From the sequence record NC_048053.1: 64,000 nt of DNA. One strand, 5' to 3'. The position numbers and the translations under genes were made by a program. A model generated the notes under the pieces. The model was not told the DNA's origin and did not search any database. It saw nothing but the letters and a program-made list of their open reading frames with translations. Positions 1-64,000 of the stretch are shown piece after piece (within the stretch, counting starts at the first letter, position 1; the number at the start of each line of letters is the position of its first letter).

Positions 1-31
1 CTCGCAGATATAAACAACTCCGCTTGATCAT
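1..31 (-). CDS. 5' end of a gene running off the left edge (MIKRSCLYLR...)
   Basis: ATG at 29-31 on the minus strand, 8 nt after the stop of the 673-aa gene; frame open to the edge. Confidence 0.5.
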   Translation of the reverse strand, partial: MIKRSCLYLR

Positions 32-39
32 TTTTATTT

Positions 40-2061
40 TTACCCGTAAGTGACTGTTACGTTAACTCGCAAATCAACGTATTGCTCATCATCCTGTGGA
101 GTATAAACAGTAACAACGCCGACCCAACCATTAGCTGCGCTAGGCAACTGCGCAAGACTTGCAGTGTAGATCGTACCAGTCCATGTAAAACTTGTTGAAA
201 CAGCAACGATACTTCTGTTACCGATTGTTAAAGGCCACGGTTCATATTCCAAGTTGCCCCACAAGTCACCATGTTTTGTTTCGTTTGTTTTCTGGAAATA
301 TCCACCAGTTGACGCAACAGCAGGAGTTAATGCGCTTCCTCTTCCTGCGCCTGTCCAACGGTTTCCATCAACAGTTGCAATTCTGAAATTCAGATTCACT
401 GTATGGTCAACGTTACCCCAATAACGCAGAACGCCTTTGCTCATCGTCCAGATAGAGTTATTAGGATTGTTTGGATCATCAACAGAGAGACAGTTATAAG
501 GAACAGAAAAATCTTGCACATTAAGTTTAGGAGGCTGAATTGGGCACCAGACAAAATAACTCCAATCACATCCGATACCACTCGTTACGCGCACCGTGAT
601 ATTGCTACGGAGAACGTGTTCCGGATACTTCCAGAATTCGAGTGTTCCTGATTGTCCTGCCAAAAGATTTTCAGTATCGAGCAGATTCATTTCCTGATCG
701 AAAACTTCAAACTTCGTATCGAAACTTCCGGCACGCACATCAACTAAGCCTGCGCGAATATCCGTTTGTGTTCCTAATGCAAAGTTATCTTCTGTAGTTG
801 GATGCCCTGCGCTCACTACCCAATCATACTGACAAGGGAAGCGATATTCGCGTGCGCCTCTTTCGTTCGGACAATACAGAGAATAGTAGAAGCTATTAAT
901 AGAATTATTTTTTCCAAAATCTTTCGCCACAACTCTAACCATAAGATCAAAGTTTTGTGTGCCTGTAGGATCGTAGTAAAAATAAAGATAGCCGCGACCA
1001 GTTTGTGCTTCTTGTGTTGACGCAATTCTTCGGCCTGCATGATAAACTTCGATGTAATCTAAGTTATCCCATGACGTATAGTTAAGATAAGTCCAACCAA
1101 CGTTGTTGCCGATGTAGTGATAGTATTCGAATGCGCTGCTATCAACAATACGATCTGCAATAGGCCAAACAGTTGCGTGACACGGCGCAGGAAAAATTGG
1201 TGTGCCAATGTATTCAGGAACAATAACATCCGGATAAGTTAAAACGTCATATGCCGCCTGACTATCCAGCGCTAAGTTTGCGCGGTCAGTAGTTGCATTG
1301 AGTTTTGGCGGTATGACTTGTAAACTCCAGTTCGCACCTTGAGAAGTACGAACACGGATCATGATACGCATATCTTCTGCATCAGGATCGTTAAGGAATT
1401 TAATTCGACCACGACCGCCAACTTTTCCGCACGTAGATGCAACGCGAATTCCTTCGGCGTAAACATCCACACTTAAACCGTCTGCGTGATACGACGCAAA
1501 AGTTATTTCAACGTAACCTTCTTGTCGAGGAATTGCGAAAATAGTTTCAGTGATTTGTGCGCCGCGAGAATGAACACTCGCCCACGGAACATTTGGATTC
1601 GTCCACGTTCCTAAACCTGCTTGCGATGCAAGACCAGTCGGATCGTAACTTTCAATTGTTCTTATTCCCGGTCGAGTAATATAACGCGACGTAGGAGGAA
1701 CGTTTCCAATTCCAACACCGAAACCGGTTCGCGCAGCATCCGGTAAATCATATCCAGCAGGATAACCTTTTAACGGATCATATTTAGGGCCACGCGAACC
1801 GTCGCCAGTACCGGAACCTTTTGTTGTGGAAGTTGGAGCGCCACCACAATTCCCGATTTCCTGATTGATACAAGGATCGTCATAGTTAGGATCAAACTCT
1901 GCATCAATATCGTACCAGCGTTTTCCATGCAGACCGCGAACAGAAAAAGTATCGACTGTTAATGGTTGCCACGTATTTTCTTTTGTTCGGATGAACATCG
2001 GAGTATCTGCGCAATCATACCAGCCGTTGTTTTCTAAATTTCTTACGCGAAAACGAGGCAT
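40..2061 (-). CDS. virion structural / fibre-associated protein with three internal beta-sandwich repeats
   Basis: 673-aa ORF; three related units (VDVYAEGIRVAST..GRG..F..DP..IRV; IEVYHAGRRIAST..GRG..F..DP..VRV; FEVFDQ..G..EF..VRV); sits in the fibre operon. Confidence 0.7.
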   Translation of the reverse strand: MPRFRVRNLENNGWYDCADTPMFIRTKENTWQPLTVDTFSVRGLHGKRWYDIDAEFDPNYDDPCINQEIGNCGGAPTSTTKGSGTGDGSRGPKYDPLKGYPAGYDLPDAARTGFGVGIGNVPPTSRYITRPGIRTIESYDPTGLASQAGLGTWTNPNVPWASVHSRGAQITETIFAIPRQEGYVEITFASYHADGLSVDVYAEGIRVASTCGKVGGRGRIKFLNDPDAEDMRIMIRVRTSQGANWSLQVIPPKLNATTDRANLALDSQAAYDVLTYPDVIVPEYIGTPIFPAPCHATVWPIADRIVDSSAFEYYHYIGNNVGWTYLNYTSWDNLDYIEVYHAGRRIASTQEAQTGRGYLYFYYDPTGTQNFDLMVRVVAKDFGKNNSINSFYYSLYCPNERGAREYRFPCQYDWVVSAGHPTTEDNFALGTQTDIRAGLVDVRAGSFDTKFEVFDQEMNLLDTENLLAGQSGTLEFWKYPEHVLRSNITVRVTSGIGCDWSYFVWCPIQPPKLNVQDFSVPYNCLSVDDPNNPNNSIWTMSKGVLRYWGNVDHTVNLNFRIATVDGNRWTGAGRGSALTPAVASTGGYFQKTNETKHGDLWGNLEYEPWPLTIGNRSIVAVSTSFTWTGTIYTASLAQLPSAANGWVGVVTVYTPQDDEQYVDLRVNVTVTYG

Positions 2062-2073
2062 AGAAAAATTCCT

Positions 2074-2568
2074 TTACGAAGATGTTCTTACCCAAATCGA
2101 TCCGGGTTCCACGATGCGATCAAGTGATGGATCGGTAGCTTGAATAAATACAGCAACAACGCCATCTTTTCCACTTGGGCCAGTTGCACCAGTTGCACCA
2201 GTCGGGCCAATATTTCCGCGAGATCCTCGAACACCTTGTCTGCCCGGTAAACCATCATTACCGCGTGGCCCCGGGCAACCATCAGAACCACGACCGCCAT
2301 CAGATCCAGATAAGCCGTCGATACCATCGCGACCATCTTCACCGCCGGGGCCAATTGGCCCTAATCCAATATCGTTTGGAGTTGTGAATCCGGGAATTGA
2401 AACTTTTCCGATGTTAGGAATATTTAAAACAAGTGTTCCGCTTAGACGATCAAAATTTCCGCTGAGAGTATCGTCAGAAATTTCGCGAATGTTTAAACCA
2501 CCATCGCCAGAATAAACTTCGCCGTCTGCGTCAGTTTTAATTAAACTGAGATCAACTTTTTCAACCAT
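2074..2568 (-). CDS. collagen-like (Gly-X-Y) fibre protein A
   Basis: about 22 uninterrupted GXY triplets; AGGAG RBS. Confidence 0.9.
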   Translation of the reverse strand: MVEKVDLSLIKTDADGEVYSGDGGLNIREISDDTLSGNFDRLSGTLVLNIPNIGKVSIPGFTTPNDIGLGPIGPGGEDGRDGIDGLSGSDGGRGSDGCPGPRGNDGLPGRQGVRGSRGNIGPTGATGATGPSGKDGVVAVFIQATDPSLDRIVEPGSIWVRTSS

Positions 2569-2581
2569 GATTTATTTTCTC

Positions 2582-3214
2582 CTACGGCCACGTTGCAGCT
2601 TGATCAATAGAAGGATTCACCCACAACACACCAGCCGCCATATTTCCCGGTTGAGTAGAACTTACAACGATTTGCAATTTTCCACTTGGGCCTTCTGGTC
2701 CAGTTGGTCCAGTTGTTCCGGTTTTTCCAGTTGCACCAGTTGGACCGGGGCGACCCATCGGCCCAGTTGGTCCGACATTTCCAGTTGGGCCGGTTGCACC
2801 AGTTGGACCGATTTCTCCCGGAATTCCCGGATTACCATCGCGACCATCTTTTCCCGGTGGCCCTTCATCGCCGTCTGGCCCGACTGGTCCGGTACAACCA
2901 ATTCCACCTTGCGCCCCGTCGCGTCCGTCTCTTCCGTCTTTTCCATCTGCGCCAGTTTCACCACGCGCACCTTGTCTACCCGGAGGAATACTTGATGCCG
3001 TTGGAAAACCTTTTATTTGAATTGATTTTCCGTTTTCAAAACGCAGAGTTAAAATTCCAGAAGTTTCATCGTAACTTGATTCGTCCGTGATTTCCGAAGG
3101 CACACCAGATTCATCAGCCGATGCAGTAAGCACGCCAGCGTTGGCGCGGATAGGCGTATTGTCGGAAGCCCCCGTTGCTGTGATCATGCCTACATCAACT
3201 TTTACTAAAGGCAT
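2582..3214 (-). CDS. collagen-like fibre protein B
   Basis: about 33 GXY triplets; start reassigned to MPLVKVDVG (ATG 3214) with GGAG RBS. Confidence 0.9.
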
Positions 3215-3224
3215 AAAAATACTC

Positions 3225-4199
3225 CTACTTAGGATTTCGCGCAGTGATTCGAACCGTTGAACGAACAGTTGCAGTCGGACGAGAACTTTGTCCCATATCC
3301 ATAACAACGCAAGTTAACGTTGCAGTAAGAGATAAAGTTTTTCCTTGATCAACTTTTCCGTTAAAAATAATCTGAACAATTCGATCAGTGTTGCCTTTGA
3401 TGTTTAAATCTTTTGCGTCACTGATTGTCCATTTATACGAATAGTTTCCGGTGCCACCACGCACGTTTACAGGCAGATACGCCTGCGCGAAGAACAAGTC
3501 ATTGCCAGCAACCACGCGGGTTGCAACAAGATCCACATTAGATACAGAAGCACCAATAGAAGGAACGGAAGGCAAAGCAGGAATAGGATTTGTTGTTGCA
3601 ATTGGAAAACACCAAGCAAAAACTGTTTTATCAGTTGGCGGTGCGTTTCCACCACTCACAACAACAGTTGTATTTGGTGCAGGGCCAGTTGGACCAGTTG
3701 CGCCAGAAATACAACTCGGACCATCTTCACCAGCAGGGCCATCCGGACCAGTCGGGCCAGTTGGACCAGTTGGCCCTTGTGGCCCTTCATTTCCGCGAGG
3801 GCCGGGATAACCATCATCACCATCTGGCCCATCTAATCCGTCATTTCCCGCTTGACCAGTTTTTCCTTTTAAACCTCGCTCGCCAGTATTTCCTCGCGGG
3901 CCAGTATTTCCATCACGTCCGTTTCTTCCGTTTCTTCCCGGTTTTCCCGGAGCACCTTTTCCGCCCGGTAAACCTTCACCGAATAAACTTACAGTAGGAA
4001 GACCTGAAATAGTTATGATCTTCCCACTGCGTTTTATGATTACCAAATTTCCTTTGGCACTATCATATTTAATATCGGCGATTTGTGTGTTCGCGAGTGC
4101 ATCTGTATCTACGAATTCCAGTTCACTGCCGCCAACAATTTCTTTACCATCTTGTTCGCCGGAAGTTTTGATCTGTTCTAATCGTAGAGTGTTACTCAT
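3225..4199 (-). CDS. collagen-like fibre protein C with C-terminal Ig-like domain
   Basis: about 33 triplets, one with Cys replacing Gly; beta-rich C-terminal domain. Confidence 0.9.
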
Positions 4200-6517
4200 C
4201 GCGGTTCCACCTTAATACAGAGATTAGCAATAAGTTTTGATCCGTAGTTACCGATCATCGCATTGCTGATACGCATCTTCGCAACAATCTCCACGTAACC
4301 AGCAGGATGATTATCACGAATAAGATCGTACATCTGCGTTATGCTTGCGTTGCCGTAAGCAATAGATTCAGTGCTGTTTGGATTCACAACAGCAAGACCA
4401 GCAGCACCAGTACCTTTAACGCCGCGCCCGTATTCAGGAGCATCAGATCCCGGAGTCGCAGAAGCAAGAACAAATTCTAAATGTTCGTTGCCGATAGCAA
4501 CTGCAAAACCTGGCCCAAGTTGCGCTTGAAAATCAGCAGTGGCAGTAATCACAATACCTTTGTTGAATTCAATGCGCTGGCGAATAATAATCTCTTCGCT
4601 GTCTTCGACGCGGTTTTGAATGTTAAAAATTGCTTTGGGATCTTCTGCCTCTGCCATTGCTGCAATGGAATGAATTTTAACGAAAGGCCAGACGCCTTCA
4701 ATTTTAATTCCTTTTCCTGCAACGATATCAGGCGTAAACAGCGGAACACTTAACGGAGTCATGCCCTGACGTTTGAACATGTATCCAGTAGGAGTTGCAA
4801 TCACATCAACAATCACGCCTTCGATGTTTGTGTCTTTGCTACCAACACTTTTAACGTTTTCGAAAATTGTGAATTCAACAGTTGTGTTTGCTTTCACCTG
4901 AGTTGAAAAACGAATTGTACTTCCAACAAGAGTGAAATCCGCAGTGTGCGCAGGCAGACCGCCCATGTTAGCAATTACGTGCGCTTTATTCAGCGGAGTA
5001 ACTGGAAGTTCAAACGTATCTGTAGCATAAGGAAGTTTGAAAGTCGCGACACGAATTCGCGTTGACCATCCAGCACGTTCTTCGTACCGCGCAGCATACA
5101 GCGAAACTTTATGACCGCTAGGAATGCTATCTACAAATTTCAAACGGTTTCCGTTATTCAGTTTATAGACAGTAGTTGGTTGCCAAGTATTTCCAACAAC
5201 AGCGAACACATGATCCGCATCATCTACCGGAGCGTTACCGAGTTTGAATTCACTCGTTTGTCCGTCACCTGTAAAGTCATACGCTTCAAAAAGAACAACA
5301 TGGCCTTGCGACGGTTCCAAACGGAATTGACGCAGATCCAGAGTCATCGCGTTAGGCAAGTTTTCTGAAAGAGCCATTTCTTTTTTACGAACTTCATACG
5401 CGGTGCGAGGCTGCAAAACTCCACTGGTGCCAAGCAATAGATCCGTTGCGCTATCCAGTTCTTCGGAAAGAGCATAAGTAATCGCATCGGTTGAGCCAGT
5501 TGTAACGAGAGAACTAAATAAAAGTTTTCCCGGAGGCGTAAACAGAGTTGCAGTAGTTTGTCTGTTACCTCCTGCGACTGGCCCCCAATAGAGTTTATTT
5601 CCTTCGCCGCGAAATAAAGCCCACGCAGCAGGAACATCATTGTCTTCCGGCCACGGAATACCAGAAGTCGGAACAATCGGATTCACAATGCGTTTCCACA
5701 CTGCGATTGTTGTTGCGCTACTGATAAACGGAATTGCTTTATCCTGATTAATCAGTTGTCCGTTGCGATATTTAAAATGACGACACGCGCCAGCACCGGG
5801 GCCACTGATAGTCTGAACAATAACGATTTCATCTTGCGCAAGTTTCAAACTTGTGTTGAAGGTGTTTGCGTTAATAAAATCAGCGCCGATTGTTTTTGAA
5901 AGCACACGATCATGTTCGCCGAATCCCCAATTATATCCCCCGGGGCCATAACGAAAAGCGGTGCCGGGAGATTTCGAACCGTCACTATTCACATGAAGAT
6001 CGAGAACAGAAACTGCATTGAATTGGTTATTATCAGAGGCAGGAAGATTCTCAAGTGTAGCAACGGAAGGAATAGTTGCATAGTCATACATCGTCACATC
6101 AAGAATTCTTTGAATGTCTTGTTTTAAATGTACGAGCAAACTAATACGAGCCGCGCTGTTTGGAACCACCATGATCGGATTAGAAAGCACAACATGCCCG
6201 AAGGCACGATTGTCTTCGAGCATGATGAGAATTTCACCGACCGATTTGATTTCTTCGTTGTTTTTATATTCGATAGAAACATCAAAAACAAAACGCGCAG
6301 AGTTTTCACTCACAATCTGAACAAAAGAAAGTTGTCCGGAAGCAAGCTCGTTTCCTAATAGCTGCGAAGGTACTGCGCTAGGCTGAGAACCAGTAAAATC
6401 GCCGACTTTGAAAGCGACAGGCTTTACTACGATTCCACCTGCGTTGGCGGTAGAAACTGCTTGTTCCCCGACAGACGTTAGCCGAAGCGCATCAACATAA
6501 ATTGCTTGTGATGCCAT
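4196..6517 (-). CDS. baseplate / tail-fibre attachment protein (tail-collar-fibre-like N-terminus)
   Basis: N-terminal LTSVGEQAVSTANAGGIVVKPVAFKVGD...VGEILIMLEDNRAFG resembles tail-collar fibre N-termini; repeated FTGDGQTSEF-type beta domains. Confidence 0.7.
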   Translation of the reverse strand: MASQAIYVDALRLTSVGEQAVSTANAGGIVVKPVAFKVGDFTGSQPSAVPSQLLGNELASGQLSFVQIVSENSARFVFDVSIEYKNNEEIKSVGEILIMLEDNRAFGHVVLSNPIMVVPNSAARISLLVHLKQDIQRILDVTMYDYATIPSVATLENLPASDNNQFNAVSVLDLHVNSDGSKSPGTAFRYGPGGYNWGFGEHDRVLSKTIGADFINANTFNTSLKLAQDEIVIVQTISGPGAGACRHFKYRNGQLINQDKAIPFISSATTIAVWKRIVNPIVPTSGIPWPEDNDVPAAWALFRGEGNKLYWGPVAGGNRQTTATLFTPPGKLLFSSLVTTGSTDAITYALSEELDSATDLLLGTSGVLQPRTAYEVRKKEMALSENLPNAMTLDLRQFRLEPSQGHVVLFEAYDFTGDGQTSEFKLGNAPVDDADHVFAVVGNTWQPTTVYKLNNGNRLKFVDSIPSGHKVSLYAARYEERAGWSTRIRVATFKLPYATDTFELPVTPLNKAHVIANMGGLPAHTADFTLVGSTIRFSTQVKANTTVEFTIFENVKSVGSKDTNIEGVIVDVIATPTGYMFKRQGMTPLSVPLFTPDIVAGKGIKIEGVWPFVKIHSIAAMAEAEDPKAIFNIQNRVEDSEEIIIRQRIEFNKGIVITATADFQAQLGPGFAVAIGNEHLEFVLASATPGSDAPEYGRGVKGTGAAGLAVVNPNSTESIAYGNASITQMYDLIRDNHPAGYVEIVAKMRISNAMIGNYGSKLIANLCIKVEPR

Positions 6518-6546
6518 TCTTATTACTCCTTTGGTTTAGTCCTTTA

Positions 6547-6553
6547 AAATTAG
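6547..6553 (-). promoter_or_regulatory. candidate late promoter core CTAATTT
   Basis: about 30 nt upstream of ATG 6517, just past a terminator; same heptamer at 14430, 33752 and 50395. Confidence 0.45.
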
Positions 6554-6567
6554 TGTAATGCGAAATA

Positions 6568-6598
6568 GAAAAGAAAAAGGCCGCCAAAAGGCAGCCTT
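6568..6598 (-). terminator. intrinsic terminator
   Basis: AAGGCTGCC-TTTT-GGCGGCCTT followed by TTTCTTTT. Confidence 0.85.
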
Positions 6599-6603
6599 AA
6601 ATT

Positions 6604-7674
6604 TTAAAACGAGAAGATTTGTTGGTTACTTAAAGGAGGTGTAATGCCTGCTTGAGCGGCAATTTGCGCACTTACTCCCGGCGTTACTGTCTTCGCAACA
6701 ATATCAGTTGAATTAAGTTTCAAGAAAACTCGCTCCATTCCCCAACGCACCAACATCGCACCCCAAGAAATAAGCGGAGTTTCCGGAGTACCTGCGATTG
6801 GATAATACATTCCGCGCAATGCACTTGCGTTAAAAGTTGTATCGTCTCGCTTTCCACCAACTGTAAGATTATTCAATCCATACATGTTGTAATAAGACGG
6901 AGTGCCTGCGCCAGATCCATTCGCATAAATTTGCTGCATGAAACGAAATTCCGTAGGTTCAATCACCATCAACTGACCTAAAGTATTCGCATTGACAGTT
7001 TGCTGCGCAAAAGATGGATCGGTTGCGTTCGCCCAATTGTCTGCTAGTGCTGTTCGCGATCCACCACTTCCCGTAGTAGTAGGACGAATAGTTGTCGTGC
7101 TGCAAATCACTGAGTTTTTAATCCACCAACTTACATACCCACCACCTGTTTCAAGATACGAGTTTGCTTTTGAAAACGGTGCAGTAAGTTTTGCAGATAC
7201 AGCAGCGGCAATTGCCATAGGCTTCATTGCAAAAAGCATTCGTGTATCAGGCGCAGAAAATCCATTACTGCCGAATCCATATTGTTTTTTCGGATTCACA
7301 CAAAGCGGAGTTCCATTGTAGTTTTGTGCATCGAGATCCAGCGTGAGAAAGTTCCACATATCGCCGTTAAAAATTGTCGGCGGTTGTGGAGAAGATGATG
7401 TGTTATAAGTAGAGCCTAAAGTTCCTTCTAAAAGTGCGCCTAAATTTGCAGGGAAATATTGAGTTGAGTTTGCCTGACCTTGAACCTGACCTGTACGCCA
7501 CGCATTACCTTCAAACGTGTACGAACCTGCGCGAACTTTTGTGACAAGCTGATTCCAAGTATCATAACTTAAATCTGATTCTGGAACCTGATCGTCAAAG
7601 AAAAATATCCGGTCAAGAGCGGCATTGAAATTCCTTTTCATCATAGGAACAGCATTAGGTGCCACAAATTTCAT
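6604..7674 (-). CDS. virion structural protein, function unknown
   Basis: ORF 6604-7701; start reassigned to MKFVAPN (7674) with AGGAG RBS; Gly/Thr/Asn-rich. Confidence 0.7.
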   Translation of the reverse strand: MKFVAPNAVPMMKRNFNAALDRIFFFDDQVPESDLSYDTWNQLVTKVRAGSYTFEGNAWRTGQVQGQANSTQYFPANLGALLEGTLGSTYNTSSSPQPPTIFNGDMWNFLTLDLDAQNYNGTPLCVNPKKQYGFGSNGFSAPDTRMLFAMKPMAIAAAVSAKLTAPFSKANSYLETGGGYVSWWIKNSVICSTTTIRPTTTGSGGSRTALADNWANATDPSFAQQTVNANTLGQLMVIEPTEFRFMQQIYANGSGAGTPSYYNMYGLNNLTVGGKRDDTTFNASALRGMYYPIAGTPETPLISWGAMLVRWGMERVFLKLNSTDIVAKTVTPGVSAQIAAQAGITPPLSNQQIFSF

Positions 7675-7685
7675 AAAAGAGTCTC

Positions 7686-7715
7686 CTAAAAAGGCCACCA
7701 AATGAGGCGGCCTTT
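7686..7715 (-). terminator. intrinsic terminator
   Basis: AAAGGCCGCC-TCATTT-GGTGGCCTTT-TT. Confidence 0.75.
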
Positions 7716-7719
7716 AGGT

Positions 7720-10700
7720 TTAAGAATATCTGACCGTCAGAACAGCAGTGCCAAAAGCACGTTCATTACTTCGATACAAATACAGAGTTTCAGTTACGTT
7801 GTCATAAACTTTTTGCATAGTGAGCGTGCCAGTTTTTCCATCGTCGCCAGTTACAGGCCAACGAGCGCCATCCATTGCTTTCCATCCGGCATTGATTTGA
7901 CCCTGCGAGTCAGACGCGCTACCGAATTTTGCACTCCCATAACGAGCAGGACACATAAAATATCCGTACTCATTTGTGCGTGGAGAAAATACAAATGTAC
8001 CGCCAACATTACTACGCAAACGCGATTGAAGGTTTGCTTCCACAACTGCAAGAGTGGTTAAACCAAATGGCGCAGTTCCGTAATAAGGGTAACTACTATG
8101 CGCGTTAATATAATGCGTTTGAACCAATCGAACTTTATTTTCAATGTATGTGCATCGGATACCAAAACGCACATCACTAAGAAGAGGATCAATTGAGACA
8201 TTACCGCGCTGATCTACGCTAACCCCCTGAACGGAAACAGTGTCGCCTCGATCATTGGTTACTTGCCACAAAGCATTTGCAGAAACATCTTCGCGGTTGA
8301 AAGTACCTGAGCGTCCAAGCAACGCCTTCAACTGAATTATACTTTCATCGCGAACGTTACTGAAACCAGTGATTGTGAGATCTTGCGGATAGCCGACTTT
8401 CAAACAAGTAATGTCTACGTCACGTTCTATTACCGTGCGTTGTTCGCGCAAAGTGCAACGAACAGTTACCGTCTGAATATCATCTGCCGCTGCAAACTGG
8501 AAGAAGCCTTGCTGATCAATCGTGAAGCCCGGAGAAGAATTGATAATCGACCACGTAAAACTAACCGTGTCAGCATCAGGAGAAATACTAGTGCCAACTT
8601 GATCGTTGCGTCGTTTATATTCCATAGACAGACGATATTTGTTGTTCGGAATAACGTTTCCGCCAACGTCTTTAATCTCTGCCTCGATAATGGACTGCGT
8701 GCTCATCAGTGTGATAACACGGCTCGCACTTATCGTTTCATCCTGAATCGTTTCCGGATTTATTTTCACGAACTCACAATTTATTCTGATCTTGCCGTCA
8801 GAAATTTGATTGCCGCCGATATACAAATGCCCCGACGGACTATCAATAGAGACGGCCTCAACATCAGTATCATCACCGATTTGCCAAGTTCCTTCGCTAC
8901 CGATAATCTCACTGCCTGTATTAAGTTGAACACGATAGCCATACGGAATAAACCAACGGCCTTTTTCATATTCATACGTTGGATTTCGTTCCGCTAATTC
9001 CCAAACTATATCCTGACCAGTGATACCCATCGAAAGCAAATAAGTATTCGCTCGCGTAATGTAGACGAGTAAGAATCTTTCGATACTGTACCCATCACAC
9101 TGGTAACGAGCACGGATTTTTACAGCAGTGTCAGAGTTAATTGTTGGCGTTAAGTTTCCTTCGTCGTCAATAACAGCGACAGGCGAGTTACTCGGAATCA
9201 AAGTGCGCTGATTGTTCGTAATATCCAACGTGTAGTGATCCGTGATAAACCAATCACACGTCATTTCAGCATCATAGGTAGATTTAGGAATATTTCCATA
9301 ACTACCATCCATGTTTTTGACGATGCCGGGAAGTTCGAACGTACACACTAACGCATAAGATTCACCCTGAACATCAGCACGAATATTTGTCGCACCATCA
9401 ATACGAGCGCTGATAATCGTGTTAATGCTTTCACGATCTGGAATGCGCAGTTGAACAGTGAGAGAAGATTCGATGCGATAGAAGCGAGCTTTGATGTTAG
9501 CGTAGCTATCAAACGTAAGTTTATTTACTTGAACAATAGCGCCATCAAAAGACGTTTCGCTAAGTTCTTTCAAGGAACCAATATTCAACAACATCGGCAA
9601 CTTACTTGCTTCCATATTCTTAAATTCTGCGAAAGATTTTGGAGTACGCCCTTCGAGAATTTCAACAACTGCCATGCCTGTATATGTGCTAGGATTGAAT
9701 TTAATTAACTCGTAATCAACTTCATCTTGCTCAGGCCAACTCGCAGACCAATTCGCAGCCTGAACATATTCTTGTGAACCGTCTTCATACGTCGCAAATA
9801 AACGTGCGAACGTGCGAGAATTTTCAAAAAGAATATCGTAGCATTCAATTTCAACACTACTGACCAAACTACGCACCGGAACTAAAACAATATCCCGAAT
9901 GTTTGTGATCGTGGAGTTGTCATACGTGTATTCCATTTTGATTCGAGCGGTGCCGTGTAAATCGCCTTTGAAATAAAGCTGTTTGATTTTACCGCCTGCG
10001 CCGACAAATGGATCATACATATTCTGCGTGCTGTCACTAACAGTCAACGTAACCCAACGAGAATATTCCGGATTGTTCGGATCGAATTTCGTCGGGTCTT
10101 GTCCGTTTTTAATTGCCTCTTCCTGCAAAGCAACAGTACGCGCATACGCCTCTGTTTTCGCACTCGGAGACGGAATAAACTCAGCAGTAACTTTTGCCAG
10201 TGCTGCAACAGTCTTTCCAGTGTTCCACGTACAGGCAACAGGAAGATTTAACGTGCTGCCGGAGTTCAATTTGCCAGAGGAAAGCAGATCCAAAATACGA
10301 GGCACATAAATGGTGCTGTAGATATCAAAAAGTTTCTGGAAGGTTTTTACTGTGCTTCCTTCAATGATGCCTGCATTCAGCGAAAATGTTTCGTACCCAT
10401 CAGAAATAATAGGTGCCTGAAACTTCCCGGTTTGTTTATTCAAGTCCGGAATATTGCGAACGCCTGCATTCAAATCGGCGGTAGTTGACCACTGCGCATC
10501 TACCTCAAGTTCAGCCACGATGATAGAAGGATCTCGATCATCGATTTGTTTTTGCGTTGCACTGTCCAGAACGTACAGAGCAATCGCTTTTGGCTGCACA
10601 ATATCTCGTTCTTGCACAACACTAGGCAGAACGATTTTCAGATCCGCCAGTTTTGTTTTTGGAGCAACGAACTTGATTGATTTTGTTGTGCTTACTGTAG

Positions 10701-12243
10701 TTTCATTTTCAGTGTACTGCGCGACAAGGCTAGTGAGATAATCATTTCTCAAAACTTTGCTGCGCAGATAGTTTTCTACAACCTGCGTATGCTCAGAAGT
10801 GGAAAGATATTGCGGCTCAATTACCCGACTGGAATCGTCGTTATACGTCACGATTGTGCGCAACTCAATCTGTTCGCCTTGATTGATTGTGTCGCTTACT
10901 GAAATTGAAATAGAAGCAGGCACAAGTTCCATTTCGCTTTTCTTCACAACGAATTCTTTCGTCGCATAGTAATCAAAAATTCCCTGATAACGAGCTTTCA
11001 GCGCAATCTTTGTATCTGCGGCAACATAAGGCAACACAAGAAAAGAACCGTTGAAACTTCCCAAAGGAGTTTCAAGAATAACGTTACCGCTCGCAGTGAG
11101 ATCGCGACGCTGACCATTAGCATATGTGCCGTAGACTTGAATCTGCGTGCTACTGTTTCCGTAGAGAGTTTTCTCTACCAGTTCAATTGAAACTGGATCA
11201 GGCTCAATACCTAACGGGAATAAGCGCACGCTGATTTCATGTTCAGTCTCGCCGTACACAACAGTAAGTTGAATTGTACGAATAGCAGCAGGCTCTTTGA
11301 ACGTAACTTTATTTCCGTTACGGCTCTCGATCATTTCGTGATCTTTCACATAAACTTCTTCGGTAGTTACGCTGTTATCACTGTACAGCACATTAACACC
11401 GAAAGAAATTTCTTCACCGCCGTGAATAAAATCGGGCTGAATGAATTGAAGTTCACTGACCAGAGGTTTGCCTACATAACTACGGCGAACAGGCTCAACA
11501 ACACTATGCGCACCAATATAAATTTCAGCAGCGATATTTAGTGTCGTATACACGCCATGCAAAACTTCTTCGATTGGTGCCCACTGATAAAACAGTTGAG
11601 CACAACGACGAAAGAACATTACATTGCGTGCCGCTTTTTGGTAAGGATCGATGTTAACAGGATCAAAACCGATATGATTCAAATGCCACTCTTCGGCTTG
11701 CGCCTGCGTCATCCCAACAGCAACGAGCGCAGTAACGATATCGTTTTTGCTGTCACGGTCGATAGTTAAATCCAGACCACTGTTAATCAGATGTGCATCA
11801 ACTTCTAAATCAACGTGCGTTGTTTTATACCAAGTGCCGCCATCTTTAATCATGGTGCCTAGCGGAGTCGGAACGAAACTTTGATAGTCATTGGTATAAA
11901 GACGATAGCTTTCAAAATTCGCACCAAGCAGAATGGCAACGAACTTGTGCCAGTTTTTTGTTCCACTTACTTCGCTGTACTCAGGAAGAACATCAAAAAT
12001 CTTTTTGAAAACTTCGCTGCGGAAACTCATGATATCGCGAGTTACGTTGATACCGATTTCCTGAACACTTTCTTCAAGCACTTCCGTTGTGCTTTTAGTT
12101 GTGATGCGGCGAATGTCTATCAGTTGTTGAATAACATCGAGATTTCGCTCGTCGTTATGTTCAGCAATGATATCGAACAGTTCACCTATTGCAGCGTTGT
12201 CTTGAAAGAAGTCCAGAAAGAAATCTGGAGTTTGTGACTTCAT
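7720..12243 (-). CDS. large baseplate wedge-associated protein with Ig-like repeats
   Basis: 1507 aa directly after the wedge gene; repeated beta-sandwich units; C-terminal YPYYG...YGYFMCPARYG...MDGA domain. Confidence 0.7.
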   Translation of the reverse strand: MKSQTPDFFLDFFQDNAAIGELFDIIAEHNDERNLDVIQQLIDIRRITTKSTTEVLEESVQEIGINVTRDIMSFRSEVFKKIFDVLPEYSEVSGTKNWHKFVAILLGANFESYRLYTNDYQSFVPTPLGTMIKDGGTWYKTTHVDLEVDAHLINSGLDLTIDRDSKNDIVTALVAVGMTQAQAEEWHLNHIGFDPVNIDPYQKAARNVMFFRRCAQLFYQWAPIEEVLHGVYTTLNIAAEIYIGAHSVVEPVRRSYVGKPLVSELQFIQPDFIHGGEEISFGVNVLYSDNSVTTEEVYVKDHEMIESRNGNKVTFKEPAAIRTIQLTVVYGETEHEISVRLFPLGIEPDPVSIELVEKTLYGNSSTQIQVYGTYANGQRRDLTASGNVILETPLGSFNGSFLVLPYVAADTKIALKARYQGIFDYYATKEFVVKKSEMELVPASISISVSDTINQGEQIELRTIVTYNDDSSRVIEPQYLSTSEHTQVVENYLRSKVLRNDYLTSLVAQYTENETTVSTTKSIKFVAPKTKLADLKIVLPSVVQERDIVQPKAIALYVLDSATQKQIDDRDPSIIVAELEVDAQWSTTADLNAGVRNIPDLNKQTGKFQAPIISDGYETFSLNAGIIEGSTVKTFQKLFDIYSTIYVPRILDLLSSGKLNSGSTLNLPVACTWNTGKTVAALAKVTAEFIPSPSAKTEAYARTVALQEEAIKNGQDPTKFDPNNPEYSRWVTLTVSDSTQNMYDPFVGAGGKIKQLYFKGDLHGTARIKMEYTYDNSTITNIRDIVLVPVRSLVSSVEIECYDILFENSRTFARLFATYEDGSQEYVQAANWSASWPEQDEVDYELIKFNPSTYTGMAVVEILEGRTPKSFAEFKNMEASKLPMLLNIGSLKELSETSFDGAIVQVNKLTFDSYANIKARFYRIESSLTVQLRIPDRESINTIISARIDGATNIRADVQGESYALVCTFELPGIVKNMDGSYGNIPKSTYDAEMTCDWFITDHYTLDITNNQRTLIPSNSPVAVIDDEGNLTPTINSDTAVKIRARYQCDGYSIERFLLVYITRANTYLLSMGITGQDIVWELAERNPTYEYEKGRWFIPYGYRVQLNTGSEIIGSEGTWQIGDDTDVEAVSIDSPSGHLYIGGNQISDGKIRINCEFVKINPETIQDETISASRVITLMSTQSIIEAEIKDVGGNVIPNNKYRLSMEYKRRNDQVGTSISPDADTVSFTWSIINSSPGFTIDQQGFFQFAAADDIQTVTVRCTLREQRTVIERDVDITCLKVGYPQDLTITGFSNVRDESIIQLKALLGRSGTFNREDVSANALWQVTNDRGDTVSVQGVSVDQRGNVSIDPLLSDVRFGIRCTYIENKVRLVQTHYINAHSSYPYYGTAPFGLTTLAVVEANLQSRLRSNVGGTFVFSPRTNEYGYFMCPARYGSAKFGSASDSQGQINAGWKAMDGARWPVTGDDGKTGTLTMQKVYDNVTETLYLYRSNERAFGTAVLTVRYS

Positions 12244-13703
12244 GACATATTCCTTTCGCTGTATGTCACATTGATTTGTAGATTACGCAATGCAACATAT
12301 TCGAGTTTGCTGTTTGGAATCAGATCCTGAATCGGACTAAGTACGTTCAGATAATCAACTTCCGGACGCTTAACAGGTTCATCAGGATCGGTGTGATCGT
12401 ATTTCACTGCGTCGATGATATCGGAGACTGCCAAGCGTTTTCCGAGAGAACCGGATTTACGCTCGAACAGCTTCATAACAGCAGTAGCGATCTTATCCTG
12501 ATTTGATTGACGAGTGCCGCTTGCGTCTGCAAACAATGCAACATCAATAATAACATCGGCAGCAAGTTTATCCGGATTCCACGTTTGAATTTCAAGTTCG
12601 GATTTATATTTATCTTCAATCCAACTTAAAAATTTATTCCACTGCGCACTAACAGGACTAGGGTTGATGCCGCCCCAACTGCTAGTGTTCTTTGGCAAAA
12701 TACAAACGCGAATAACGCCCATCCATTCTTTATCGTTCGGCGCAATATCACGCTGCGACATTATTACAACGTCAGCAACATCCGGATATAGACTGATTGC
12801 AGCTTTCCATTCATCGTGACGAATAAGTTTTCCTTTCGCACGACCGAGAACAGGCGCAAAACGTCTGTAGTATTCAGCAGAAGTTTCATCAGCAGCGCCA
12901 GCAATTGACGTTGTTGTTTTGCCTTGCAGAACACTGTAGTTAACTGCCTGAACTTTTAGACCAACCGTGTCACTATTTACCGTAGCGCCAAGTGAACGAG
13001 TAGCAGCGACGTTAAAAGTATAACCAACAGGAGGAATGCTTCCCCATCGTTCGCCGCCAAATTGAATCGTAACGTCGCCATCATCTTTTGTAATGTCGAT
13101 AAAAATGTTCTGATTCTCATAGGCTTCAAACAAACATTTGTCGAAACGATCATAAACAATCTTCTGTCCGGTAGGAGTTTCCAACCAAACTTCAATATCG
13201 TTTGTGATTTCAAAGTTATCAGTGTTCAAATCGAAACTCAAATAATCGCCCGTTTGAGTAATCAGTTGAGTGTATTTAAAACGGGAACCAACGATCAGAT
13301 CAACTGTTTTAGTTTCACCTGCTTCCCACTGCGTTACTTCTGCAAGTAAGCCGGAAAGACTACCAATGCTGATCGGTTCATATTTATCCAGAATGATTTT
13401 AGTTCGCCCGGTGTTAGTTATCTGAGCACTAACAGAACCAGCAGATTTGCGCGTAATGTCTACGCCAAGAAAACGAGCGCCTGCATAAATACTTGTTGTA
13501 CGGCGAGCAAGACGGATAAATGCTTCTCGCGCTGCAATTAAAGTTGCGGTACTGTTTGTAATACCCAAATCACCTAACGCATCAGCAAGCAAACTAGTCA
13601 TACTACTGACTTGTTGATCAGTCCAATAAGTAGATTGCTGGAGTCTACTCAAAATGTCTTGAGCAAACTCTTCATGCGTAGTGAAAGTATTGAGAATTGT
13701 CAT
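12240..13703 (-). CDS. baseplate wedge protein (T4 gp6 / J-like)
   Basis: SIAGAADETSAEYYRRFAP...LIRHDEWKAAISLYPDVADV...IRVCILP pattern; follows a gp25-like gene. Confidence 0.85.
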   Translation of the reverse strand: MTILNTFTTHEEFAQDILSRLQQSTYWTDQQVSSMTSLLADALGDLGITNSTATLIAAREAFIRLARRTTSIYAGARFLGVDITRKSAGSVSAQITNTGRTKIILDKYEPISIGSLSGLLAEVTQWEAGETKTVDLIVGSRFKYTQLITQTGDYLSFDLNTDNFEITNDIEVWLETPTGQKIVYDRFDKCLFEAYENQNIFIDITKDDGDVTIQFGGERWGSIPPVGYTFNVAATRSLGATVNSDTVGLKVQAVNYSVLQGKTTTSIAGAADETSAEYYRRFAPVLGRAKGKLIRHDEWKAAISLYPDVADVVIMSQRDIAPNDKEWMGVIRVCILPKNTSSWGGINPSPVSAQWNKFLSWIEDKYKSELEIQTWNPDKLAADVIIDVALFADASGTRQSNQDKIATAVMKLFERKSGSLGKRLAVSDIIDAVKYDHTDPDEPVKRPEVDYLNVLSPIQDLIPNSKLEYVALRNLQINVTYSERNMS

Positions 13704-14113
13704 AGCGGCCTCAATGCAAATGTGACGGAATCCTTATCTTCCAGCGCAGGAACTCTCCATGCAATATAGCATTCGTAAGTTTGCTGTTCAGAGCGGAAAA
13801 CTTTCACATAAATATTTGTGATATCGTTAGTCAATCCGTTATCCGGATCTTCGAGCGCAGTTTTAATATGCGTTTGAATCCATCCGGCTGTTTCATCGTC
13901 GAACGGTTCGAATAAATCTTTATAGACAAGGGAACCAAATTTCTCCCGCCATTTACGCGAACCTTTTCGCGTACCGATAACGAATAAAACTTTTTGCGTG
14001 ATGCTGTCCATATCCTGAACTGTATCACGCAATTCCATTTTGATATCCATGTTGATATCAGAATAGATTGCTTCGTTAGCAGGAACGTTAACACGCTTTG
14101 TAATTATGCCCAT
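13700..14113 (-). CDS. baseplate wedge gp25-like protein
   Basis: YSDINMD...SITQKVLFVIGTRKGSRKWREKFGS matches the gp25/GPW motif. Confidence 0.85.
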   Translation of the reverse strand: MGIITKRVNVPANEAIYSDINMDIKMELRDTVQDMDSITQKVLFVIGTRKGSRKWREKFGSLVYKDLFEPFDDETAGWIQTHIKTALEDPDNGLTNDITNIYVKVFRSEQQTYECYIAWRVPALEDKDSVTFALRPL

Positions 14114-14403
14114 TAGCCAAACCCTACGTTACCTGAACCGTTGCTTGCCGTATCGCCGCAAGTATTTCCGTCTCCCGCACGCTGCGCAGGTTTTCCATTT
14201 ACGAAAACAGTTGCGCCGCTAGTAGCGTATCCGGTATGTGGCGGTTTCTTTGGCTTCCAGTGAGGTTGATAAGGATCGCCATTACGAACAACGCCCAAAC
14301 CATTCACAAAAACATTTCCGGAAGCACCAACAGGAACAACAGGAAAATACCCACTGTGACCAGTAGTTTGATCAGCACCCAATCGAATAACAGGTTTTCC
14401 CAT
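14113..14403 (-). CDS. PAAR-repeat spike tip protein
   Basis: PVIRLGAD..TGH...NVFVNG..VVRNGD...H...VFVNGKPAQRAGD..TCG. Confidence 0.92.
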   Translation of the reverse strand: MGKPVIRLGADQTTGHSGYFPVVPVGASGNVFVNGLGVVRNGDPYQPHWKPKKPPHTGYATSGATVFVNGKPAQRAGDGNTCGDTASNGSGNVGFG

Positions 14404-14429
14404 TAGATTTTCTCCTTTTGTTACTGGTT

Positions 14430-14436
14430 AAATTAG
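14430..14436 (-). promoter_or_regulatory. candidate late promoter core CTAATTT
   Basis: 27 nt upstream of the PAAR start, just past a terminator. Confidence 0.45.
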
Positions 14437-14440
14437 TGGC

Positions 14441-14477
14441 AGAAACAAAAACGGGCAGCACAAAGGCCACCCGTTTT
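14441..14477 (-). terminator. intrinsic terminator closing the non-coding tract
   Basis: AAAACGGGTGGC-CTTTGT-GCTGCCCGTTTT-TGTTT. Confidence 0.85.
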
Positions 14478-14927
14478 CGTATCAAATTTTTCATGCGGAT
14501 TTAAAAGTTTGACTCGCAGCCTATAGAATAACGGCGCGGCAATCGGTATATAGCTTGGGCAAATAAAAGCAGTTGTTCGCCGTGTTGCATCCGACAGAAT
14601 CGCCGCGCCATTTGGAGGCGGCACAAAACCCCACGTCTGAAATTTTGTTTGTCTGAATAAGCGGAGTTACCCGCAATTTACCGCAATCAAATTTAAATTT
14701 TTCGGCAAGTGTTGTCGCTGTCTAACACATCCCCATAATGTGCGCTTTGCCGTACACCACGGCGTAGCCAGACGCGAGACGTTTCGGTGTTCTCGCACAC
14801 ATTTCTATAATGCCTGATCTTACCCCTTGCCAAAGCAAGATCAGTAGCGACATAAGGAGGATGAGATCTTTCACTCTGAATGTTTCCTTATATCGAGTTC
14901 TTCAAATACATTTTACAGTATTAAATC
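14478..14927 (-). ncRNA. candidate structured ncRNA (about 450 nt)
   Basis: no credible ORF; stems 14531-14543/14599-14611, 14737-14803 (multibranch), 14814-14844 and 14848-14895; stem mismatches resolve as G-U pairs on the minus strand. Confidence 0.5.
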
Positions 14928-14954
14928 TTAACCACCGTAGAACCAATCATTCAT
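14928..14954 (-). CDS. possible 8-aa mini-ORF MNDWFYGG
   Basis: AGGAG RBS 8 nt upstream; ATG overlaps the preceding TGA. Confidence 0.3.
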   Translation of the reverse strand: MNDWFYGG

Positions 14955-15055
14955 TTTGCTTCTCCTGTTCCGCAATCAATTATCCACGCACGTAATTCTT
15001 CGCGAGACATTTTTGCAGGCGGTGTGAATGTTTCAGATTTAAGAGCTTTATCCAT
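14951..15055 (-). CDS. small phage protein (MDKALKSETFTPPAKMSREELRAWII...)
   Basis: 34-aa ORF below the track cutoff; resembles small phage proteins with an 'F.I.RM..AL.S......lSREE.R.fi' pattern (from memory). Confidence 0.55.
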   Translation of the reverse strand: MDKALKSETFTPPAKMSREELRAWIIDCGTGEAK

Positions 15056-15094
15056 CCGGTTAATATCAAAAATAACAACCGGATCTACAAGCGC

Positions 15095-15406
15095 TCATTT
15101 TTCAGATGCACGCATCATGCAGTCTTGCGCTTCAAGCAGTTTACGCAAACCAGCACTTTTTTCTGCGCTATCCGGAATCTCGTTATCTAGCGTTTCCGCA
15201 ATATGTCGAAAACATCCAGCAATTCCCATCTTCGTGAAATCGCCTGCGAAGCGTTCCTGATCAAAGTAGTTCATGATCGGATTAGAATATTCTTTCTTCG
15301 CGCCGCCCCAATCACCAACTTCTTTCGGGCCAGGCATTCCGGTCGGGCCAGCATTTGTTCCCGGAGAATTTTTCTTTTCGGTTATATCAATACGTCTTTC
15401 CGACAT
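15095..15406 (-). CDS. small helical-hairpin protein, possibly Acb2/Tad1-like nucleotide sponge
   Basis: GAGGA RBS; C-terminal LDNEIPDSAEKSAGLRKLLEAQDCMMRA motif of a widespread phage family. Confidence 0.6.
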   Translation of the reverse strand: MSERRIDITEKKNSPGTNAGPTGMPGPKEVGDWGGAKKEYSNPIMNYFDQERFAGDFTKMGIAGCFRHIAETLDNEIPDSAEKSAGLRKLLEAQDCMMRASEK

Positions 15407-15420
15407 TTTTTGTTCCTCTT

Positions 15421-16400
15421 AGGTAACATCCTGCATTACGCTGTTAAGGGCAACGCAATGCAAGTTGTCTTCCCAACTCTCCAGACAAAAAGATTTTCTA
15501 TTCGTTTCCCGTCTCCCCACTGAAACAGGTCTAAACGAAATCTATCTTCGAAGCCTCGCAGGAGGTCTTGCAATACGCGATGGACGGCGTAGGCAAAATA
15601 CGATCTTCGGTCTGCGGCAGTTATTTGAAATCATCGTAAGATGACAAGATAGTGTCGTAAAACCGCTACCCACACTTTAAACTTCCTGCTAAATAAGATT
15701 CGAATACGGAAGCACCGCACGGGATATTCGAAAATAAGTCCTCTTTGATTGGCAACAGCTTTTATGGTACAGCGCAATGCACACTCAAACTTCGAATGTG
15801 CATTAAGCAGTGCGAAGATTTTGTTTCCCGGTTCCCCATTGAAGCAGGTCTAAACAAAAATCTTGGTATGGCCTAGCCGGAAGCCTGAAACATCAGCAAG
15901 AATGCTCAGTAAAGAACTATCCACACCTGCGGAGGTTAAGACACTTAATCGCGAATGAAAAACTTAATGTGGAATGCTTTCGCGCACCGCTTGTCAACAA
16001 GCCACATGGATATGTCAAACGTTGCCATTACACGCTCAGACGTGTGCGAGATACCGCTCCACCGGATCTCAGTATATTCACTTTACAGTTTTAAAATAAA
16101 TATACGGAAAACGTTGGCAAAAGATTTCCCGTTTATGTCCTCGTTAGAAAACATAAACGGCATTCTTTCTTGCTGTCTGCGATAAATCGTTTTTTCTCTG
16201 TCTGGAAGAGAAAAGGCGATTTCGTTTCCCCCTGTTAGGAGCGGCTTGGTAGCCTACAAGTGAAACGGCTGCCAGTGTTATATCCCCACTTTACAGATTC
16301 GTTCTCCCGCAAAAGAACTTTTATGAATCCAACTGGCTAGGGTCTACAGACAAGGCGGGGAAAAAGTAAAACCGCCTTGCCTCAACTAATTACTATTTAC
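15421..16400 (-). ncRNA. candidate large structured ncRNA (about 950 nt)
   Basis: about 1 kb with no credible ORF in an otherwise gene-dense window; more than 12 hairpins, multibranch junctions and a duplicated 33-nt module. Confidence 0.55.
15504..15855. repeat. two 33-nt imperfect direct repeats (15504-15536 and 15823-15855)
   Basis: GTTTCCCGTCTCCCCACTGAAACAGGTCTAAAC vs GTTTCCCGGTTCCCCATTGAAGCAGGTCTAAAC, 29/33 identical. Confidence 0.9.
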
Positions 16401-16409
16401 AGATTTGCT

Positions 16410-18188
16410 TTAGAAAATTTTGCGCTTAACTTGTGAATAGTAAACTTCAAAAGGAGCGCCATATAAAGCAGGGCCACGTTGCGCACGCGCCGTAACTTTA
16501 CCTGTATGAAGATGCACTTCGGTGATTTCTACCGTAGGCTGTTTCGGGCGAATAGTTTCGTAGATAGGTGCATTCAACGTAGGATAATCCTCGTAGAATT
16601 TAGCGAAACTTTCTTGCTGTTCTTTGGTAGCAGGAGGCAGAGTTAAACGCAATTCAGCGGCTTTCTTACCACGCGCCAAACGAACAGCACCTTTTTTCAA
16701 AGGTACGCCTTGATACATCAGATAAGAAGTAATGCGGCGAGCAATACCCAATACCTGATCATAAACAACGTCATTCATTTCTGGCGCACTAAAACGAATT
16801 CCGGTTGTTGGTTGTGGATGAGCCAGACGAACGCCAGTGCTGAAATAACCTTCTTCAATCAGGCGGCGCAAGAAGTCATAGGTTTTTGCAACGGTGCCGT
16901 CATAGATCGGAAATTCAATTTTTGGCGCATCAGCTTTAGGTTCAACAAAAGTTGGAAGCTGAACAGGCGCAGCCATTTTAACAGTCTGCGAAACTTTATA
17001 AGTGTTCTCCAGAATAGGAGTTGTTTTGATTACAACTTTATTCTTAATTGCTTTCTTATAGTTTTCGTCAGTGGTGAGTGAAGTAAATAGGCGATAGTCA
17101 ACCGGACTCGTATAGCCGCCGATAATATCGCGCACCTGCGTTTGCAGTTTTGCCTGCGTGTCAGCAAAAATTACGCGACTACGGTTAGGCGTACTCGGAG
17201 AAACCGGGAAGAACGCGCCGTAAACAGTTTTGATGTTGCGCGGCGATCCTGTTCCCGTAACCTTAGTTGCATTTTCCAGTTTCGGAAGTTTTTCAGCCTG
17301 ACCGACAGGCGCAACTTTCGGCGTACTGCGAATCGCTTTACCTTTAATATAACTGGTGCCTTCCGGATCAACAGTCAGATTACTCAGCAGAGTTTTCACT
17401 GCTTGAGAATCCATCCAACTTTCAATAGGAACAGCGAGATTGTGCGCGAGATAATGTTTCTTACGGCGCAGCAGAACAACAGTGCCTTTCGGAATAAGAG
17501 GCGAGAGAAGTTTTTTCTTCGCAGTTCCGACATAAGCAAACGAGTCGTTCTTCAAATCTGAAATTTGACCAAACGGTGCGGTAAATTCCAGAGCGCCCAT
17601 GATGTTCTGCGCAGTTTCATGGCCGCGAACAATAAACTGAATTCGAGGACTATCTTTCAAACGAAGATCATAACGGTCTTTGTTGAGATAGGTAATCTTG
17701 ATCAGATCGCCTTTCTCAAGTTCCAGATCATATTCGTCCGAAGCATCATCTACCGCCATTTTCTTGCCAGTATATTTGAGATACTTAGGCGCGGCAGATT
17801 CAGAGCTAACATCCAGCACATCGAAAACACGTTGAGAGTTTTCAGCATACTCACGCGCAGCAAGCATAGCGGTAGCGAGATTGTAGCTAATGGATTTTTC
17901 TTTCGGTGGAACTAACTGAACATGAACACTGCTACTTGCGCTCATGAAAACAGTTTGATTATCGTCGCGAGTTCCGGCGAAGTGCATTCCAGTAAGACGC
18001 TCTACCGCGTCAGCACTAATGCTTTCGTGTGCGATACGATCACCGGGAACAATTTCAGTGATCTCCCCACGGTGCCAGACATATGCGGCGCGTCCGTTAT
18101 GACCAATAAAATGATCACCTACTTTAGAAATTGACCGTGGGATAATTCCCAAGTCAGAGATAACGCGAGAAGGTTTTTGAACAATCAT
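16410..18188 (-). CDS. putative internal head protein
   Basis: 592 aa; several N-terminal S-x-S motifs; two copies of the shared Y(K/R)YxG domain. Confidence 0.65.
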   Translation of the reverse strand: MIVQKPSRVISDLGIIPRSISKVGDHFIGHNGRAAYVWHRGEITEIVPGDRIAHESISADAVERLTGMHFAGTRDDNQTVFMSASSSVHVQLVPPKEKSISYNLATAMLAAREYAENSQRVFDVLDVSSESAAPKYLKYTGKKMAVDDASDEYDLELEKGDLIKITYLNKDRYDLRLKDSPRIQFIVRGHETAQNIMGALEFTAPFGQISDLKNDSFAYVGTAKKKLLSPLIPKGTVVLLRRKKHYLAHNLAVPIESWMDSQAVKTLLSNLTVDPEGTSYIKGKAIRSTPKVAPVGQAEKLPKLENATKVTGTGSPRNIKTVYGAFFPVSPSTPNRSRVIFADTQAKLQTQVRDIIGGYTSPVDYRLFTSLTTDENYKKAIKNKVVIKTTPILENTYKVSQTVKMAAPVQLPTFVEPKADAPKIEFPIYDGTVAKTYDFLRRLIEEGYFSTGVRLAHPQPTTGIRFSAPEMNDVVYDQVLGIARRITSYLMYQGVPLKKGAVRLARGKKAAELRLTLPPATKEQQESFAKFYEDYPTLNAPIYETIRPKQPTVEITEVHLHTGKVTARAQRGPALYGAPFEVYYSQVKRKIF

Positions 18189-18197
18189 GACCTGTCC

Positions 18198-18638
18198 TTA
18201 TATCGAAATTTTTCGCATTGAGTGTTGCTGGAGAAGTCGAAGATTTCCAAACATCACATTATATGCAGAGGTTCCATACGTGTGGATGAGTTCGCGAGGA
18301 ACAAACGTGCCGAAATAAAGACAGTTAGGATCGAGTTGAGTGATTTCCATTCCAACGTTTTTATCAATGTTGGAAACCACCCACACCCACGGTTCCGCAA
18401 AGAAACGATCATTGCGAACATGGATACGATAACCAATTGCCATTTCTCGACCGCTAGGATCAAACGAAAACAGATCAACAGTTTTCTTATTCATTGCTTT
18501 CTGTACGGTGAACAATGCCATCGTGCGAAACTTTTCAGAAAACTGCGGAAGGTGCGCGTTGTCCTGTTCTATTTGCAGCAAGATTTTGTCTTGCTGTTCC
18601 TGCGTCATCTTTCCAAAATATTTTATTGCGAAAGGCAT
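18198..18638 (-). CDS. hypothetical protein
   Basis: 146-aa ORF coupled to the upstream kinase gene. Confidence 0.75.
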   Translation of the reverse strand: MPFAIKYFGKMTQEQQDKILLQIEQDNAHLPQFSEKFRTMALFTVQKAMNKKTVDLFSFDPSGREMAIGYRIHVRNDRFFAEPWVWVVSNIDKNVGMEITQLDPNCLYFGTFVPRELIHTYGTSAYNVMFGNLRLLQQHSMRKISI

Positions 18639-19216
18639 TTCAGAATCTCCCCGACAATTTCGGTAGGAGTTGTATTATCGGTACTGAATACTGCATCATA
18701 GCCGCCCGGAAGATTCCGATAACGGTCTTGATACATTTCGAAAGTTTCGGCATCGACCATACGCGCTTCAATATTGTCGCTACCTTCGCGCTTATCGCCA
18801 CGACGAGAAACATAAGTGTCGTATGTGCAAGTAAGCAGGATGCTAACTACTTGAACATCCGGACGCAGAATATTAACAGTGCGATCAAACAGCACTTGCG
18901 TCTTATCGTCTTTGACTTGCAGCGCCCACGTTGAAGGCCAGCCACGATCAGAAATAACTACATCGGCAGAGGACTCCGCAAGATAATCCATCAAAGAAGA
19001 TCGTGCGGCGAGAAACAGAAGCATTTCAGTTGTCGGCGAGCGCACATTATTATCATGCAGCGCGATGTTGCGAAGCTGTTCCGCAAGTGGAGTTGTTCCC
19101 GGCTCTCGAACACGGATAACACTCATATCGCGCAAACGCAGAGACGATTCTAAAATTTCTGCGGTAGTGGATTTTCCCACACCTTCTGTTCCTTCAAGGA
19201 GGATGTATTTTTTCAT
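18623..19216 (-). CDS. tmk: thymidylate (dTMP) kinase
   Basis: P-loop EGTEGVGKST; VREPGTT; LLFLAAR; VISDR; start reassigned to MKKYILL. Confidence 0.93.
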   Translation of the reverse strand: MKKYILLEGTEGVGKSTTAEILESSLRLRDMSVIRVREPGTTPLAEQLRNIALHDNNVRSPTTEMLLFLAARSSLMDYLAESSADVVISDRGWPSTWALQVKDDKTQVLFDRTVNILRPDVQVVSILLTCTYDTYVSRRGDKREGSDNIEARMVDAETFEMYQDRYRNLPGGYDAVFSTDNTTPTEIVGEILKCLSQ

Positions 19217-19220
19217 TTGA

Positions 19221-19709
19221 TTACCTAAACTTGCCTCCACGCCATGCAGCATGGATTAGAAGACGGGAAAGGATTTTGTTTGATGTTTCGTGTGCTGTAG
19301 CATTCTTTTTAACTCGCGCATTACCTAAAGAAGTTACAACAATAACCCCCGCTCCGCTGCCTTTAATGCGAGCAAGAATTTTCTCTCCGTGAGATTCAAA
19401 CAAACGTTCAGAAATAACGAAATAAAACTTGTGGCAGTATTCAAAGTATTTGTGCCATTTCTTATCAGAAGAGAAATCAGCCCAACTACTTTTGACCTCA
19501 GAGATTACTACATGACATTTTGTGTTGAGTGACCAAACATCTGCACGTAGATTGCCGTATTTGTTCAAACCAAATTCAATGTGATTAGAATATCTCTTAT
19601 CGATCCAGTAACCCACAACTGCTTCCGTTAAAAAGGCAGTTGTCTCGCCACGCGACAAACTTGTGAAAACAACTGCGGGTTTCCGGATTTTAATTCTTCT
19701 ACGACGCAC
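19221..19709 (-). CDS. mmcB: MmcB-family PD-(D/E)XK nuclease-like protein
   Basis: RADVWSL...ISEVKSSWADFSSDKKWHKYFEYCHKFYF is the MmcB/DUF1052 signature. Confidence 0.85.
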   Translation of the reverse strand: MRRRRIKIRKPAVVFTSLSRGETTAFLTEAVVGYWIDKRYSNHIEFGLNKYGNLRADVWSLNTKCHVVISEVKSSWADFSSDKKWHKYFEYCHKFYFVISERLFESHGEKILARIKGSGAGVIVVTSLGNARVKKNATAHETSNKILSRLLIHAAWRGGKFR

Positions 19710-20151
19710 CTAATTCCAACTTCTTGATTGCCTGTTTCAGAACAGGTTTCCAATCGCGATCAATCTTTTTAAGCGCATCTTCGGCAGAGAACCAACGACG
19801 TTCGCGTTGATGTACTTCCAGATAGTTATCAAGTTCTTCATGCACCTGCATCAAAAACCATGTTACTTTCTGGAGGCGTCCGGTACTGCCTTTAACGTAT
19901 TCCATTTTAGCAATTTTCTTGCCGGGAACACCGCGCAGACCTGCCTCTTCCATTGCCTCTTTTATCGCGCTCGCTTCCAACGAAAGATCCGGTTCCTTAC
20001 CGCCTTTTGGTAATCCCCAATTGTTCGCGTGCTTTGTGCGAATCATGCAGATTTCCAAATCACCTTCATCGTTGTAGCGATACGGAATAACGCCGCTTTG
20101 TTTGCGAGGCTTGCGCCCGTCGCCTTCATCCAACGTGAGAATAACTTTCAT
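19699..20151 (-). CDS. Nudix hydrolase
   Basis: WGLPKGGKEPDLSLEASAIKEAMEEAG Nudix box; N-terminal SGVIPYR. Confidence 0.92.
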   Translation of the reverse strand: MKVILTLDEGDGRKPRKQSGVIPYRYNDEGDLEICMIRTKHANNWGLPKGGKEPDLSLEASAIKEAMEEAGLRGVPGKKIAKMEYVKGSTGRLQKVTWFLMQVHEELDNYLEVHQRERRWFSAEDALKKIDRDWKPVLKQAIKKLELGAS

Positions 20152-20654
20152 AAATAATCATTCGCTCTCGGTTTCGGTTCATCCCAATTCCACGCACGGT
20201 CTACCCAAAAACCTGCTTTGGAAAGCGCGTCAACTGCACTACGAAGAGTCGAACTTCCGACAACCACATATTCTACAATTGCGTCGCCAACATTATAACC
20301 ATACTTGTAGTTACCCAAGCAATAGGCGAAAGACGATTGTTTTGGATCGAAAAGAACTTCTCCTGACTGACTCACGACGATTGCGCTGCACGGCGCACCT
20401 TCCGGAACAGTAGAAAGAATTTCAATACGAGCGTGAGGATTGCGACGATAACAACGTTGAACGAATTGAGCACAATCAGCAAAGGAACGTGCAATAATTG
20501 CAGCGCGACTATCGTTATATTGATGTGCGTCTTCAATGATATTGCGAGCACCAGTGAGATTAAAACCAGCAGCAGCGATCATAATAGCCAACGAAGACGG
20601 TTCAATCTGCGCGGCAAAAGTGTTTGAACCAAACACTTCCGGAAACGTTTTCAT
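20148..20654 (-). CDS. hypothetical protein
   Basis: start reassigned to MKTFPEV with GGGAG RBS. Confidence 0.75.
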   Translation of the reverse strand: MKTFPEVFGSNTFAAQIEPSSLAIMIAAAGFNLTGARNIIEDAHQYNDSRAAIIARSFADCAQFVQRCYRRNPHARIEILSTVPEGAPCSAIVVSQSGEVLFDPKQSSFAYCLGNYKYGYNVGDAIVEYVVVGSSTLRSAVDALSKAGFWVDRAWNWDEPKPRANDYL

Positions 20655-20680
20655 AAATATCTCCCAATGAATTGTCTTAC

Positions 20681-20965
20681 TCAAATTAGCGAGTTTGGAC
20701 AACTCAGTATTTGCATACGCGACGAGGTACGCAGAATACCGCCAATCTGCACGCCGTATTTTGTGGGATGTTTTTCACGCGTCCAGTTCACATTAACTTT
20801 CGCAAACTGTCTGATTGCACGATTGGCGAATTTTCCACGCAGAATAAGCAAATGGCTTCCATGAGGAAGCCCCAACTTGCGCGTAGAATCGCATACGAGT
20901 TTAAAGATGTTTCTGGCGTGAATCTCAGTAACTTCTTCCTCGCAAAAAATTCTAATCTTTAGCAA
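20681..20965 (-). CDS. hypothetical protein (probable TTG start)
   Basis: fills the gap between neighbours; GGGGA 8 nt before TTG at 20965. Confidence 0.45.
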   Translation of the reverse strand: MLKIRIFCEEEVTEIHARNIFKLVCDSTRKLGLPHGSHLLILRGKFANRAIRQFAKVNVNWTREKHPTKYGVQIGGILRTSSRMQILSCPNSLI

Positions 20966-21578
20966 AGCCGATTTCCCCGGAATGATCGGATAACACGAAC
21001 ATGTTTTCGCAAAGATATTCGTTAGGAACATCGGCGCTCGGAATAGAGTCATCAAAAAGATGAGTGACAATATCCGAACTATTGAAATGCTGAATATCGC
21101 TAACGCGCCCGATCAAAATGGATTTTCCAGCCAGCGCCTGTTTATCTGTGTAAAGCACCGATGAATTAAAGGTGCCAGCACCGATCCAAAGAACAGAGGC
21201 GACGTGTGGAAGATTTTCTTCAAGCGCCAGTGTAGGCACGCTCTCTAAAATTTCCAAATCAACATTCTCAGTTTTGAAAAATTCTTCAAGACTGCAAAGA
21301 ATGCACGAACGATTTTCCGGACGGCGGTGACGCTTCAAACGCACGAAAGGTTTGTTGCATTTCACCGAAAGTTGATCGGTTATATACTGACCGTTTTCGA
21401 TATCAACGTCTTCCGATTCCAAAGCATAGACCGAAGCGAGAACGCTTTGCTGAATACCAGCCCAACGATTGTGCAATTCACGATCATCAGTGCCACGCAA
21501 AGTTACATCGGTGCGCAACACGCGCAGAATTCCGTCAGCGATAAAAGTGACTAAAAGTTTTTTGCGGAGAAAGTACAT
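20952..21578 (-). CDS. hypothetical protein
   Basis: 208-aa ORF with AGGA RBS, co-oriented. Confidence 0.75.
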   Translation of the reverse strand: MYFLRKKLLVTFIADGILRVLRTDVTLRGTDDRELHNRWAGIQQSVLASVYALESEDVDIENGQYITDQLSVKCNKPFVRLKRHRRPENRSCILCSLEEFFKTENVDLEILESVPTLALEENLPHVASVLWIGAGTFNSSVLYTDKQALAGKSILIGRVSDIQHFNSSDIVTHLFDDSIPSADVPNEYLCENMFVLSDHSGEIGFAKD

Positions 21579-21587
21579 AGTGTTTCC

Positions 21588-22376
21588 TTAGTTCAGATCG
21601 ATTCGTGAAGCATTGACTTTATAATTACCGCCAGCCTTATGCGTAACAGTTCCGGTAACGTTCAACTCGTCACTGCCTTTAATGATTGTTTTGCGGTTGC
21701 CTAGAACCTCAACTGTCTGATTACCTTTTATGAGAGTGTACTGATTACCAGCAGAGCCTTTTGCAGCGCCTTTAAATGCTACACGTTTCTTCTGATCAGA
21801 CTGCAATGAGCGAGCAATCAACACCGGATCTTCTGAAATATATTTCGGAATATCCGATTTGGAATCGGTTACAGTTAGTTGTTGGTTTCCGATAATCGTT
21901 TGGTTAACGTCGCCAAAAATAACGAAATGGAAATCGCCGCCATGAATCAGAATACATTCTTTCGTCATGCGATCTACAATCATTTGCGTTGCGCTACTCA
22001 AACGATGAACCATACGATGAGGATAATTCACCAGCGCTTCTGGAAGCATATCGGCCTCAGTGGGTCGAGCCTCCATTGTGTATTCACCAGTGTACATATC
22101 CCCTGTAGGGAACTTTACAGAAATTTTCGAGTTACGTTGCGGTACGTTAAAAGTTCCGAACGCATGAACATCAGATCCGCCTTTCCATCCTTCGACTTGT
22201 CGCATTTTAGGACGCAGCCACGGCAAATCTTTATCTTCGATGCTATCGAAAATTCCTACGATGCGAGCACGAACTTGACCAATTCGTTTTGGATCGTTCG
22301 TGTCCACAACAACCGCTTCATAATCCATGTTTGGGTCAATGCCCTTTTTCTGGACGTGACCGTTTAAATTCATCAT
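21588..22376 (-). CDS. baseplate central spike (T4 gp5-like OB-fold plus beta-helix, no lysozyme domain)
   Basis: YEAVVVDTNDPKRIGQVRARIVGIFD...LPW...VPQRNSKISVKF; C-terminal GNQTVEVLGNRKTIIKG repeats. Confidence 0.9.
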   Translation of the reverse strand: MMNLNGHVQKKGIDPNMDYEAVVVDTNDPKRIGQVRARIVGIFDSIEDKDLPWLRPKMRQVEGWKGGSDVHAFGTFNVPQRNSKISVKFPTGDMYTGEYTMEARPTEADMLPEALVNYPHRMVHRLSSATQMIVDRMTKECILIHGGDFHFVIFGDVNQTIIGNQQLTVTDSKSDIPKYISEDPVLIARSLQSDQKKRVAFKGAAKGSAGNQYTLIKGNQTVEVLGNRKTIIKGSDELNVTGTVTHKAGGNYKVNASRIDLN

Positions 22377-24256
22377 GCGCCAGCCCTCGGCAAGTACATT
22401 GAAAGTTTCTGACCATTTGGAGCGCCGAACTTACTACTACCATCGACGGTGCCATCACCCATACTGCAAAGAAGATTTCTCAAATTCTCTTCGGCCTGAC
22501 GAATCAATTGAGATAGATTTGTACTTGGGCCAAACAGTTTTGAAATCGAACTTGCATCTAAACACTTATCAGGCAATTCGTCTTTCACTGCACGCTGCAA
22601 ATCTTCGAGTTTATTGCTCACACAACTTTGGGAGAATTGTGGCCCACCCATGTAGTAATCTGGAATATCGCCGTTAGCGATAAGACCGTTGATATCAGAA
22701 GTAAATCCATTCAACAATCCTTCCATCTGATCAATACGATTTGCAAGAGCACTCAAAATAGTTGGGCCAAAGTCGATTGCTATATTGATGCTCAACTTCT
22801 CTAAGCTATTCAGCACATCACAAATCCCGGTAAGGAATCGTGCCATATTGAATTCTTGCATGAGAGAATTTAAAAAGTCAGCGCCTTCTCCATACTTCTC
22901 AGCCAGTTCAGGAAAACTAAAAATATCGCTATCCATTTTAAACTGATCCAACATTACGTTAAGACGCAAATCATGGTTTGAGAAAATACGGTCAATGGCA
23001 CTGGTGCCATCCATAGCCTGCTTTAATGCAGAGTTAATCTGGAACGGACGCAAAATATTTGCTACGGTTTGGACAGGAACATTCAAAATGTTTTTACCGC
23101 CGCCGATATTGGTTTCGCCTTTTACTGGCGTAAAGTTTCGCGCAAGTAAAAACGTTTCGGCATAGCTGTTCTGCACAATACTTTTTGTTCTTCCAATAAC
23201 GATCCAGTTACCGGAAGTTTTCACATCCATGTTGCCGTTTCCGTCACGCAGAGGGAAACTTGTTTTTGCTTCAACGCAACTCAACAAAGGAATTCCGGAA
23301 ACGCCACCAACATACAGAGCACGCGCAGTTTCTGTATACGCCATGCTTTGACGCTTCCAGTTATAGTACGCTTGCTGGAAATTTTTATGCAGATTTATAT
23401 CAGCAGTTGGGCGTGCATATGCTTGGCGAGTTCCAACGATGCCTTCACGGATATCGCTGTTAACGTTTAATGGATCTTTTCCTGCAACAGTAACGCCTTT
23501 GAGTTCATTCGTCTTACCGTCAGAACTATTCCACATCAGCGTATCGCCATAGTTACTAATCCCGTTCATTACTCCGGAAGAAGACTTAGGGCGAAATTCT
23601 TTGATAGGCAATTCACTGCCTTGATGATCAACGTTGAAACACAAAACATATTGCGCTTGTTTTATCAGTTCTGCGTTAACGTCACGAACAACCATTCGCT
23701 TATCAGCAGTGATAGCAACTTTGGGAAGTGCTTCTTCGCTGATCCACATATGCTGTTCGATTTCGTGCATAAAGCGTTTTGGACTTTGAGCCGCACTCAA
23801 CCACAACATACTGTCATCGGTTTGAACGTTGCTGTCCAAAGTTAATCCGCAAGTGTCGCAGATTTTCTTTAATGCCTGAACACTCGTACCGCGCAGACTG
23901 AATCCCGCAGTATCATAAATAAATTTATTGGCATTGATTGCAGCCACTACACGCAAAACACGCAGACCTTCTTCATCGTATTCTTTTACTGCAATGGTTG
24001 CGAATGTTGAAGTTTCTGCATTTTCTAAAGTGCTTCCCATCGTGATAGTAAGCTGCGTACCATCTACGATTGCGTGTTTATCACGAAGCACATTGTTGCG
24101 ATCAACAAAAATGATAACCGCACTTGGAATAGAAAAAGTATTTTCCAGAATATGAATTGAGCGAATCAATCCGGGCGAAACTGGCAAACTTTTTCCATCA
24201 ACGAGAAGGGAGACATAACTTTGACCGTGTACGCCGCCGTAAGATTCTCCGACCAT
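22373..24256 (-). CDS. baseplate hub (gp27/VgrG-like)
   Basis: SIHILENTFSIPSAVIIFVD; adjacent to the spike gene. Confidence 0.75.
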   Translation of the reverse strand: MVGESYGGVHGQSYVSLLVDGKSLPVSPGLIRSIHILENTFSIPSAVIIFVDRNNVLRDKHAIVDGTQLTITMGSTLENAETSTFATIAVKEYDEEGLRVLRVVAAINANKFIYDTAGFSLRGTSVQALKKICDTCGLTLDSNVQTDDSMLWLSAAQSPKRFMHEIEQHMWISEEALPKVAITADKRMVVRDVNAELIKQAQYVLCFNVDHQGSELPIKEFRPKSSSGVMNGISNYGDTLMWNSSDGKTNELKGVTVAGKDPLNVNSDIREGIVGTRQAYARPTADINLHKNFQQAYYNWKRQSMAYTETARALYVGGVSGIPLLSCVEAKTSFPLRDGNGNMDVKTSGNWIVIGRTKSIVQNSYAETFLLARNFTPVKGETNIGGGKNILNVPVQTVANILRPFQINSALKQAMDGTSAIDRIFSNHDLRLNVMLDQFKMDSDIFSFPELAEKYGEGADFLNSLMQEFNMARFLTGICDVLNSLEKLSINIAIDFGPTILSALANRIDQMEGLLNGFTSDINGLIANGDIPDYYMGGPQFSQSCVSNKLEDLQRAVKDELPDKCLDASSISKLFGPSTNLSQLIRQAEENLRNLLCSMGDGTVDGSSKFGAPNGQKLSMYLPRAGA

Positions 24257-24259
24257 AAG

Positions 24260-24481
24260 TTACTCCTGAGCAAATGCGCCAGATTTAAAACGAACAGCAA
24301 TGTTTTTCATTCCTAACGCTTCGAGACGACTATTAACGCACAAAGGGCAGAGCGATCCCTGTTCAAGACCGTCTGCCTCTGGCGTCGCTTCTCGAAGTAG
24401 TTGCCACGCGGTTTCAGAAATAACAAATTCAGGATATGAATTCGCATTACACCACGCACAAAAATTCAGAGAAACTTTCAT
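24260..24481 (-). CDS. small CxxC...CxxC protein
   Basis: CAWC and CPLC motifs; GAGGT RBS. Confidence 0.7.
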   Translation of the reverse strand: MKVSLNFCAWCNANSYPEFVISETAWQLLREATPEADGLEQGSLCPLCVNSRLEALGMKNIAVRFKSGAFAQE

Positions 24482-24487
24482 GTAACC

Positions 24488-24874
24488 TCACATTTCGTCG
24501 AGCAAATCCTGTAAGGCACCAATAACAGATTTTAGAACTTTGGGATCAGCAGGAAGATTAAAACCACCTTTGCCAATCTTCATTTCAGGATCTGCTTTGG
24601 TGCAATACATTTTTCGAATGGCAATTACATCCTCACCATTGAATTCAGAAGACTCGATCTTAATAGCGCTGTTTGTACCAGTGCGGATAAAGTCTTCTTT
24701 TTTGGATTTCTTTTTATCCTTCTTAGGCTTCTCAACATTCATTTCTTTCTTGAATTTGTCGAAGCCTTCCCGGATGATGTTTTTCTTCTTTTCCTTTTTC
24801 GGCGTATCGCTGGAAACCTTTTTATCTTTCTTAGGCTTCTTGTCGCGTACAATTTTACCGTTAACGATTGGCAT
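24488..24874 (-). CDS. Lys-rich protein with PC4/YdbC-like ssDNA-binding domain
   Basis: IKIESSEFNGEDVIAIRKMY...KIGKGGFNL fits the PC4 pattern. Confidence 0.7.
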   Translation of the reverse strand: MPIVNGKIVRDKKPKKDKKVSSDTPKKEKKKNIIREGFDKFKKEMNVEKPKKDKKKSKKEDFIRTGTNSAIKIESSEFNGEDVIAIRKMYCTKADPEMKIGKGGFNLPADPKVLKSVIGALQDLLDEM

Positions 24875-25167
24875 TAGATTGTTGTCCTTGAAACTTTCCG
24901 CACTGGTTGTTTCGGACGCTGAATCGGAATACGAATCAACATACCAGCAACCATTTCGCTTGGATGAAAAAGACCGTTGGCGATCAGGATGTGCCGCCAG
25001 TAAGCATTAGTGCCAAACTGTTTATGAGAAACCATTTGCGGGTTTCCTGCTAACGAGGCATCTATCCTGATATTTACAGTATTTGCACTTTCAATTTCAT
25101 CAAACAAAGTGACAAGGAGAGGATCAATTCCAAACTTATCTACGGGTGTTGATTGCCACTGAGCCAT
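24874..25167 (-). CDS. baseplate wedge gp53 / LysM-like protein
   Basis: PQMVSHKQFGTNAYWRHILIANGLFHPSEMVAGMLIRIP; start reassigned to MAQWQ. Confidence 0.8.
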   Translation of the reverse strand: MAQWQSTPVDKFGIDPLLVTLFDEIESANTVNIRIDASLAGNPQMVSHKQFGTNAYWRHILIANGLFHPSEMVAGMLIRIPIQRPKQPVRKVSRTTI

Positions 25168-25943
25168 TTTGCAAGATCCTCGCGAGTGACAGCAAAGTAA
25201 CTTGAAATTTGCAGAACGAAATCGACAGAGATAGGGTTCCCTGTTCCATCTTCCCACACGTTATCAAAGTTAGCGGAAACGGAATCAACCACACACGGAG
25301 ACATTGAGAAAAAGTTACCAATATCCACCGTGAAACTTTCAGAATCATCAGCAGGATTGACAATGTTAGTTCCTGCCGCCTGATTGATACTCTGAATTGC
25401 AGAGTCTGCAAGTTGGTTAATTGGAACTGGCCCAGGTGGAACTAAGATCCCCAATTTTTCAGAAGGCGCACACATACTCAAAAGACCGATAATGTTTTTA
25501 ACCACTTCTTCCCGTGAGTCGTAATACGCATCCAAAAAGATTGGAAGATCAATCGAAAGATAACTTGGGCCAGCCCACTTCTTAGCCGAAAACATTTTAA
25601 CGAAAGATGAAGCGCCGCCCATTGTTGCCGCACGCTGAATGATATCAGCACGGCTAGACAACTGAGCGTTACGTGCAATCTGCGCCTCTGTTTCATTTTT
25701 TCGCATTCCAATGCCTTTCTGCGCAACATCGTTTAAAGTTGTATCTGCATAGGGCATTGTCCAATTCGAAGCGAGTGTAAAACTAAAATCAGGAGGAATA
25801 AATCCAGTGAACGCAATAGAGTTCGATTTATTGTGAATCCTAACTTTATACATCGAATCGACGTTAATAATATCTTCGCGGCCTAGAAGTTCCGTAGGCT
25901 TTATTGCAGAAGCGCCTGTAGACTTCATCAAATAGTTAGACAT
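25140..25943 (-). CDS. baseplate / tube-initiator protein (gp48-like)
   Basis: follows the tape measure gene; FTVDIGNFFSMSPCVVDSVSANFD...PISVDFVLQI tube-fold pattern. Confidence 0.65.
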   Translation of the reverse strand: MSNYLMKSTGASAIKPTELLGREDIINVDSMYKVRIHNKSNSIAFTGFIPPDFSFTLASNWTMPYADTTLNDVAQKGIGMRKNETEAQIARNAQLSSRADIIQRAATMGGASSFVKMFSAKKWAGPSYLSIDLPIFLDAYYDSREEVVKNIIGLLSMCAPSEKLGILVPPGPVPINQLADSAIQSINQAAGTNIVNPADDSESFTVDIGNFFSMSPCVVDSVSANFDNVWEDGTGNPISVDFVLQISSYFAVTREDLAKWLSGNQHP

Positions 25944-28741
25944 TAGACGTATCCCACGTTAATCAGATTCAGCATCGGATCTTCCAGAATAACAGGAATA
26001 TCATCGAGCGACGGAGACGAAGCGCCGCCGGAAGAAGTGCCACTAGATCTAGCGCCACCGCCAGAACCAGTGCCAGAACTACGAGCGCCGCCGGAAGGAG
26101 TTGCACTTGCTGTTTCTGCAACAGGAGTTGATGCAGGCGTAGGCATTTCTTCTAACGATTTAACGCGCTCAACTTCCGGAGAAACTTGTTCCGTTGCTGC
26201 GAGAGATTCACTGCGAACAGAAGTTGATTCAGGATCTTTACTCGCAGTAACTGTTCCGGATTGAACTTGCTGATTGCGAATAATCTCATCGATCTTTTTA
26301 TCATCAGCACGCGTTACTTCTGGATGCGCTTTGATGTATTCAACTTTTCGTTTCAGGAAATCTGCGCGATCATGCAGCTTCGCAAGTTCAGCTTCTTTTT
26401 CCGGAATAGATTTCTGTTCAAACGTCGCATTAGGAGCAGGCGACGCCGCATTCTTACGAGCATCCTCGCGAACTTCTTGCGGAATACCGACAGGAGATTC
26501 AGATCGTGGAGCATCGCCAGTGGCAGTAGGTTTCGCTTCAACTTGTGCAGTCTGACGTTGCAGCGATTCAGGATTAAAAGATCCTTCTTTCGACTCTGCA
26601 TCAGCAGGTTTCACAGGTTCAGCAGAAGCAACCTGTTTTTCCTTATCCTGTTCGTGAACTTTTTTGAGAACATCCAATTCTCTTTGAGTACGCGCAGCAA
26701 CACCTTGCTGAACTTGCACACTACTGCTTCGGAAATCATTTTGCACATTCGCAAGTTTATCTTGCTGGATGGCTTCAATTCTTTCCTCTTCCGTCATGCT
26801 GTTAAAATCTTTTCCTCTGAATGCACGTTGGATTTTATCAGCCGCGTTGCCTCCATACTGCATAGAAGTGGAGTAAACCAATTCTTTGAAAGCACGGCCT
26901 TGTTTATCCATATCAATACCTAAATTCTTTTCGAGCTTTTCCGCAGTTGGTGCGTAATGAGTTCGAACCAGATATTGATACTGCGCATCCTCCATATCTT
27001 TTCCGTGCGTTGCTGCAACCTGACGATAACGTTCATTGAATGCAGCCGTTCCGGGAGTTAGCCCCATGAATTCGCCGGAAAGATTTTTTGCTTCCGGTGA
27101 CGCAAGAAATTGCGACATACTTCCGTTCGCAGAAGCAAGTTGATGTTTACCGTAACTGACGCCGCCATAATCGCCAGCACCGCTACTAACAGTTCCTACA
27201 CCTCGACCGCCACTTTCAAACTGTTCCGATACGCCGCCAATTTTTTCACTACTCAAAACTTTCTGAGCAATGTCATTAGCGCGTTGCGAAGTTTGTCCGG
27301 GGAATCGCGCAGGGCCACCGCCTCCGAATCCGTAATTGAATCCAGCAGCCGCGCCAGTCGGACTTGCGCCGCCCAAAGCAAACGGCATAAAAATAGGAGC
27401 AGCATAACGAGAAGCAACAGGGTTATCTAACAGCGCCGCTTCCTGATCTTCTTTCTCTCTACGTTTGCGATCTTCTTCGATAGCTTCATCAGTTTTATCA
27501 GAAATTTTCTCGCCAACAAAATTGCCGATCTTATCTCCGAGATAGCCGCCAAGTAAACCGCCAAGAGTTGCACCAATCGCAGTACCGAAAACAGGAACAA
27601 TACTGCCAATAGTGCCGCCAGCCCACATACCAATAGCCGTACCGGTTGCAGCGCCACCAGTTGAAGTTATGTTTTTGACTTGAGCTTTTTTCTTTTCTTC
27701 TTCGGAAAGCGTGTCATCATGCGCAATCTGGTATCCGTTATATACACCATCGGCGGCAGTAACAGCAGCACCAACGCCGGGAATACGTTTAGCACCTGCA
27801 AGCAAAAGTGCCGCAGTTGTTCCGGTATCCCACATCGCATCTTGTTTCTCACGCGCCTCTTCTTTTTCAGCAATTTGCTGTTCAGTCAATTGAGGCTTAA
27901 CTGTTTCCGCAGCGCGGGGAACTTCTGTTCCCGTTTGTGCAGGTTTAGGAGTAGCTTCTTGAGGTTCAGCTACAGAAACATTCTGATTTTGCTGTTCAGA
28001 ATTTTCATCGCCATAGTTATCGTGACCGTCTTCCAGATTTTCACTGGTATCAGATTTCAACAAATAACCTGCGCCCAAACCAGTCGCAGCAAGTGCAACT
28101 AAGCCTGCAATTTTTCCTGCGCGACTTCTACCAAAACGACCGATACGCATACGGCGTAAACGACTGCGAGAATTACGCGAGCCTCTGCGCCCATTACGTT
28201 TGCGTCGATTTCCTCTCTCATCAGCACCATTACCATCAGGAAGAAGATCATCAACTCCGAATCCATCATCGTTACCGCCAGCACGAACACCGCGATCAGT
28301 CGAAGGCGGTGAAATAGACGTATCAGATTTCGCTTTATGGTCATCGAGAAATGCGCGTTCTTGCGTCCACTTCAACCAATCAGCTAAAGTTTTCGCAACT
28401 TGTTTTGTTGAAGAAGTAGATTCATCAACAGACTTAATTAAATCGTTTGTGTCTTCACTCTGTTCTGCAAAAACAGTTTCCAGTGCTTTAACAACATCAC
28501 GATTATCAGGTCTTGCCGTTGCTGTAGTTTGTTGAGCACGCATTTCACGATTTGCTTTTCGTGATCCGGTGCCGACATACTCTTCGTAATATTCAAAACC
28601 TTCCGGAAACATTTCAGTAAGGCTTTTCTTTTTACGCTTTCTCTTTGGAGCGCCTTGCGATTGAATGTGAGCATCATCGGCGTGACTCATCATCAACTCA
28701 AGCGCTGATAGCTGTTCCTCAGAGATCATAGATGCGTCCAT
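25943..28741 (-). CDS. tape measure protein with C-terminal VgrG3-type muramidase
   Basis: Gly-zipper hydrophobic segments; GGVSEQFESGGRGVGTVSSGAGDYGGVSYGKHQL lysozyme-like motif. Confidence 0.85.
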   Translation of the reverse strand: MDASMISEEQLSALELMMSHADDAHIQSQGAPKRKRKKKSLTEMFPEGFEYYEEYVGTGSRKANREMRAQQTTATARPDNRDVVKALETVFAEQSEDTNDLIKSVDESTSSTKQVAKTLADWLKWTQERAFLDDHKAKSDTSISPPSTDRGVRAGGNDDGFGVDDLLPDGNGADERGNRRKRNGRRGSRNSRSRLRRMRIGRFGRSRAGKIAGLVALAATGLGAGYLLKSDTSENLEDGHDNYGDENSEQQNQNVSVAEPQEATPKPAQTGTEVPRAAETVKPQLTEQQIAEKEEAREKQDAMWDTGTTAALLLAGAKRIPGVGAAVTAADGVYNGYQIAHDDTLSEEEKKKAQVKNITSTGGAATGTAIGMWAGGTIGSIVPVFGTAIGATLGGLLGGYLGDKIGNFVGEKISDKTDEAIEEDRKRREKEDQEAALLDNPVASRYAAPIFMPFALGGASPTGAAAGFNYGFGGGGPARFPGQTSQRANDIAQKVLSSEKIGGVSEQFESGGRGVGTVSSGAGDYGGVSYGKHQLASANGSMSQFLASPEAKNLSGEFMGLTPGTAAFNERYRQVAATHGKDMEDAQYQYLVRTHYAPTAEKLEKNLGIDMDKQGRAFKELVYSTSMQYGGNAADKIQRAFRGKDFNSMTEEERIEAIQQDKLANVQNDFRSSSVQVQQGVAARTQRELDVLKKVHEQDKEKQVASAEPVKPADAESKEGSFNPESLQRQTAQVEAKPTATGDAPRSESPVGIPQEVREDARKNAASPAPNATFEQKSIPEKEAELAKLHDRADFLKRKVEYIKAHPEVTRADDKKIDEIIRNQQVQSGTVTASKDPESTSVRSESLAATEQVSPEVERVKSLEEMPTPASTPVAETASATPSGGARSSGTGSGGGARSSGTSSGGASSPSLDDIPVILEDPMLNLINVGYV

Positions 28742-29583
28742 TAGCCTCTGCCCTTACCTCGCGATGCAAGGAATTTGCGACGTTCTTCTTCCGCAGCATT
28801 TCGATCTTTAATGTAACAACTATACCAATACAGAAGTTTCATCAAAGCACCATCATCCGGAAAATAAATCTTATTGGATGCGGCAAGGTCAAGCGACATA
28901 TTCATTAGCGACTGATCGCTATACGTTCGCAAGTGACTTAAAATTTCAATAGGCTGCAATGTAGTGTACTGGCGCAAACAGTGGTTACACTTGAATCGAG
29001 TTTCTAATTCGCAAATACGAAATGAAACCTGACGCGCTTTATGAATTGTGGAAAGATCTGAAAGTTGAATGGTTGTTTCCAAATCAACATCACTATCAAT
29101 CCAAATTGCGGCTTCTGCTTCCTTACCGTACTTTTCGAGAAGATCAAAATGCTCTACCCAACGTCGAACAGTAGGATGTTTGAAACCTTCGGGCATTTCT
29201 TGCCACGGATAAACTTTAATTTTCTGTCTCGCAATTTCTTCGGTGTTGAGTTTATTGCATTCGATTTCGCGAGAGCGCACACGCGGCGGTCTTTCATAGT
29301 GGCGTTGACCATCGCTTGTGATAAAGAAAGGCAGCACACAATTCCAGTTATAAATACGGTGGCTATCGGGCCAACTGCTTTTCTCAAACATCAAGATGAA
29401 GTAACGGAAATCTTCTAAAAGCATATCCATTAAATCAACATTCGTGAAATGCTGTAGCGTTTGCACAAACATTTCTGGCAGGACGTATTTTTGCGCATTG
29501 TACAAGCTAGGCATGTAATTAATCGTGAACTGCTTTTCAATGCGCACATCAACACGCCCGGAAGGGAGCGCTATCTCAAGCAT
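28741..29583 (-). CDS. tail / baseplate hub assembly chaperone
   Basis: C-terminal CNHC; paralogous to the upstream gene; precedes the tape measure gene. Confidence 0.6.
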   Translation of the reverse strand: MLEIALPSGRVDVRIEKQFTINYMPSLYNAQKYVLPEMFVQTLQHFTNVDLMDMLLEDFRYFILMFEKSSWPDSHRIYNWNCVLPFFITSDGQRHYERPPRVRSREIECNKLNTEEIARQKIKVYPWQEMPEGFKHPTVRRWVEHFDLLEKYGKEAEAAIWIDSDVDLETTIQLSDLSTIHKARQVSFRICELETRFKCNHCLRQYTTLQPIEILSHLRTYSDQSLMNMSLDLAASNKIYFPDDGALMKLLYWYSCYIKDRNAAEEERRKFLASRGKGRG

Positions 29584-30262
29584 GTTCGAAAATCTTCGCT
29601 TTCATTTCCCATGTACGATCTGATTCGCGTTTGCAAACCGGACACGTCATAGTTATGGTTGTTGGAATTCCATGCTGCGCCGCTTTAACCCATTCCTCAA
29701 GACGCATCCAGAGATTTAAATCAGTTTGCTTTTCAATAAGCGCATAGTTCTCATCAAAGTTAAGACCCATATGCGCAATAAACCAATTGAAACGCGATTC
29801 ATGAGCAACTTCGTAATTGCGCATACGAGGCAAATCAAATTCATCAGAATTCGCCCTGAGAGTTAAAACTGTCACAGCAGATTCATCAATGATGCCTGCG
29901 TTATGCGCATCACAAGGAAACGTATTCAATGGAAGTTCATCAGTGTCACGCAGATCCGGAAATACCCCATTGGCATATTCGAACAGCGGCTTATTGCATG
30001 TCCAGAAAACTCGAAGCGGGAAATTTTCAATTAACATGCGTTGTTGGAAAACAAGCGCATGAGCATCCTGAATTGAAAGCATATCAATAGGAATAGAAAG
30101 AACTTCCGGAAGTGCTTCAAGAAGAATGGGAGCAAGATTATCTTGTTCGATAGCTTTTGAAATATGATACGCTTGCTTTCCGCTAAACGGTTTCATATCA
30201 AAAGAAGGAGGAAGGCCAGATTTCCAGCCAGCGGAAGGAAGGCTGCGTGTGATGATTTCCAT
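29576..30262 (-). CDS. baseplate hub assembly protein (gp26-like)
   Basis: ITRSLPSAG...FDMKPF N-terminus; C-terminal MTCPVCK; start reassigned to MEIITRS. Confidence 0.65.
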   Translation of the reverse strand: MEIITRSLPSAGWKSGLPPSFDMKPFSGKQAYHISKAIEQDNLAPILLEALPEVLSIPIDMLSIQDAHALVFQQRMLIENFPLRVFWTCNKPLFEYANGVFPDLRDTDELPLNTFPCDAHNAGIIDESAVTVLTLRANSDEFDLPRMRNYEVAHESRFNWFIAHMGLNFDENYALIEKQTDLNLWMRLEEWVKAAQHGIPTTITMTCPVCKRESDRTWEMKAKIFEHA

Positions 30263-30272
30263 AAGTGTTTCC

Positions 30273-30785
30273 TTAAAACAGTAATCGTTGTGCGTCACAT
30301 TTCCATTGAACTGTCATAATGCCGCGACCACCAGTGCCATTAAGCTGTAACGACTGCATACCGATAGGCCACACGTTACGAACTTCTGACGTAGCAATCA
30401 CACGGCCTTTGATATCAAAGAGTGCAACGCGCAAACGTTTTTTATATGCGGAAGGGAGATTAAATCCACCAGTGTACGGATTTTGAATCAGAGTCTGCCA
30501 GCTTTGAAAATATTTCATCAGCGCCGCTTTCTGATCAATCCCCCATTGAGAAGAAAAGCCATCAATACTACTTCCATGAGGCCAGTGAATTTGAGTGCTT
30601 GCAACCTCTTTGGATTTCTCCGTATAAACAGGAAAAGGCAATTCGATCTCTTCACACGCGAGAGGACTTAAACTAACACCCCCAATTGTAGGAAGAGAAA
30701 CGATTCGCCATTTTTCTGTAGTAAACGGATCAGCCAAACCGGGAGCGCTCGCATCCATTAATTCAGTAAGCGTTACGGCAGGCAT
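30273..30785 (-). CDS. tail tube-like protein (gp54-like paralog)
   Basis: CEEIELPF...YFQSWQ...YKK...VWPIG tube-fold pattern; start reassigned to MPAVTL. Confidence 0.75.
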   Translation of the reverse strand: MPAVTLTELMDASAPGLADPFTTEKWRIVSLPTIGGVSLSPLACEEIELPFPVYTEKSKEVASTQIHWPHGSSIDGFSSQWGIDQKAALMKYFQSWQTLIQNPYTGGFNLPSAYKKRLRVALFDIKGRVIATSEVRNVWPIGMQSLQLNGTGGRGIMTVQWKCDAQRLLF

Positions 30786-30787
30786 AA

Positions 30788-31456
30788 TTATTTCTCCACG
30801 ATGATCAAACAAGGACGCATAGCGCCGTCGATTTTCATCATAGCCGCACCGACAATATAACCACGCGGAATAACTTTTAGCACTGCATCCTCAAGCGCTT
30901 TTTCCCACTTGTCTTTTGGCTTACCATCAAACGGGGAATAAGTATCCGTCGCATCATAGTAATTATAAGTTTCAGTTGTTGGCATAGGAACGCCAGCAAG
31001 AAACTCTAAACGATTTGCGCCAGAAATTTTCGCCTTACGAATTGCTTCTGTCAGTTTTTTATTTTCTTTGCCGACAGAGTTATCCACTTCGTAGATACGT
31101 GCTTCCATCGGTGCATCTTTTGGCTTAGTAGGAAGTTTTTCTTGAGCCGTGGTATTTGCTTTCTTACCAGTGACTTTGATTCCCTTCACCTTGCCAGTAA
31201 ACGGACGCGAACGACCTAACAGAGAGCGTGCAGTTTTAGCGTCAATCAGAAAAACAACATCGGGATCGTCACGATGCAGCACATAGATTTTATTCTTAAT
31301 GATGCACGTACCAAAAACATCTTTGGCTTCGATATCTGCCTCGAAATCTTTGTTCTCGATATAAACTTTTCGAGCACCTTCGAAACGATACCAGTCACAA
31401 TCTTCGATTTTGATTTTCGGTAAACGCGGAGCAGATACACTCACAAAAAACAGCAT
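30788..31456 (-). CDS. putative head protein with shared Y(K/R)YxG domain
   Basis: N-terminal VSVS-A motif; DWYRFEG...DVFGT domain. Confidence 0.6.
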   Translation of the reverse strand: MLFFVSVSAPRLPKIKIEDCDWYRFEGARKVYIENKDFEADIEAKDVFGTCIIKNKIYVLHRDDPDVVFLIDAKTARSLLGRSRPFTGKVKGIKVTGKKANTTAQEKLPTKPKDAPMEARIYEVDNSVGKENKKLTEAIRKAKISGANRLEFLAGVPMPTTETYNYYDATDTYSPFDGKPKDKWEKALEDAVLKVIPRGYIVGAAMMKIDGAMRPCLIIVEK

Positions 31457-31471
31457 ACAGTTACCTCAAAT

Positions 31472-31497
31472 CAGAAGTGGGGCCGAAGCCCCAACTT
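31472..31497 (-). terminator. UUCG hairpin after the tail tube gene
   Basis: GGGGC-TTCG-GCCCC followed by a weak U-tract. Confidence 0.65.
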
Positions 31498-31498
31498 A

Positions 31499-32014
31499 TT
31501 AAGATTTCGGCTTAACGTAGTCGAATGACCACTCAACAGTAACAGGGATTGCCTGAGCCGTGCCGTTAAATTGCAGATCCGGAACCTGTTTAGGCCACAC
31601 GCCGAAAATTTCATACTCTCCAGCAATGCTGCCGTCCTGTTTAAAGATACGGAAAACTACTTTGGTTGCGTATTCAGCTTTGACTGAGCCTAACTGAGTT
31701 TCAGTAGCACGAATCATTTCATGCCATTTTTCCAGCGGCTTATATACAGCCATTTCAGCGTTTTCGTTGAATTCAGTTGAGAAGCTATGCGTAAAAGTTT
31801 TACGACCTGCATAGTTCAACTGGAAACCAAACGCTTCTTTCAAAACTTCTTCCAGCGTTGAGCCGGGTTTCGCACCAGTTTTACACTGAATGCGCAACAT
31901 AGAAGTATACGACGTTCCACCAACAGCAGCAGGAACGTTGAACAGCATTTCGAAGTTATCATCCAGCAACGGATCGCCAGTGGATGCAAATTCGGTCAGA
32001 GTTACCTTTGGCAT
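31499..32014 (-). CDS. tail tube protein
   Basis: directly after the sheath; T4 gp19-like FEMLF...CKT...PG...EFNE...WHE...FGVWP...VEWSFDY. Confidence 0.9.
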   Translation of the reverse strand: MPKVTLTEFASTGDPLLDDNFEMLFNVPAAVGGTSYTSMLRIQCKTGAKPGSTLEEVLKEAFGFQLNYAGRKTFTHSFSTEFNENAEMAVYKPLEKWHEMIRATETQLGSVKAEYATKVVFRIFKQDGSIAGEYEIFGVWPKQVPDLQFNGTAQAIPVTVEWSFDYVKPKS

Positions 32015-32028
32015 TTTCTAAATTCTCC

Positions 32029-33714
32029 TTAGATTGCGCCGCGATTGATCAGATCGATAGCGTACTGAATATCACCGACAGGCGGCACAATTGCAGTAAC
32101 GTGAATACGTTTCGTGTAACGAGTAGGATCAAGGAAAATATCAATGATCAGATCGCCACGCGCTTCGTCCTGCGTAGAGTTGTTGGTATAGTCACATACA
32201 ACTTCATACCAATCCAAACCACGACCTAAGCGAATCGGTTCCAGAATACTTTCCATTCCGGTAATCTGCGCTTGTTTTAAAATGTCGTCGTTCGGTTCGA
32301 ATACCGCACGCAAGTTATTTGCGCGAGCGGAAGCATGAAGCATTGCGAGCAGACGGCGAACACCGATATCATTCAGTGCGCTGCGCGTAGTCATCGCAGT
32401 ATCTGCGCCCCACAGGAAAATACCTTCACCTTCGAAAACAGCAATCGGGTTGATTTGGTTTTCAACCAGCACATCACGATCATTCAATTTGAAACGGTGA
32501 CGAACATCAGTAGCGAAATCGATGTTACCGCGATTCAAACCGCCCGGTGCCAGCCAGCTTGCAATCTGATCCGTGTTCAACATGCAATACGCCATGCACA
32601 CAGAAGCCGGAACATAAAAATCGCGAGCGTTTGCAGTATCACGCGCTTTCACATCACTGTTACAGATCGCAGTCCAGCTATCAGTGATAGTAAATTCTGC
32701 GCCCTGATAAGTTTTAATGCCGCGACGATACGCAACAGCATTATCGCGTGCCTGCATGGTAACAGGGATACCGACTGTAGAGATACAGTCCATACGCGTT
32801 TGCGAAAGTTCATTGATCTTGTTTGCGATTACCGGATGTTCGATACCACCAGAACACAGAATACCGCAAGCGATCTGTTCCCAATCCTGATAGTTATCCC
32901 AACCTTCAACGATTGCGGCAAGCGAGTTGTTTGCAATCGTTTGATCGGAATGATCAACGTCGATGATATCGCCAGAAGTTGCACCAACAAACTGACCGTT
33001 AATTGCAGTCGGATTTGTCGGATCGTAAGGGCCACCACCGATAGCGTTGAACAGAACAAATTTCGGATCGTCCAACAGTTTGTAGTTATCTTCGTTCAAA
33101 CGGAAACGAATATAATTGGAGTTGTTGTTAATCACATCTTCAATGAAGAATTGATTTCCAGCATCATCACGCCAATAGAAGTTGGTCACAGTATGAGACT
33201 CAACTGGCGTGAGATTGTTGCCGATATAAACACGAATCAGCGCTTTAATGCCAAGCGGATCATTCGTGTCAGGCTGGAAAGAAATCCAGATATCATTTGC
33301 TTCGTCGTACTGAGACAGCGAATAAAACAGACCGATATCTTCGGAACGAAACGCAACCTGATCCGGATCTTCAAAACCTGCATCGCTCACAGGCCGCAGC
33401 GTAGCAAGGTTGTTGAACATCGTTGCAAACACGCCACCATATTTCGCATTGAGAGCAACGCGAGTTACATTCAAACGACGAGCTTTCGTCATAAGAATTT
33501 TAGCGATTAAAACGTTGATTGCATAACGACCCGTAGGTGAACCAAGTTTCGTTTCGATTTCATCTTTAGAAGTGATGGTAATATTTTTGCCGATTTCACC
33601 TTTCGGGAATGGCAGCACCAGCGTGCAATATCCGTTGGTAACAAGAGTAGACGAACCACTCCGGTCATTCTCCATCGTATACGTGCCAGCGCTCGGATGA
33701 TCAGGAAGTAGCAT
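32029..33714 (-). CDS. tail sheath protein 1
   Basis: SWLAPGGLNRG...ENQINPI...LWGADT...IGVRRLL...FEPND sheath C-terminal motifs. Confidence 0.95.
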   Translation of the reverse strand: MLLPDHPSAGTYTMENDRSGSSTLVTNGYCTLVLPFPKGEIGKNITITSKDEIETKLGSPTGRYAINVLIAKILMTKARRLNVTRVALNAKYGGVFATMFNNLATLRPVSDAGFEDPDQVAFRSEDIGLFYSLSQYDEANDIWISFQPDTNDPLGIKALIRVYIGNNLTPVESHTVTNFYWRDDAGNQFFIEDVINNNSNYIRFRLNEDNYKLLDDPKFVLFNAIGGGPYDPTNPTAINGQFVGATSGDIIDVDHSDQTIANNSLAAIVEGWDNYQDWEQIACGILCSGGIEHPVIANKINELSQTRMDCISTVGIPVTMQARDNAVAYRRGIKTYQGAEFTITDSWTAICNSDVKARDTANARDFYVPASVCMAYCMLNTDQIASWLAPGGLNRGNIDFATDVRHRFKLNDRDVLVENQINPIAVFEGEGIFLWGADTAMTTRSALNDIGVRRLLAMLHASARANNLRAVFEPNDDILKQAQITGMESILEPIRLGRGLDWYEVVCDYTNNSTQDEARGDLIIDIFLDPTRYTKRIHVTAIVPPVGDIQYAIDLINRGAI

Positions 33715-33751
33715 TATTATCTCCAAACAGCATGAAAACGTTGACGGTTTA

Positions 33752-33758
33752 AAATTAG
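33752..33758 (-). promoter_or_regulatory. candidate late promoter core CTAATTT
   Basis: about 38 nt upstream of the sheath start. Confidence 0.45.
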
Positions 33759-33771
33759 CGTACCGGAACGA

Positions 33772-34116
33772 TTAATACTGAATCACATGAACTCTTTGTT
33801 CAACTTCGGAAACTAAAATTGATTCCGGGAGTGCGCCAGTAAGTAAAAGTTGTCCGTGAATATCAACGAACACACTTCCGATTTGAATCTTTAACGGTTC
33901 GCCCGTGTCGATATGCAGAAAACCTTTTGTAGCAGGTAAAGCATATCCTTTTGGCCCGACGATAACAGAAATGGAATTAAAAATTTCATCTTCCGGAACA
34001 CCAACTGCGTGCGTCTGAGATCGAATAGGCGTGTTGTGATTTTGCGTAACTTCACGTACACGCGAATCAACAACTAATGTTCTCTCAAGAGAGCGATATC
34101 GAGTTTTCTTAAACAT
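33772..34116 (-). CDS. hypothetical structural protein
   Basis: start reassigned to MFKKTRY with GAGGA RBS. Confidence 0.7.
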   Translation of the reverse strand: MFKKTRYRSLERTLVVDSRVREVTQNHNTPIRSQTHAVGVPEDEIFNSISVIVGPKGYALPATKGFLHIDTGEPLKIQIGSVFVDIHGQLLLTGALPESILVSEVEQRVHVIQY

Positions 34117-34117
34117 A

Positions 34118-34780
34118 TTATTCCTCGTCCGGAACAAAATTGGCCTCACCAACATCAATTTCCGTATTGATTGTGATTTCGCCATAGTTATTTATTTTCG
34201 CAGTATCCATATTGAAACCGATCTTAGACTGAATCGTAAAAGGAATTTCAATTTCCATACTGGAAGGCGTACTCCCATCATCCAAGTCTTCAATGTTTGG
34301 AAAAGGAATACTATCGCCATCAATTAAGAAACGCGCTGTCCATTTTGTTGTTGGCATTTCAAGTTCAAACGCCAGCATTTCAACGGTATGCGCAATCATC
34401 AATTGCTGAGAAAATAAAAGTGCCTGTTCGTAATCCATAAACTTCACGTACATACTTCCAGATAGTGTGACAGGAAGATAGAAGTTTCGAATCACAATTG
34501 CGTTTGTAGGTTCCTTGCCAATAGCCCAACCAGATCCAAAGCGTCCGATGTTTTTTCCGTTGGCAAGAAAATCACGATTCAAAGCGAAGTTGGTAATCTT
34601 AAACCAACCGTAAGGATAGTTAGTGCTTTGATTGAACACAGCACGCAAACCTTGTTTCGGGTTATTGTGCATACTGAAAACAAATCGTGTTAAACCAAAG
34701 CCGCGTCTAATCTGACGTTGCACACCAAACAAAGTTGCTTTGAGCGACGTGCTTTGTTTTATGATCTGGTCAATGCTCAT
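34118..34780 (-). CDS. putative tail-completion / neck protein
   Basis: lies between capsid and sheath genes; start reassigned to MSIDQ. Confidence 0.55.
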   Translation of the reverse strand: MSIDQIIKQSTSLKATLFGVQRQIRRGFGLTRFVFSMHNNPKQGLRAVFNQSTNYPYGWFKITNFALNRDFLANGKNIGRFGSGWAIGKEPTNAIVIRNFYLPVTLSGSMYVKFMDYEQALLFSQQLMIAHTVEMLAFELEMPTTKWTARFLIDGDSIPFPNIEDLDDGSTPSSMEIEIPFTIQSKIGFNMDTAKINNYGEITINTEIDVGEANFVPDEE

Positions 34781-34799
34781 ATGAATTTTTCCGAAGCAG

Positions 34800-34830
34800 A
34801 AACAAAAAAGGAGGCCAAAAGGCCCCCTTA
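34800..34830 (-). terminator. intrinsic terminator
   Basis: AAGGGGGCC-TTTT-GGCCTCCTT-TTTTGTTT. Confidence 0.85.
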
Positions 34831-34850
34831 GTTTTACCCGCAGAGGGGCA

Positions 34851-35324
34851 TTATTTAATGCGCAGACGCAGACCAGAGGAAGATGATTCAAACTCACCAT
34901 CATCATTTGATTCTTCGTCATCGCCTTCGAATTCGAGATCATCGAGTTCGTCATCTTCAATCAGCAAATCATCTTCTTCGTCTTCCGGTTCATCTTCCGG
35001 ATCGCCTAGTGAAAGGGATTCGAAATCGTCTCCATCATACAGAGATTGTTGTTTCGCTTTAGAAGTTGTCGTTACCAAAGCAGCAGAAAGCGCTTGCACG
35101 GAATCGGCAAGCGAAGAACTTGCGGCGCTGACTGATTCACAAGGATTTGCACACACATCAATTAGAGTGCTTGCTTCAACGCTATCAGATAACTGACACG
35201 TTAAGAAATCTTCGCAATCAGGAGCGTGAGCAGCTTGTACCAAAATACGAGCTACATCTTCCCACTGGTTTTCGCGTGCCGCAACAATCGCAAGAGCAGC
35301 TAGGGAACCTGTCAACGTTTTCAT
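34851..35324 (-). CDS. acidic head-associated protein
   Basis: 157 aa with D/E-rich C-terminus; ESVS, ESLS and ESSS motifs. Confidence 0.75.
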   Translation of the reverse strand: MKTLTGSLAALAIVAARENQWEDVARILVQAAHAPDCEDFLTCQLSDSVEASTLIDVCANPCESVSAASSSLADSVQALSAALVTTTSKAKQQSLYDGDDFESLSLGDPEDEPEDEEDDLLIEDDELDDLEFEGDDEESNDDGEFESSSSGLRLRIK

Positions 35325-35345
35325 AAAAGTTCCTTAGATAAAAGA

Positions 35346-35412
35346 GGGAACACAATTTCTCATGTTCCCGACTTTAAAAAGTTTCTCACAATTTCTCGCA
35401 AGAAACTTTCTG
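35346..35412 (-). promoter_or_regulatory. twin hairpins with identical GAGAAATT loops after the capsid gene
   Basis: AAAGTTTCTTGC-GAGAAATT-GTGAGAAACTTT then GGGAACAT-GAGAAATT-GTGTTCCC. Confidence 0.7.
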
Positions 35413-35419
35413 CCTTACG

Positions 35420-36514
35420 TTAGGCTCTCTGCGCTTTAGCCACGGAGCGAACGTTAGCCAGCGTGAAGGAGAACACGCTAGACAGCAGCCAGCCACGGTC
35501 AGTAGAACCCTGATTCGCGCCAGAAGTAGGCTGAGACTGAGTGCCGCCGCGAGTGGTGTACATCGCGTGGTAATCCTGATCAGCTACAACATACAGTTCG
35601 CCGTCTTGCAGTACGCGATGTTCCGGAGCGCGGAAACCGTCAGTAACCAGATCCAGACCGAGCAGAGTACCGAGACGACCAGTAGTGATCAGTTCGTATT
35701 TACTTACCGGATCGAGAGCGGAAGTAAACTGATCGTTACCGATGATATCGTTCCAGTAATCAGCCGCCAGAATCGCGGTAGTTACAGGCATAGGCCACGC
35801 GCTCACTTGCTGTTTCAGAACAGACAGCAGGCGCGGAGTCAGTTCGCCGTGAATGTAAGTTACCGGGTTAGCCATACCGACAGAACGATCCGCCGCTTCT
35901 TTCCACAGACGATCTTCTGCAACCATGATAGATTGCAGACCGTCTTGCTGCGCACGATCCAGCAGGTCGCCGTTGATCTGTTCCAGATCCATGCGAGAAA
36001 CACGGATGATGGATTTCAGTTCAAACTCGTCCGGAGTGAACACACGACCGCGCAGTTGGCGATAACCATATTCAGAAGGACCGGTTGCAATAATTGCCTG
36101 GGCCTGGTGAGTTTTCAGTTCCACACGCGGAACGTCGCCCTGACGAACGGTTGCGCCTTTACAGATGCGACGCAGAAGACCTTGACGTTCAGCACGGTCT
36201 TCGATTGCGCCAACAATTGAGGCACCGAGAGAATCCCACTTCGCCGGATCAGCAGCAGCTTCTTCGATCAGTTGACGGTTTTCTTCGCGAATCTGATCTT
36301 TGGTCATGCCAACGTGAGATTCAGAAACTTCCTGAATGTCGCCGTTTTGTGCAGCATTCAGCAGTTGACCGATACGACCGATGAGATCTTTCTTGCTGAT
36401 CGCGTTCACTTCGCCCGTCGATTCAGACAGAATACGCTCACCGTTAATTTTCAGATCGTGCAACGGGTCGCCGTTACGCAGAACAACTTTAGCACCACGC
36501 AGTTGATTTTTCAT
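35420..36514 (-). CDS. major capsid protein (HK97 fold)
   Basis: 364 aa, strongly biased codons; follows protease, scaffold and a decoration-like gene; LLRRIC...QGDVPRV...DEFEL pattern. Confidence 0.88.
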   Translation of the reverse strand: MKNQLRGAKVVLRNGDPLHDLKINGERILSESTGEVNAISKKDLIGRIGQLLNAAQNGDIQEVSESHVGMTKDQIREENRQLIEEAAADPAKWDSLGASIVGAIEDRAERQGLLRRICKGATVRQGDVPRVELKTHQAQAIIATGPSEYGYRQLRGRVFTPDEFELKSIIRVSRMDLEQINGDLLDRAQQDGLQSIMVAEDRLWKEAADRSVGMANPVTYIHGELTPRLLSVLKQQVSAWPMPVTTAILAADYWNDIIGNDQFTSALDPVSKYELITTGRLGTLLGLDLVTDGFRAPEHRVLQDGELYVVADQDYHAMYTTRGGTQSQPTSGANQGSTDRGWLLSSVFSFTLANVRSVAKAQRA

Positions 36515-36567
36515 TTAATACTCCAGAAATTCTTTTCAGTTTAAAAAGTTTTTTGCGAGGTGTGTTA

Positions 36568-37272
36568 TTACACGCCCGGCGTTGCCAGTTCGAAGGTTGC
36601 GTAACCGTTGGTTGCATCCGGCGCTTTCTTGATGATAACGCCTTTCAGCAGAGTACCGTTGCCGCCGATAGTCAGCAGGCCGCCCGCACCGAGAGACGGA
36701 TTCAGAATGGTGTCATTCTGCCAGTCAGCGGAAGCGTCGATCATGTTGGTAGAGATATTACCCAACTTGATATAAGAAACGCGCTGGCGAATGTTGGTAG
36801 GCAGACCACCAACCGGAGCATCACCAGTGATTGCGCGAGCTTCGCTAACAGTCAGTTCCCACGCATACTGAATGTGAACTTTTTTGCCGATATCAGCGGA
36901 GTTGAATTGCAGTTCCGCGCCATCGAAAGCAACTTCACCTGCATCCGGAGCAGCGCCACCAGTAACTTCATCAGCTTTGGTTTTTGCGATCTTAACCAGA
37001 GTCTGACCAGCTTTCGGCAGGTGTTGCAGAGTGTACGCCAGAGTTGCGTCGATAGTGAATTCTTCAACAGCGATCTGGAAAGCAGGCGGCATGTTACGTG
37101 CCATTGCGAAACCTGCGAAGATTTCGCCCTGAACACCGCGAGACAGTTTCAGGAAGTTTTTACCGTTCTCACGATGCCAAACCAGAGCAACGCCTTCTTC
37201 GTGAATGACTTCACCCGGCAGCAGGTCAGCTTCATTAGACATTACAATGTCAGTTGCGATTTGATACAACAT
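36568..37272 (-). CDS. capsid decoration / structural protein
   Basis: immediately upstream of the capsid gene; high-expression codon bias. Confidence 0.7.
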   Translation of the reverse strand: MLYQIATDIVMSNEADLLPGEVIHEEGVALVWHRENGKNFLKLSRGVQGEIFAGFAMARNMPPAFQIAVEEFTIDATLAYTLQHLPKAGQTLVKIAKTKADEVTGGAAPDAGEVAFDGAELQFNSADIGKKVHIQYAWELTVSEARAITGDAPVGGLPTNIRQRVSYIKLGNISTNMIDASADWQNDTILNPSLGAGGLLTIGGNGTLLKGVIIKKAPDATNGYATFELATPGV

Positions 37273-37336
37273 AGTTTTATATCTCCGAAAAATTTAGTCT
37301 GAACTTTTATCAGTTCAATTACCGCGTCAGTCTACA

Positions 37337-39325
37337 TTAGCGACCGAAGCGACGTTTCAGCCTTTCGTCGAAAGATTCTTTAGAAGAACTTTGCGATTCG
37401 ACGGTTTCCAAACTTTCTTCACGTTCTTCTTTAGAAACGCTAGGAACTTTCGGAGTTTCTTTCGTCTGACGTACAGTACCAGCCGAACCAGCAACGGCTT
37501 CGGCGATTTCGTTCTGAGCTACTTCTGATTTTGCCATCAGCGCATCAGCCTGAGACAGAGAAGCACGCAGGAAATCTTCCGAATTGTTGATGAATGCACG
37601 CTCAACCAGAGGGCGCGGATCTGCGATACCTGCATTACGCAGAGTAGCGCAAAGTGATTCAACAACCGGGTTGCTGGAATCGCGCCAGAAGTTGCGTGTA
37701 ATGCCGAGCATCGAAGTGGACAGTGCCGCAACGAAACGCTCACGATGGGATTCAACCATATCGCTAACAGTTTCGTTTACCGTAGAGGAAACGCTGTTAA
37801 CGCGAGCGTCAGCTTCCGCAGTCAGCATTTTGCTAACAGACAGTTGCATAACGAACGGTTCAAAGCCAAAGTTTTTGCAGGTTTCTTCCACGCCAGCATT
37901 GTGCAGAGATTTACTCACAGCACGAATGAAATCTTCTTTATCGAAGACGCGACGCGCAGAATCTTCACCAGCGGCGTTGCTAAAGCTACTGAAAGTAGCG
38001 CGTGCAACAGGTTGACCGTCATAGAACAGGTGAACCGCAGGAACACGACCGTTAACGGTGCGAGACAGAGAAACCAGAGACGGATCGAGATTTTCGTGTT
38101 CAGCTTTAACCGCAGAGAGGCTATCGAAAGAGCGAACTTCCGCAGCGTTTTCATCTTTGGTATTCAGATTGCGAACAGAACTTTCGGATTCAATTTCGTC
38201 TTCGTCGTCAAACTCTTCGTCGTCGAAATCATCATCATCCTCATCTTCTTCTTCTTCGTCGTCGAATTCTTCATCTTCGAATTCTTCTTCGTCGTCGAAG
38301 TCATCTTCTTCGTCGTCTTCGTCATCACCGGAGCAGGACTTTTTAGATTTGGATTCAGAGTCGAAATCTTCGTCGTCCTCTTCTTCCTCATCATCGAATT
38401 CTTCGTCATCGAATTCTTCGTCATCGAATTCTTCGTCATCCTCTTCTTCGTCTTCGTCGGCAGAAGATTCAGAATCAAACTCTTCGTCATCTTCCTCTTC
38501 TTCGTCTTCGTCGAAGCCTTCATCATCTTCCAGTTCCTCTTCTTCCAGAATATCGGAAGAATCATCGTCACTGCTTTCAGAAGCAATGTCGATCAGAGGC
38601 GCGGAACAGTGAGCGCAGAAAACAGTGTCGTCGTCAGTTGCGATGGTGAACGGAGCCGCGCAATTTGCAGAGCAAGAATATACGTGAGCTTCCAGTTTAC
38701 CGTTCGAAGACAGCGCCTGAATTTCTTCGCTTTCCAGAACTTTGGATTCGCTAATCGGCAGACAGCTATACGGATCGAAGTGAACGCCATCAGCGCAAGC
38801 AACAAAACTTGTTGCGGAGGACAGAGCAGTAACTACGTCCTGTTTGCGAATTGCGTTTGCCAGATTCTGTTTTGCGTTTGCCAGCGTAGTACCCACGGCA
38901 ACAACAGAAGAACGAGAAACAGATTCTTTGTTTTCGTTTTCCATGTGGTCGAGAATACGATCATCAGAAACTTCTTCCAGACTTGCAGAGCAAGACGGGC
39001 AATGCGTGATATTCGCACTGCTATCACTAACGATGTGACAGCCGCAACCATCCAGACAGATATGGTATTGTGCTTTCACGTTAGCGGCAGAAGATTCGGA
39101 TTGGAATTCGGCCTGCGCCACCAACTCAGCGTCTTCTTCAAGCAGCTTAGTGCTGCCTTTCGGATCGAAAAGGTCAACGTTGCTTTGCGAAGCATAAACG
39201 TCGCCGCTCTCAGAACGGTAGAACATAGAGTTCTGACCAGTTGCAGTTTTGCGGAAGTTTTCGACTGCTTGAGCGTGGCTGCCACCGACACTAACAATCC
39301 CCGCCAGACGGGTAGTTTTAGGCAT
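37337..39325 (-). CDS. scaffolding / prohead core protein, highly acidic, with two Zn-ribbon units
   Basis: long D/E tract; CLDGC..CPSC and CSANC..CAHC; many SES motifs; start reassigned to MPKTT. Confidence 0.75.
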   Translation of the reverse strand: MPKTTRLAGIVSVGGSHAQAVENFRKTATGQNSMFYRSESGDVYASQSNVDLFDPKGSTKLLEEDAELVAQAEFQSESSAANVKAQYHICLDGCGCHIVSDSSANITHCPSCSASLEEVSDDRILDHMENENKESVSRSSVVAVGTTLANAKQNLANAIRKQDVVTALSSATSFVACADGVHFDPYSCLPISESKVLESEEIQALSSNGKLEAHVYSCSANCAAPFTIATDDDTVFCAHCSAPLIDIASESSDDDSSDILEEEELEDDEGFDEDEEEEDDEEFDSESSADEDEEEDDEEFDDEEFDDEEFDDEEEEDDEDFDSESKSKKSCSGDDEDDEEDDFDDEEEFEDEEFDDEEEEDEDDDDFDDEEFDDEDEIESESSVRNLNTKDENAAEVRSFDSLSAVKAEHENLDPSLVSLSRTVNGRVPAVHLFYDGQPVARATFSSFSNAAGEDSARRVFDKEDFIRAVSKSLHNAGVEETCKNFGFEPFVMQLSVSKMLTAEADARVNSVSSTVNETVSDMVESHRERFVAALSTSMLGITRNFWRDSSNPVVESLCATLRNAGIADPRPLVERAFINNSEDFLRASLSQADALMAKSEVAQNEIAEAVAGSAGTVRQTKETPKVPSVSKEEREESLETVESQSSSKESFDERLKRRFGR
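38391..38435. repeat. 15-nt tandem repeat x3 (DDEEF)
   Basis: tcatcgaattcttcg repeated three times. Confidence 0.9.
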
Positions 39326-39408
39326 GGTGAAACCCTCTATAAATAAGTCGGTTATCGACACATTAAAATTAATGAATGCAGGAAATTTTCGAAAGTTTTT
39401 GAAACTTT

Positions 39409-40512
39409 TTAAAGCGTCCGGCTTTCAATATCTTCGTCCGGAATATAGCGGTTTACGAAATATTTTTCGACCACATCAATTCCGTTTAGAGCGTAAACTT
39501 TTCGCAGACTATCTCCCCAAACCATAAGTTCAGCAAGAGTAGCGAAATGTTCCATTGCCATCGTATTCTTTCCGGCGGCAACGTTCCTTATTGGATGAAT
39601 GTCTTTGCCTGCGATTGCCGCTTTGAATTTCATTCTATCCACATTTCGAAGCAGGGTTGAATCAATGAAATGCGCAAGTTCGTGAGTAATAACATGAGCT
39701 ACGCTTTTACTATTGAAACCGCCGAGCAACTTAACGATTTGTTTCGGGTCGAGGATGATTACTCCGTATTGCACACCGTTATAGCGAGTGTTCAAAATAA
39801 AGCAGCCATCATCACTTAAACCGAGTCCGATAAACAAACGTTTAAACGGCAACGGAACTTTTAATCCGATTGCAGGCATTACGTTATCCTGAATATCTTG
39901 CATTACATAATCAGGACAAGAGCGAGCGGATATACTGGAGCGTAAACCTGTTTTCAAATAATCCTCGTAGCTTTGAACTTCGAGTTTTACTTTGCCGCAT
40001 TTTTCCAGTTTCTTCACTTCGTAGTTATTAATGCTGCCGCCACCATAAACAGTATTAGCGTATTTCAGAGGCTTTAACTGTTTGTAGTTGACGTGTTCTT
40101 TTTCCTGAATTTCTTGCGCACGTCGCGTATTAGCGATTTCTTCCGTTTCATTAGAAACGGGCGCAGGTGCAGGAACAGCACTTTTATTTACTTGAGAAGG
40201 ATAAGCTGTAGGTGCCGGAATTGGCGCAGCAATTTCAGGCTTCGGAGTCTCCGAAACGTTCGCTTCTGGTATATCGAAATTAAAATTTTCAGGAAAAAGT
40301 TTCGCAGGATTTGCAGTAAATTCGCGAGAATCTTCACGCACCTTATTTCCCAATTCAATTGCAACTGGAATAACTTGTGATTGTTTTGGACTAGCGATAT
40401 AAGCAACGCCATCCCCAAATGCAACGCCAACAACATCACGCGTAGTTATTTCCAGTCCATTAGATCTCAGCGGCTCGCCGCCTAAATAACGATAAAAAGT
40501 AAAATCTTTCAT
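39409..40512 (-). CDS. zinc metallopeptidase-like protein
   Basis: ITHELAHFID (HExxH) plus downstream EHFA; N-terminal shared FYRYLG domain. Confidence 0.75.
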   Translation of the reverse strand: MKDFTFYRYLGGEPLRSNGLEITTRDVVGVAFGDGVAYIASPKQSQVIPVAIELGNKVREDSREFTANPAKLFPENFNFDIPEANVSETPKPEIAAPIPAPTAYPSQVNKSAVPAPAPVSNETEEIANTRRAQEIQEKEHVNYKQLKPLKYANTVYGGGSINNYEVKKLEKCGKVKLEVQSYEDYLKTGLRSSISARSCPDYVMQDIQDNVMPAIGLKVPLPFKRLFIGLGLSDDGCFILNTRYNGVQYGVIILDPKQIVKLLGGFNSKSVAHVITHELAHFIDSTLLRNVDRMKFKAAIAGKDIHPIRNVAAGKNTMAMEHFATLAELMVWGDSLRKVYALNGIDVVEKYFVNRYIPDEDIESRTL

Positions 40513-41330
40513 CAGCGTTTAATCTGCATTAGTTGGTTAACTTCGGTTGCTGCGCAGGCGAATGCAGGATCATCAACAGAACTACATTCAAAACCAGTAA
40601 GCAGCAAACAGTTGCGATATGCAAGACGGCCTGAACGTGCATCAAGTTTCGTCGGCACATTGAACGCAGTATGTTCGCAGAAGTTACGCGTTTTAGGAGT
40701 AACTAAACGACCACAGATACTGCATTCATATGCTTTGTATGTCGTGCCTTTCGAATACGTGTTCAGTTCACCTGAAAGAATACGGCGGCAACGTTCCGGT
40801 TCCAGTGTACGGTCAAATGCCAGCAGCAAACTAAGTACCGCGTGATTGCCACGGAAACCAATGAGCGGAGACAAATGACTATCGAAAATAATTCCGCGTG
40901 CTTTCGTATAGTCTTTGTTTGCGTGCTCAATAAAAGTTGGTTTTCCTTTAAAAGTTTGGAAAGCCAATTTTCCTTGATCGGGATTGAAGCGCAACCATTC
41001 TTCTTTCGAAAATCCATCGCCGTTAGTGTTAGGCAATTCAGTTACGTTAACCGGAACAGGAACGATGATATAATCGCGAATATCTTTTGACGTGTTATAA
41101 ACTTCCGCAGCTTTGGGCAACCACACGTTGATATCAAGCATTAAATCGCTAGATGCCCCAATGCGATTGCCTGCAATGCGAATAGATTTATTATCGCGGG
41201 AGGCTTCTTCTTTGTGAAGATCAATTGCTTCCATTCCCGTGTGTTGAGTAGAACTCAGGTCGAAAGATTTACTCTCAACGGAATTGCTAATAGCAGCAAC
41301 CGTTCCTTCATTTTTAAGTCGAATAGTCAT
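40512..41330 (-). CDS. prohead maturation protease
   Basis: PNTNGDGF...FKGKPTFIEH...YSKG...CSICG...ECSSVDDPAF pattern (His/Ser) of phage head proteases; upstream of the scaffold. Confidence 0.8.
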   Translation of the reverse strand: MTIRLKNEGTVAAISNSVESKSFDLSSTQHTGMEAIDLHKEEASRDNKSIRIAGNRIGASSDLMLDINVWLPKAAEVYNTSKDIRDYIIVPVPVNVTELPNTNGDGFSKEEWLRFNPDQGKLAFQTFKGKPTFIEHANKDYTKARGIIFDSHLSPLIGFRGNHAVLSLLLAFDRTLEPERCRRILSGELNTYSKGTTYKAYECSICGRLVTPKTRNFCEHTAFNVPTKLDARSGRLAYRNCLLLTGFECSSVDDPAFACAATEVNQLMQIKR

Positions 41331-41336
41331 ATTGTT

Positions 41337-41759
41337 TTACCTGTAGTTCTTTTTGTTTTCGTCAGAATCAACGAGATAAACGCGTCCTTCCGGAGCAAGA
41401 TATTTGTCGCCGTCGCAGTCTTCAAGTGCGTAGAACAAACGACCGCCCTTCATAATCGCGTAGATGATTTTGGCATACAAAAAGTTTTCCGGATACTTAT
41501 CGCCAAATCTGCGATACTCAACTTCTAATCCGGGATACATAACATCAAAACTTTTCGTACTGTACACAGGACGAACAACACGGTTCGAATCAATATATTC
41601 AGTACCGTTGCAATGTTCGATCATGTAACCTGCTTTATCCTTTCCAATAAGGATACCTTTCACAACACCGCGAGAAGTGCCTCCGCATGTTCCTTGATCA
41701 TTCTGCCATTTAAATTCGACAATATCTTCGATGTTATAATCAAAACTAAATTGAGGCAT
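41337..41759 (-). CDS. hypothetical protein with two SH3-like units
   Basis: two 'F/Y.(D/G)..VE(F/Y)...G....Y.l' repeats. Confidence 0.7.
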   Translation of the reverse strand: MPQFSFDYNIEDIVEFKWQNDQGTCGGTSRGVVKGILIGKDKAGYMIEHCNGTEYIDSNRVVRPVYSTKSFDVMYPGLEVEYRRFGDKYPENFLYAKIIYAIMKGGRLFYALEDCDGDKYLAPEGRVYLVDSDENKKNYR

Positions 41760-41763
41760 ACAA

Positions 41764-42651
41764 TTACCTTAACGCAGACCGCGCCCAAGTTTTTGCAAGT
41801 TCAAGAGAAAGACGTTGCGGATTATGGAGTTTCACTTCGCCGCTATGAACAGCAGTGTACGGTTCGTTTTGATTCTCGCCTTTACCGCTACGGAAAGCAG
41901 CTTCATTAAATCCGTGGAACAGTGTCGTAATCCAGCCGCTACCTTTTGGATTTTGCTCACCGAGTTTTTTATCCCAACGAATAATTCCGCACGTTTCGCC
42001 GCCCACACAGACCAGATAGCAAATTTTTTCGCCGCCTGTATAAATATCTTTTTGCTTATGAGTGCGGAAAGTTACGCGACTGGATTCAGAAACAACTTCT
42101 TCCTGTTTCTTACGCAGATTACCAGAAGTTTTCTGTTTCAAATCGTCGATATCAAGCGTACTCCAGTAGCTCTCAAACAGCGCAACCAATTTATTCGCAA
42201 TAGGAATATCGTCGAGTTGGTTGATTTGCGCAATAGTGCTGGAAGGATCATCGATGATTCGATTCACAAAGAACGAACCAACAATAACCGGAAGTACACT
42301 GCGTTGCGCAGGATTAGTTACGCCAGCAGCATTGAGGTAATTGGCGCTCAAACCAATTGCGAGTCGAGCTAAAACAATGAAAGTTTCTTTTTCAGTAGCA
42401 TTAGCAATAGTTGCCATTAAACGCGCAGCAACAGCAGGATCGGCGGTGCGTTGTGCCAAGCCTTCGATTTCGACTTTAGACAAAGACTTTCCGAGTTTCT
42501 TTTGTGCTGCAAGTTCAAAAGCATTTTCGAGTTTAATAGCGTTTGCACGATTTAAACTATTTTCGATTTTCTGTACAGTTTCTTCGGACGAAGAAAGAGA
42601 AATGCCCGTACTTCTACGGGCAACGTTATGGCGTCGTCTTACTTGCGGCAT
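41764..42651 (-). CDS. putative head protein
   Basis: start reassigned to MPQVRR (GAGGT RBS); GISLS-SS and VVSES-SR motifs. Confidence 0.65.
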   Translation of the reverse strand: MPQVRRRHNVARRSTGISLSSSEETVQKIENSLNRANAIKLENAFELAAQKKLGKSLSKVEIEGLAQRTADPAVAARLMATIANATEKETFIVLARLAIGLSANYLNAAGVTNPAQRSVLPVIVGSFFVNRIIDDPSSTIAQINQLDDIPIANKLVALFESYWSTLDIDDLKQKTSGNLRKKQEEVVSESSRVTFRTHKQKDIYTGGEKICYLVCVGGETCGIIRWDKKLGEQNPKGSGWITTLFHGFNEAAFRSGKGENQNEPYTAVHSGEVKLHNPQRLSLELAKTWARSALR

Positions 42652-42658
42652 GATAACC

Positions 42659-43759
42659 TCATTGAGATTTCTGCAACTTTTCCAGTAATCCAGACGATTT
42701 GAGAGACTCATTCACATCAAGACCACGTACAGAACATAGTTGCGCATAATAATGAATCGCCTTATCAACCATGCCGAGAGATTCGCAGCACTGATAAGCT
42801 ATATTCAAACACAGGTCTAAATTACTTTGTGATGAGTCAAAAAGAAGAGGAGTTTGATTTTTTGCATTGATTCCTTGAAGCGCCAATGCGAGCGCATAAA
42901 CATAGTCGCCATAGCGGAACATTATATCCGCAAACGTTCCATAACTTTCAGAACGATCAGGACGAGCAGCAATTGCCATATTGCTTGCGCTGATTGCAGT
43001 GTGTCGATCACCTACCATGTAAGCGGCACAACTCAATTCAACATTGATCAGGCAAACATAATCTTGCCAGTAAGCAAGTTTATTCAGCCGAGAGATTTCA
43101 GCAACAGCTTCCTGATATGCCTGTCTATCAATGTTTTTTGCTTTGCACGAATCCAAAACACGATAGCAAAGTTCACGCGCATAATAAAATAAACTGCGCT
43201 CATCGCGTGGATTGTCTGTAACGTCTGCCGCAAGTTCAGGCAAATAGTCACGCGGTTTTTCCAAATCAGGATAATGCGTTGTGTGAAAATCTGCATCCAC
43301 AACCGATTCCGGAAGGTTGTCAATTTTCATCAAAACTTCATGCGCACGATATTTCCACGCATAACGTTTTTTCAGATAGGCTTTATGTTGAAAATAAATA
43401 CTACCGCCATTGTGCATATTGATGCGCACAGTATCCGGAACCGCAGGAAGAGACTTTAACGATTCGACCCAATCAGGATCAGAGAATCGTTCGTCGATAT
43501 CCAGCCACACAATCAGATCATCAGGTTGAAAAGGCGCTGCCGCAAGATTGCGACTTTCACCGAGATTTCTACCACCGTTCGGATCTATATCATACGCGAA
43601 ATGTAATTCCGGATGATTAAACCGCTCGATAAATCTAACCGTATTGTCGGTGCTGCCAGTGTCAACGATAGAAATCGCATCGGCTTTCGCAACATGGTTT
43701 AAAAACGCTTCCATGTTCTTTTCTTCGTTGCGACAAATCGCAGCTACGCACACACGCAT
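42659..43759 (-). CDS. glycosyltransferase family 2 with TPR repeats
   Basis: VAAICRNEE...IVDTGSTD...WLDIDE (DxD)...HE; C-terminal TPR helices (RSLFYYARE, RPDRSESY). Confidence 0.9.
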   Translation of the reverse strand: MRVCVAAICRNEEKNMEAFLNHVAKADAISIVDTGSTDNTVRFIERFNHPELHFAYDIDPNGGRNLGESRNLAAAPFQPDDLIVWLDIDERFSDPDWVESLKSLPAVPDTVRINMHNGGSIYFQHKAYLKKRYAWKYRAHEVLMKIDNLPESVVDADFHTTHYPDLEKPRDYLPELAADVTDNPRDERSLFYYARELCYRVLDSCKAKNIDRQAYQEAVAEISRLNKLAYWQDYVCLINVELSCAAYMVGDRHTAISASNMAIAARPDRSESYGTFADIMFRYGDYVYALALALQGINAKNQTPLLFDSSQSNLDLCLNIAYQCCESLGMVDKAIHYYAQLCSVRGLDVNESLKSSGLLEKLQKSQ

Positions 43760-43769
43760 AAGTGTTTCC

Positions 43770-44687
43770 TTAGATTTGAATGTTACCAGAATCCGTCCAG
43801 CGAATGCCGTAACGCTCTACTACCGTGAATTCGATTTCAGTAAACTTACTGAGATCAAGTTGACGGAAAGTTTTCGTAGGATCGGCGGGAAGCGGAGTTT
43901 GTTTTGTTTCGGTATACAGATTGAGTTTAATCACAACATCGCCAGCAAGATGTTGCGGCTTGAAAGTTTGCGCAGTGTCTTCCAACAAACCACTTGCCAG
44001 AATATCATCAAAGAAAGTGTTGACGGTCATCGACAAGCCGCTATTCAAAATAGTCGGAGCGAATGCTAAAACTTGATCATAGAACGAACGATTCCACGAT
44101 GTATTACCAATTAGCGTTCGTTGTTTCTTTATGCGCGTAACTTTGCCGTCTTTGACTTCTCGATACTGATCGTAATACCACGCAGCATAAACCATATAAA
44201 CGTGCGGCAAATTCATCGTATCGAAATCAAACGCAGGAGCTACAACCATACGATGTTGAGTGCGAGCAATATTGCGACGGAAAACGTTAAGCGAGTAGTC
44301 GTATCCGCGACGGCAATTGATTGTCAGATTACTAACAACCGATTGTTGATAGCCGTTAGTAACAGCATACGCAAAACAATCTTGCCCAACAAAACCAGCA
44401 AGCGGCGTATAGATAAAACTCTCACCATCTAACGAAAGTTTTACTGAGCCGTGTATAGGTTGACTGATAAGAATTAAAGTTAATCGCCATCCACGCTGAA
44501 CAGGAACTTTATCAAGAACCCCCTCGCTAGGGGATTCCGATGTTTTAAAATCGCGTGCGCCCTGAATCATAATAGAGCGCAGCGGAATTTCAAAGTCTAC
44601 GTTGTTCGGCGTTTCAAGCGTGAGAGCAGGTGCTACAGGAACATCGTTGCGCCAGTAGTCCACAACACACGGTTTTGAAATCATCAC
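43770..44687 (-). CDS. virion protein with Ig-like (Big_9 / cadherin-like) domain
   Basis: QPIHGSVKLSLDGESFIYTPLAGFVGQDCFAYAVTNG. Confidence 0.8.
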   Translation of the reverse strand: MMISKPCVVDYWRNDVPVAPALTLETPNNVDFEIPLRSIMIQGARDFKTSESPSEGVLDKVPVQRGWRLTLILISQPIHGSVKLSLDGESFIYTPLAGFVGQDCFAYAVTNGYQQSVVSNLTINCRRGYDYSLNVFRRNIARTQHRMVVAPAFDFDTMNLPHVYMVYAAWYYDQYREVKDGKVTRIKKQRTLIGNTSWNRSFYDQVLAFAPTILNSGLSMTVNTFFDDILASGLLEDTAQTFKPQHLAGDVVIKLNLYTETKQTPLPADPTKTFRQLDLSKFTEIEFTVVERYGIRWTDSGNIQI

Positions 44688-46654
44688 GTCACCTTGTATT
44701 TCTTTTTAAACTGATCGATAGTATAAATCGGAATGCCTTTATCCATCGCCTTTTGAACTTTGCTGCTACCGCTTCCGGGATCTTTCGCAATCAAAACAGT
44801 AGTGTCTGCTTTCATGCTATCCGATGCAGTGCCGCCCAATTCGACAATACGCGCTTTCAAATCAGCATCACGCACGCCAGTAAACGCAACGTTAACACCG
44901 TTCAACTTATTGCTTTTCACAACAACTTTCTTCGGAGCTTTTAACTTGATGCCAATTTCCTGCGCCAAGTCGTAAGCATTAATACACGCATTGGAAATCT
45001 TAGGTGCAAGAGATTTGATGCCGTGAATGCCGCTAATAAGTTCCGTAAGATCAGAACGGCGTTTAAGCAGTTTCTGAATATCAGGAATCTCATCGACAAC
45101 TTTATCAAAGGAAGTATTTGCGCCGCGCATGAAATAGGGAGCACAAGCCTTGAGCCACACATTCAATTCAATTCCAGAAAGAATTGTTTTGTTGTGTTTC
45201 GCAATTTGCTTGCCGCGAGCATCACCCAAAATCCCACGCAATGTAGGCAGGCCGCAAAGAATAAGCGACTTAGGATCTTTGATTCCGCTTTCCATCAACA
45301 GATTTGCAGTCTTATCCCCGGCGTTAGAATATTCAGCAGTCGCCATAAAACTTTCAAGAAGTTTTGCATCAGCGGTGGCAGATTTTTTCTTAACGCGGAA
45401 TTCAACGCCTTCCATTGTATAAGGCACGTCCGGAAGTTTCGCTTTCTTCGCAGGGCGCACAATTTCCTGAATGTAGGGAATAACTTTATTACTGCGCACA
45501 AGTTTTACTTTTGCACCGATACCCAACGGACGTTTTTCATGAGGCGGTTTCTGCCCTTTCTTCGTTGGTTTCAGATAGCCATGTTCGATGTAATATCCGT
45601 TATGACCATTAGCGCGATTGATTGTGATCCCGCCGGGAACAACTACAGGTTCCACAATAACAACTGGTGCAAGCACGCCGTATTTTGTTTCCTGATAAAC
45701 TACATCCTTCACGGTTGTAATAACGCTATCCGCACTTGTATTCATTTTGAATTTGAATTCATGTTTCGGATTGCTTGAGGTTGAAGCAGGTGAAGGAATA
45801 TCATCAGATACAACAAGGCCATCCAACTCGTATTTGGATTTGCGCATACGGTCTTCGATCATCGTTACCAATTGTTCTTCGGTAAGATCGTCGAATGGCC
45901 CAAAGTGGCGAACCACAGTGAACCCATATTGTTTTAGAAGTTTAAATTGATCGCTTTTCTTTTTCTTTGAAGCAGCGCCGCCGATAATGCCGAAACAAAC
46001 GAGATCGATATGTTTGATTTCAGGTGGCGACTCAAAACGACGCATCAAACCAACAGACGCAGGACGAGCAGAAGTATATTCATAATCGCCCGGAGCGTCT
46101 TTGTGGAGCGTAGCCATAAATTTCTTCTGACTGATTAACGCTTCGCAACGAACAATGAAACGTTCTTTCGTTGAAATCTTTTTCGGAATATTAAACGAGG
46201 CCAAATGGCGCGTAACGTCTTTGCCCTTCGTACTGTCACCGCGAGTATAAGCAGCAACAGGAATTCCTTTTTCGTAAATCAGTTCAATGCTCTGACCATC
46301 CAACTTATCGCTAACGATTTTACTGTTACCGTTACTCAGGTGTTTCGCGAGAGCCGGAGAAGAAAGTTTTAGTTGGTTCAGACTCGCCATAGGAACAGGA
46401 AGCGGAACATCACTATCATCATGCGAGCCGATCTTTTTAGCCAGCGTAGATTTAGGCCAGCGTTCAGAAATATAATCGCGAATCGTGTCGTAAATGGTAT
46501 CATCAACAAGCGGCTGTCCTTCATCATATGCGTCATCGAAAGCATTGATAAGTTTTTTGGCCTGCGTCAGATTAAGAGTTTCCATTACTTTGATAGGATT
46601 CTTTTCTAATCGTTTTAGGCTTATGCTGGCTGAAATACTTTTGAATTCAGTCAT
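44684..46654 (-). CDS. ligA: NAD-dependent DNA ligase
   Basis: domain Ia (AYDEG...DD..YD), motif I KLDG, TRGD, ELDGLV, KFK, OB-fold and C-terminal BRCT (VAFTG...SSKVQKA). Confidence 0.96.
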   Translation of the reverse strand: MTEFKSISASISLKRLEKNPIKVMETLNLTQAKKLINAFDDAYDEGQPLVDDTIYDTIRDYISERWPKSTLAKKIGSHDDSDVPLPVPMASLNQLKLSSPALAKHLSNGNSKIVSDKLDGQSIELIYEKGIPVAAYTRGDSTKGKDVTRHLASFNIPKKISTKERFIVRCEALISQKKFMATLHKDAPGDYEYTSARPASVGLMRRFESPPEIKHIDLVCFGIIGGAASKKKKSDQFKLLKQYGFTVVRHFGPFDDLTEEQLVTMIEDRMRKSKYELDGLVVSDDIPSPASTSSNPKHEFKFKMNTSADSVITTVKDVVYQETKYGVLAPVVIVEPVVVPGGITINRANGHNGYYIEHGYLKPTKKGQKPPHEKRPLGIGAKVKLVRSNKVIPYIQEIVRPAKKAKLPDVPYTMEGVEFRVKKKSATADAKLLESFMATAEYSNAGDKTANLLMESGIKDPKSLILCGLPTLRGILGDARGKQIAKHNKTILSGIELNVWLKACAPYFMRGANTSFDKVVDEIPDIQKLLKRRSDLTELISGIHGIKSLAPKISNACINAYDLAQEIGIKLKAPKKVVVKSNKLNGVNVAFTGVRDADLKARIVELGGTASDSMKADTTVLIAKDPGSGSSKVQKAMDKGIPIYTIDQFKKKYKVT

Positions 46655-46677
46655 GAAAATTCCCTCTGCAAATATCC

Positions 46678-47601
46678 TTAAACATTTACAGTTTCGGCGA
46701 TGCGATTCGCAATAAAATCAGGAACCGTATTCATCGTTAAGCCATTACGTTTCGCCAACATAATAAACGCTTCTGCGTATTTAAGTTGTTGACTACCAAC
46801 ACCGCTAAATTGACGAGCATTGAGCAAGCGTCGAGACAGCTCGGAAACGATTGTTTGGCGAGTACGGAAACCGGAATTGATGTTTCGCAGCATTTGAAAA
46901 TACTTATGAACATCAGACTTGATTGAGAAAGTTTTAATGCCACTAAAATCTTTTCTGATAGCAGCATGAAGCAACACAAGGAAAGGATACAAATCTTCTT
47001 TCTGTCTGGCTTCGTTTTGTTTCTCAATGTCCTTAATGAAATCAGGACGGTTATCAGGTTCAGGAATTTGTTTGCCAGTGAGAGTCGAAGTCACATCGTT
47101 AAACAGTCCGATGCGTTTAATAGGCTTACGCGACAGCATATCTTTTTTGCTGCCATAGAAGTAGACTGGAATATTTCTTTTGCGTGCCTGCAAAGCAATA
47201 CCACGCAGATACATTCCATTACTTTTAATTCGCGCCTCTTCTTTTGTTCCAGCATTACAGTGAATTTCTTTAACGATACTGATATCAATATCCGGCTTAT
47301 CGATAATAATGCGTTCTTCGGACTCAGAATATTCAGCGCCGTTCTGCCAGAAATCAACAGGAACAACTTTATAGCGCGACCGGATTTTGTCAGCGTCAAG
47401 CACAAACAAAACTTCCGATCCGCCATTAGTTCGAATTGCGAAAATATTACTCAGTGTGCGGGTAGTGGAAAGGAAGAAGAGTCTGTTTTGAGAAAACTCT
47501 TCTTCCGCCTCGCTTCCGGAGGCAATACTCAAATGAAATTTTCCACTTCCCACAATACTCAGCGCATTTTTCGGCGAAGTAAAGTGGAAGAGTGTATTCA
47601 T
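46678..47601 (-). CDS. ADP-ribosyltransferase-fold protein (paralog 2)
   Basis: LFHFT...FFLSTTR...VLFVLD...SESEER. Confidence 0.55.
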   Translation of the reverse strand: MNTLFHFTSPKNALSIVGSGKFHLSIASGSEAEEEFSQNRLFFLSTTRTLSNIFAIRTNGGSEVLFVLDADKIRSRYKVVPVDFWQNGAEYSESEERIIIDKPDIDISIVKEIHCNAGTKEEARIKSNGMYLRGIALQARKRNIPVYFYGSKKDMLSRKPIKRIGLFNDVTSTLTGKQIPEPDNRPDFIKDIEKQNEARQKEDLYPFLVLLHAAIRKDFSGIKTFSIKSDVHKYFQMLRNINSGFRTRQTIVSELSRRLLNARQFSGVGSQQLKYAEAFIMLAKRNGLTMNTVPDFIANRIAETVNV

Positions 47602-48440
47602 AGATCTTTTATCGCCTCATAAATAAAACGAGGAATACCCGCGATTGTAATGCCTTGCTGTTTAGCAAGAATCGCAAGTGCTCGCGGAGTTTTCACGCGC
47701 GAATCATCGCTAGGATAATTGCGAGAGTTTCCGATATCATTACGCAGACCCGTTGCCAGTTCATTGTAACGATATTGATCGCCGTAGCTTCCACGAATTT
47801 TATCGTAGATATATGCAACTTCACTATCACCTTGCTTTAAAAGTTTAGGGATAGTTTTATTGATCGCTGCGTGCATCAATTGAAGCCACGGCATAACGTA
47901 GTCTCTACGGCTACGCGGAATATAACCACCACGAATGATTTTAGATTTAGCCAGAATGCGAGGATCATTAAGAGGTACGCGACGCTCTTTACGCATTGAG
48001 ATCATATCTTTTTGATTGTCGTAGGCAAACACGCTTACCTTTCGGCGTGAGCAAGCCAAAACGAGATCGCGAAGATATTTTCCATCATCGTTACGATCCA
48101 AGTTAATGTGAACAGCAATAATAAACGGCGTCGCCGGGATAGTCGGCTTATCAGTAATCAAACGTTCCTCAGCTTCGGAATATTTGTGATTCGCCCAATA
48201 GTCCATCGGTTCAAGTTTGTAACGAGACTCAAGAGCACGTCCGTCAAGTTCAAACATTACGCCGTGTGCTTTATCCGCAAACGCATTGCTTCGAGTACGC
48301 GTAAGAGACAGATAAAACAACTTACCTTTATTGATTGCTTCGTCAGATTCGGCAGCATCTGCCATACTCAGAAAGAATCGGTTATCAGAAACAATCTGCG
48401 CCGCTTTGTGAGTTTGAGTAAAGTGATATAAAGGTTTCAT
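47598..48440 (-). CDS. ADP-ribosyltransferase-fold protein (paralog 1)
   Basis: LYHFT...FYLSLTR...VMFELD...SEAEER. Confidence 0.55.
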   Translation of the reverse strand: MKPLYHFTQTHKAAQIVSDNRFFLSMADAAESDEAINKGKLFYLSLTRTRSNAFADKAHGVMFELDGRALESRYKLEPMDYWANHKYSEAEERLITDKPTIPATPFIIAVHINLDRNDDGKYLRDLVLACSRRKVSVFAYDNQKDMISMRKERRVPLNDPRILAKSKIIRGGYIPRSRRDYVMPWLQLMHAAINKTIPKLLKQGDSEVAYIYDKIRGSYGDQYRYNELATGLRNDIGNSRNYPSDDSRVKTPRALAILAKQQGITIAGIPRFIYEAIKDL

Positions 48441-50365
48441 CAGCTTACAATAGGTTCCTTGTTGACTTCAAACTCTTCTGACATATCGTACACGCGAGCG
48501 AATAGAGTTGGTTTCATATCCTTCACATGTTCTGCAATATCGAAAAGACTTTGTTTGCGAGCTTTATTGATTCGCACCTGACGAACTTCGTCCGGGCTGT
48601 TAGTGATATCGTAAAGCGTGTATACGATAATACTGTCAGAAGATTTATGCGGAGCTTCGCGGAGAATTACCCATTCACGTTTGAGTTTTTCATCGGCTTT
48701 GAACACCACAATATCGCCTGCTTCCGGATTCGCCAATTTCTCTGGCGTGCCTTTATTTTCTGTAGCTTGTTTTTTAGCAAGTTCAGCGGCCTCCTGTTCA
48801 GCGTTGAGAACATCCTCATCGACTTCATCGGAATCAGTTTCATCAATATCAGCAGCGTCGTCTTCGGAATCCGCTTCTTCCTCATCCTCTGAATCATCTT
48901 CTGAATCATCCTCTGAATCATCTTCTGAATCATCTTCTGAATCAGGATCTTCATCTTCTGCATCAGGATCTTCATCTTCTGCATCAGGATCTTCATCTTC
49001 TGCATCAGGATCTTCATCCTCAGAATCAGTTTCATCTTCTGAATCATCCTCTGAATCAGTTTCGTCTTCGGAATCAGTTTCGTCTTCCTCAGAATCTGAA
49101 TCATCCTCTGACTCTTCTGGAGCAGGTTTCGCGCCTTTAGCTTTTTTCTTAACTTTAGACGGTGGCGCTTCTTCCTCTTCGTCTTCCGGTTCTTCCTCAA
49201 CATCGGACAAATCGAAATCACTATCGACAGAATCAGAATCATCGCCTTCGCCGAACATGGAACCTATAACCGAATCAATTCCCATATTGTCGCTGGCGAA
49301 CGGACGCGCAGAAAGAATATCTTCAAGCGGAGCAAACATATCGTCTTCCTCTGCCAATTCTTCTTCCGCTACTTCCGCTTCAAGTTCTGCATCTAAATCC
49401 TCTTCTTCCTCTAATGCTTCTTCGGCAAGAATGGATTTGATTTGATTGCGCAGACGAACAGTAGGTACAGCGTTCTCTTCCGTGTCGAACGTGAGCGGTT
49501 TTGCAGTAGGAGCTTCCATTTCACCACGTTTGATTTTTTCTTTCATTTCATCAAAACGTTCTTGCTCTGCGCGAGCATTTTCTTTTTGCGCTCGTTTCGC
49601 GTCACGCGCAGAAACTTCCTTAGCAAGTTTTTCAGCACGCTGTTCAAGACGCGCAGCTTCACGCATTTCAACCTGCGAGCGATGTTTCAATTTTTTACTA
49701 TTGGCACGATATGCCTTAACGTCAGCATCGGACAGGGAACCGTTGGGCCAGTCCTGAATCGGCATAACGAGAGTTTCCGCAACAACTTTATCGTAGTTTT
49801 CCGGAGAGAGTTTTAAATACATCCCTTTCTCGTTAATAATAACGCCACCTTTCGCATCGCGAATATAACGCATACCGATCATTTCGTTCTTTTTCAGAAT
49901 CTCTTTGCCTTTAGTGTGAGTAACAGTCAAAGACAACTCTGGAACGATACGCCACTGATAGTTGCTAAAATCAATGCCGTTTTTATATTCATTAGGAACA
50001 GTGCGCGGAGCAAATCGAGCATTGTCGAAATTCTTACGCTGCAATTGACGTTCCGTAGTTTTAACGCCGCGAGCTTTCGAACGGCCTTCGCGCTGAACGA
50101 TATCAGGCAATTTGCGCAGTTTGGTTGCACGTTCAAGCAACTGATTACCGTTCTTTTTATCGAGCGGAAAATTGATATGAGGCATATCAGGAAAAATAAG
50201 AGTGAAACGAGATCCGCTTTTCAGAGACTTAACGCCAAAAATATCGCCTTCGCGAATCATGCGTTTATGGGTACGTTCCGAAACTTCTTTGCCTCGTTGC
50301 CCTGTATATTTGAACCAGTTGTATTCGCTAACCGCTTCGTCATATGTAGCCGACTGAGAGAGCAT
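48440..50365 (-). CDS. acidic putative internal head protein
   Basis: N-terminal LSQS-A; shared WFKYTG domain; D/E low-complexity tract. Confidence 0.7.
   Translation of the reverse strand: MLSQSATYDEAVSEYNWFKYTGQRGKEVSERTHKRMIREGDIFGVKSLKSGSRFTLIFPDMPHINFPLDKKNGNQLLERATKLRKLPDIVQREGRSKARGVKTTERQLQRKNFDNARFAPRTVPNEYKNGIDFSNYQWRIVPELSLTVTHTKGKEILKKNEMIGMRYIRDAKGGVIINEKGMYLKLSPENYDKVVAETLVMPIQDWPNGSLSDADVKAYRANSKKLKHRSQVEMREAARLEQRAEKLAKEVSARDAKRAQKENARAEQERFDEMKEKIKRGEMEAPTAKPLTFDTEENAVPTVRLRNQIKSILAEEALEEEEDLDAELEAEVAEEELAEEDDMFAPLEDILSARPFASDNMGIDSVIGSMFGEGDDSDSVDSDFDLSDVEEEPEDEEEEAPPSKVKKKAKGAKPAPEESEDDSDSEEDETDSEDETDSEDDSEDETDSEDEDPDAEDEDPDAEDEDPDAEDEDPDSEDDSEDDSEDDSEDDSEDEEEADSEDDAADIDETDSDEVDEDVLNAEQEAAELAKKQATENKGTPEKLANPEAGDIVVFKADEKLKREWVILREAPHKSSDSIIVYTLYDITNSPDEVRQVRINKARKQSLFDIAEHVKDMKPTLFARVYDMSEEFEVNKEPIVS
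48941..49020. repeat. 21-nt tandem repeat, about 4 copies (DEDPDAE), flanked by 12-nt SEDD and 18-nt SEDETD repeats
   Basis: atcaggatcttcatcttctgc repeated. Confidence 0.9.
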
Positions 50366-50394
50366 TTTTATTCTCCGTTTTTGGTGATATAAAT

Positions 50395-50401
50395 AAATTA
50401 G
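50395..50401 (-). promoter_or_regulatory. candidate late promoter core CTAATTT
   Basis: 30 nt upstream of ATG 50365. Confidence 0.45.
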
Positions 50402-50424
50402 GAACTTCCCTGTTCCTAGTTCTA

Positions 50425-53400
50425 TTAACCACCTGCGAGATAGCCGCGAGTGTCACAACCGAATTCACCACAATATTCCCCGCAAGGAATTTTGATAGCC
50501 CACGTCCATGTTCCATCAGGTTGTTGAATGCCAAATACTTCATCAGGAGTTTTGTGCCAAACATTTACAGCGTTTTGTAGCGCATCAAGTTCAGTCGCAA
50601 AATAACCTTTCTTGAGAGGATCTTGTTCGCCGTATTCTGTTTTCGGAACAAACATTGTTACTTTCATGCGCTCAACAGGATAAGCAGCATTTTCAATTAC
50701 GCGTGGTGCGTATTCTCCCGCAACAATAACTTGAACTGAAACAAGTTCGGCATCTGACGCTTTCGGTTTATAAACATCCGGCGCGACTTTAAACCAATGA
50801 TCCGTCTCATGACCATAAGCAGAACTGTCAATTTTCCTTTCAACAGCGGTGTCGAGTTTATAAATACTACCCGGCACTTTGTTCTCGATGTTCGTTCCAA
50901 TTTCATACGAGAGCGCACTCTTCGCTTGTCTTGGATCGGCGAGATACTTATATGTCAGTGGTGCGAAAACAAAATGAGAATCCGGAGACATTTCGTAAGA
51001 CGGATTCAACTCAAACCATTGAGGCAACGGCGGTTTATATTCTGCGGTAGGTTGCAGATAAACAATAGGACGAGGATTAACAGCGTCAATGCGATGAATC
51101 TCATCAACAGTGTTTCTCCAGTCCATACCGTGCGACGTTGATGGATCGGCAGGCAAGTACCAATCAGATTCTGCGGCATCAACTTTGTTATAGTTGTAGC
51201 CCATTGTTTCCGATGCTTCAAACGCGTTGTAGTTCGGAACTAATGTTGCCTGAATCCATTTAATCTGAGTTTCATTTTTCGCAGGCGTAGAAAGTTGAAT
51301 GGAATACGGTTCAGCCGGGAAAATCCCTTTGTTCGTTCCTTCAACGTAATAGACAGGAGCAGCAGGAATATGATGAACAGGTTCATACGGCTCAACTACA
51401 TCAGGCGTAGTGTCAATACGATCAGAAACTGCATTCCACTCTCGCGCAATATCAGCAACATCAAATGCGTCGCCAGAATTCACCTCATTCCATTTAGAAA
51501 CGCGGGGCGCGATTACATCATCTATGATTAAAACTTTCTCATCCAGTTGGAAGAACGAGTTACTAAATTCTCCTGAGACTGAATCCTTATACACCGAATC
51601 GCCAAAGGTGAATCCATCTTTCGTTCCGTAGCTAGAATCGGACGCGTACTCATATGCAGGCATATCCATTAACTGCGCTGCAAACGAATGCCACTCTTCA
51701 CGAACTAAATTCATTTGAGTTGAACTATACAGCAACGCAGAAGCATATTGCGCGTTAAACGTTGCCTCCTGTCCTGCATAGTCGATTACAAAATCAAACT
51801 CAAATATAGAAGGAATCCGATCATTTCCGGATACTGCTTGCGTAGAATAATTCTGCCCACGCGATTCAAAAGCATATTGCAATTCTGCCAAATCAACTGC
51901 ATCCGGAACAGAATCGAATTTAGCCGAATAAGTCACAGTACCTGAAAAATCATGAAGCCACGAAATTTCCGCGTTCCCTAGTTTCAAAATTTTTGGCTGC
52001 ATATGTGCCGGATACGATTCAAGTTTCAGAACCGAATCACACGAAACATCAGTCAATACGAAACTATTTTTATACATGGCGCGAGAATCAATCGGCGCTT
52101 CAACATCAGTGCCGTCAATCTCAAACAAAATGCCAGCAGGAACAACAATGTCCGTAATAAAGTTTGGTGGAATTTCATCGAACTTTAACTGATCACTTGC
52201 TGCAACAACCATCCCATTAGAATAAGTTGGAGCAGGCTGCGCATCCAGCCAAGTTTCGTGCGTCCATATATCCCACGTATATTTATAACGAGAGCTACCA
52301 AATTTGATTTGGTATTTCTTGTTCGGTTCCGGAGGCGTAAACAGAAGTTGCGTTGACTGCCCAATCTCCAGCGTTACTTCTTTACCGCCCTGAATAAATT
52401 CACCGTCAACAGAATCAATTGTGAGCGCAAGCGCCGTGATTCCATCGTTAGTTAATACAACAGTGCGATATTCTTTTCCGGCCTGAGCGTATGCACGATT
52501 AGGAACTGGATCGAATTGAATTTCCGAAACAGTATAAATTCCCCAATCAGTTTCATACTCTCCCGCAATCACTTTAATCAGAGTGATATTGTATCCATGC
52601 TTAACGCGTAGATAAAACTTATCGCCGTTATACATGAACACAGGAGCCGGAGTTTTCACGCCGTTAACGAACACCTCAACACGATCATTCTGTTCCTCAC
52701 CGTCGATCAGCACAGAGAATTCAACGCGCTGGTTTACACCAGTAATTTGTTTCTCTACTGTTTGCTGCCAACTGTAATCCGGAACATCGTAGATTGTTTC
52801 AAAGGTAAACGGATCAGGAAGCGGATCAGGAATCACTTCAACTAAACCATTCGAGCGCCCCACACTGAAAGGGAAAGGCTGCGCCGTCAAATAAGCGTGC
52901 TCTGCAACTACGGTAACTTGCTCGCCATTACGAACTGTTTTTACCTGAGTATTGTTTACTGTAGCAGTCCACACAATACCTGTAGGCAAAACAATCGGAA
53001 GCGAATCATCAGGATCATCGAACGTTGCAGTAAAACTAAACGTAACTTTTTTGCCGAGTGGAACATTATATGTCGGCAGTGTTGCGCCGAAGGTAGGCAA
53101 ATAAGTGTGCGTAAGAGTTAATGTCGGACGAGCAACAAAACCATAAAGCGGAGTTGTTTCTCCGTTACTCATCAAGTTTAAATAAGACCAGTTGCGCGAA
53201 CTTACATCCGTGATCGGCAAGGTTCTTTCAACAAAACTTTTACGCCCGGTTGTGTCACTACCTGCCTCAAGAAGAACAGAAGAAGCGGGATTCGTGAAAG
53301 TTGTTGGATAGCGAAGATGATTCCCGTCTTGCGTACCTGCGTTAAATTTAACGCCAGTTTTTATCACGTAACGAGAAAGAGAGTTATCCGCAAAATTTAT

Positions 53401-54387
53401 TGCGTAAACATCATCGGTTCCCGGAGCGAACGCATAAAAGAAACTTGCAGCATCAGGAGTTTGCCAAACGTCAGTGCCTACGAGTTTACCGCTACGCGTA
53501 ATATACGCATCAAGGCTCTCATGGCAGTTAACGTAATATTCGTCACTCTTAACACTGATTTCCGTAAACGAAGAATCAAGTTTGTGAATTCTACCTTCGC
53601 TATCGAATACCGCGAACAGCGGATCAAAAGCACCAGTAGCTTTCAACAGAACAACACGAACAACTCTATAACCGAGATTAATATTCGGTTGTGCTTCCAT
53701 TCGAACGTTATAGCGAGAAACCACTCCGCTCGAAGAAAAAATTGCAATCGTGCGTCTATGCGTAGCAGGAGAATAAAACGCAAGTGCTTCTGCGAATTCT
53801 TGCGAAATGGTTTTGTATCGAATCAAACCATCAGCAGTAGACGGACTATTAAAAAGGTGGATCTTCTGCGTAGCTTTATCAGCTACAAACCAGACAGGCA
53901 GCCTGTAATCAAATGCTGATTCATTCAGCGTTACGCTTGAAAGTTTTTTCGGAACGAGCGCATCAAATGCAGCCATCGAATTCTGAGCAGCACCAAACGC
54001 AATGACGGCTTCACCAAATTCCGGATCAACAGAATCTGATTTATAAAGCGCATCAAAACCGCTCATCAGTGCTTTCGGCGTAACTGTTTTGCTGAGAGTC
54101 TGCAATAAGTTACGAGACGCCTCTTGCAGTAAAGTCCACTGCCCGGCGTAGTCGTAATAAACAGTTACGTGTTTGGCTTCATATTGTTTCGTCGGCGGCG
54201 TTGCAGTGACAGTAAAGTTATACATGCCAAACTGATCAGCCGTTACTTCTATTTGATCCGAAGAGTTTTCAAACGTACCACCGACAACTAAAAATTTCAG
54301 TTTGCCGGAAGGATAGCGTTTAATATGAATCGCGTTTGACCAAGATTCAGCTTTGTTTGAAACAATCGTCTGAATATTATTGGCCAT
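50425..54387 (-). CDS. large tail fibre / receptor-binding protein
   Basis: 1320 aa, beta-rich, PDPLPDPFTF fibre motif; within the fibre cluster. Confidence 0.7.
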   Translation of the reverse strand: MANNIQTIVSNKAESWSNAIHIKRYPSGKLKFLVVGGTFENSSDQIEVTADQFGMYNFTVTATPPTKQYEAKHVTVYYDYAGQWTLLQEASRNLLQTLSKTVTPKALMSGFDALYKSDSVDPEFGEAVIAFGAAQNSMAAFDALVPKKLSSVTLNESAFDYRLPVWFVADKATQKIHLFNSPSTADGLIRYKTISQEFAEALAFYSPATHRRTIAIFSSSGVVSRYNVRMEAQPNINLGYRVVRVVLLKATGAFDPLFAVFDSEGRIHKLDSSFTEISVKSDEYYVNCHESLDAYITRSGKLVGTDVWQTPDAASFFYAFAPGTDDVYAINFADNSLSRYVIKTGVKFNAGTQDGNHLRYPTTFTNPASSVLLEAGSDTTGRKSFVERTLPITDVSSRNWSYLNLMSNGETTPLYGFVARPTLTLTHTYLPTFGATLPTYNVPLGKKVTFSFTATFDDPDDSLPIVLPTGIVWTATVNNTQVKTVRNGEQVTVVAEHAYLTAQPFPFSVGRSNGLVEVIPDPLPDPFTFETIYDVPDYSWQQTVEKQITGVNQRVEFSVLIDGEEQNDRVEVFVNGVKTPAPVFMYNGDKFYLRVKHGYNITLIKVIAGEYETDWGIYTVSEIQFDPVPNRAYAQAGKEYRTVVLTNDGITALALTIDSVDGEFIQGGKEVTLEIGQSTQLLFTPPEPNKKYQIKFGSSRYKYTWDIWTHETWLDAQPAPTYSNGMVVAASDQLKFDEIPPNFITDIVVPAGILFEIDGTDVEAPIDSRAMYKNSFVLTDVSCDSVLKLESYPAHMQPKILKLGNAEISWLHDFSGTVTYSAKFDSVPDAVDLAELQYAFESRGQNYSTQAVSGNDRIPSIFEFDFVIDYAGQEATFNAQYASALLYSSTQMNLVREEWHSFAAQLMDMPAYEYASDSSYGTKDGFTFGDSVYKDSVSGEFSNSFFQLDEKVLIIDDVIAPRVSKWNEVNSGDAFDVADIAREWNAVSDRIDTTPDVVEPYEPVHHIPAAPVYYVEGTNKGIFPAEPYSIQLSTPAKNETQIKWIQATLVPNYNAFEASETMGYNYNKVDAAESDWYLPADPSTSHGMDWRNTVDEIHRIDAVNPRPIVYLQPTAEYKPPLPQWFELNPSYEMSPDSHFVFAPLTYKYLADPRQAKSALSYEIGTNIENKVPGSIYKLDTAVERKIDSSAYGHETDHWFKVAPDVYKPKASDAELVSVQVIVAGEYAPRVIENAAYPVERMKVTMFVPKTEYGEQDPLKKGYFATELDALQNAVNVWHKTPDEVFGIQQPDGTWTWAIKIPCGEYCGEFGCDTRGYLAGG

Positions 54388-54406
54388 TTTCTTTCCTCAA
54401 GCGTCA

Positions 54407-54436
54407 GAAACAAAAAGTGGGGCAATTAAGCCCCAC
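54407..54436 (-). terminator. intrinsic terminator
   Basis: GTGGGGC-TTAATT-GCCCCAC-TTTTTGTTT. Confidence 0.85.
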
Positions 54437-54450
54437 GAGTTTTCGCGAAA

Positions 54451-55605
54451 TTAAACGCCGCCACCAGAGGCTAACAGGAAGATACGCATCCCGGTGTTTT
54501 TCGGGCTGTTTGCAGACAGCGCCTGATAGGTACGTTTTTTCGGCGTAGGATTCTGAGGATCAGTGTTATCCATTTCGTTATAAACCTGAACGGCAATTTG
54601 CACGCCGTTGGAAATAACGTCAGCAGAAGCGTAACCTACCATATCAATTTCATACGGATAGGAATAACGATGAGAGTTGAAACCTTGCGGTAAACGGAAG
54701 TCAAACTTATTGTCTTCCGAGAATGCAACTTGCTGCAACGGGTTGATAACCGCAAAGGCGTCGGCAGAATGCTGAACAGCAGAAACAGCAGCAGTCGGCG
54801 CGTTCACGTCAGTTTCGCGAACAGTGAAACGCTGAATACCGCCCGCGATCAGATCGTTGGAATTTTCACTACCGCCACCGTTCACAGAGTACATGCAGAA
54901 CAGCGGAGCTTTACCGTCAGTTACAACGGAACCATCGCGATTGATTGCACGCTGAATTACCAGCCACGCTTGACGGCAACCGAAATCATCAGCACCTTCA
55001 ACAGAAATGTGCAGCGCCAGACCGTGATCGGAAATCGACAGATGATACGTCATCGGAGTAGATGCCGGATCAGTGAAGATCATTGAATCGGCGTCGGTGT
55101 CCTGAAAACACATTGTACCAGCGTAAGCCGGAGTAGCAGTCAGAGTGCCTTGATCGTTGACGATACCACGATGCCAGAAATACGTTGCGTGCGCAGAATT
55201 TTTATCTGCATCCTGAGTAATCTGAGCAGGCAGCGCACTGGTGCGACGCTTACCAATCGAGCCAGAATAGATCGGATACGCGGCCTGACCAATAACAGTC
55301 TGACCAATTTTCGCAACGGTTCCAGTATCAGAAATCTGATCCGGAGTTGCAACGTTCAGACGAGTTGACAGCGGAGCCAACTGTCCGGCGATACGCCAGC
55401 GCTGAGATCCAGAAACACCCGCGAGCACATCAACATCTTCGGTTGCTTCGATAACGAAACTGTTCAGCGCAACAGTCGGCATAGAAGAACCAGCGGTTCC
55501 GTTTGCACTTACCAGAGTGAAGCCATTCGCTACCAGATCGGCAACAATGTCTTTCCACATTTTCTGGTTGTCAACGTAGCCAGATTTTTTAATAAACTTA
55601 CCCAT
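54451..55605 (-). CDS. abundant virion fibre ('hair') protein, paralog 1
   Basis: capsid-gene-like codon bias; WLVIQR..PLF..IQRF.V.E.D..INPLQQV..HRY.Y..DM.GY.SADVIS. Confidence 0.7.
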   Translation of the reverse strand: MGKFIKKSGYVDNQKMWKDIVADLVANGFTLVSANGTAGSSMPTVALNSFVIEATEDVDVLAGVSGSQRWRIAGQLAPLSTRLNVATPDQISDTGTVAKIGQTVIGQAAYPIYSGSIGKRRTSALPAQITQDADKNSAHATYFWHRGIVNDQGTLTATPAYAGTMCFQDTDADSMIFTDPASTPMTYHLSISDHGLALHISVEGADDFGCRQAWLVIQRAINRDGSVVTDGKAPLFCMYSVNGGGSENSNDLIAGGIQRFTVRETDVNAPTAAVSAVQHSADAFAVINPLQQVAFSEDNKFDFRLPQGFNSHRYSYPYEIDMVGYASADVISNGVQIAVQVYNEMDNTDPQNPTPKKRTYQALSANSPKNTGMRIFLLASGGGV

Positions 55606-55623
55606 TGTTAAGGTTCCTCTTTA

Positions 55624-56598
55624 TTATTCGCCAGTATCAACTTTTGCAATCGGGAAAAGAACACGCATACCACGGTTATCTTTTCCGTTCGCATTCAGTG
55701 CGCGATAAGTGTTAGTCACTTTCGCAGGAGACAGATCGATCTGCGATGCAGCAGAAATAACATCAGCAGAAGTGTATCCCAACATATCCAGAACGATATG
55801 ATAGAGATAACGATGAGAGTTAATCATATGAGGGAACAGAACAATAGCTTTGTTCCCTTCCGCGATCATTACTTGTTGCAGCGGGTTAATAACCGGAATG
55901 CCATCAGGAGAAGGCACAACCGCGCTGATCGGAGAAGTTGCCGAGAAAATATCACGCTCGATAACTACGAAACGTTGGATAGATTTCGGATCGAGCGTAT
56001 CCGGATCGCCTGCCTGACCGCCACCGCACGCAAAAATTGCGAACAGCGGAGATTGCGGATCAACTGCGCCAGTTTCTGCAACAACGCCACGCTGAACAAC
56101 TAACCAGCTAAACGCAGTACCAGTGTTATCCAGACCTTCGGCGTTTACATGCAGAGAGAAACCGTGATCAGAAACAGACAGATCGAAAGAGAACGGATAA
56201 GCTGCGAAATCAGCAGCAGCATCAACTTTCCAGTCATTAACCAGATCGATGAAATATTTGCTTTCTGATCCGTCAACAGAAACGCGACCCACTTCCGCAG
56301 TGGCATTACGTTTAACCGCTTCGAAAGTTGTACTGAGCTGATTGGTAGGCAGTACGTGCAGAGAAAGATTTTTCTGAACATCATCTGCCGAAATAATTAC
56401 AGACCATTTTTGATTTTCGTAGAGAGAATCAACCGCCATTGCAGCAGAAAGCACAATGCTCTTTGCCGCCGGAGTGATTGCATTACCTGCCGCACCATCG
56501 ACAGCAACAACCTGAAAACCGGAAGTTGAAAATGATTGCGCCAGATTGCGTGCGAGTGCTTCAAGCCCCACAACATTTTGGCCTTTAATGTAATTCAT
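55624..56598 (-). CDS. virion fibre ('hair') protein, paralog 2
   Basis: shares the motifs above along its length. Confidence 0.7.
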   Translation of the reverse strand: MNYIKGQNVVGLEALARNLAQSFSTSGFQVVAVDGAAGNAITPAAKSIVLSAAMAVDSLYENQKWSVIISADDVQKNLSLHVLPTNQLSTTFEAVKRNATAEVGRVSVDGSESKYFIDLVNDWKVDAAADFAAYPFSFDLSVSDHGFSLHVNAEGLDNTGTAFSWLVVQRGVVAETGAVDPQSPLFAIFACGGGQAGDPDTLDPKSIQRFVVIERDIFSATSPISAVVPSPDGIPVINPLQQVMIAEGNKAIVLFPHMINSHRYLYHIVLDMLGYTSADVISAASQIDLSPAKVTNTYRALNANGKDNRGMRVLFPIAKVDTGE

Positions 56599-56601
56599 GA
56601 A

Positions 56602-57369
56602 TTACTCCATTACTAAGTAAGTTACCGAAAGTTTCGGCTGCGCTGGAGACGATCCGAGATTTCGCATCACACCATAATGAGTTTTCCCTGACGGCACAGA
56701 CACAAAAGCATAACGACGATGTTTTATAATCGTGTTATCTTCAATAGTCACACCATCGTCAGAAAGGAAATCTACAGTCGAACGGAAAAGGTACGGGTTA
56801 CGATCATTACGTTCGTCCGTTGTATGGAATTGGATTTCGATATCAAACGCATTTAACTCGACAACCAATAACATGCAAGTCTGCGACATATCCAAAGTGA
56901 AATTAAGATTTTCACCCGGATTAATGAAATCCTGAGCACTGTACTCCACATTTAATCGTGCGCCTGCGCCAGCACTTCCACCGAAATTACTCCACGAAAG
57001 AGCGCCATTAGCGCCCGACGTAAGAACTAATCCCGGTTGATCTGCTTTCGGAATAAGTTGTGAATCTTCGAGACTCACTTCTTGTTCGTTATTCGCATTC
57101 TGAACTACTTTGAGAGGACTTTTGAAAACTAAATTGTTTCCTAACTTCGCATCTTCCCAAGTAGTAAGATCGTCGGCAAGCTGATACATCTGTTTATCGT
57201 CGGATACCCAAACCATCATGCCTGCCGAGCGAGCGCCTGATTTGATTGCGTCACGATCAGCACTAGACTTAACGCAACGCAATCCCCCTTTCAAATGAAT
57301 ATCTTGAACGAGGAAAGGTAGAGCAGTGTTGGACGGTAATAAAAACGAAGTTAACATTACCGGCATCAC
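56602..57369 (-). CDS. virion structural protein
   Basis: VQDIHLKGGLRCVKSSADRDAI...GMMVWV fibre-associated motif. Confidence 0.7.
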   Translation of the reverse strand: MMPVMLTSFLLPSNTALPFLVQDIHLKGGLRCVKSSADRDAIKSGARSAGMMVWVSDDKQMYQLADDLTTWEDAKLGNNLVFKSPLKVVQNANNEQEVSLEDSQLIPKADQPGLVLTSGANGALSWSNFGGSAGAGARLNVEYSAQDFINPGENLNFTLDMSQTCMLLVVELNAFDIEIQFHTTDERNDRNPYLFRSTVDFLSDDGVTIEDNTIIKHRRYAFVSVPSGKTHYGVMRNLGSSPAQPKLSVTYLVME

Positions 57370-57381
57370 TTTCTCCTTCTA

Positions 57382-60300
57382 TTAAGGCATACCTGACAGT
57401 GGATCTTTCGAACCATAAGTCAGTTCAAAACTGAAACTGTACTGATCACCGAACGGGAAGTCAGCACGATAAACGTAGTACAGCACACCGTCAATCGTAA
57501 CTTCCGCTGCGCCAACAAAGTTGAAATCATCAAACTCCATCGCGCCATCCCACGAACCAGCAAAACCACTCACAGGATCTTTGAAATATCCGTATGCGAG
57601 TCGTGCAGGCCATGCAACATACCAGAAGATTTTGTTTGCTTCCGTAGAAGAACCTTTAGGGATAGTCAGAATCTGAGTTCCCGTTTCAGTCAGATTTTGA
57701 GTAAGCGATTCAAAGAATGCTTTATCGTAACCTGCAAGACTCATCACCTTAGTATGCGTGCCGTAACGCGGGCCATATGCAGTCGGAACATCAGCAGGCA
57801 ACACGTTAATGTTTCGAGTCTGAGTAACAACAGCACCTTCCAAACGATAAACAGCAGTGATACGCACAACAGACGGAGAGGAAACAACAGTCGTAGACAG
57901 AACACCTTTCGAAATCGAAGGAACAGTAGTTCCGCTAACAACAGTGACACTCCATTCAGCATCCTGCGTAACGTCTTTCGAACTTGCATCCGTAAATAAC
58001 GCAATCGCAGTGTAAGGAGTATCGTTACCGCCAACAACATCCGTCGGGCCATTGATGGAAAGACTTTCCGGCAGAACATCAGCTTTATTGCGAATAATAA
58101 CACTCGCCTGATTATTCAATTCACCGTCGCTTGCGCGAAGCAACACTGTTTGATCTTGCGTAACTTGTTTTGCAGTCATCAAGCCAGCAGAATCAATTGT
58201 TGCGTACTCCCCACCTTGCAGAATCAACCACGAAAGATTCGTTATAGGCTGCGTGGTGTTATCCGACATTAAATAATGTGCGGTAAAGTTTCCGGCAGCG
58301 CCTTCGTCAATAGTTGAAGGGCCAACAATTTCGATACGAACTTTTGTTGCCGGATTTCCTTTGGCGACAATAGATTTCGTAGCGTTCTTTGTAATACCGT
58401 TTTCGGTATACGTCGCAGACAGCGAAATATTCACAGAAGGAATATCAATCGCGCCAACAGTGAGACGCCCGGTTGCGCCATCAAAACTTGCGTAACTAGT
58501 TGTCGTCACCATTTTAAATTCATCAGGCTGCACCATTAAAGTGTGACCATCTGAATAGGTTGCGAGTACCGTGTAATCGTGTTGCGAGTTCTGCATCACA
58601 TCGCTATCGCCGAGAATCTGAATCGACGAAAGTGCAACAGTCGGAACAACATTGATTACAGTAATCTGTTTCGTTGCGGAGCGCGTGTATCCTTTATAGG
58701 TATACGTCGCAGTCAACGTGATCACTGTATCTTGCTGAACCTGATTCGCGTTCACCGTTTTACTTACGATGTAAGCGACAGCTACGTTCGAACTTGTGAA
58801 CGTATCCGGATCAACAGTGCGGTTCGTACCAGTGTTCATGATCGCTAAGAAGCGATAGGTACTTGCGCGGCCTTCGATGATCGTGTCAGCGCCCTGAATG
58901 ATAAAATCTTCCATGAATTCTTCGGAAGGCTCTTTCACAATCGTGATAGTTTTCTTCGCATCGATAAACTGATTGTTCGTCGGTGAAGTGTAGCCTGCCT
59001 GCAATTCAACAGAACGGTTCGCTTCTGTTTCTTTTTTCGCAGTTACTTTGTTGCCGCTAATAACGGTATACAAAGAAGGAACCGCGTTAAAGAAATCAGG
59101 AGTTACTTGTTCTTTATCGCCATTCGACCAAACAGCAATAAACGTATACGATGCAGTGCCTGCGCTGTTAATGGAAGAGACACCATTAATTTGCAGTTCC
59201 GTCATACGCTGCGCTTTAATCGTAACCTTTTTGGTTCCGCTATAAACGTTGCCGTTGTATTCGTAAGTAGCTGTCAGAGTAACGATAGTATCAGCGTTGA
59301 TGCGAGCACCTTCGCCAATCATTCCAGTTAGAACCATTGCATTGGAATTATCCACTACAAAATTCGCCGGACTAATCGCAATCAAACCGCCTTTCTTGAA
59401 CACTGCATAAACCGCGTAAGTGTCACGTTCGCGGAAGAACAGAGAATCTTTACCAGCGATAGTAATGGATTCAATTTCATCTTCCGGAATAAACACGTTG
59501 CGAATGTGAAGATCGTAAGTGCCGACAACAATTTTTCCGTACACTGGATCTTTCAGTTTCGCCGTAACTTTCAATACAACATCAGCGCCGAGGTCTGGAG
59601 CGAACACCGTACCATCAGCAGAAATTGTTACGCCAACAACGTTTTCTTCAATCGACCAAATAACGCCAGTCGGATCTTGAACAACGTTGTTTTCCCATTC
59701 AGCAGTTGCCACAAGTTTTACGCTTGTGTTATCGCTCATGTAACTTGCGTTACCGGGAAGACTAATGCGCAGATTCAAAAGTCGCGGAGAAGTCCAGTCA
59801 ACATTGTCCAGACTTGGCTTGCGCCATTCCCCGATGTACTTATGAATATCCATAGGATCACGACCCACAAGGGCAAGAACAGCGCCAGCAACAGGAGTGA
59901 TGGAACTATCCACTTGTGCGTAATCTTTGCTATTGATGCGGATTTTCGTGCGCGGATAATCTGCGTGATCGTGAGAAGTTGGTTCACGTTTATCGCTCAT
60001 TCGAGGATCGGTACTGCTAACAGCAATCGACGCTGTTTGGTTATCTTTTAAAATAACTTTACCGATGCGAGTTGTGCCAGCGATAGGCGTAGAAAGTTCG
60101 CCCGGATCGATTCCCAAATCATACGCGTTTTCCACAACAGTGCGGAAAAACTGCGAAGACTTATAGAGATTCGCGTAATCAGAAATTTCTTCCCATGTAC
60201 CGCGAAACGTTCCATCAGAAACGTGAGAAGTACGAAGCAGAATCTTTTGAAAGTTCGGTGATGCGGGATTGCCATCGACCCACAAAAGATTATACGGCTT

Positions 60301-60465
60301 ATCAGCAAACGAAGGTTCCGTGTAGCTCACAACCATCTGATAGATATCATTCTGGTTATTCGCATACGGTTTAAATTCGAAGTTGATCGGATTACGCGGA
60401 GTTAAGCCGCGCATACGCGCAAGCTGAATATACTTCTTAGCGAAATCCAAAATGTTAGTTGCCAT
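57382..60465 (-). CDS. Ig-repeat virion protein
   Basis: about 7 Ig-like units starting SITIAG/ELQING/FIIQG/SIQILG/IEIVG/LSING; start reassigned to MATNIL. Confidence 0.8.
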   Translation of the reverse strand: MATNILDFAKKYIQLARMRGLTPRNPINFEFKPYANNQNDIYQMVVSYTEPSFADKPYNLLWVDGNPASPNFQKILLRTSHVSDGTFRGTWEEISDYANLYKSSQFFRTVVENAYDLGIDPGELSTPIAGTTRIGKVILKDNQTASIAVSSTDPRMSDKREPTSHDHADYPRTKIRINSKDYAQVDSSITPVAGAVLALVGRDPMDIHKYIGEWRKPSLDNVDWTSPRLLNLRISLPGNASYMSDNTSVKLVATAEWENNVVQDPTGVIWSIEENVVGVTISADGTVFAPDLGADVVLKVTAKLKDPVYGKIVVGTYDLHIRNVFIPEDEIESITIAGKDSLFFRERDTYAVYAVFKKGGLIAISPANFVVDNSNAMVLTGMIGEGARINADTIVTLTATYEYNGNVYSGTKKVTIKAQRMTELQINGVSSINSAGTASYTFIAVWSNGDKEQVTPDFFNAVPSLYTVISGNKVTAKKETEANRSVELQAGYTSPTNNQFIDAKKTITIVKEPSEEFMEDFIIQGADTIIEGRASTYRFLAIMNTGTNRTVDPDTFTSSNVAVAYIVSKTVNANQVQQDTVITLTATYTYKGYTRSATKQITVINVVPTVALSSIQILGDSDVMQNSQHDYTVLATYSDGHTLMVQPDEFKMVTTTSYASFDGATGRLTVGAIDIPSVNISLSATYTENGITKNATKSIVAKGNPATKVRIEIVGPSTIDEGAAGNFTAHYLMSDNTTQPITNLSWLILQGGEYATIDSAGLMTAKQVTQDQTVLLRASDGELNNQASVIIRNKADVLPESLSINGPTDVVGGNDTPYTAIALFTDASSKDVTQDAEWSVTVVSGTTVPSISKGVLSTTVVSSPSVVRITAVYRLEGAVVTQTRNINVLPADVPTAYGPRYGTHTKVMSLAGYDKAFFESLTQNLTETGTQILTIPKGSSTEANKIFWYVAWPARLAYGYFKDPVSGFAGSWDGAMEFDDFNFVGAAEVTIDGVLYYVYRADFPFGDQYSFSFELTYGSKDPLSGMP

Positions 60466-61099
60466 CTTGTGCCTCCAACAGATCAGCAGCATCAATAGCT
60501 GCATATTTGGCAACGCTGGCATCTTCCGCAACGAAAGTTGTTCCCACAGTTCCTTTATCGGCATCAACATTAATCTTACCAGTTGAGTGCTTCAATTCTT
60601 TCGCAGGTTTTTCCGGATGCGTGTGATCTTTTGGAACGCGTGCATCGGTATTGCGCGGATCATTTTCAGAAACAAAAGTTGGACGATCATCGGCGGTTGC
60701 TTTCGTTGTCAAACGAGCAACACCGTAATCATCTTTAGTTGCGTAAGGCAGAGAAGCGCCTGACGGAAGATCTTCTTGTGCGTAATACTGAGGTGCCCAA
60801 AGAGAAGAAACTTCTTTCACTTCTACCCAAGTATGTTTGAAAATTGCAGAAGGATCTTTCGACGTGCGCGTTAACAGCGTGCGATAGTATTTCGTCTTAG
60901 TATCCATGCACAACCAAACAACGTTGAGCGGTAAAGGAATTGCCGTTGGTTCCGAGTCAGAAACGACAAAACTCGCGCTCGTATTCAAAACCGGATTCAC
61001 CTGACGAATAACCTGAGTCAAGCGGGAGGCTTCAAAGTCCGTAACAGCGAGTAATGCAGAAATGATCTGATTGAAGGTAGGCAGCAGAGTTGTTGTCAT
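60455..61099 (-). CDS. virion structural protein (paralog of neighbours' N-terminal domain)
   Basis: LNVVWLCMD...HTWVE...DPRNTDARVPKDHTHPE; start reassigned to MTTTLL. Confidence 0.75.
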   Translation of the reverse strand: MTTTLLPTFNQIISALLAVTDFEASRLTQVIRQVNPVLNTSASFVVSDSEPTAIPLPLNVVWLCMDTKTKYYRTLLTRTSKDPSAIFKHTWVEVKEVSSLWAPQYYAQEDLPSGASLPYATKDDYGVARLTTKATADDRPTFVSENDPRNTDARVPKDHTHPEKPAKELKHSTGKINVDADKGTVGTTFVAEDASVAKYAAIDAADLLEAQDGN

Positions 61100-61722
61100 T
61101 TCAATTCCCCTTCCTTCAATTTGCGCCACGTTACCGTGTCATTCTCAAAAACAAGAATTTGACCAAGTTTCGGTGCCGCCTGATCCTGTACAGGAATGTG
61201 TTCTGCACCGTTCGATTTATTCACGCTGAACATGCTTGCCGGAGTTTCCGGATGCGTATGCTCAAGCGGAGGACGGGCATCAGTTAAAGTCGAATCGCCA
61301 TCCTGAATAACGCGTGCTTCACTTTGCGGATAAGAAAGATATCCAACACCGTGCGTTAAGACAGTTGCGACCGGAGCGAGTTGACCAGCAACAACACCAA
61401 TATCATTAGGTGAGTAGTGTTGTTCTTCCATTGCGTCGTCATAAAAATACAATTCCGTCCAAACATCGTTGTAAGGATTTGCACTATCATGAGACGTGCG
61501 TTTAAAAGCGCTACGGAAAGTTTCAGACTCTGGATTAAAATCAATCCATACTCCATTTTCCGGCAGCACCACATAACGAGGAACCGAATAGCCACAGAAG
61601 AAAACCAAACCGAGCGAACTCCCTTCCACCGGAAGGCGGAAGAGAATCGGGTTTTTATTCTGACTATGGATGTTCGTTAGAAGCTCAACGTTATTGATAA
61701 ACTTTTCTAACTTTAATTCCAT
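61096..61722 (-). CDS. virion structural protein (paralog)
   Basis: ENGVWIDFNP...DVWTE...LTDARPPLEHTHPE. Confidence 0.75.
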   Translation of the reverse strand: MELKLEKFINNVELLTNIHSQNKNPILFRLPVEGSSLGLVFFCGYSVPRYVVLPENGVWIDFNPESETFRSAFKRTSHDSANPYNDVWTELYFYDDAMEEQHYSPNDIGVVAGQLAPVATVLTHGVGYLSYPQSEARVIQDGDSTLTDARPPLEHTHPETPASMFSVNKSNGAEHIPVQDQAAPKLGQILVFENDTVTWRKLKEGELK

Positions 61723-61743
61723 GAGTCTTCTCCAGAAGAAGAA

Positions 61744-63420
61744 TTAGATCACCGTTGCCGTACTGCCTTTCGGGTTGATGTTGAAACGATAAATCAGGCG
61801 ACGCGTCATGCGAGTCGGATCAAGAACGATATCAATAATCAGATCGCCATTCTCAATCGTTTGATTTGTGTTGTTCGTTTCATCACACACAACTTTATAG
61901 CCAGCAGAACCTGTAGAGCCAGTACGCAGACCGCGACCTAAACGAATTTCTTCTAAGAACTTCTCGATCTTCGCAACGAGAGTATCACGAAGAACACTAT
62001 CGTTAGGATCGAAAAGTCCGGTACGCGCCTGACGGCTTGCAACTTCCAGAATATAACCAACCATACGCTGAATAGGTACTTGCTGGAAAGCGCTGTCAGT
62101 ATTCAGGAGCGTAAACGCTTCCCAAATTGCATAACCGCCACCCAACTGTTCCGGAAGTTTGCGCAGGTAGTTAATCTGTTCACGCGCAAGAGCATCGCGA
62201 GCAGCCTGATCGTAAAGTTGCTTCGAACCATACACCTGTAAATTTTCAGATGCAGTAATACCAGCAGGAGCAAACCAAGTACCGCGATTGTTGTCCGTAG
62301 CGCAATAAGCAGCAGCAACCTGACCAACAAACGGAACCCAAATATAACGCCCGGTATCTTCATCGAACTCTTTGATGTGCGGAGCATACAACGACATATT
62401 TTTTGCGTTGATGTTCAGCGTTTGGCGGCGATAACGAATCGCTTTCGCTACAGTTTGTTCTGATTGCGGAATCGAACCGATAACGTGACAGTTGATGTGA
62501 TTGTTTGCAGCCAACACCATGCCCCGATGGACGATATGATCATCCAGACCGCCAGACACCAAAAGAGTTACGCGCACTTCTTCCGGATCACCGAAATAAT
62601 CCTGATAGGCTTGCGCCATCATATCGGAAGTAATTGCATCGCCATCACTTGCGCCAGCCATAAAAGCAAAATCGCTAGTGAGGAAATCAATATCGTGCGT
62701 GAAATATTCGTTGCGAATAAAACGAATGTTTACGCTTTCATCGCGCAGCGCCGTTTCGAAACGATACTGACGACCCATATCATCAGCGTAATCGTTCAGA
62801 GTACATTGAATCTGTTCGATAGGCGCACTGCCTTGCTGATAGTTTTGGAAAACTTCCACATAGAAAATTTTCGCGTTGTAGAGTTTGCGGTCACGAACGG
62901 CATCCAAACCTTTTGGAACCGCAGGACGAATTTGAACGCTGATTTCATTGTTCCATTCGCCGGGGTTTTCACAAATGATATAACCAATAACGTTATCATT
63001 GAGAACATCATTAGGCAGGAAACCTAGCAGGTTCGGATCGTCAACACCGACAATATTTCCATCAGCATCCACGTAAGGAGTGATACTGATTTTTGGAACT
63101 ACTGCATCAGGATCATCAACAGAAACAACCAGTACCGCATATTTTGCGTTTTTTGTCAGACGCACATAATACAGTTGGTTCGTTTGTTTTGATACTTGAC
63201 GCGCGATGTAAAGACCCAATCCATATTTCGGATCGCGTTTACCGAAAGTATTGCTGAGAACAGAAGGTTCAAGAATCGGAACGCGTTGATTAACGGGGCC
63301 GCGTCTTGCACCACCTACGATCCCAACAATAGACGTTGACAGTGTTACACCTTCACCAGCAGAAAGATCTTTGGTTGCGGTATAAACGCCAGCCGACGTA
63401 TGCGTACTGTTAGTGGGCAT
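61744..63420 (-). CDS. tail sheath protein 2
   Basis: VGIVGGARRGPVNQ...FGK; TWFAPAGI...REQINY...FDPND...CDETNN. Confidence 0.93.
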   Translation of the reverse strand: MPTNSTHTSAGVYTATKDLSAGEGVTLSTSIVGIVGGARRGPVNQRVPILEPSVLSNTFGKRDPKYGLGLYIARQVSKQTNQLYYVRLTKNAKYAVLVVSVDDPDAVVPKISITPYVDADGNIVGVDDPNLLGFLPNDVLNDNVIGYIICENPGEWNNEISVQIRPAVPKGLDAVRDRKLYNAKIFYVEVFQNYQQGSAPIEQIQCTLNDYADDMGRQYRFETALRDESVNIRFIRNEYFTHDIDFLTSDFAFMAGASDGDAITSDMMAQAYQDYFGDPEEVRVTLLVSGGLDDHIVHRGMVLAANNHINCHVIGSIPQSEQTVAKAIRYRRQTLNINAKNMSLYAPHIKEFDEDTGRYIWVPFVGQVAAAYCATDNNRGTWFAPAGITASENLQVYGSKQLYDQAARDALAREQINYLRKLPEQLGGGYAIWEAFTLLNTDSAFQQVPIQRMVGYILEVASRQARTGLFDPNDSVLRDTLVAKIEKFLEEIRLGRGLRTGSTGSAGYKVVCDETNNTNQTIENGDLIIDIVLDPTRMTRRLIYRFNINPKGSTATVI

Positions 63421-63471
63421 CTTCATTTCTCCTTATTAGGACTAATGAAAATTATTGAGATCGCAGTAGAA

Positions 63472-63503
63472 ATGAAAAAGGGCAGCATATTTGCCACCCT
63501 TTT
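63472..63503 (-). terminator. intrinsic terminator
   Basis: AAAAGGGTGGC-AAATAT-GCTGCCCTTTT-TCATTT. Confidence 0.8.
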
Positions 63504-63507
63504 AGGA

Positions 63508-63999
63508 TCATACGTTGATTTGTTTGTAATCCGGATTGATTTCAGGATAAAACGTATCAAAAGTTTTTCGAGACATAACACAACCAGCAGCATTAACGTG
63601 ACCGTCACCGCCAAAGCTGTTTGCCACTGAACGCGCACTGATTGGACTATCTGCATCGCTTCGCACGCTACAGAAAACTTTTTCAGGTTCCGCATTATCT
63701 GGAGCGCAACGAACAATCAACACCAGTTTAACGCCGGGATTGTTATCACGAATCCACTGAGCAGCATCGGAACCAATTGCGCGGGATGTGCTCATAATCG
63801 CGTGACGTTGAGCAATGATATCGTTCGGTTCGTAAATCTTTCCGTTTGCTTTGAAAAGTTTTTCGATGTGCTCATTACGTTCTTTAATGCGCTGTTCGCC
63901 AAGAGAAATAATCTCTTCGACATTTCCATTCATCACAATATTGCGAGCGTTTGCAATAGTGCTAGGAACAGAAGAATGCAGCACGCCAGTTTCTTCTTT
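63508..63999 (-). CDS. DHH-family phosphoesterase, C-terminal DHHA1 domain (partial, starts beyond the window)
   Basis: VFCSVRS...ARSVANSFGGDGHVNAAG; frame open to the right edge. Confidence 0.85.
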   Translation of the reverse strand, partial: KEETGVLHSSVPSTIANARNIVMNGNVEEIISLGEQRIKERNEHIEKLFKANGKIYEPNDIIAQRHAIMSTSRAIGSDAAQWIRDNNPGVKLVLIVRCAPDNAEPEKVFCSVRSDADSPISARSVANSFGGDGHVNAAGCVMSRKTFDTFYPEINPDYKQINV

Positions 64000-64000
64000 G

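Follow-up and report, generated by a model that had tools for sequence, protein, structure and literature searches.

A conserved S-x-S motif as a candidate head-maturation cleavage signal in the Dickeya jumbo phage vB_DsoM_JA29

Results

Gene content of the head module

We analysed a window of 64,000 nucleotides (record positions 62001-126000 of NC_048053.1) from the jumbo phage Dickeya phage vB_DsoM_JA29, in which all genes lie on the minus strand; positions here and in Table 1 are those of the window, not of the record. The initial annotation of this DNA described recurrent S-x-S motifs in a scaffold, a capsid protein, a protease and other products. Every motif that it quoted was found in the sequence, but the gene names need correcting: the "scaffold" is gp132 (662 aa) and the "capsid" is gp130. 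The protease is gp134.

Besides its N-terminal region and C-terminal domain, gp132 has two Cys clusters, a basic tail and an acidic stretch that covers residues 247-385 (70% Asp+Glu). A Pfam search gave no match for it, and a Walker A motif is absent. Its gene position fits the scaffold class, and its PaBG homologue, gp82, is missing from the 14 visible Coomassie-stained PaBG virion bands. The protein carries FQSES, PISES, IASES, FDSES (twice), IESES, VESQS, TALS and QALS, together with YRSES, which was missing from the earlier list.

Residues 78-360 of gp130 align to the phage G capsid protein (PDB 6wkk_A, E = 6.4e-10), which matches Pfam Phage_capsid, although gp130 itself has no Pfam match. 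By homology to this solved structure, gp130 is identified as an HK97-fold major capsid protein. Its two S-E-S motifs, ILSES (residues 28-32) and EVSES (62-66), fall in the candidate propeptide; the second serine of the first is not conserved across the wider family.

The predicted structure of gp134 (pLDDT 85.7) matched predicted structures of the prohead serine protease/COG3740/XkdF type in a Foldseek search of BFVD (E = 5e-7 to 1e-4, TM 0.34-0.47), but not solved structures, the best E against PDB folds being 0.96. Neither gp134 nor any of its 52 homologues matched a Pfam peptidase family, Peptidase_S78 included, and only Zn-ribbon models were hit. There was no Pfam, PDB-sequence or PDB-fold match to proteases of the T4 gp21/phiKZ gp175 type (MEROPS S77/S80), and no match to herpesvirus assemblin (MEROPS S21) in sequence or Foldseek PDB searches. 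His136 and Ser193 are invariant in alignments of 52 and of 42 gp134 homologues, and both align with phage G gp19; they are our candidates for a catalytic role. gp134 is a candidate protease on the strength of its PHROG label, of the predicted structures that it matched in Foldseek and of the invariant His and Ser.

Four JA29 proteins carry a KMPT-N domain, all scoring above the gathering cut-off of 28.9 bits (gp133, 59.5; gp142, 62.4; gp107, 53.1; gp124, 55.2 bits), and no further copies were found in the JA29 genome.

Table 1. Genes, domains and candidate sites in the JA29 window (window positions).
Feature	Position	Strand	Remarks
gp134, candidate head maturation protease	40512..41330	-	PHROG 18299
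gp134 His136	40923-40925	-	invariant
gp134 Ser193	40752-40754	-	invariant
gp134 Zn-ribbon insert, residues 203-220	40671-40724	-	
gp134 candidate N-terminal self-cut S20-K-S22	41265-41273	-	S-x-S-F-D conserved, x = K, Q, E or H
gp133, KMPT-N (residues 1-64) and H-E-L-A-H motif (39670-39684)	39409..40512	-	Pfam PF20294, 59.5 bits
gp132, scaffold-like, annotated 'ATPase'	37337..39325	-	between protease/gp133 and gp131/capsid gene
gp132 S46-Q-S48	39182..39190	-	Ser at both positions in 7/8 enterobacterial-clade relatives; middle Q, N or T
gp132 S76-E-S78, then Ser	39092..39100	-	S-x-S in 8/8 relatives; middle E, Q, T or V
gp132 S249-E-S251, start of acidic stretch	38573..38581	-	7/8 relatives; middle E, L, N or Q
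gp132 S285-E-S287 (F-D-S-E-S unit)	38465..38473	-	6-7/8 relatives
gp132 further units	38351-38359; 38180-38188	-	6-7/8 relatives
gp132 S402-L-S404 (F-D-S-L-S), start of C-terminal domain	38114..38122	-	8/8 relatives
gp132 second site S419-L-S421	38063-38071	-	
gp132 S644-Q-S646, then Ser	37388..37396	-	8/8 relatives
gp132 basic C-terminal tail, 16 residues	37340-37387	-	directly after S644-Q-S646
gp130, major capsid protein (HK97 fold, by homology)	35420..36514	-	PHROG 2522
gp130 N-terminal region, residues 1-97, candidate propeptide	36224..36514	-	from alignments
gp130 candidate site S30-E-S32	36419-36427	-	
gp130 candidate site S64-E-S66	36317-36325	-	
gp130 candidate site S95-L-G97	36224-36232	-	aligns with phage G A25-L-A27
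gp129, small acidic head-module protein	34851..35324	-	sites conserved in enterobacterial-clade relatives
gp129 S64-V-S66	35127-35135	-	
gp129 S147-S150	34875-34886	-	precedes basic tail (34854-34874)
gp136	41764..42651	-	carries conserved S-x-S site
gp136 S188-E-S190, then Ser or Ala	42082-42090	-	S-(E/L)-S-(S/A) in 9/9 aligned orthologues
gp142, KMPT-N protein	48440..50365	-	domain 50120-50332
gp142 S3-Q-S5, then Ala	50351-50359	-	7 residues before domain; orthologues S-(Q/V/L/E)-S-A
gp124, KMPT-N protein	30788..31456	-	domain 31202-31408
gp124 S6-V-S8, then Ala	31433-31441	-	before domain; about 20 distinct orthologues S-(V/T/E/A/L)-S-A
gp107, KMPT-N protein	16410..18188	-	domain 17589-17789
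gp107 internal site S129-E-S131, then Ala	17796-17804	-	3 residues before domain; orthologues S-(E/M)-S-A

Frequency of S-x-S in head and tail proteins

Generic S-x-S is common across the JA29 genome and not beyond chance (485 occurrences in 79,983 aa against about 410-418 expected). Strong enrichment within a single protein was confined, among 325 ORFs, to gp132, which has 27 occurrences against 11.4 +/- 2.8 expected, a count reached in 0 of 3000 shuffles. Hydrophobic-x-S-x-S occurred 15 times against 2.5 expected, and the same motif followed by S, A or G occurred 10 times against 0.7. Other serine spacings in gp132 (SS, S..S, S...S and S....S) were not enriched. SES occurs twice in the capsid protein gp130 against 0.09 expected, both times inside the first 66 residues.

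The head-versus-tail comparison proposed in the initial annotation gave an excess in gp132, in the other head-module proteins (16 against 8.6 expected) and in the KMPT-N proteins (14 against 5.9), and none in tail proteins (72 against 68.9); the outcome that was to refute the proposal, a motif no commoner than in tail proteins, did not occur. Individually, gp107 has 7 occurrences against 2.4 expected (p = 0.007), and gp129 averages 5.5 against 2.4 per protein in 20 relatives. The motif had also been taken to identify internal head cargo. It cannot do so alone, because hundreds of S-x-S are due to chance, and ratios of 1.2-2.4-fold, on small counts, are also seen in the families of the tail sheath, the tube and gp128. 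Several quoted examples are not conserved in relatives and may have arisen at random (AAIS in the protease, ISLS in gp136, KSIS in gp107 and PISES in gp132).

Conservation of the sites and the Ser/Ala split

The enrichment in the gp132 family was repeated in 20 distinct enterobacterial-clade homologues, with a mean z of +5.6 for S-x-S and 5.8 occurrences of S-x-S-S against 1.1. In 40 homologues of the distant, Pseudomonas-type clade A-x-A was enriched instead (z +4.5), A-x-A-S reaching 8.2 against 1.1 (z +6.8), with z near zero at other spacings. What is selected is therefore the small size of the side chains at P3 and P1 rather than the chemistry of serine, and small size at these positions is a property expected of protease subsites. 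In essence, the Ser-to-Ala switch amounts to a single deep split in the phylogeny; the gp134 residues that differ between the clades (107, 154 and 258) fail to follow the small number of mixed lineages.

Serines at orthologous sites were conserved at 0.64, against 0.38 for other serines (p = 0.002), and both were kept while the middle residue varied among E, Q, S, A, K, T, H, N, L, V and D. Small residues occupy P3 and P1 of S46-Q-S48 in at least 80% of 48 homologues, and reach at least 80% at S285-E-S287 and the further units (41 homologues), at or near which PaBG has A-L-A-S and Lu11 A-T-A-S. P1' is small in 94% of homologues at S76-E-S78 and in 98% at S402-L-S404, where PaBG reads A-L-S and Lu11 S-I-A. 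At S644-Q-S646, P3, P1 and P1' are small in all (100%) of 51 homologues. The conserved sites have the positions expected of maturation cuts: boundaries between domains, the N-terminal region of the capsid protein, the N-terminus of the protease and places ahead of C-terminal tails. S-x-S and its A-x-S variants form a signal in head-assembly proteins that is under selection and conserved in position. Shared ancestry of the paralogues may account for the three KMPT-N sites.

A homologous cut in phage G

The capsid protein of phage G is reduced from 282 to 255 aa (31.2 to 28.2 kDa), as established by N-terminal sequencing (PMC5646251 Table 1). The mature length and mass match residues 28-282, so the bond cut follows A25-L-A27, with 27 residues lost. 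This junction, A25-L-A27|Q28, aligns with S95-L-G97|A98 of gp130. The phage G capsid protein, gp27, is homologous to gp130 and cut at a small-x-small site, but it lacks JA29's roughly 70-residue N-terminal extension and its motif has Ala, not Ser. The phage G papers examined state no motif or cleavage code.

Phage G gp19 matched gp134 in hhalign (98.9%, E = 1.1e-17, 167 columns) and in Foldseek (E = 3.4e-12), and the two proteins have in common the Zn-ribbon insert as well as the invariant His and Ser. On this profile homology, which includes the insert, gp134 is assigned to an unnamed phage G gp19-like protease family. By the same homology, the final cut in gp130 may be the one at S95-L-G97|A98 and not a cut at either SES site. 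Cuts at the three candidate sites would remove a predicted 9%, 18% or 26% of its mass; the PaBG capsid protein is documented to lose about 20%, and several PaBG virion proteins are processed.

Discussion

We favour, with some reserve, the reading that the recurrent S-x-S is the local form in JA29 of a family-wide head-maturation cleavage signal. The initial annotation had proposed a P1-Ser code, (S/A)-x-S. A conserved, selected signal is indeed present and the homologous protease and capsid pair of phage G cuts after A-L-A, but the rule is better stated as small-x-small, (S/A)-x-(S/A/G): P3 is S or A, while S, A or G stands at P1 and often at P1' too. From sequence comparison we infer cleavage in JA29, a bond cut after the second small residue and gp134 as the enzyme. 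Inside the prohead, the serine protease gp134 would cut gp132 at about ten conserved sites, one cut releasing the basic C-terminal tail, and would trim or degrade the N-terminal 66-97 residues of gp130. It would also remove its own N-terminal peptide, cut gp129 and gp136, and take short or long N-terminal pieces off the KMPT-N proteins gp142, gp124 and gp107. If the small-x-small rule is true, gp107, gp124, gp142, gp129 and gp136 may be nominated as processed head proteins.

The motif could instead remain uncut and serve structure or binding, for example as a scaffold-capsid or scaffold-scaffold contact face. Small residues at i and i+2 would lie on one face of an extended strand, and several sites sit within conserved blocks such as F-D-S-L-S and the capsid L-S-x-S-T-G-E. 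We consider this unlikely, though still worth weighing, given that the motif turns up in settings unrelated to one another (the acidic low-complexity stretch, extreme N-termini, the protease N-terminus and positions before C-terminal tails), that the homologous phage G site is cut after A-x-A, and that the PaBG capsid protein is known to be processed. A different enzyme is a less credible proposal again. gp133 is metallopeptidase-like, with its H-E-L-A-H (H-E-x-x-H) motif beside the KMPT-N domain, a weak, sub-threshold SpvD-like match and an orthologue in SNUABM_5 annotated as peptidase M34, and its homologues are confined to the Ser clade (24 of 80 related loci). The small-x-small signal, however, is family-wide, even in clades without gp133 nearby, and phage G, which encodes a homologue of gp134, cuts after A-x-A. 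Homologues of gp134 occur at 51 of the 80 loci, with a PaBG copy elsewhere in its genome, while PaBG gp83, at the position equivalent to gp133, is not a gp133 homologue.

Three further readings fare worse still. Seven gp132 sites and both capsid sites read S-E-S, so that a cut after Glu (x-S-E|S), leaving the serines only as P2 and P1', would recall the proteases of T4, phiKZ, 201phi2-1 and SPN3US, which cut C-terminal to Glu, SPN3US preferring Ser at P1'. This is very improbable: the comparative data contradict it, since the Glu is unconserved at orthologous sites where both serines are kept, the sister clade has A-x-A-S, and gp134 is without similarity to the T4 or phiKZ-type proteases. That the serines are modified, by phosphorylation or by O-glycosylation through the neighbouring glycosyltransferase gp137, draws on the synteny of that gene with the head module in all relatives; but the glycosyltransferase is present in both clades, and the same sites are Ala-x-Ala in the sister clade, where Ala cannot be so modified, which contradicts this reading and leaves it with hardly any credence. 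Chance, or the composition of Ser-rich proteins, agrees with the near-expected genome-wide count and with the unconserved minor examples, and is the likely explanation of isolated, unconserved occurrences. As an account of the whole pattern it is extremely unlikely, and for gp132 it is refuted by enrichment at spacing 2 only and by replication in 20 relatives, mirrored by A-x-A in 40 others.

The proposed small-x-small cleavage follows a known logic. The prohead proteases of T4, phiKZ and SPN3US cut the scaffold or core at many sites, remove the capsid propeptide, strip N-terminal targeting peptides from packaged proteins and process themselves (PMC5694885, PMC10052503). The JA29 proposal matches T4 gp21, phiKZ gp175 and SPN3US gp245 in this respect, but those enzymes cut C-terminal to Glu, whereas P1 in JA29 would be small (S, A or G). 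Herpesvirus assemblin cleaves after an alanine that precedes Ser or Thr, and one of its sites frees the capsid-binding C-terminal tail of the scaffold (PMC4498786); these cuts are comparable to A-x-A-S in the distant clade and to the site before the gp132 tail. Its triad is Ser-His-His, as against the candidates His136 and Ser193 in gp134, and the resemblance is an analogy of working principle only. The code had been called unusual, which describes its distance from the cut after Glu in T4 and phiKZ, but not its standing within the gp134 lineage, nor its likeness to the assemblin cut after alanine. HK97-type systems (COG3740/MEROPS S78), with their capsid delta domain, have an HK97-fold capsid protein with a removable N-terminal region, as proposed for JA29, which has a separate large scaffold-like protein in addition. 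Signal peptidase I, an unrelated membrane enzyme acting on exported proteins, requires small residues at -3 and -1, a pattern shared with the JA29 motif; we propose no link.

A wider scenario is possible but on balance doubtful, namely that P3 and P1 changed from Ala to Ser across all head-protease substrates in one jumbo-phage lineage and that the KMPT-N proteins are unrecognised head-packaged cargo. The substrates meant are the scaffold, the capsid propeptide, the protease itself and packaged proteins. If true, the shift would be a natural case of coordinated protease-substrate co-evolution, and the KMPT-N proteins would form a new class of head-packaged proteins with cleavable N-terminal peptides.

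For T4 and the phiKZ-like phages, whose enzymes all cut after Glu, the rules of cleavage have been worked out in detail. The small-x-small rule alters nothing fundamental about head maturation. If true, it would be readable from sequence for the PaBG/Lu11/Dickeya/Erwinia jumbo-phage family and phage G, and would make mature protein boundaries predictable for structural work; the annotation of gp132 could then be changed from 'ATPase' to scaffold-like protein. The natural Ser/Ala switch would lend itself to the study of joint change in a protease and its many substrates.

Features of the window and of related records (window coordinates unless stated)
Feature	Coordinates	Strand	Remarks
gp134	40512-41330	-	PHROG 18299, head maturation protease; "40512 protease" of the initial annotation
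gp132	37337-39325	-	662 aa; annotated "ATPase"; "scaffold" of the initial annotation
gp130	35420-36514	-	PHROG 2522; "capsid" of the initial annotation
gp133	39409-40512	-	KMPT-N (PF20294)
KMPT-N protein	16410-18188	-	PF20294
KMPT-N protein	30788-31456	-	PF20294
KMPT-N protein	48440-50365	-	PF20294
Zn-ribbon-like Cys clusters, gp132	38990-39058, 38603-38674		two clusters
Zn-ribbon-like Cys cluster, gp134	40671-40724		insert
Beta-1,4-glycosyltransferase gene	42659-43759	-	just upstream of head module
Region with one short annotated ORF	14404-16409		about 2 kb; gp106 only
40-nt direct repeat	15501-15540, 15820-15859		85% identical
Partial inverted copy of repeat	16218-16236
Portal protein	5328-7271 of NC_048053.1		outside window
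Phage G gp27	15290-16138 of phage G record

S-x-S motifs in the scaffold-like protein

The sequence is identical to positions 62001-126000 of Dickeya phage vB_DsoM_JA29 (NC_048053.1, 253,323 bp, genus Salmondvirus), with every gene on the minus strand. The virion structural protein gp131 is encoded between the scaffold-like gp132 and the capsid protein gp130, and gp133 between gp132 and the protease gp134. Neither a Pfam domain nor a Walker A motif was found in gp132, and no ATPase motif or domain in gp132 or its homologues, so the family's "ATPase" label looks like an artefact of an acidic low-complexity stretch; the PaBG homologue is labelled "60S ribosomal-like protein L2-A".

The initial annotation had listed S-x-S motifs in these and other proteins, proposing that the protease cuts after (S/A)-x-S, and all the motifs it quoted are present. 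Genome-wide, 485 S-x-S were seen against about 410-418 expected (325 ORFs, 79,983 residues), so a single listed S-x-S means little alone. Strong per-protein enrichment was confined to gp132 among the 325 ORFs, with 27 S-x-S against 11.4 ± 2.8 expected from composition-preserving shuffles (0/3000 reached 27). Hydrophobic-x-S-x-S occurred 15 times (2.5 expected), and serine pairs at spacings 1, 3, 4 and 5 showed no excess. The capsid protein has just two S-x-S, both S-E-S and within its first 66 residues (0.09 expected).

We aligned orthologues from eleven annotated relatives (JA11, pEa_SNUABM_5, pEa_SNUABM_7, AD1, Yoloswag, Alexandra, Y3, Sen-NF, fHe-Yen9-02, PaBG and Lu11). Serines within S-x-S of gp132 were more conserved than its other serines (0.64 vs 0.38; Mann-Whitney p = 0.002). 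Among 51 additional gp132 homologues, sampled separately from a large protein collection, at least 80% had small residues at each of the two positions of sites 46-48, 76-78, 285-287, 402-404 and 644-646, and the residue that follows was mostly small as well. Because the T4, phiKZ, 201phi2-1 and SPN3US proteases cut C-terminal to Glu (PMC5694885, PMC10052503), a cut after Glu (x-S-E↓S) was suspected first. It was rejected, since at orthologous sites both serines are retained while the middle residue may be E, Q, S, A, K, T, H, N, L, V or D.

A serine-alanine switch between clades

Eighty loci around capsid homologues were taken from viral contigs for a clade comparison. Among 20 distinct scaffold homologues with capsid identity of at least 70% (Dickeya, Erwinia, Yersinia and Salmonella; the Ser clade), mean z was +5.6 for S-x-S and +0.8 for A-x-A (S-x-S-S, 5.8 vs 1.1). 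Among 40 with capsid identity below 60% (Pseudomonas-type and environmental; the Ala clade), it was +0.6 for S-x-S and +4.5 for A-x-A (A-x-A-S, 8.2 vs 1.1; z +6.8). The remaining spacings gave z near zero in either clade. PaBG and Lu11 show A-T-A-S or A-L-A-S at several sites where JA29 has S-E-S-S.

As S-x-S in one clade is matched by A-x-A in the other, the selected trait is small side chains two positions apart, usually followed by Ser, which is what the S3 and S1 subsites of a protease would select. Serine modification by phosphorylation or glycosylation was rejected as an explanation, because the sister clade carries Ala at the same sites. Three protease residues separate the clades (F107/V, S154/R and A258/V). 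They do not follow mixed lineages, and the switch is essentially one deep split; thus, clade-specific protease residues are no evidence of co-variation with the motif.

A sequenced N-terminus in phage G

Over residues 78-360, the JA29 capsid protein can be aligned to its phage G counterpart (6wkk_A, E = 6.4e-10). The 280-residue PDB chain is not the mature protein: the gene product has 282 aa (31.2 kDa) and the mature form, by N-terminal sequencing, 255 aa (28.2 kDa; Hua et al. 2017, PMC5646251, Table 1). From the gene, retrieved via the accession in PMC12484599, we computed masses of 31.19 kDa for residues 1-282 and 28.17 kDa for residues 28-282. This agreement places the phage G bond at A27↓Q28, after A25-L-A27, a small-x-small site ([S/A]-x-[S/A/G]). 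The phage G capsid protein, gp27, contains nine A-x-A (3.0 expected); the sequenced N-terminus is linked to just one of them, which ends at residue 27.

In the capsid alignment, A25-L-A27 falls on JA29 S95-L-G97↓A98; at this position the Ser clade has S-L-G, and almost the whole Ala clade has A-L-G. Candidate cuts after S32 (site 1), S66 (site 2) and G97 would remove 9%, 18% and 26% of the mass, respectively. The loss of about 20% seen for the PaBG capsid protein by SDS-PAGE (PMC7412058) fits S66 best, and G97 is compatible with the gel estimate. In the wider family, the site 2 equivalent is [A/S/T]-x-[A/S] immediately ahead of the conserved core. Site 1 lies within a conserved L-S-x-x-T-G-E block; its second Ser is not conserved, which makes site 1 the weakest candidate. 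The likeliest reading is an N-terminal propeptide that undergoes multiple cuts, the final one at 66↓67 or 97↓98.

The candidate protease

The gp134 family matched no Pfam peptidase model, and neither sequence searches nor Foldseek linked it to a solved structure. Searched with Foldseek against predicted viral structures, the confident gp134 model (pLDDT 85.7) retrieved PaBG, phiRSL1 and phage G gp19 first, followed by entries labelled prohead serine protease, COG3740 or XkdF. A profile alignment of gp134 and phage G gp19 (98.9% probability, E = 1.1e-17) takes in both invariant residues, His136 and Ser193, as well as the Cys/His insert; this Zn-ribbon-like insert is conserved out to phage G gp19. 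The AAIS example from the protease did not hold up, as it is not conserved; the gp134 N-terminus does carry a conserved S20-K-S22, with a free middle residue, followed by F-D.

The sites might instead be cut by gp133, which combines a KMPT-N domain with an H-E-x-x-H metallopeptidase-like motif (H-E-L-A-H). Gp133 is confined to the Ser clade, but the small-x-small signal is family-wide and phage G possesses a gp134-type enzyme, two points against gp133; gp134 is the inferred cutting enzyme. PaBG gp83 was ruled out by comparison as a gp133 homologue.

Distribution among head and tail proteins

S-x-S counts in proteins encoded in the window (observed / expected)
Protein set	Residues	S-x-S	S-x-S-[S/A/G]
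Tail proteins	12,945	72 / 68.9	13 / 16.0
Head-module proteins minus gp132	1,829	16 / 8.6	6 / 2.0
KMPT-N proteins	1,455	14 / 5.9	5 / 1.2
gp132	662	27 / 11.5	13 / 2.9

Within the window, the motif is more frequent than expected in gp132, the other head-module proteins and the KMPT-N proteins, and near expectation in tail proteins, as the initial annotation had anticipated. Its use as a marker of head cargo fared less well. Pooled over relatives, ratios of 1.2-2.4-fold turn up in the sheath, tube and gp128 families as well, from low counts at which per-family density is unable to separate head from tail proteins; site conservation is also needed.

Conserved sites with a free middle residue occur in gp136 (S188-E-S190) and in gp129, at S64-V-S66 and within a Ser run, the latter just ahead of a basic C-terminal tail. 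Gp132, too, has a basic C-terminal tail with S-Q-S-S just before it, recalling herpesvirus assemblin, where one site frees the scaffold's capsid-binding tail (PMC4498786). Gp142, gp124 and gp107 carry a conserved S-x-S-A 3 to 9 residues ahead of their KMPT-N domains, but these proteins are paralogous and the three sites are not independent evidence. Genome-wide, PF20294 occurs in four proteins only; a literature search on the domain gave nothing relevant, and single-protein locus searches with gp142 and gp107 returned close relatives only. In the portal protein, S-x-S occurs 11 times (5.0 expected; p = 0.013) and an S-E-S stands at residue 18, so its N-terminus may be processed.

Flanking sequence and related records

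The glycosyltransferase gene keeps its synteny in all enterobacterial-clade relatives and Lu11. In the gene-poor region around gp106, no tRNA or Rfam match was found; the ends of its 40-nt repeat are mutually complementary. Salmonella phage Sen-NF (108.5 kb) and Alcaligenes phage Afa-NA1 (78 kb) share the head module at about 70% capsid identity. Both records are far shorter than their roughly 255-kb relatives and may be partial assemblies; the Sen-NF protease region lacks annotation.

A proposed small-x-small cleavage rule

Judged from sequence comparison, the S-x-S signal is real and selected. On balance, we lean towards reading it in JA29 as a maturation cleavage code, [S/A]-x-[S/A/G], with S-x-S as its local version. 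The proposed cut after (S/A)-x-S survives in part: the small-x-small signal is selected and the phage G bond follows A-L-A, but P1 would not be Ser-specific, as the Ala clade uses A-x-A. Our literature searches found no peptide-level proteomics for PaBG, the JA phages or fHe-Yen9-02, and no paper stating this cleavage rule. The small-x-small rule is new for this clade; it differs from the T4 and phiKZ-type cut after Glu, agrees with phage G, and is similar to the rule of assemblin.

Follow-up and report, generated by a model that had tools for sequence, protein, structure and literature searches.

[quoted passage not shown] The genes, gp140 and gp141, belong to the Dickeya jumbo phage vB_DsoM_JA29 (NC_048053.1), from which a window of 64,000 nucleotides (the whole stretch of DNA analysed) was taken. 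An original prediction, made from the letters of this window alone, had read them as tandem duplicates with an ADP-ribosyltransferase (ART) fold. Our analysis suggests that gp140 and gp141 are likely two catalytically competent NAD-dependent mono-ADP-ribosyltransferases, members of a large phage family that is unnamed in the sequence libraries searched.

A paralogous gene pair beside a DNA ligase gene

Both genes were recovered as full-length minus-strand ORFs where the original prediction had placed them, intact and without internal stops or frameshifts. The locus comprises the following features:

50399..50418, minus strand, terminator-like hairpin upstream of gp142 (pattern scan only)
48440..50365, minus strand, gp142, 641 aa, adjoining gp141 upstream (Pfam KMPT-N 4.6e-17; PHROG 35607)
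47598..48440, minus strand, gp141, upstream paralog, 280 aa, ORF with a predicted ART-fold N-terminal domain and a basic helical C-terminal domain
47961..48440, minus strand, predicted ART-fold N-terminal domain of gp141, aa 1-160 (AlphaFold2 model, Foldseek, conservation)
47601..47948, minus strand, helical C-terminal domain of gp141, about aa 165-280, pI about 10 (C-domain HMM match, charge)
46678..47601, minus strand, gp140, downstream paralog, 307 aa, ORF with a predicted ART-fold N-terminal domain and a basic helical C-terminal domain
47107..47601, minus strand, predicted ART-fold N-terminal domain of gp140, aa 1-165 (AlphaFold2 model, Foldseek, column shares)
46681..47049, minus strand, helical C-terminal domain of gp140, aa 185-307, pI 9.9 (six helices in the AlphaFold2 model)
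44684..46654, minus strand, gp139, NAD-dependent DNA ligase, adjoining gp140 downstream (Pfam, PHROGs)

The two proteins aligned over their full length by BLASTP with 31% identity and 51% positives (E 2e-44), a similarity that, judged from the alignment, is far beyond chance, and their N-terminal domains alone shared about 40% identity. A tblastn search of the whole JA29 genome returned these two copies only. Orthologs of gp141 were 58-96% identical and those of gp140 59-93%, with dN/dS values of 0.03 and 0.06, respectively, compared with 0.026 for the ligase; both genes are under strong purifying selection. The pI of each protein is 9.6, with C-terminal domains near 10. The strand 2 motif is Ser-Thr-Thr in gp140 and Ser-Leu-Thr in gp141, and since the paralogs diverge most in the loops and the C-terminal domain, they probably have different targets.

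The adjacent NAD-dependent ligase, also part of the original prediction, was confirmed by Pfam and PHROGs: gp139 matched DNA_ligase_aden (7.5e-22), carried OB and BRCT domains and matched PHROG 3869 at 4e-130. On the upstream side, gp142 combines its KMPT-N domain with a long acidic region rich in Asp, Glu and Ser. The genes gp142 and gp141 overlap by 1 nt and gp141 and gp140 by 4 nt, the ligase gene starts 23 nt past gp140, and gp140 and gp141 appear to be co-transcribed with it. The hairpin could possibly mark the 5' boundary of a gp142-gp141-gp140-ligase unit; a scan for sigma-70 promoters gave no enrichment (22 sites vs. 20.8 expected). No gene for an ADP-ribose-removing partner was adjacent to gp140 or gp141, and the RefSeq label of O-acetyl-ADP-ribose deacetylase on gp011, located elsewhere in the JA29 genome, was unsupported by Pfam or PDB sequences.

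Predicted fold and candidate active-site residues

We obtained two independent AlphaFold2 models, one per paralog and from different alignments, and compared them with the PDB using Foldseek. The full-length gp140 model had a pLDDT of 80.8, and the model of the gp141 N-terminal domain a pLDDT of 87.4 and a pTM of 0.85. The top-ranked PDB matches of both were all ART-superfamily enzymes (prob 0.8-1.0). For gp140, the first six matches were DarT (7omw, E 3e-3, prob 1.0, TM 0.47 by target) and the seventh was SopF with NAD. For gp141, yeast Tpt1 came first (7yw4, E 5.5e-4, TM 0.63 by target), followed by seven DarT entries with E-values from 1.3e-3 (7omv) to 3e-2 (TM 0.47-0.53 by query) and, lower, by many archaeal Tpt1/KptA entries, SopF, Scabin, CteC and AvrPphF. 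The ART-like fold claimed in the original prediction held up, ART enzymes being the best PDB matches of both models, and its comparison with DarT proved apt at the level of the fold.

Both models show a predicted split beta-sheet with helices after the strands. The core, about 160 aa in all, starts at residue 3 with nothing upstream, and its predicted strands 4 and 5 are separated by only about 11-12 residues. Conserved polar residues sit on predicted strands 1, 2 and 5, the strands with which ARTs bind NAD and carry out the transfer, and they fit the superfamily triad of His or Arg on strand 1, Ser or Tyr on strand 2 and Glu, Asp or Gln on strand 5. Among 189 domain instances of the wider family, His6 was kept in 99% (188 domains), Thr8 in 97%, Ser45 in 100%, Arg48 in 97%, Glu93 and Glu95 in 99% each and Arg97 in 98% (gp140 numbering). 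The equivalents kept in gp141 are His6, Thr8, Ser45, Arg48, Glu89, Glu91 and Arg93, and the conserved set of gp140 also includes His114 and Tyr149. All motifs quoted earlier for the pair occurred in both translations and coincided with the family's most conserved columns; reading the His, Ser-Thr-Thr and Glu-x-Glu motifs as an ART signature agrees with their position on strands 1, 2 and 5 and with their 97-100% conservation. By predicted secondary structure and spacing, Ser45, Arg48, Glu93 and Glu95 would correspond to ART catalytic positions.

No significant match was found in Pfam, PHROGs, PADLOC, NCBIfam or PDB sequences for either protein or for profiles, no sequence method reached significance against any ART family, and the gp140/gp141 family is named by none of the annotation resources searched (Pfam, PHROGs, PADLOC and NCBIfam). 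Pfam matches to Tox-ART-HYD1 (in 6 of 92 members) and to PARP, all of them weak and below threshold, fell on strand 1. When 177,635 PDB sequences were searched twice with a profile, only two matches fell below E 10, and E. coli DarT1 was one of them (E 0.39-0.58, over 43-47 residues), its H17-F18-T19 being aligned with the H-F-T of the family's strand 1. These DarT1 residues contact the ribose hydroxyls and the nicotinamide of NAD (PMC11543638).

The ART reading is weakened by the Foldseek E-values, all of which are marginal, and by sequence methods that stayed below significance. A wrong fold assignment, in which a small alpha/beta domain shows chance similarity and has a function unrelated to NAD, would fit best E-values of only 5.5e-4 to 3e-3, TM-scores of 0.4-0.6 and the lack of sequence-based significance. 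However, only ART enzymes top both models despite the different paralogs and alignments, the sequence profile twice picked DarT1 at the NAD-contacting motif, and the conserved polar residues lie on the expected strands, which makes a chance similarity very unlikely.

If gp140 and gp141 are indeed mono-ARTs, the N-terminal core would bind NAD, with the adenosine ribose hydroxyls held by His6 and Thr8 of strand 1 and the pyrophosphate contacted by Ser45 and Arg48 at the end of strand 2. Together with Arg97, Glu93-x-Glu95 at the start of strand 5 would drive both the cleavage between nicotinamide and ribose and the transfer onto the acceptor. The loop between strands 4 and 5, poorly ordered and with an aromatic pair at 84-85, is predicted to lie where ARTs recognise the acceptor, and the basic helical C-terminal domain is the probable source of target binding.

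In the gp140 model, the last two helices of this C-terminal domain form a helix-turn-helix-like pair. A family search with the domain gave only a non-significant match to Pfam Trans_coact (E 0.027-0.11), a phage late-transcription coactivator helix, and the annotation 'HTH domain antitoxin' that JGI gives one relative was not reproduced.

The wider phage family and the candidate acceptor

The phage family defined by the N-terminal ~160 residues is large (1,977 cluster representatives, from clusters at 50% identity) and unannotated, and appears essentially confined to large phages. Paralog arrays of 2, 3 and 5 genes were recurrent and lineage-specific and, together with single proteins holding up to 6 domains, suggest a rapidly diversifying target specificity. 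The domain was also repeated 2-6 times within single "polyvalent" proteins and fused to NUDIX (one relative), GNAT, ART-PolyVal, amidoligase and cell-wall lytic domains; multiple copies and such fusions are the pattern known for ARTs of injected polyvalent proteins (PMC5512222). Adjacent genes of similar size in loci L016-L018 were rejected as extra paralogs, as they are not family members.

About 13 gene neighbourhoods were sampled, and they were heterogeneous. An NAD-dependent DNA ligase gene was a neighbour in JA29, L002, Sen-NF and RHEph12, with the pair-plus-ligase arrangement kept in loci L002 and L003. Topoisomerase I was a neighbour in Lu11, HRDY3, RHEph12 and L019, and the RNA ligase RnlB in Vibrio phage 6E35.1a; Dam methylase, DNA polymerase B and UvdE were also among the neighbours, and NAD-salvage genes lay near one locus. 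The ligase link returns in some relatives without being universal: most family members have no adjacent ligase, and topoisomerase I is found as a neighbour just as often.

NAD consumption, host takeover or anti-defence and diverged targets, also proposed in the original prediction, are inferences. As the acceptor we tentatively favour a nucleic acid (a base of DNA or RNA, or a terminal phosphate), at somewhat under an even chance and somewhat likelier than a protein. Such a target is favoured because the named enzymes nearest in structure are all modifiers of DNA or RNA, because Arg48 is predicted to take the position of DarT Arg51/52, because both proteins and their C-terminal domains are basic, and because the neighbours include ligases, topoisomerase I, Dam methylase, DNA polymerase B and UvdE. 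Against it, neither the long DNA-binding loop known from DarT nor the Tpt1 RNA lobe is present.

With a genuine ART-like fold, the proteins might also only hydrolyse or bind NAD or ADP-ribose, as NADases, sensors or decoys, with no transfer to a macromolecule. Some ART-fold proteins are NADases (PMC9503650), and the NUDIX fusion and the nearby NAD-salvage genes, each seen once, point the same way. However, NAD depletion is unlikely for a phage relying on an NAD-dependent ligase in the same gene string, near-invariant acidic residues are hard to square with pure binding, and the complete triad, the Arg residues and the basic domain suggest a macromolecular acceptor. We consider this the least likely of the alternatives.

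If its members are ARTs, this family of about 2,000 clusters (50% identity) would bring a considerable set of dark phage proteins into the network of NAD/ADP-ribose conflict, and the alignments made here would permit its annotation across phage genomes.

Comparison with known ADP-ribosyltransferases

The original prediction had also likened the pair to Alt, ModA and ModB of phage T4. As an analogy this stands, since in both cases one large myovirus carries several diverged ART-fold paralogs, including two adjacent ones, and a Ser-Thr-Ser-like motif and Glu-x-Glu are common to the two groups. Glu-x-Glu is typical of arginine-specific protein ARTs and, on strand 5 and combined with Ser-Thr-Thr on strand 2, counts among their hallmarks. 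A closer relationship does not stand: strand 1 carries Arg in the Alt/Mod clade (Arg-Ser-Glu; PMC5512222) but His in the gp140/gp141 family, on which ground membership was rejected, and no Alt/Mod-type match appeared in any sequence or structure search.

The two proteins could nonetheless be protein-directed mono-ARTs that, like the T4 enzymes, modify host RNA polymerase, translation factors or defence proteins and thereby redirect the cell, with a different protein set for each paralog. Multiple ART paralogs per phage and polyvalent-protein ARTs are thought to target host proteins (PMC5512222), fusions to GNAT and lytic domains occur as in ART-PolyVal, and the protein-directed SopF, CteC and AvrPphF were among the lower structural matches. 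Besides the strand-1 His and the lack of a Pfam or structural match to Alt/Mod-type ARTs, it is the best structural neighbours, which are DNA- or RNA-modifying enzymes, and the neighbour genes, mostly involved in DNA transactions, that leave this reading with a modest chance.

ART-PolyVal (PF18760) resembles the family in its phage origin, its multiple copies in giant proteins and its fusions to GNAT, peptidoglycan hydrolases and amidoligase (PMC5512222). Its active site is His-Tyr-Asp, in contrast to the His-Ser-Glu(x)Glu of the gp140/gp141 family, and no PF18760 match to the gp140/gp141 domain was found; on these two grounds, membership was rejected. P0031 and P0042 contain both domains as separate units, with the ART-PolyVal match located outside the gp140/gp141-type copies.

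No PDB entry matched the gp141 model better than Tpt1 (7yw4), an RNA 2'-phosphotransferase. An ART-like NAD lobe is common to both, the H-G-T motif of Tpt1, which contacts the NAD 2'-OH (PMC6333775), is equivalent to the family's His6-x-Thr8, and the ligase adjacency in some family members was counted as a further likeness. On the other hand, gp140 and gp141 lack the N-terminal winged-helix RNA lobe of Tpt1, which contributes three residues to the essential Arg-His-Arg-Arg tetrad by which the Tpt1 family is defined (PMC6333775), they have an invariant Glu-x-Glu that is not a Tpt1 feature, and no Pfam match to the Tpt1 family was found. Tpt1/KptA membership was rejected on the missing RNA lobe and tetrad.

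The same features bear on a related activity, in which terminal or 2'-phosphates of RNA or DNA would be removed or capped with the help of NAD, so that ends are made ready, or shielded, for the adjacent ligase. Tpt1 enzymes can ADP-ribosylate 5'-phosphate ends (PMC6182162, PMC12678800), and this reading would draw on the Tpt1/KptA entries matched by the gp141 model, on the common H-x-T motif, and on the NAD-dependent ligase adjoining in JA29, L002 and Sen-NF and RnlB in Vibrio phage 6E35.1a. With an ART core that begins at residue 3 and has no winged-helix lobe before it, a Glu-x-Glu foreign to Tpt1, no Pfam Tpt1 match and most family members not beside a ligase, such end processing seems unlikely.

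Transfer to a nucleic acid, our preferred reading, finds a parallel in DarT. DarT1 and DarT2, the DNA-base ARTs of DarTG toxin-antitoxin systems, rank first or second among solved folds for either paralog, and share with them an acidic catalytic residue on strand 5 (predicted here) and a small single-domain catalytic core. Arg51/52 of DarT is needed for base modification, phosphate contact and proton relay; Arg48, located directly after predicted strand 2, would occupy its position in the models. The two groups differ in core size (about 160 aa vs. 200-220 in DarT), in strand 5 (Glu-x-Glu-acidic-Arg vs. a single Glu) and in the extra basic helical C-terminal domain of gp140 and gp141, whose models also lack the long DNA-binding loop with which DarT grips ssDNA and which has a base-coordinating His or Asn. 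No Pfam DarT match was obtained at E<=1 among 92 members. Unlike DarT systems, the family is encoded by lytic phages and has no adjacent antitoxin: neither a macro-domain (DarG) nor a NADAR antitoxin gene was found at the JA29 locus or in the about 13 sampled contexts. Without a sequence match, the substrate loop or an adjacent antitoxin, membership in the DarT family was rejected.

Most descriptions of DNA and RNA ADP-ribosylation to date concern bacterial anti-phage weapons (DarT, CmdT) or RNA repair (Tpt1). If the target of gp140 and gp141 is a nucleic acid, phages would use DarT-type chemistry in the opposite direction. Going further, and as a speculation to which we give a modest chance, such phage enzymes could mirror the bacterial DarT defence in an offensive or a housekeeping role. 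In the infected cell they would mark phosphate ends or the bases of DNA or RNA, in concert with the NAD-dependent ligase and also with topoisomerase I in relatives, and would form a widespread, unrecognised modification system that diversifies via paralog arrays.

The gp140-gp141 pair in JA29

Phage vB_DsoM_JA29 is a 253-kb jumbo myovirus of the genus Salmondvirus, and the window is part of its genome (window 44000-51000 = record 106000-113000, 100% identity). Two adjacent genes were analyzed:

46678-47601, minus strand: gp140, 307 aa, intact frame, annotated only as a hypothetical protein
47598-48440, minus strand: gp141, 280 aa, intact frame, annotated only as a hypothetical protein

The original prediction of full-length tandem paralogs was confirmed by BLASTP (31% identity, E 2e-44), with approximately 40% identity between the N-terminal domains, and all the motifs it quoted were found in both translations. 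Exactly two copies of the family were detected in the JA29 genome using tblastn. The proposed adjacency to an NAD-dependent ligase also held, as the ligase gene starts 23 nt after gp140. Upstream of this gap, gp142 overlaps gp141 by 1 nt and gp141 overlaps gp140 by 4 nt, while a pattern scan revealed a terminator-like hairpin directly upstream of gp142. These patterns are consistent with a single gp142-gp141-gp140-ligase transcription unit.

Comparison with the JA11 and JA13 orthologs gave dN/dS values of 0.06 (gp140), 0.03 (gp141), and 0.026 (neighboring ligase) at a synonymous divergence of 0.5-0.7. The tandem pair and the same flanking genes were kept in a 257-kb metagenomic phage contig (60-70% protein identity) and in Salmonella phage Sen-NF (~35% identity). 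Judging from these comparisons, gp140 and gp141 are real genes under constraint.

We also recorded other features of the JA29 window and genome:

48440-50365, minus strand: gp142, KMPT-N domain (PF20294) and a very long acidic region rich in Asp/Glu/Ser
43770-44687, minus strand: gp138, after the ligase, bacterial Ig-like Big_9 domain; then a family-2 glycosyltransferase
39409-40512, minus strand: gp133, two stretches of KMPT-N plus a weak match to SpvD-like (papain-fold; E 5e-4), adjoining the head maturation protease
18623-20151, minus strand: thymidylate kinase, MmcB-like repair protein, and Nudix hydrolase (Pfam NUDIX 2e-12) among structural genes
14403-16410: gene-poor ~2 kb within the baseplate/tail module, one annotated 103-aa ORF; no tRNA or Rfam match
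L020 (JA29 record) 33321-33722: separate ASCH-domain protein (Pfam E 2e-5)
L020 9964-10548: gp011, annotated putative O-acetyl-ADP-ribose deacetylase, without support from Pfam or PDB-sequence searches
L020 5100-5315: gp004, 71-aa "DNA ligase" fragment between terminase and portal genes, without Pfam support for that annotation

Both gp142 and gp133 may be head-packaged or ejected proteins, and gp004 could be a ligase domain Ia standing alone, a type described in PMC9503650. The thymidylate kinase/MmcB-like/Nudix island parallels the ART-ART-ligase island.

Family size, architectures, and gene neighborhoods

Neither protein matched Pfam, PHROGs, PADLOC, NCBIfam, or PDB sequences, and word-indexed searches returned close relatives only (58-96% identity), on jumbo-phage-sized contigs. 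An exhaustive HMM search of 1.84 billion cluster representatives with alignment A1 (23 sequences) retrieved 1,977 proteins at E<=1e-3, 1,261 of them at E<=1e-10. Because most matches span only profile positions 3 to ~165, it is the N-terminal domain that defines this large family. A profile search giving source names added 141 members. Nearly all had either no name or the label "hypothetical protein"; the few remaining names came from fusion partners or were not reproducible. PHROGs matched none of 25 diverse members. By these searches, the family-level lineage carries no name in any library searched; Aravind-group surveys may already count these proteins among "phage ARTs".

Several polypeptides repeat the domain (six copies in P0036, two each in six others), and fusion partners include ART-PolyVal, amidoligase, LysM + SLT, GH19, GNAT, NUDIX, and DUF5661. 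Such repeats and fusions are the "polyvalent protein" pattern known from effectors that phages inject (PMC5512222). Separate-gene arrays comprise two genes in JA29 and in Sen-NF, three in Pseudomonas phage Lu11, and five in Alishewanella phage Slickus01; at least nine more of the sampled loci have one copy. The Slickus01 array, the largest seen, places its paralogs within 6 kb (L009 1794-7792), adjoining a Dam methylase. In a neighbor-joining tree without support values, paralogs cluster by phage, which suggests that the family expanded repeatedly within single lineages; the same tree places the JA29 duplication before the divergence from the relative at 60% identity.

Neighbors of family genes in a small sample of ~13 contexts
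NAD-dependent DNA ligase: JA29 clade, Sen-NF, Rhizobium phage RHEph12
Topoisomerase I: Lu11, HRDY3, RHEph12; type IB enzyme in locus L019
RNA ligase RnlB: Vibrio phage 6E35.1a
NAMPT and NadM-like Nudix gene: within 7 kb, one locus
Other neighbors: Dam methylase, DNA polymerase B, dCMP deaminase, UvdE, SNF2 helicase

None of these contexts showed a macro or NADAR gene next to the family gene. Within a few kb of a family member, locus L016 carries QueD-like, GTP cyclohydrolase I, and radical-SAM genes, and Vibrio phage 6E35.1a (L005) carries queC; such 7-deazaguanine/queuosine-pathway genes may be a coincidence in large phages.

Predicted fold and candidate active site

The AlphaFold2 model of gp140 (alignment A1; pLDDT 80.8, pTM 0.67) divides into an N-domain rich in beta structure (residues 1-160) and a C-domain of six helices (187-304); for the C-domain, no family assignment was obtained. 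Foldseek against the PDB returned DarT at ranks 1-6, the best being Thermus DarT with NAD (7omw; E 3e-3, probability 1.0, TM 0.47 by target), followed at rank 7 by the ART effector SopF with NAD. An independent second model, of the gp141 N-domain (alignment A4, 108 sequences; pLDDT 87.4, pTM 0.85), had yeast tRNA 2'-phosphotransferase Tpt1 as top match (7yw4; E 5.5e-4, TM 0.63 by target), then seven DarT entries (E 1.3e-3 to 3e-2, TM ~0.5 by query) and, lower, archaeal Tpt1/KptA, SopF, Scabin, CteC, AvrPphF, and an Rhs ART toxin. The ART-like fold originally proposed is thus the top PDB result for both models. Although the E-values are marginal, two paralogs, alignments, and models all point to the ART superfamily and, within it, to the members that act on nucleic acid.

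Among predicted viral structures, gp140 matched the JA11 ortholog of gp141 (TM 0.81/0.89), and the closer matches were all uncharacterized. The remote tail included proteins from Bacillus phage G, baculoviruses, an iridovirus, a tupanvirus, and Bodo saltans virus; PMC9503650 lists phage G and Bodo saltans virus, along with the virus groups named here, as ART-encoding. One uncultured-phage relative (BFVD match A0A6J5LK92) was labeled with an ASCH domain.

Across 189 domain instances (gp140 numbering), the conserved positions were His6 (99%), Thr8 (97%), Ser45 (100%), Arg48 (97%), an aromatic residue at 84 (99%), Trp85 (87%), Glu93 (99%), Glu95 (99%), Arg97 (98%), His114 (87%), and Tyr149 (92%), every one retained by gp140 and gp141. 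Both models place His6 and Thr8 on strand 1, Ser45 on strand 2 and Arg48 just past it, and the Glu93/Glu95 pair at the start of strand 5, preceded by a low-confidence loop. This modeled placement is the canonical ART layout, as outlined in PMC9503650 (section 3.3.1) and in PMC5512222. Two profile searches of PDB sequences (n = 177,635) each gave only two matches below E 10, both times including E. coli DarT1 (E 0.39 and 0.58), with the family His-Phe-Thr aligned onto DarT1 His17-Phe18-Thr19. In DarT1, these residues bind the NAD ribose hydroxyls and stack on nicotinamide (PMC11543638); the equivalent Tpt1 motif is His-Gly-Thr (PMC6333775).

Proposed activity and relation to known ADP-ribosyltransferases

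gp140 and gp141 are probably ART enzymes, and the best-supported reading is of two predicted active NAD-dependent mono-ARTs. Each would join an ART core to a basic helical target-binding domain, the paralogs having diverged in loops and C-domain. Both proteins have a basic pI of 9.6, and their C-domains come close to 10. We lean tentatively toward a nucleic acid target because of the structural neighbors, the Arg after strand 2, this charge, and the DNA-transaction neighborhoods. A protein target, for which the Glu-x-Glu motif, phage precedents, and polyvalent contexts speak, seems somewhat less likely.

The predicted mono-ARTs do not belong to DarT, Tpt1/KptA, Alt/Mod, or ART-PolyVal, since each membership fails on a defining feature. 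For DarT, there is no sequence match, long DNA loop, or antitoxin partner; for Tpt1/KptA, the RNA lobe and the Arg-His-Arg-Arg tetrad are missing; for Alt/Mod, strand 1 carries His rather than Arg; and for ART-PolyVal, there is no Pfam match and the acidic residue differs. Judged by its motifs, the family shares a His-type strand 1 with DarT, Tpt1, and PARP-like ARTs but pairs it with the Ser-Thr-x and Glu-x-Glu arrangement typical of Arg-Ser-Glu toxins.
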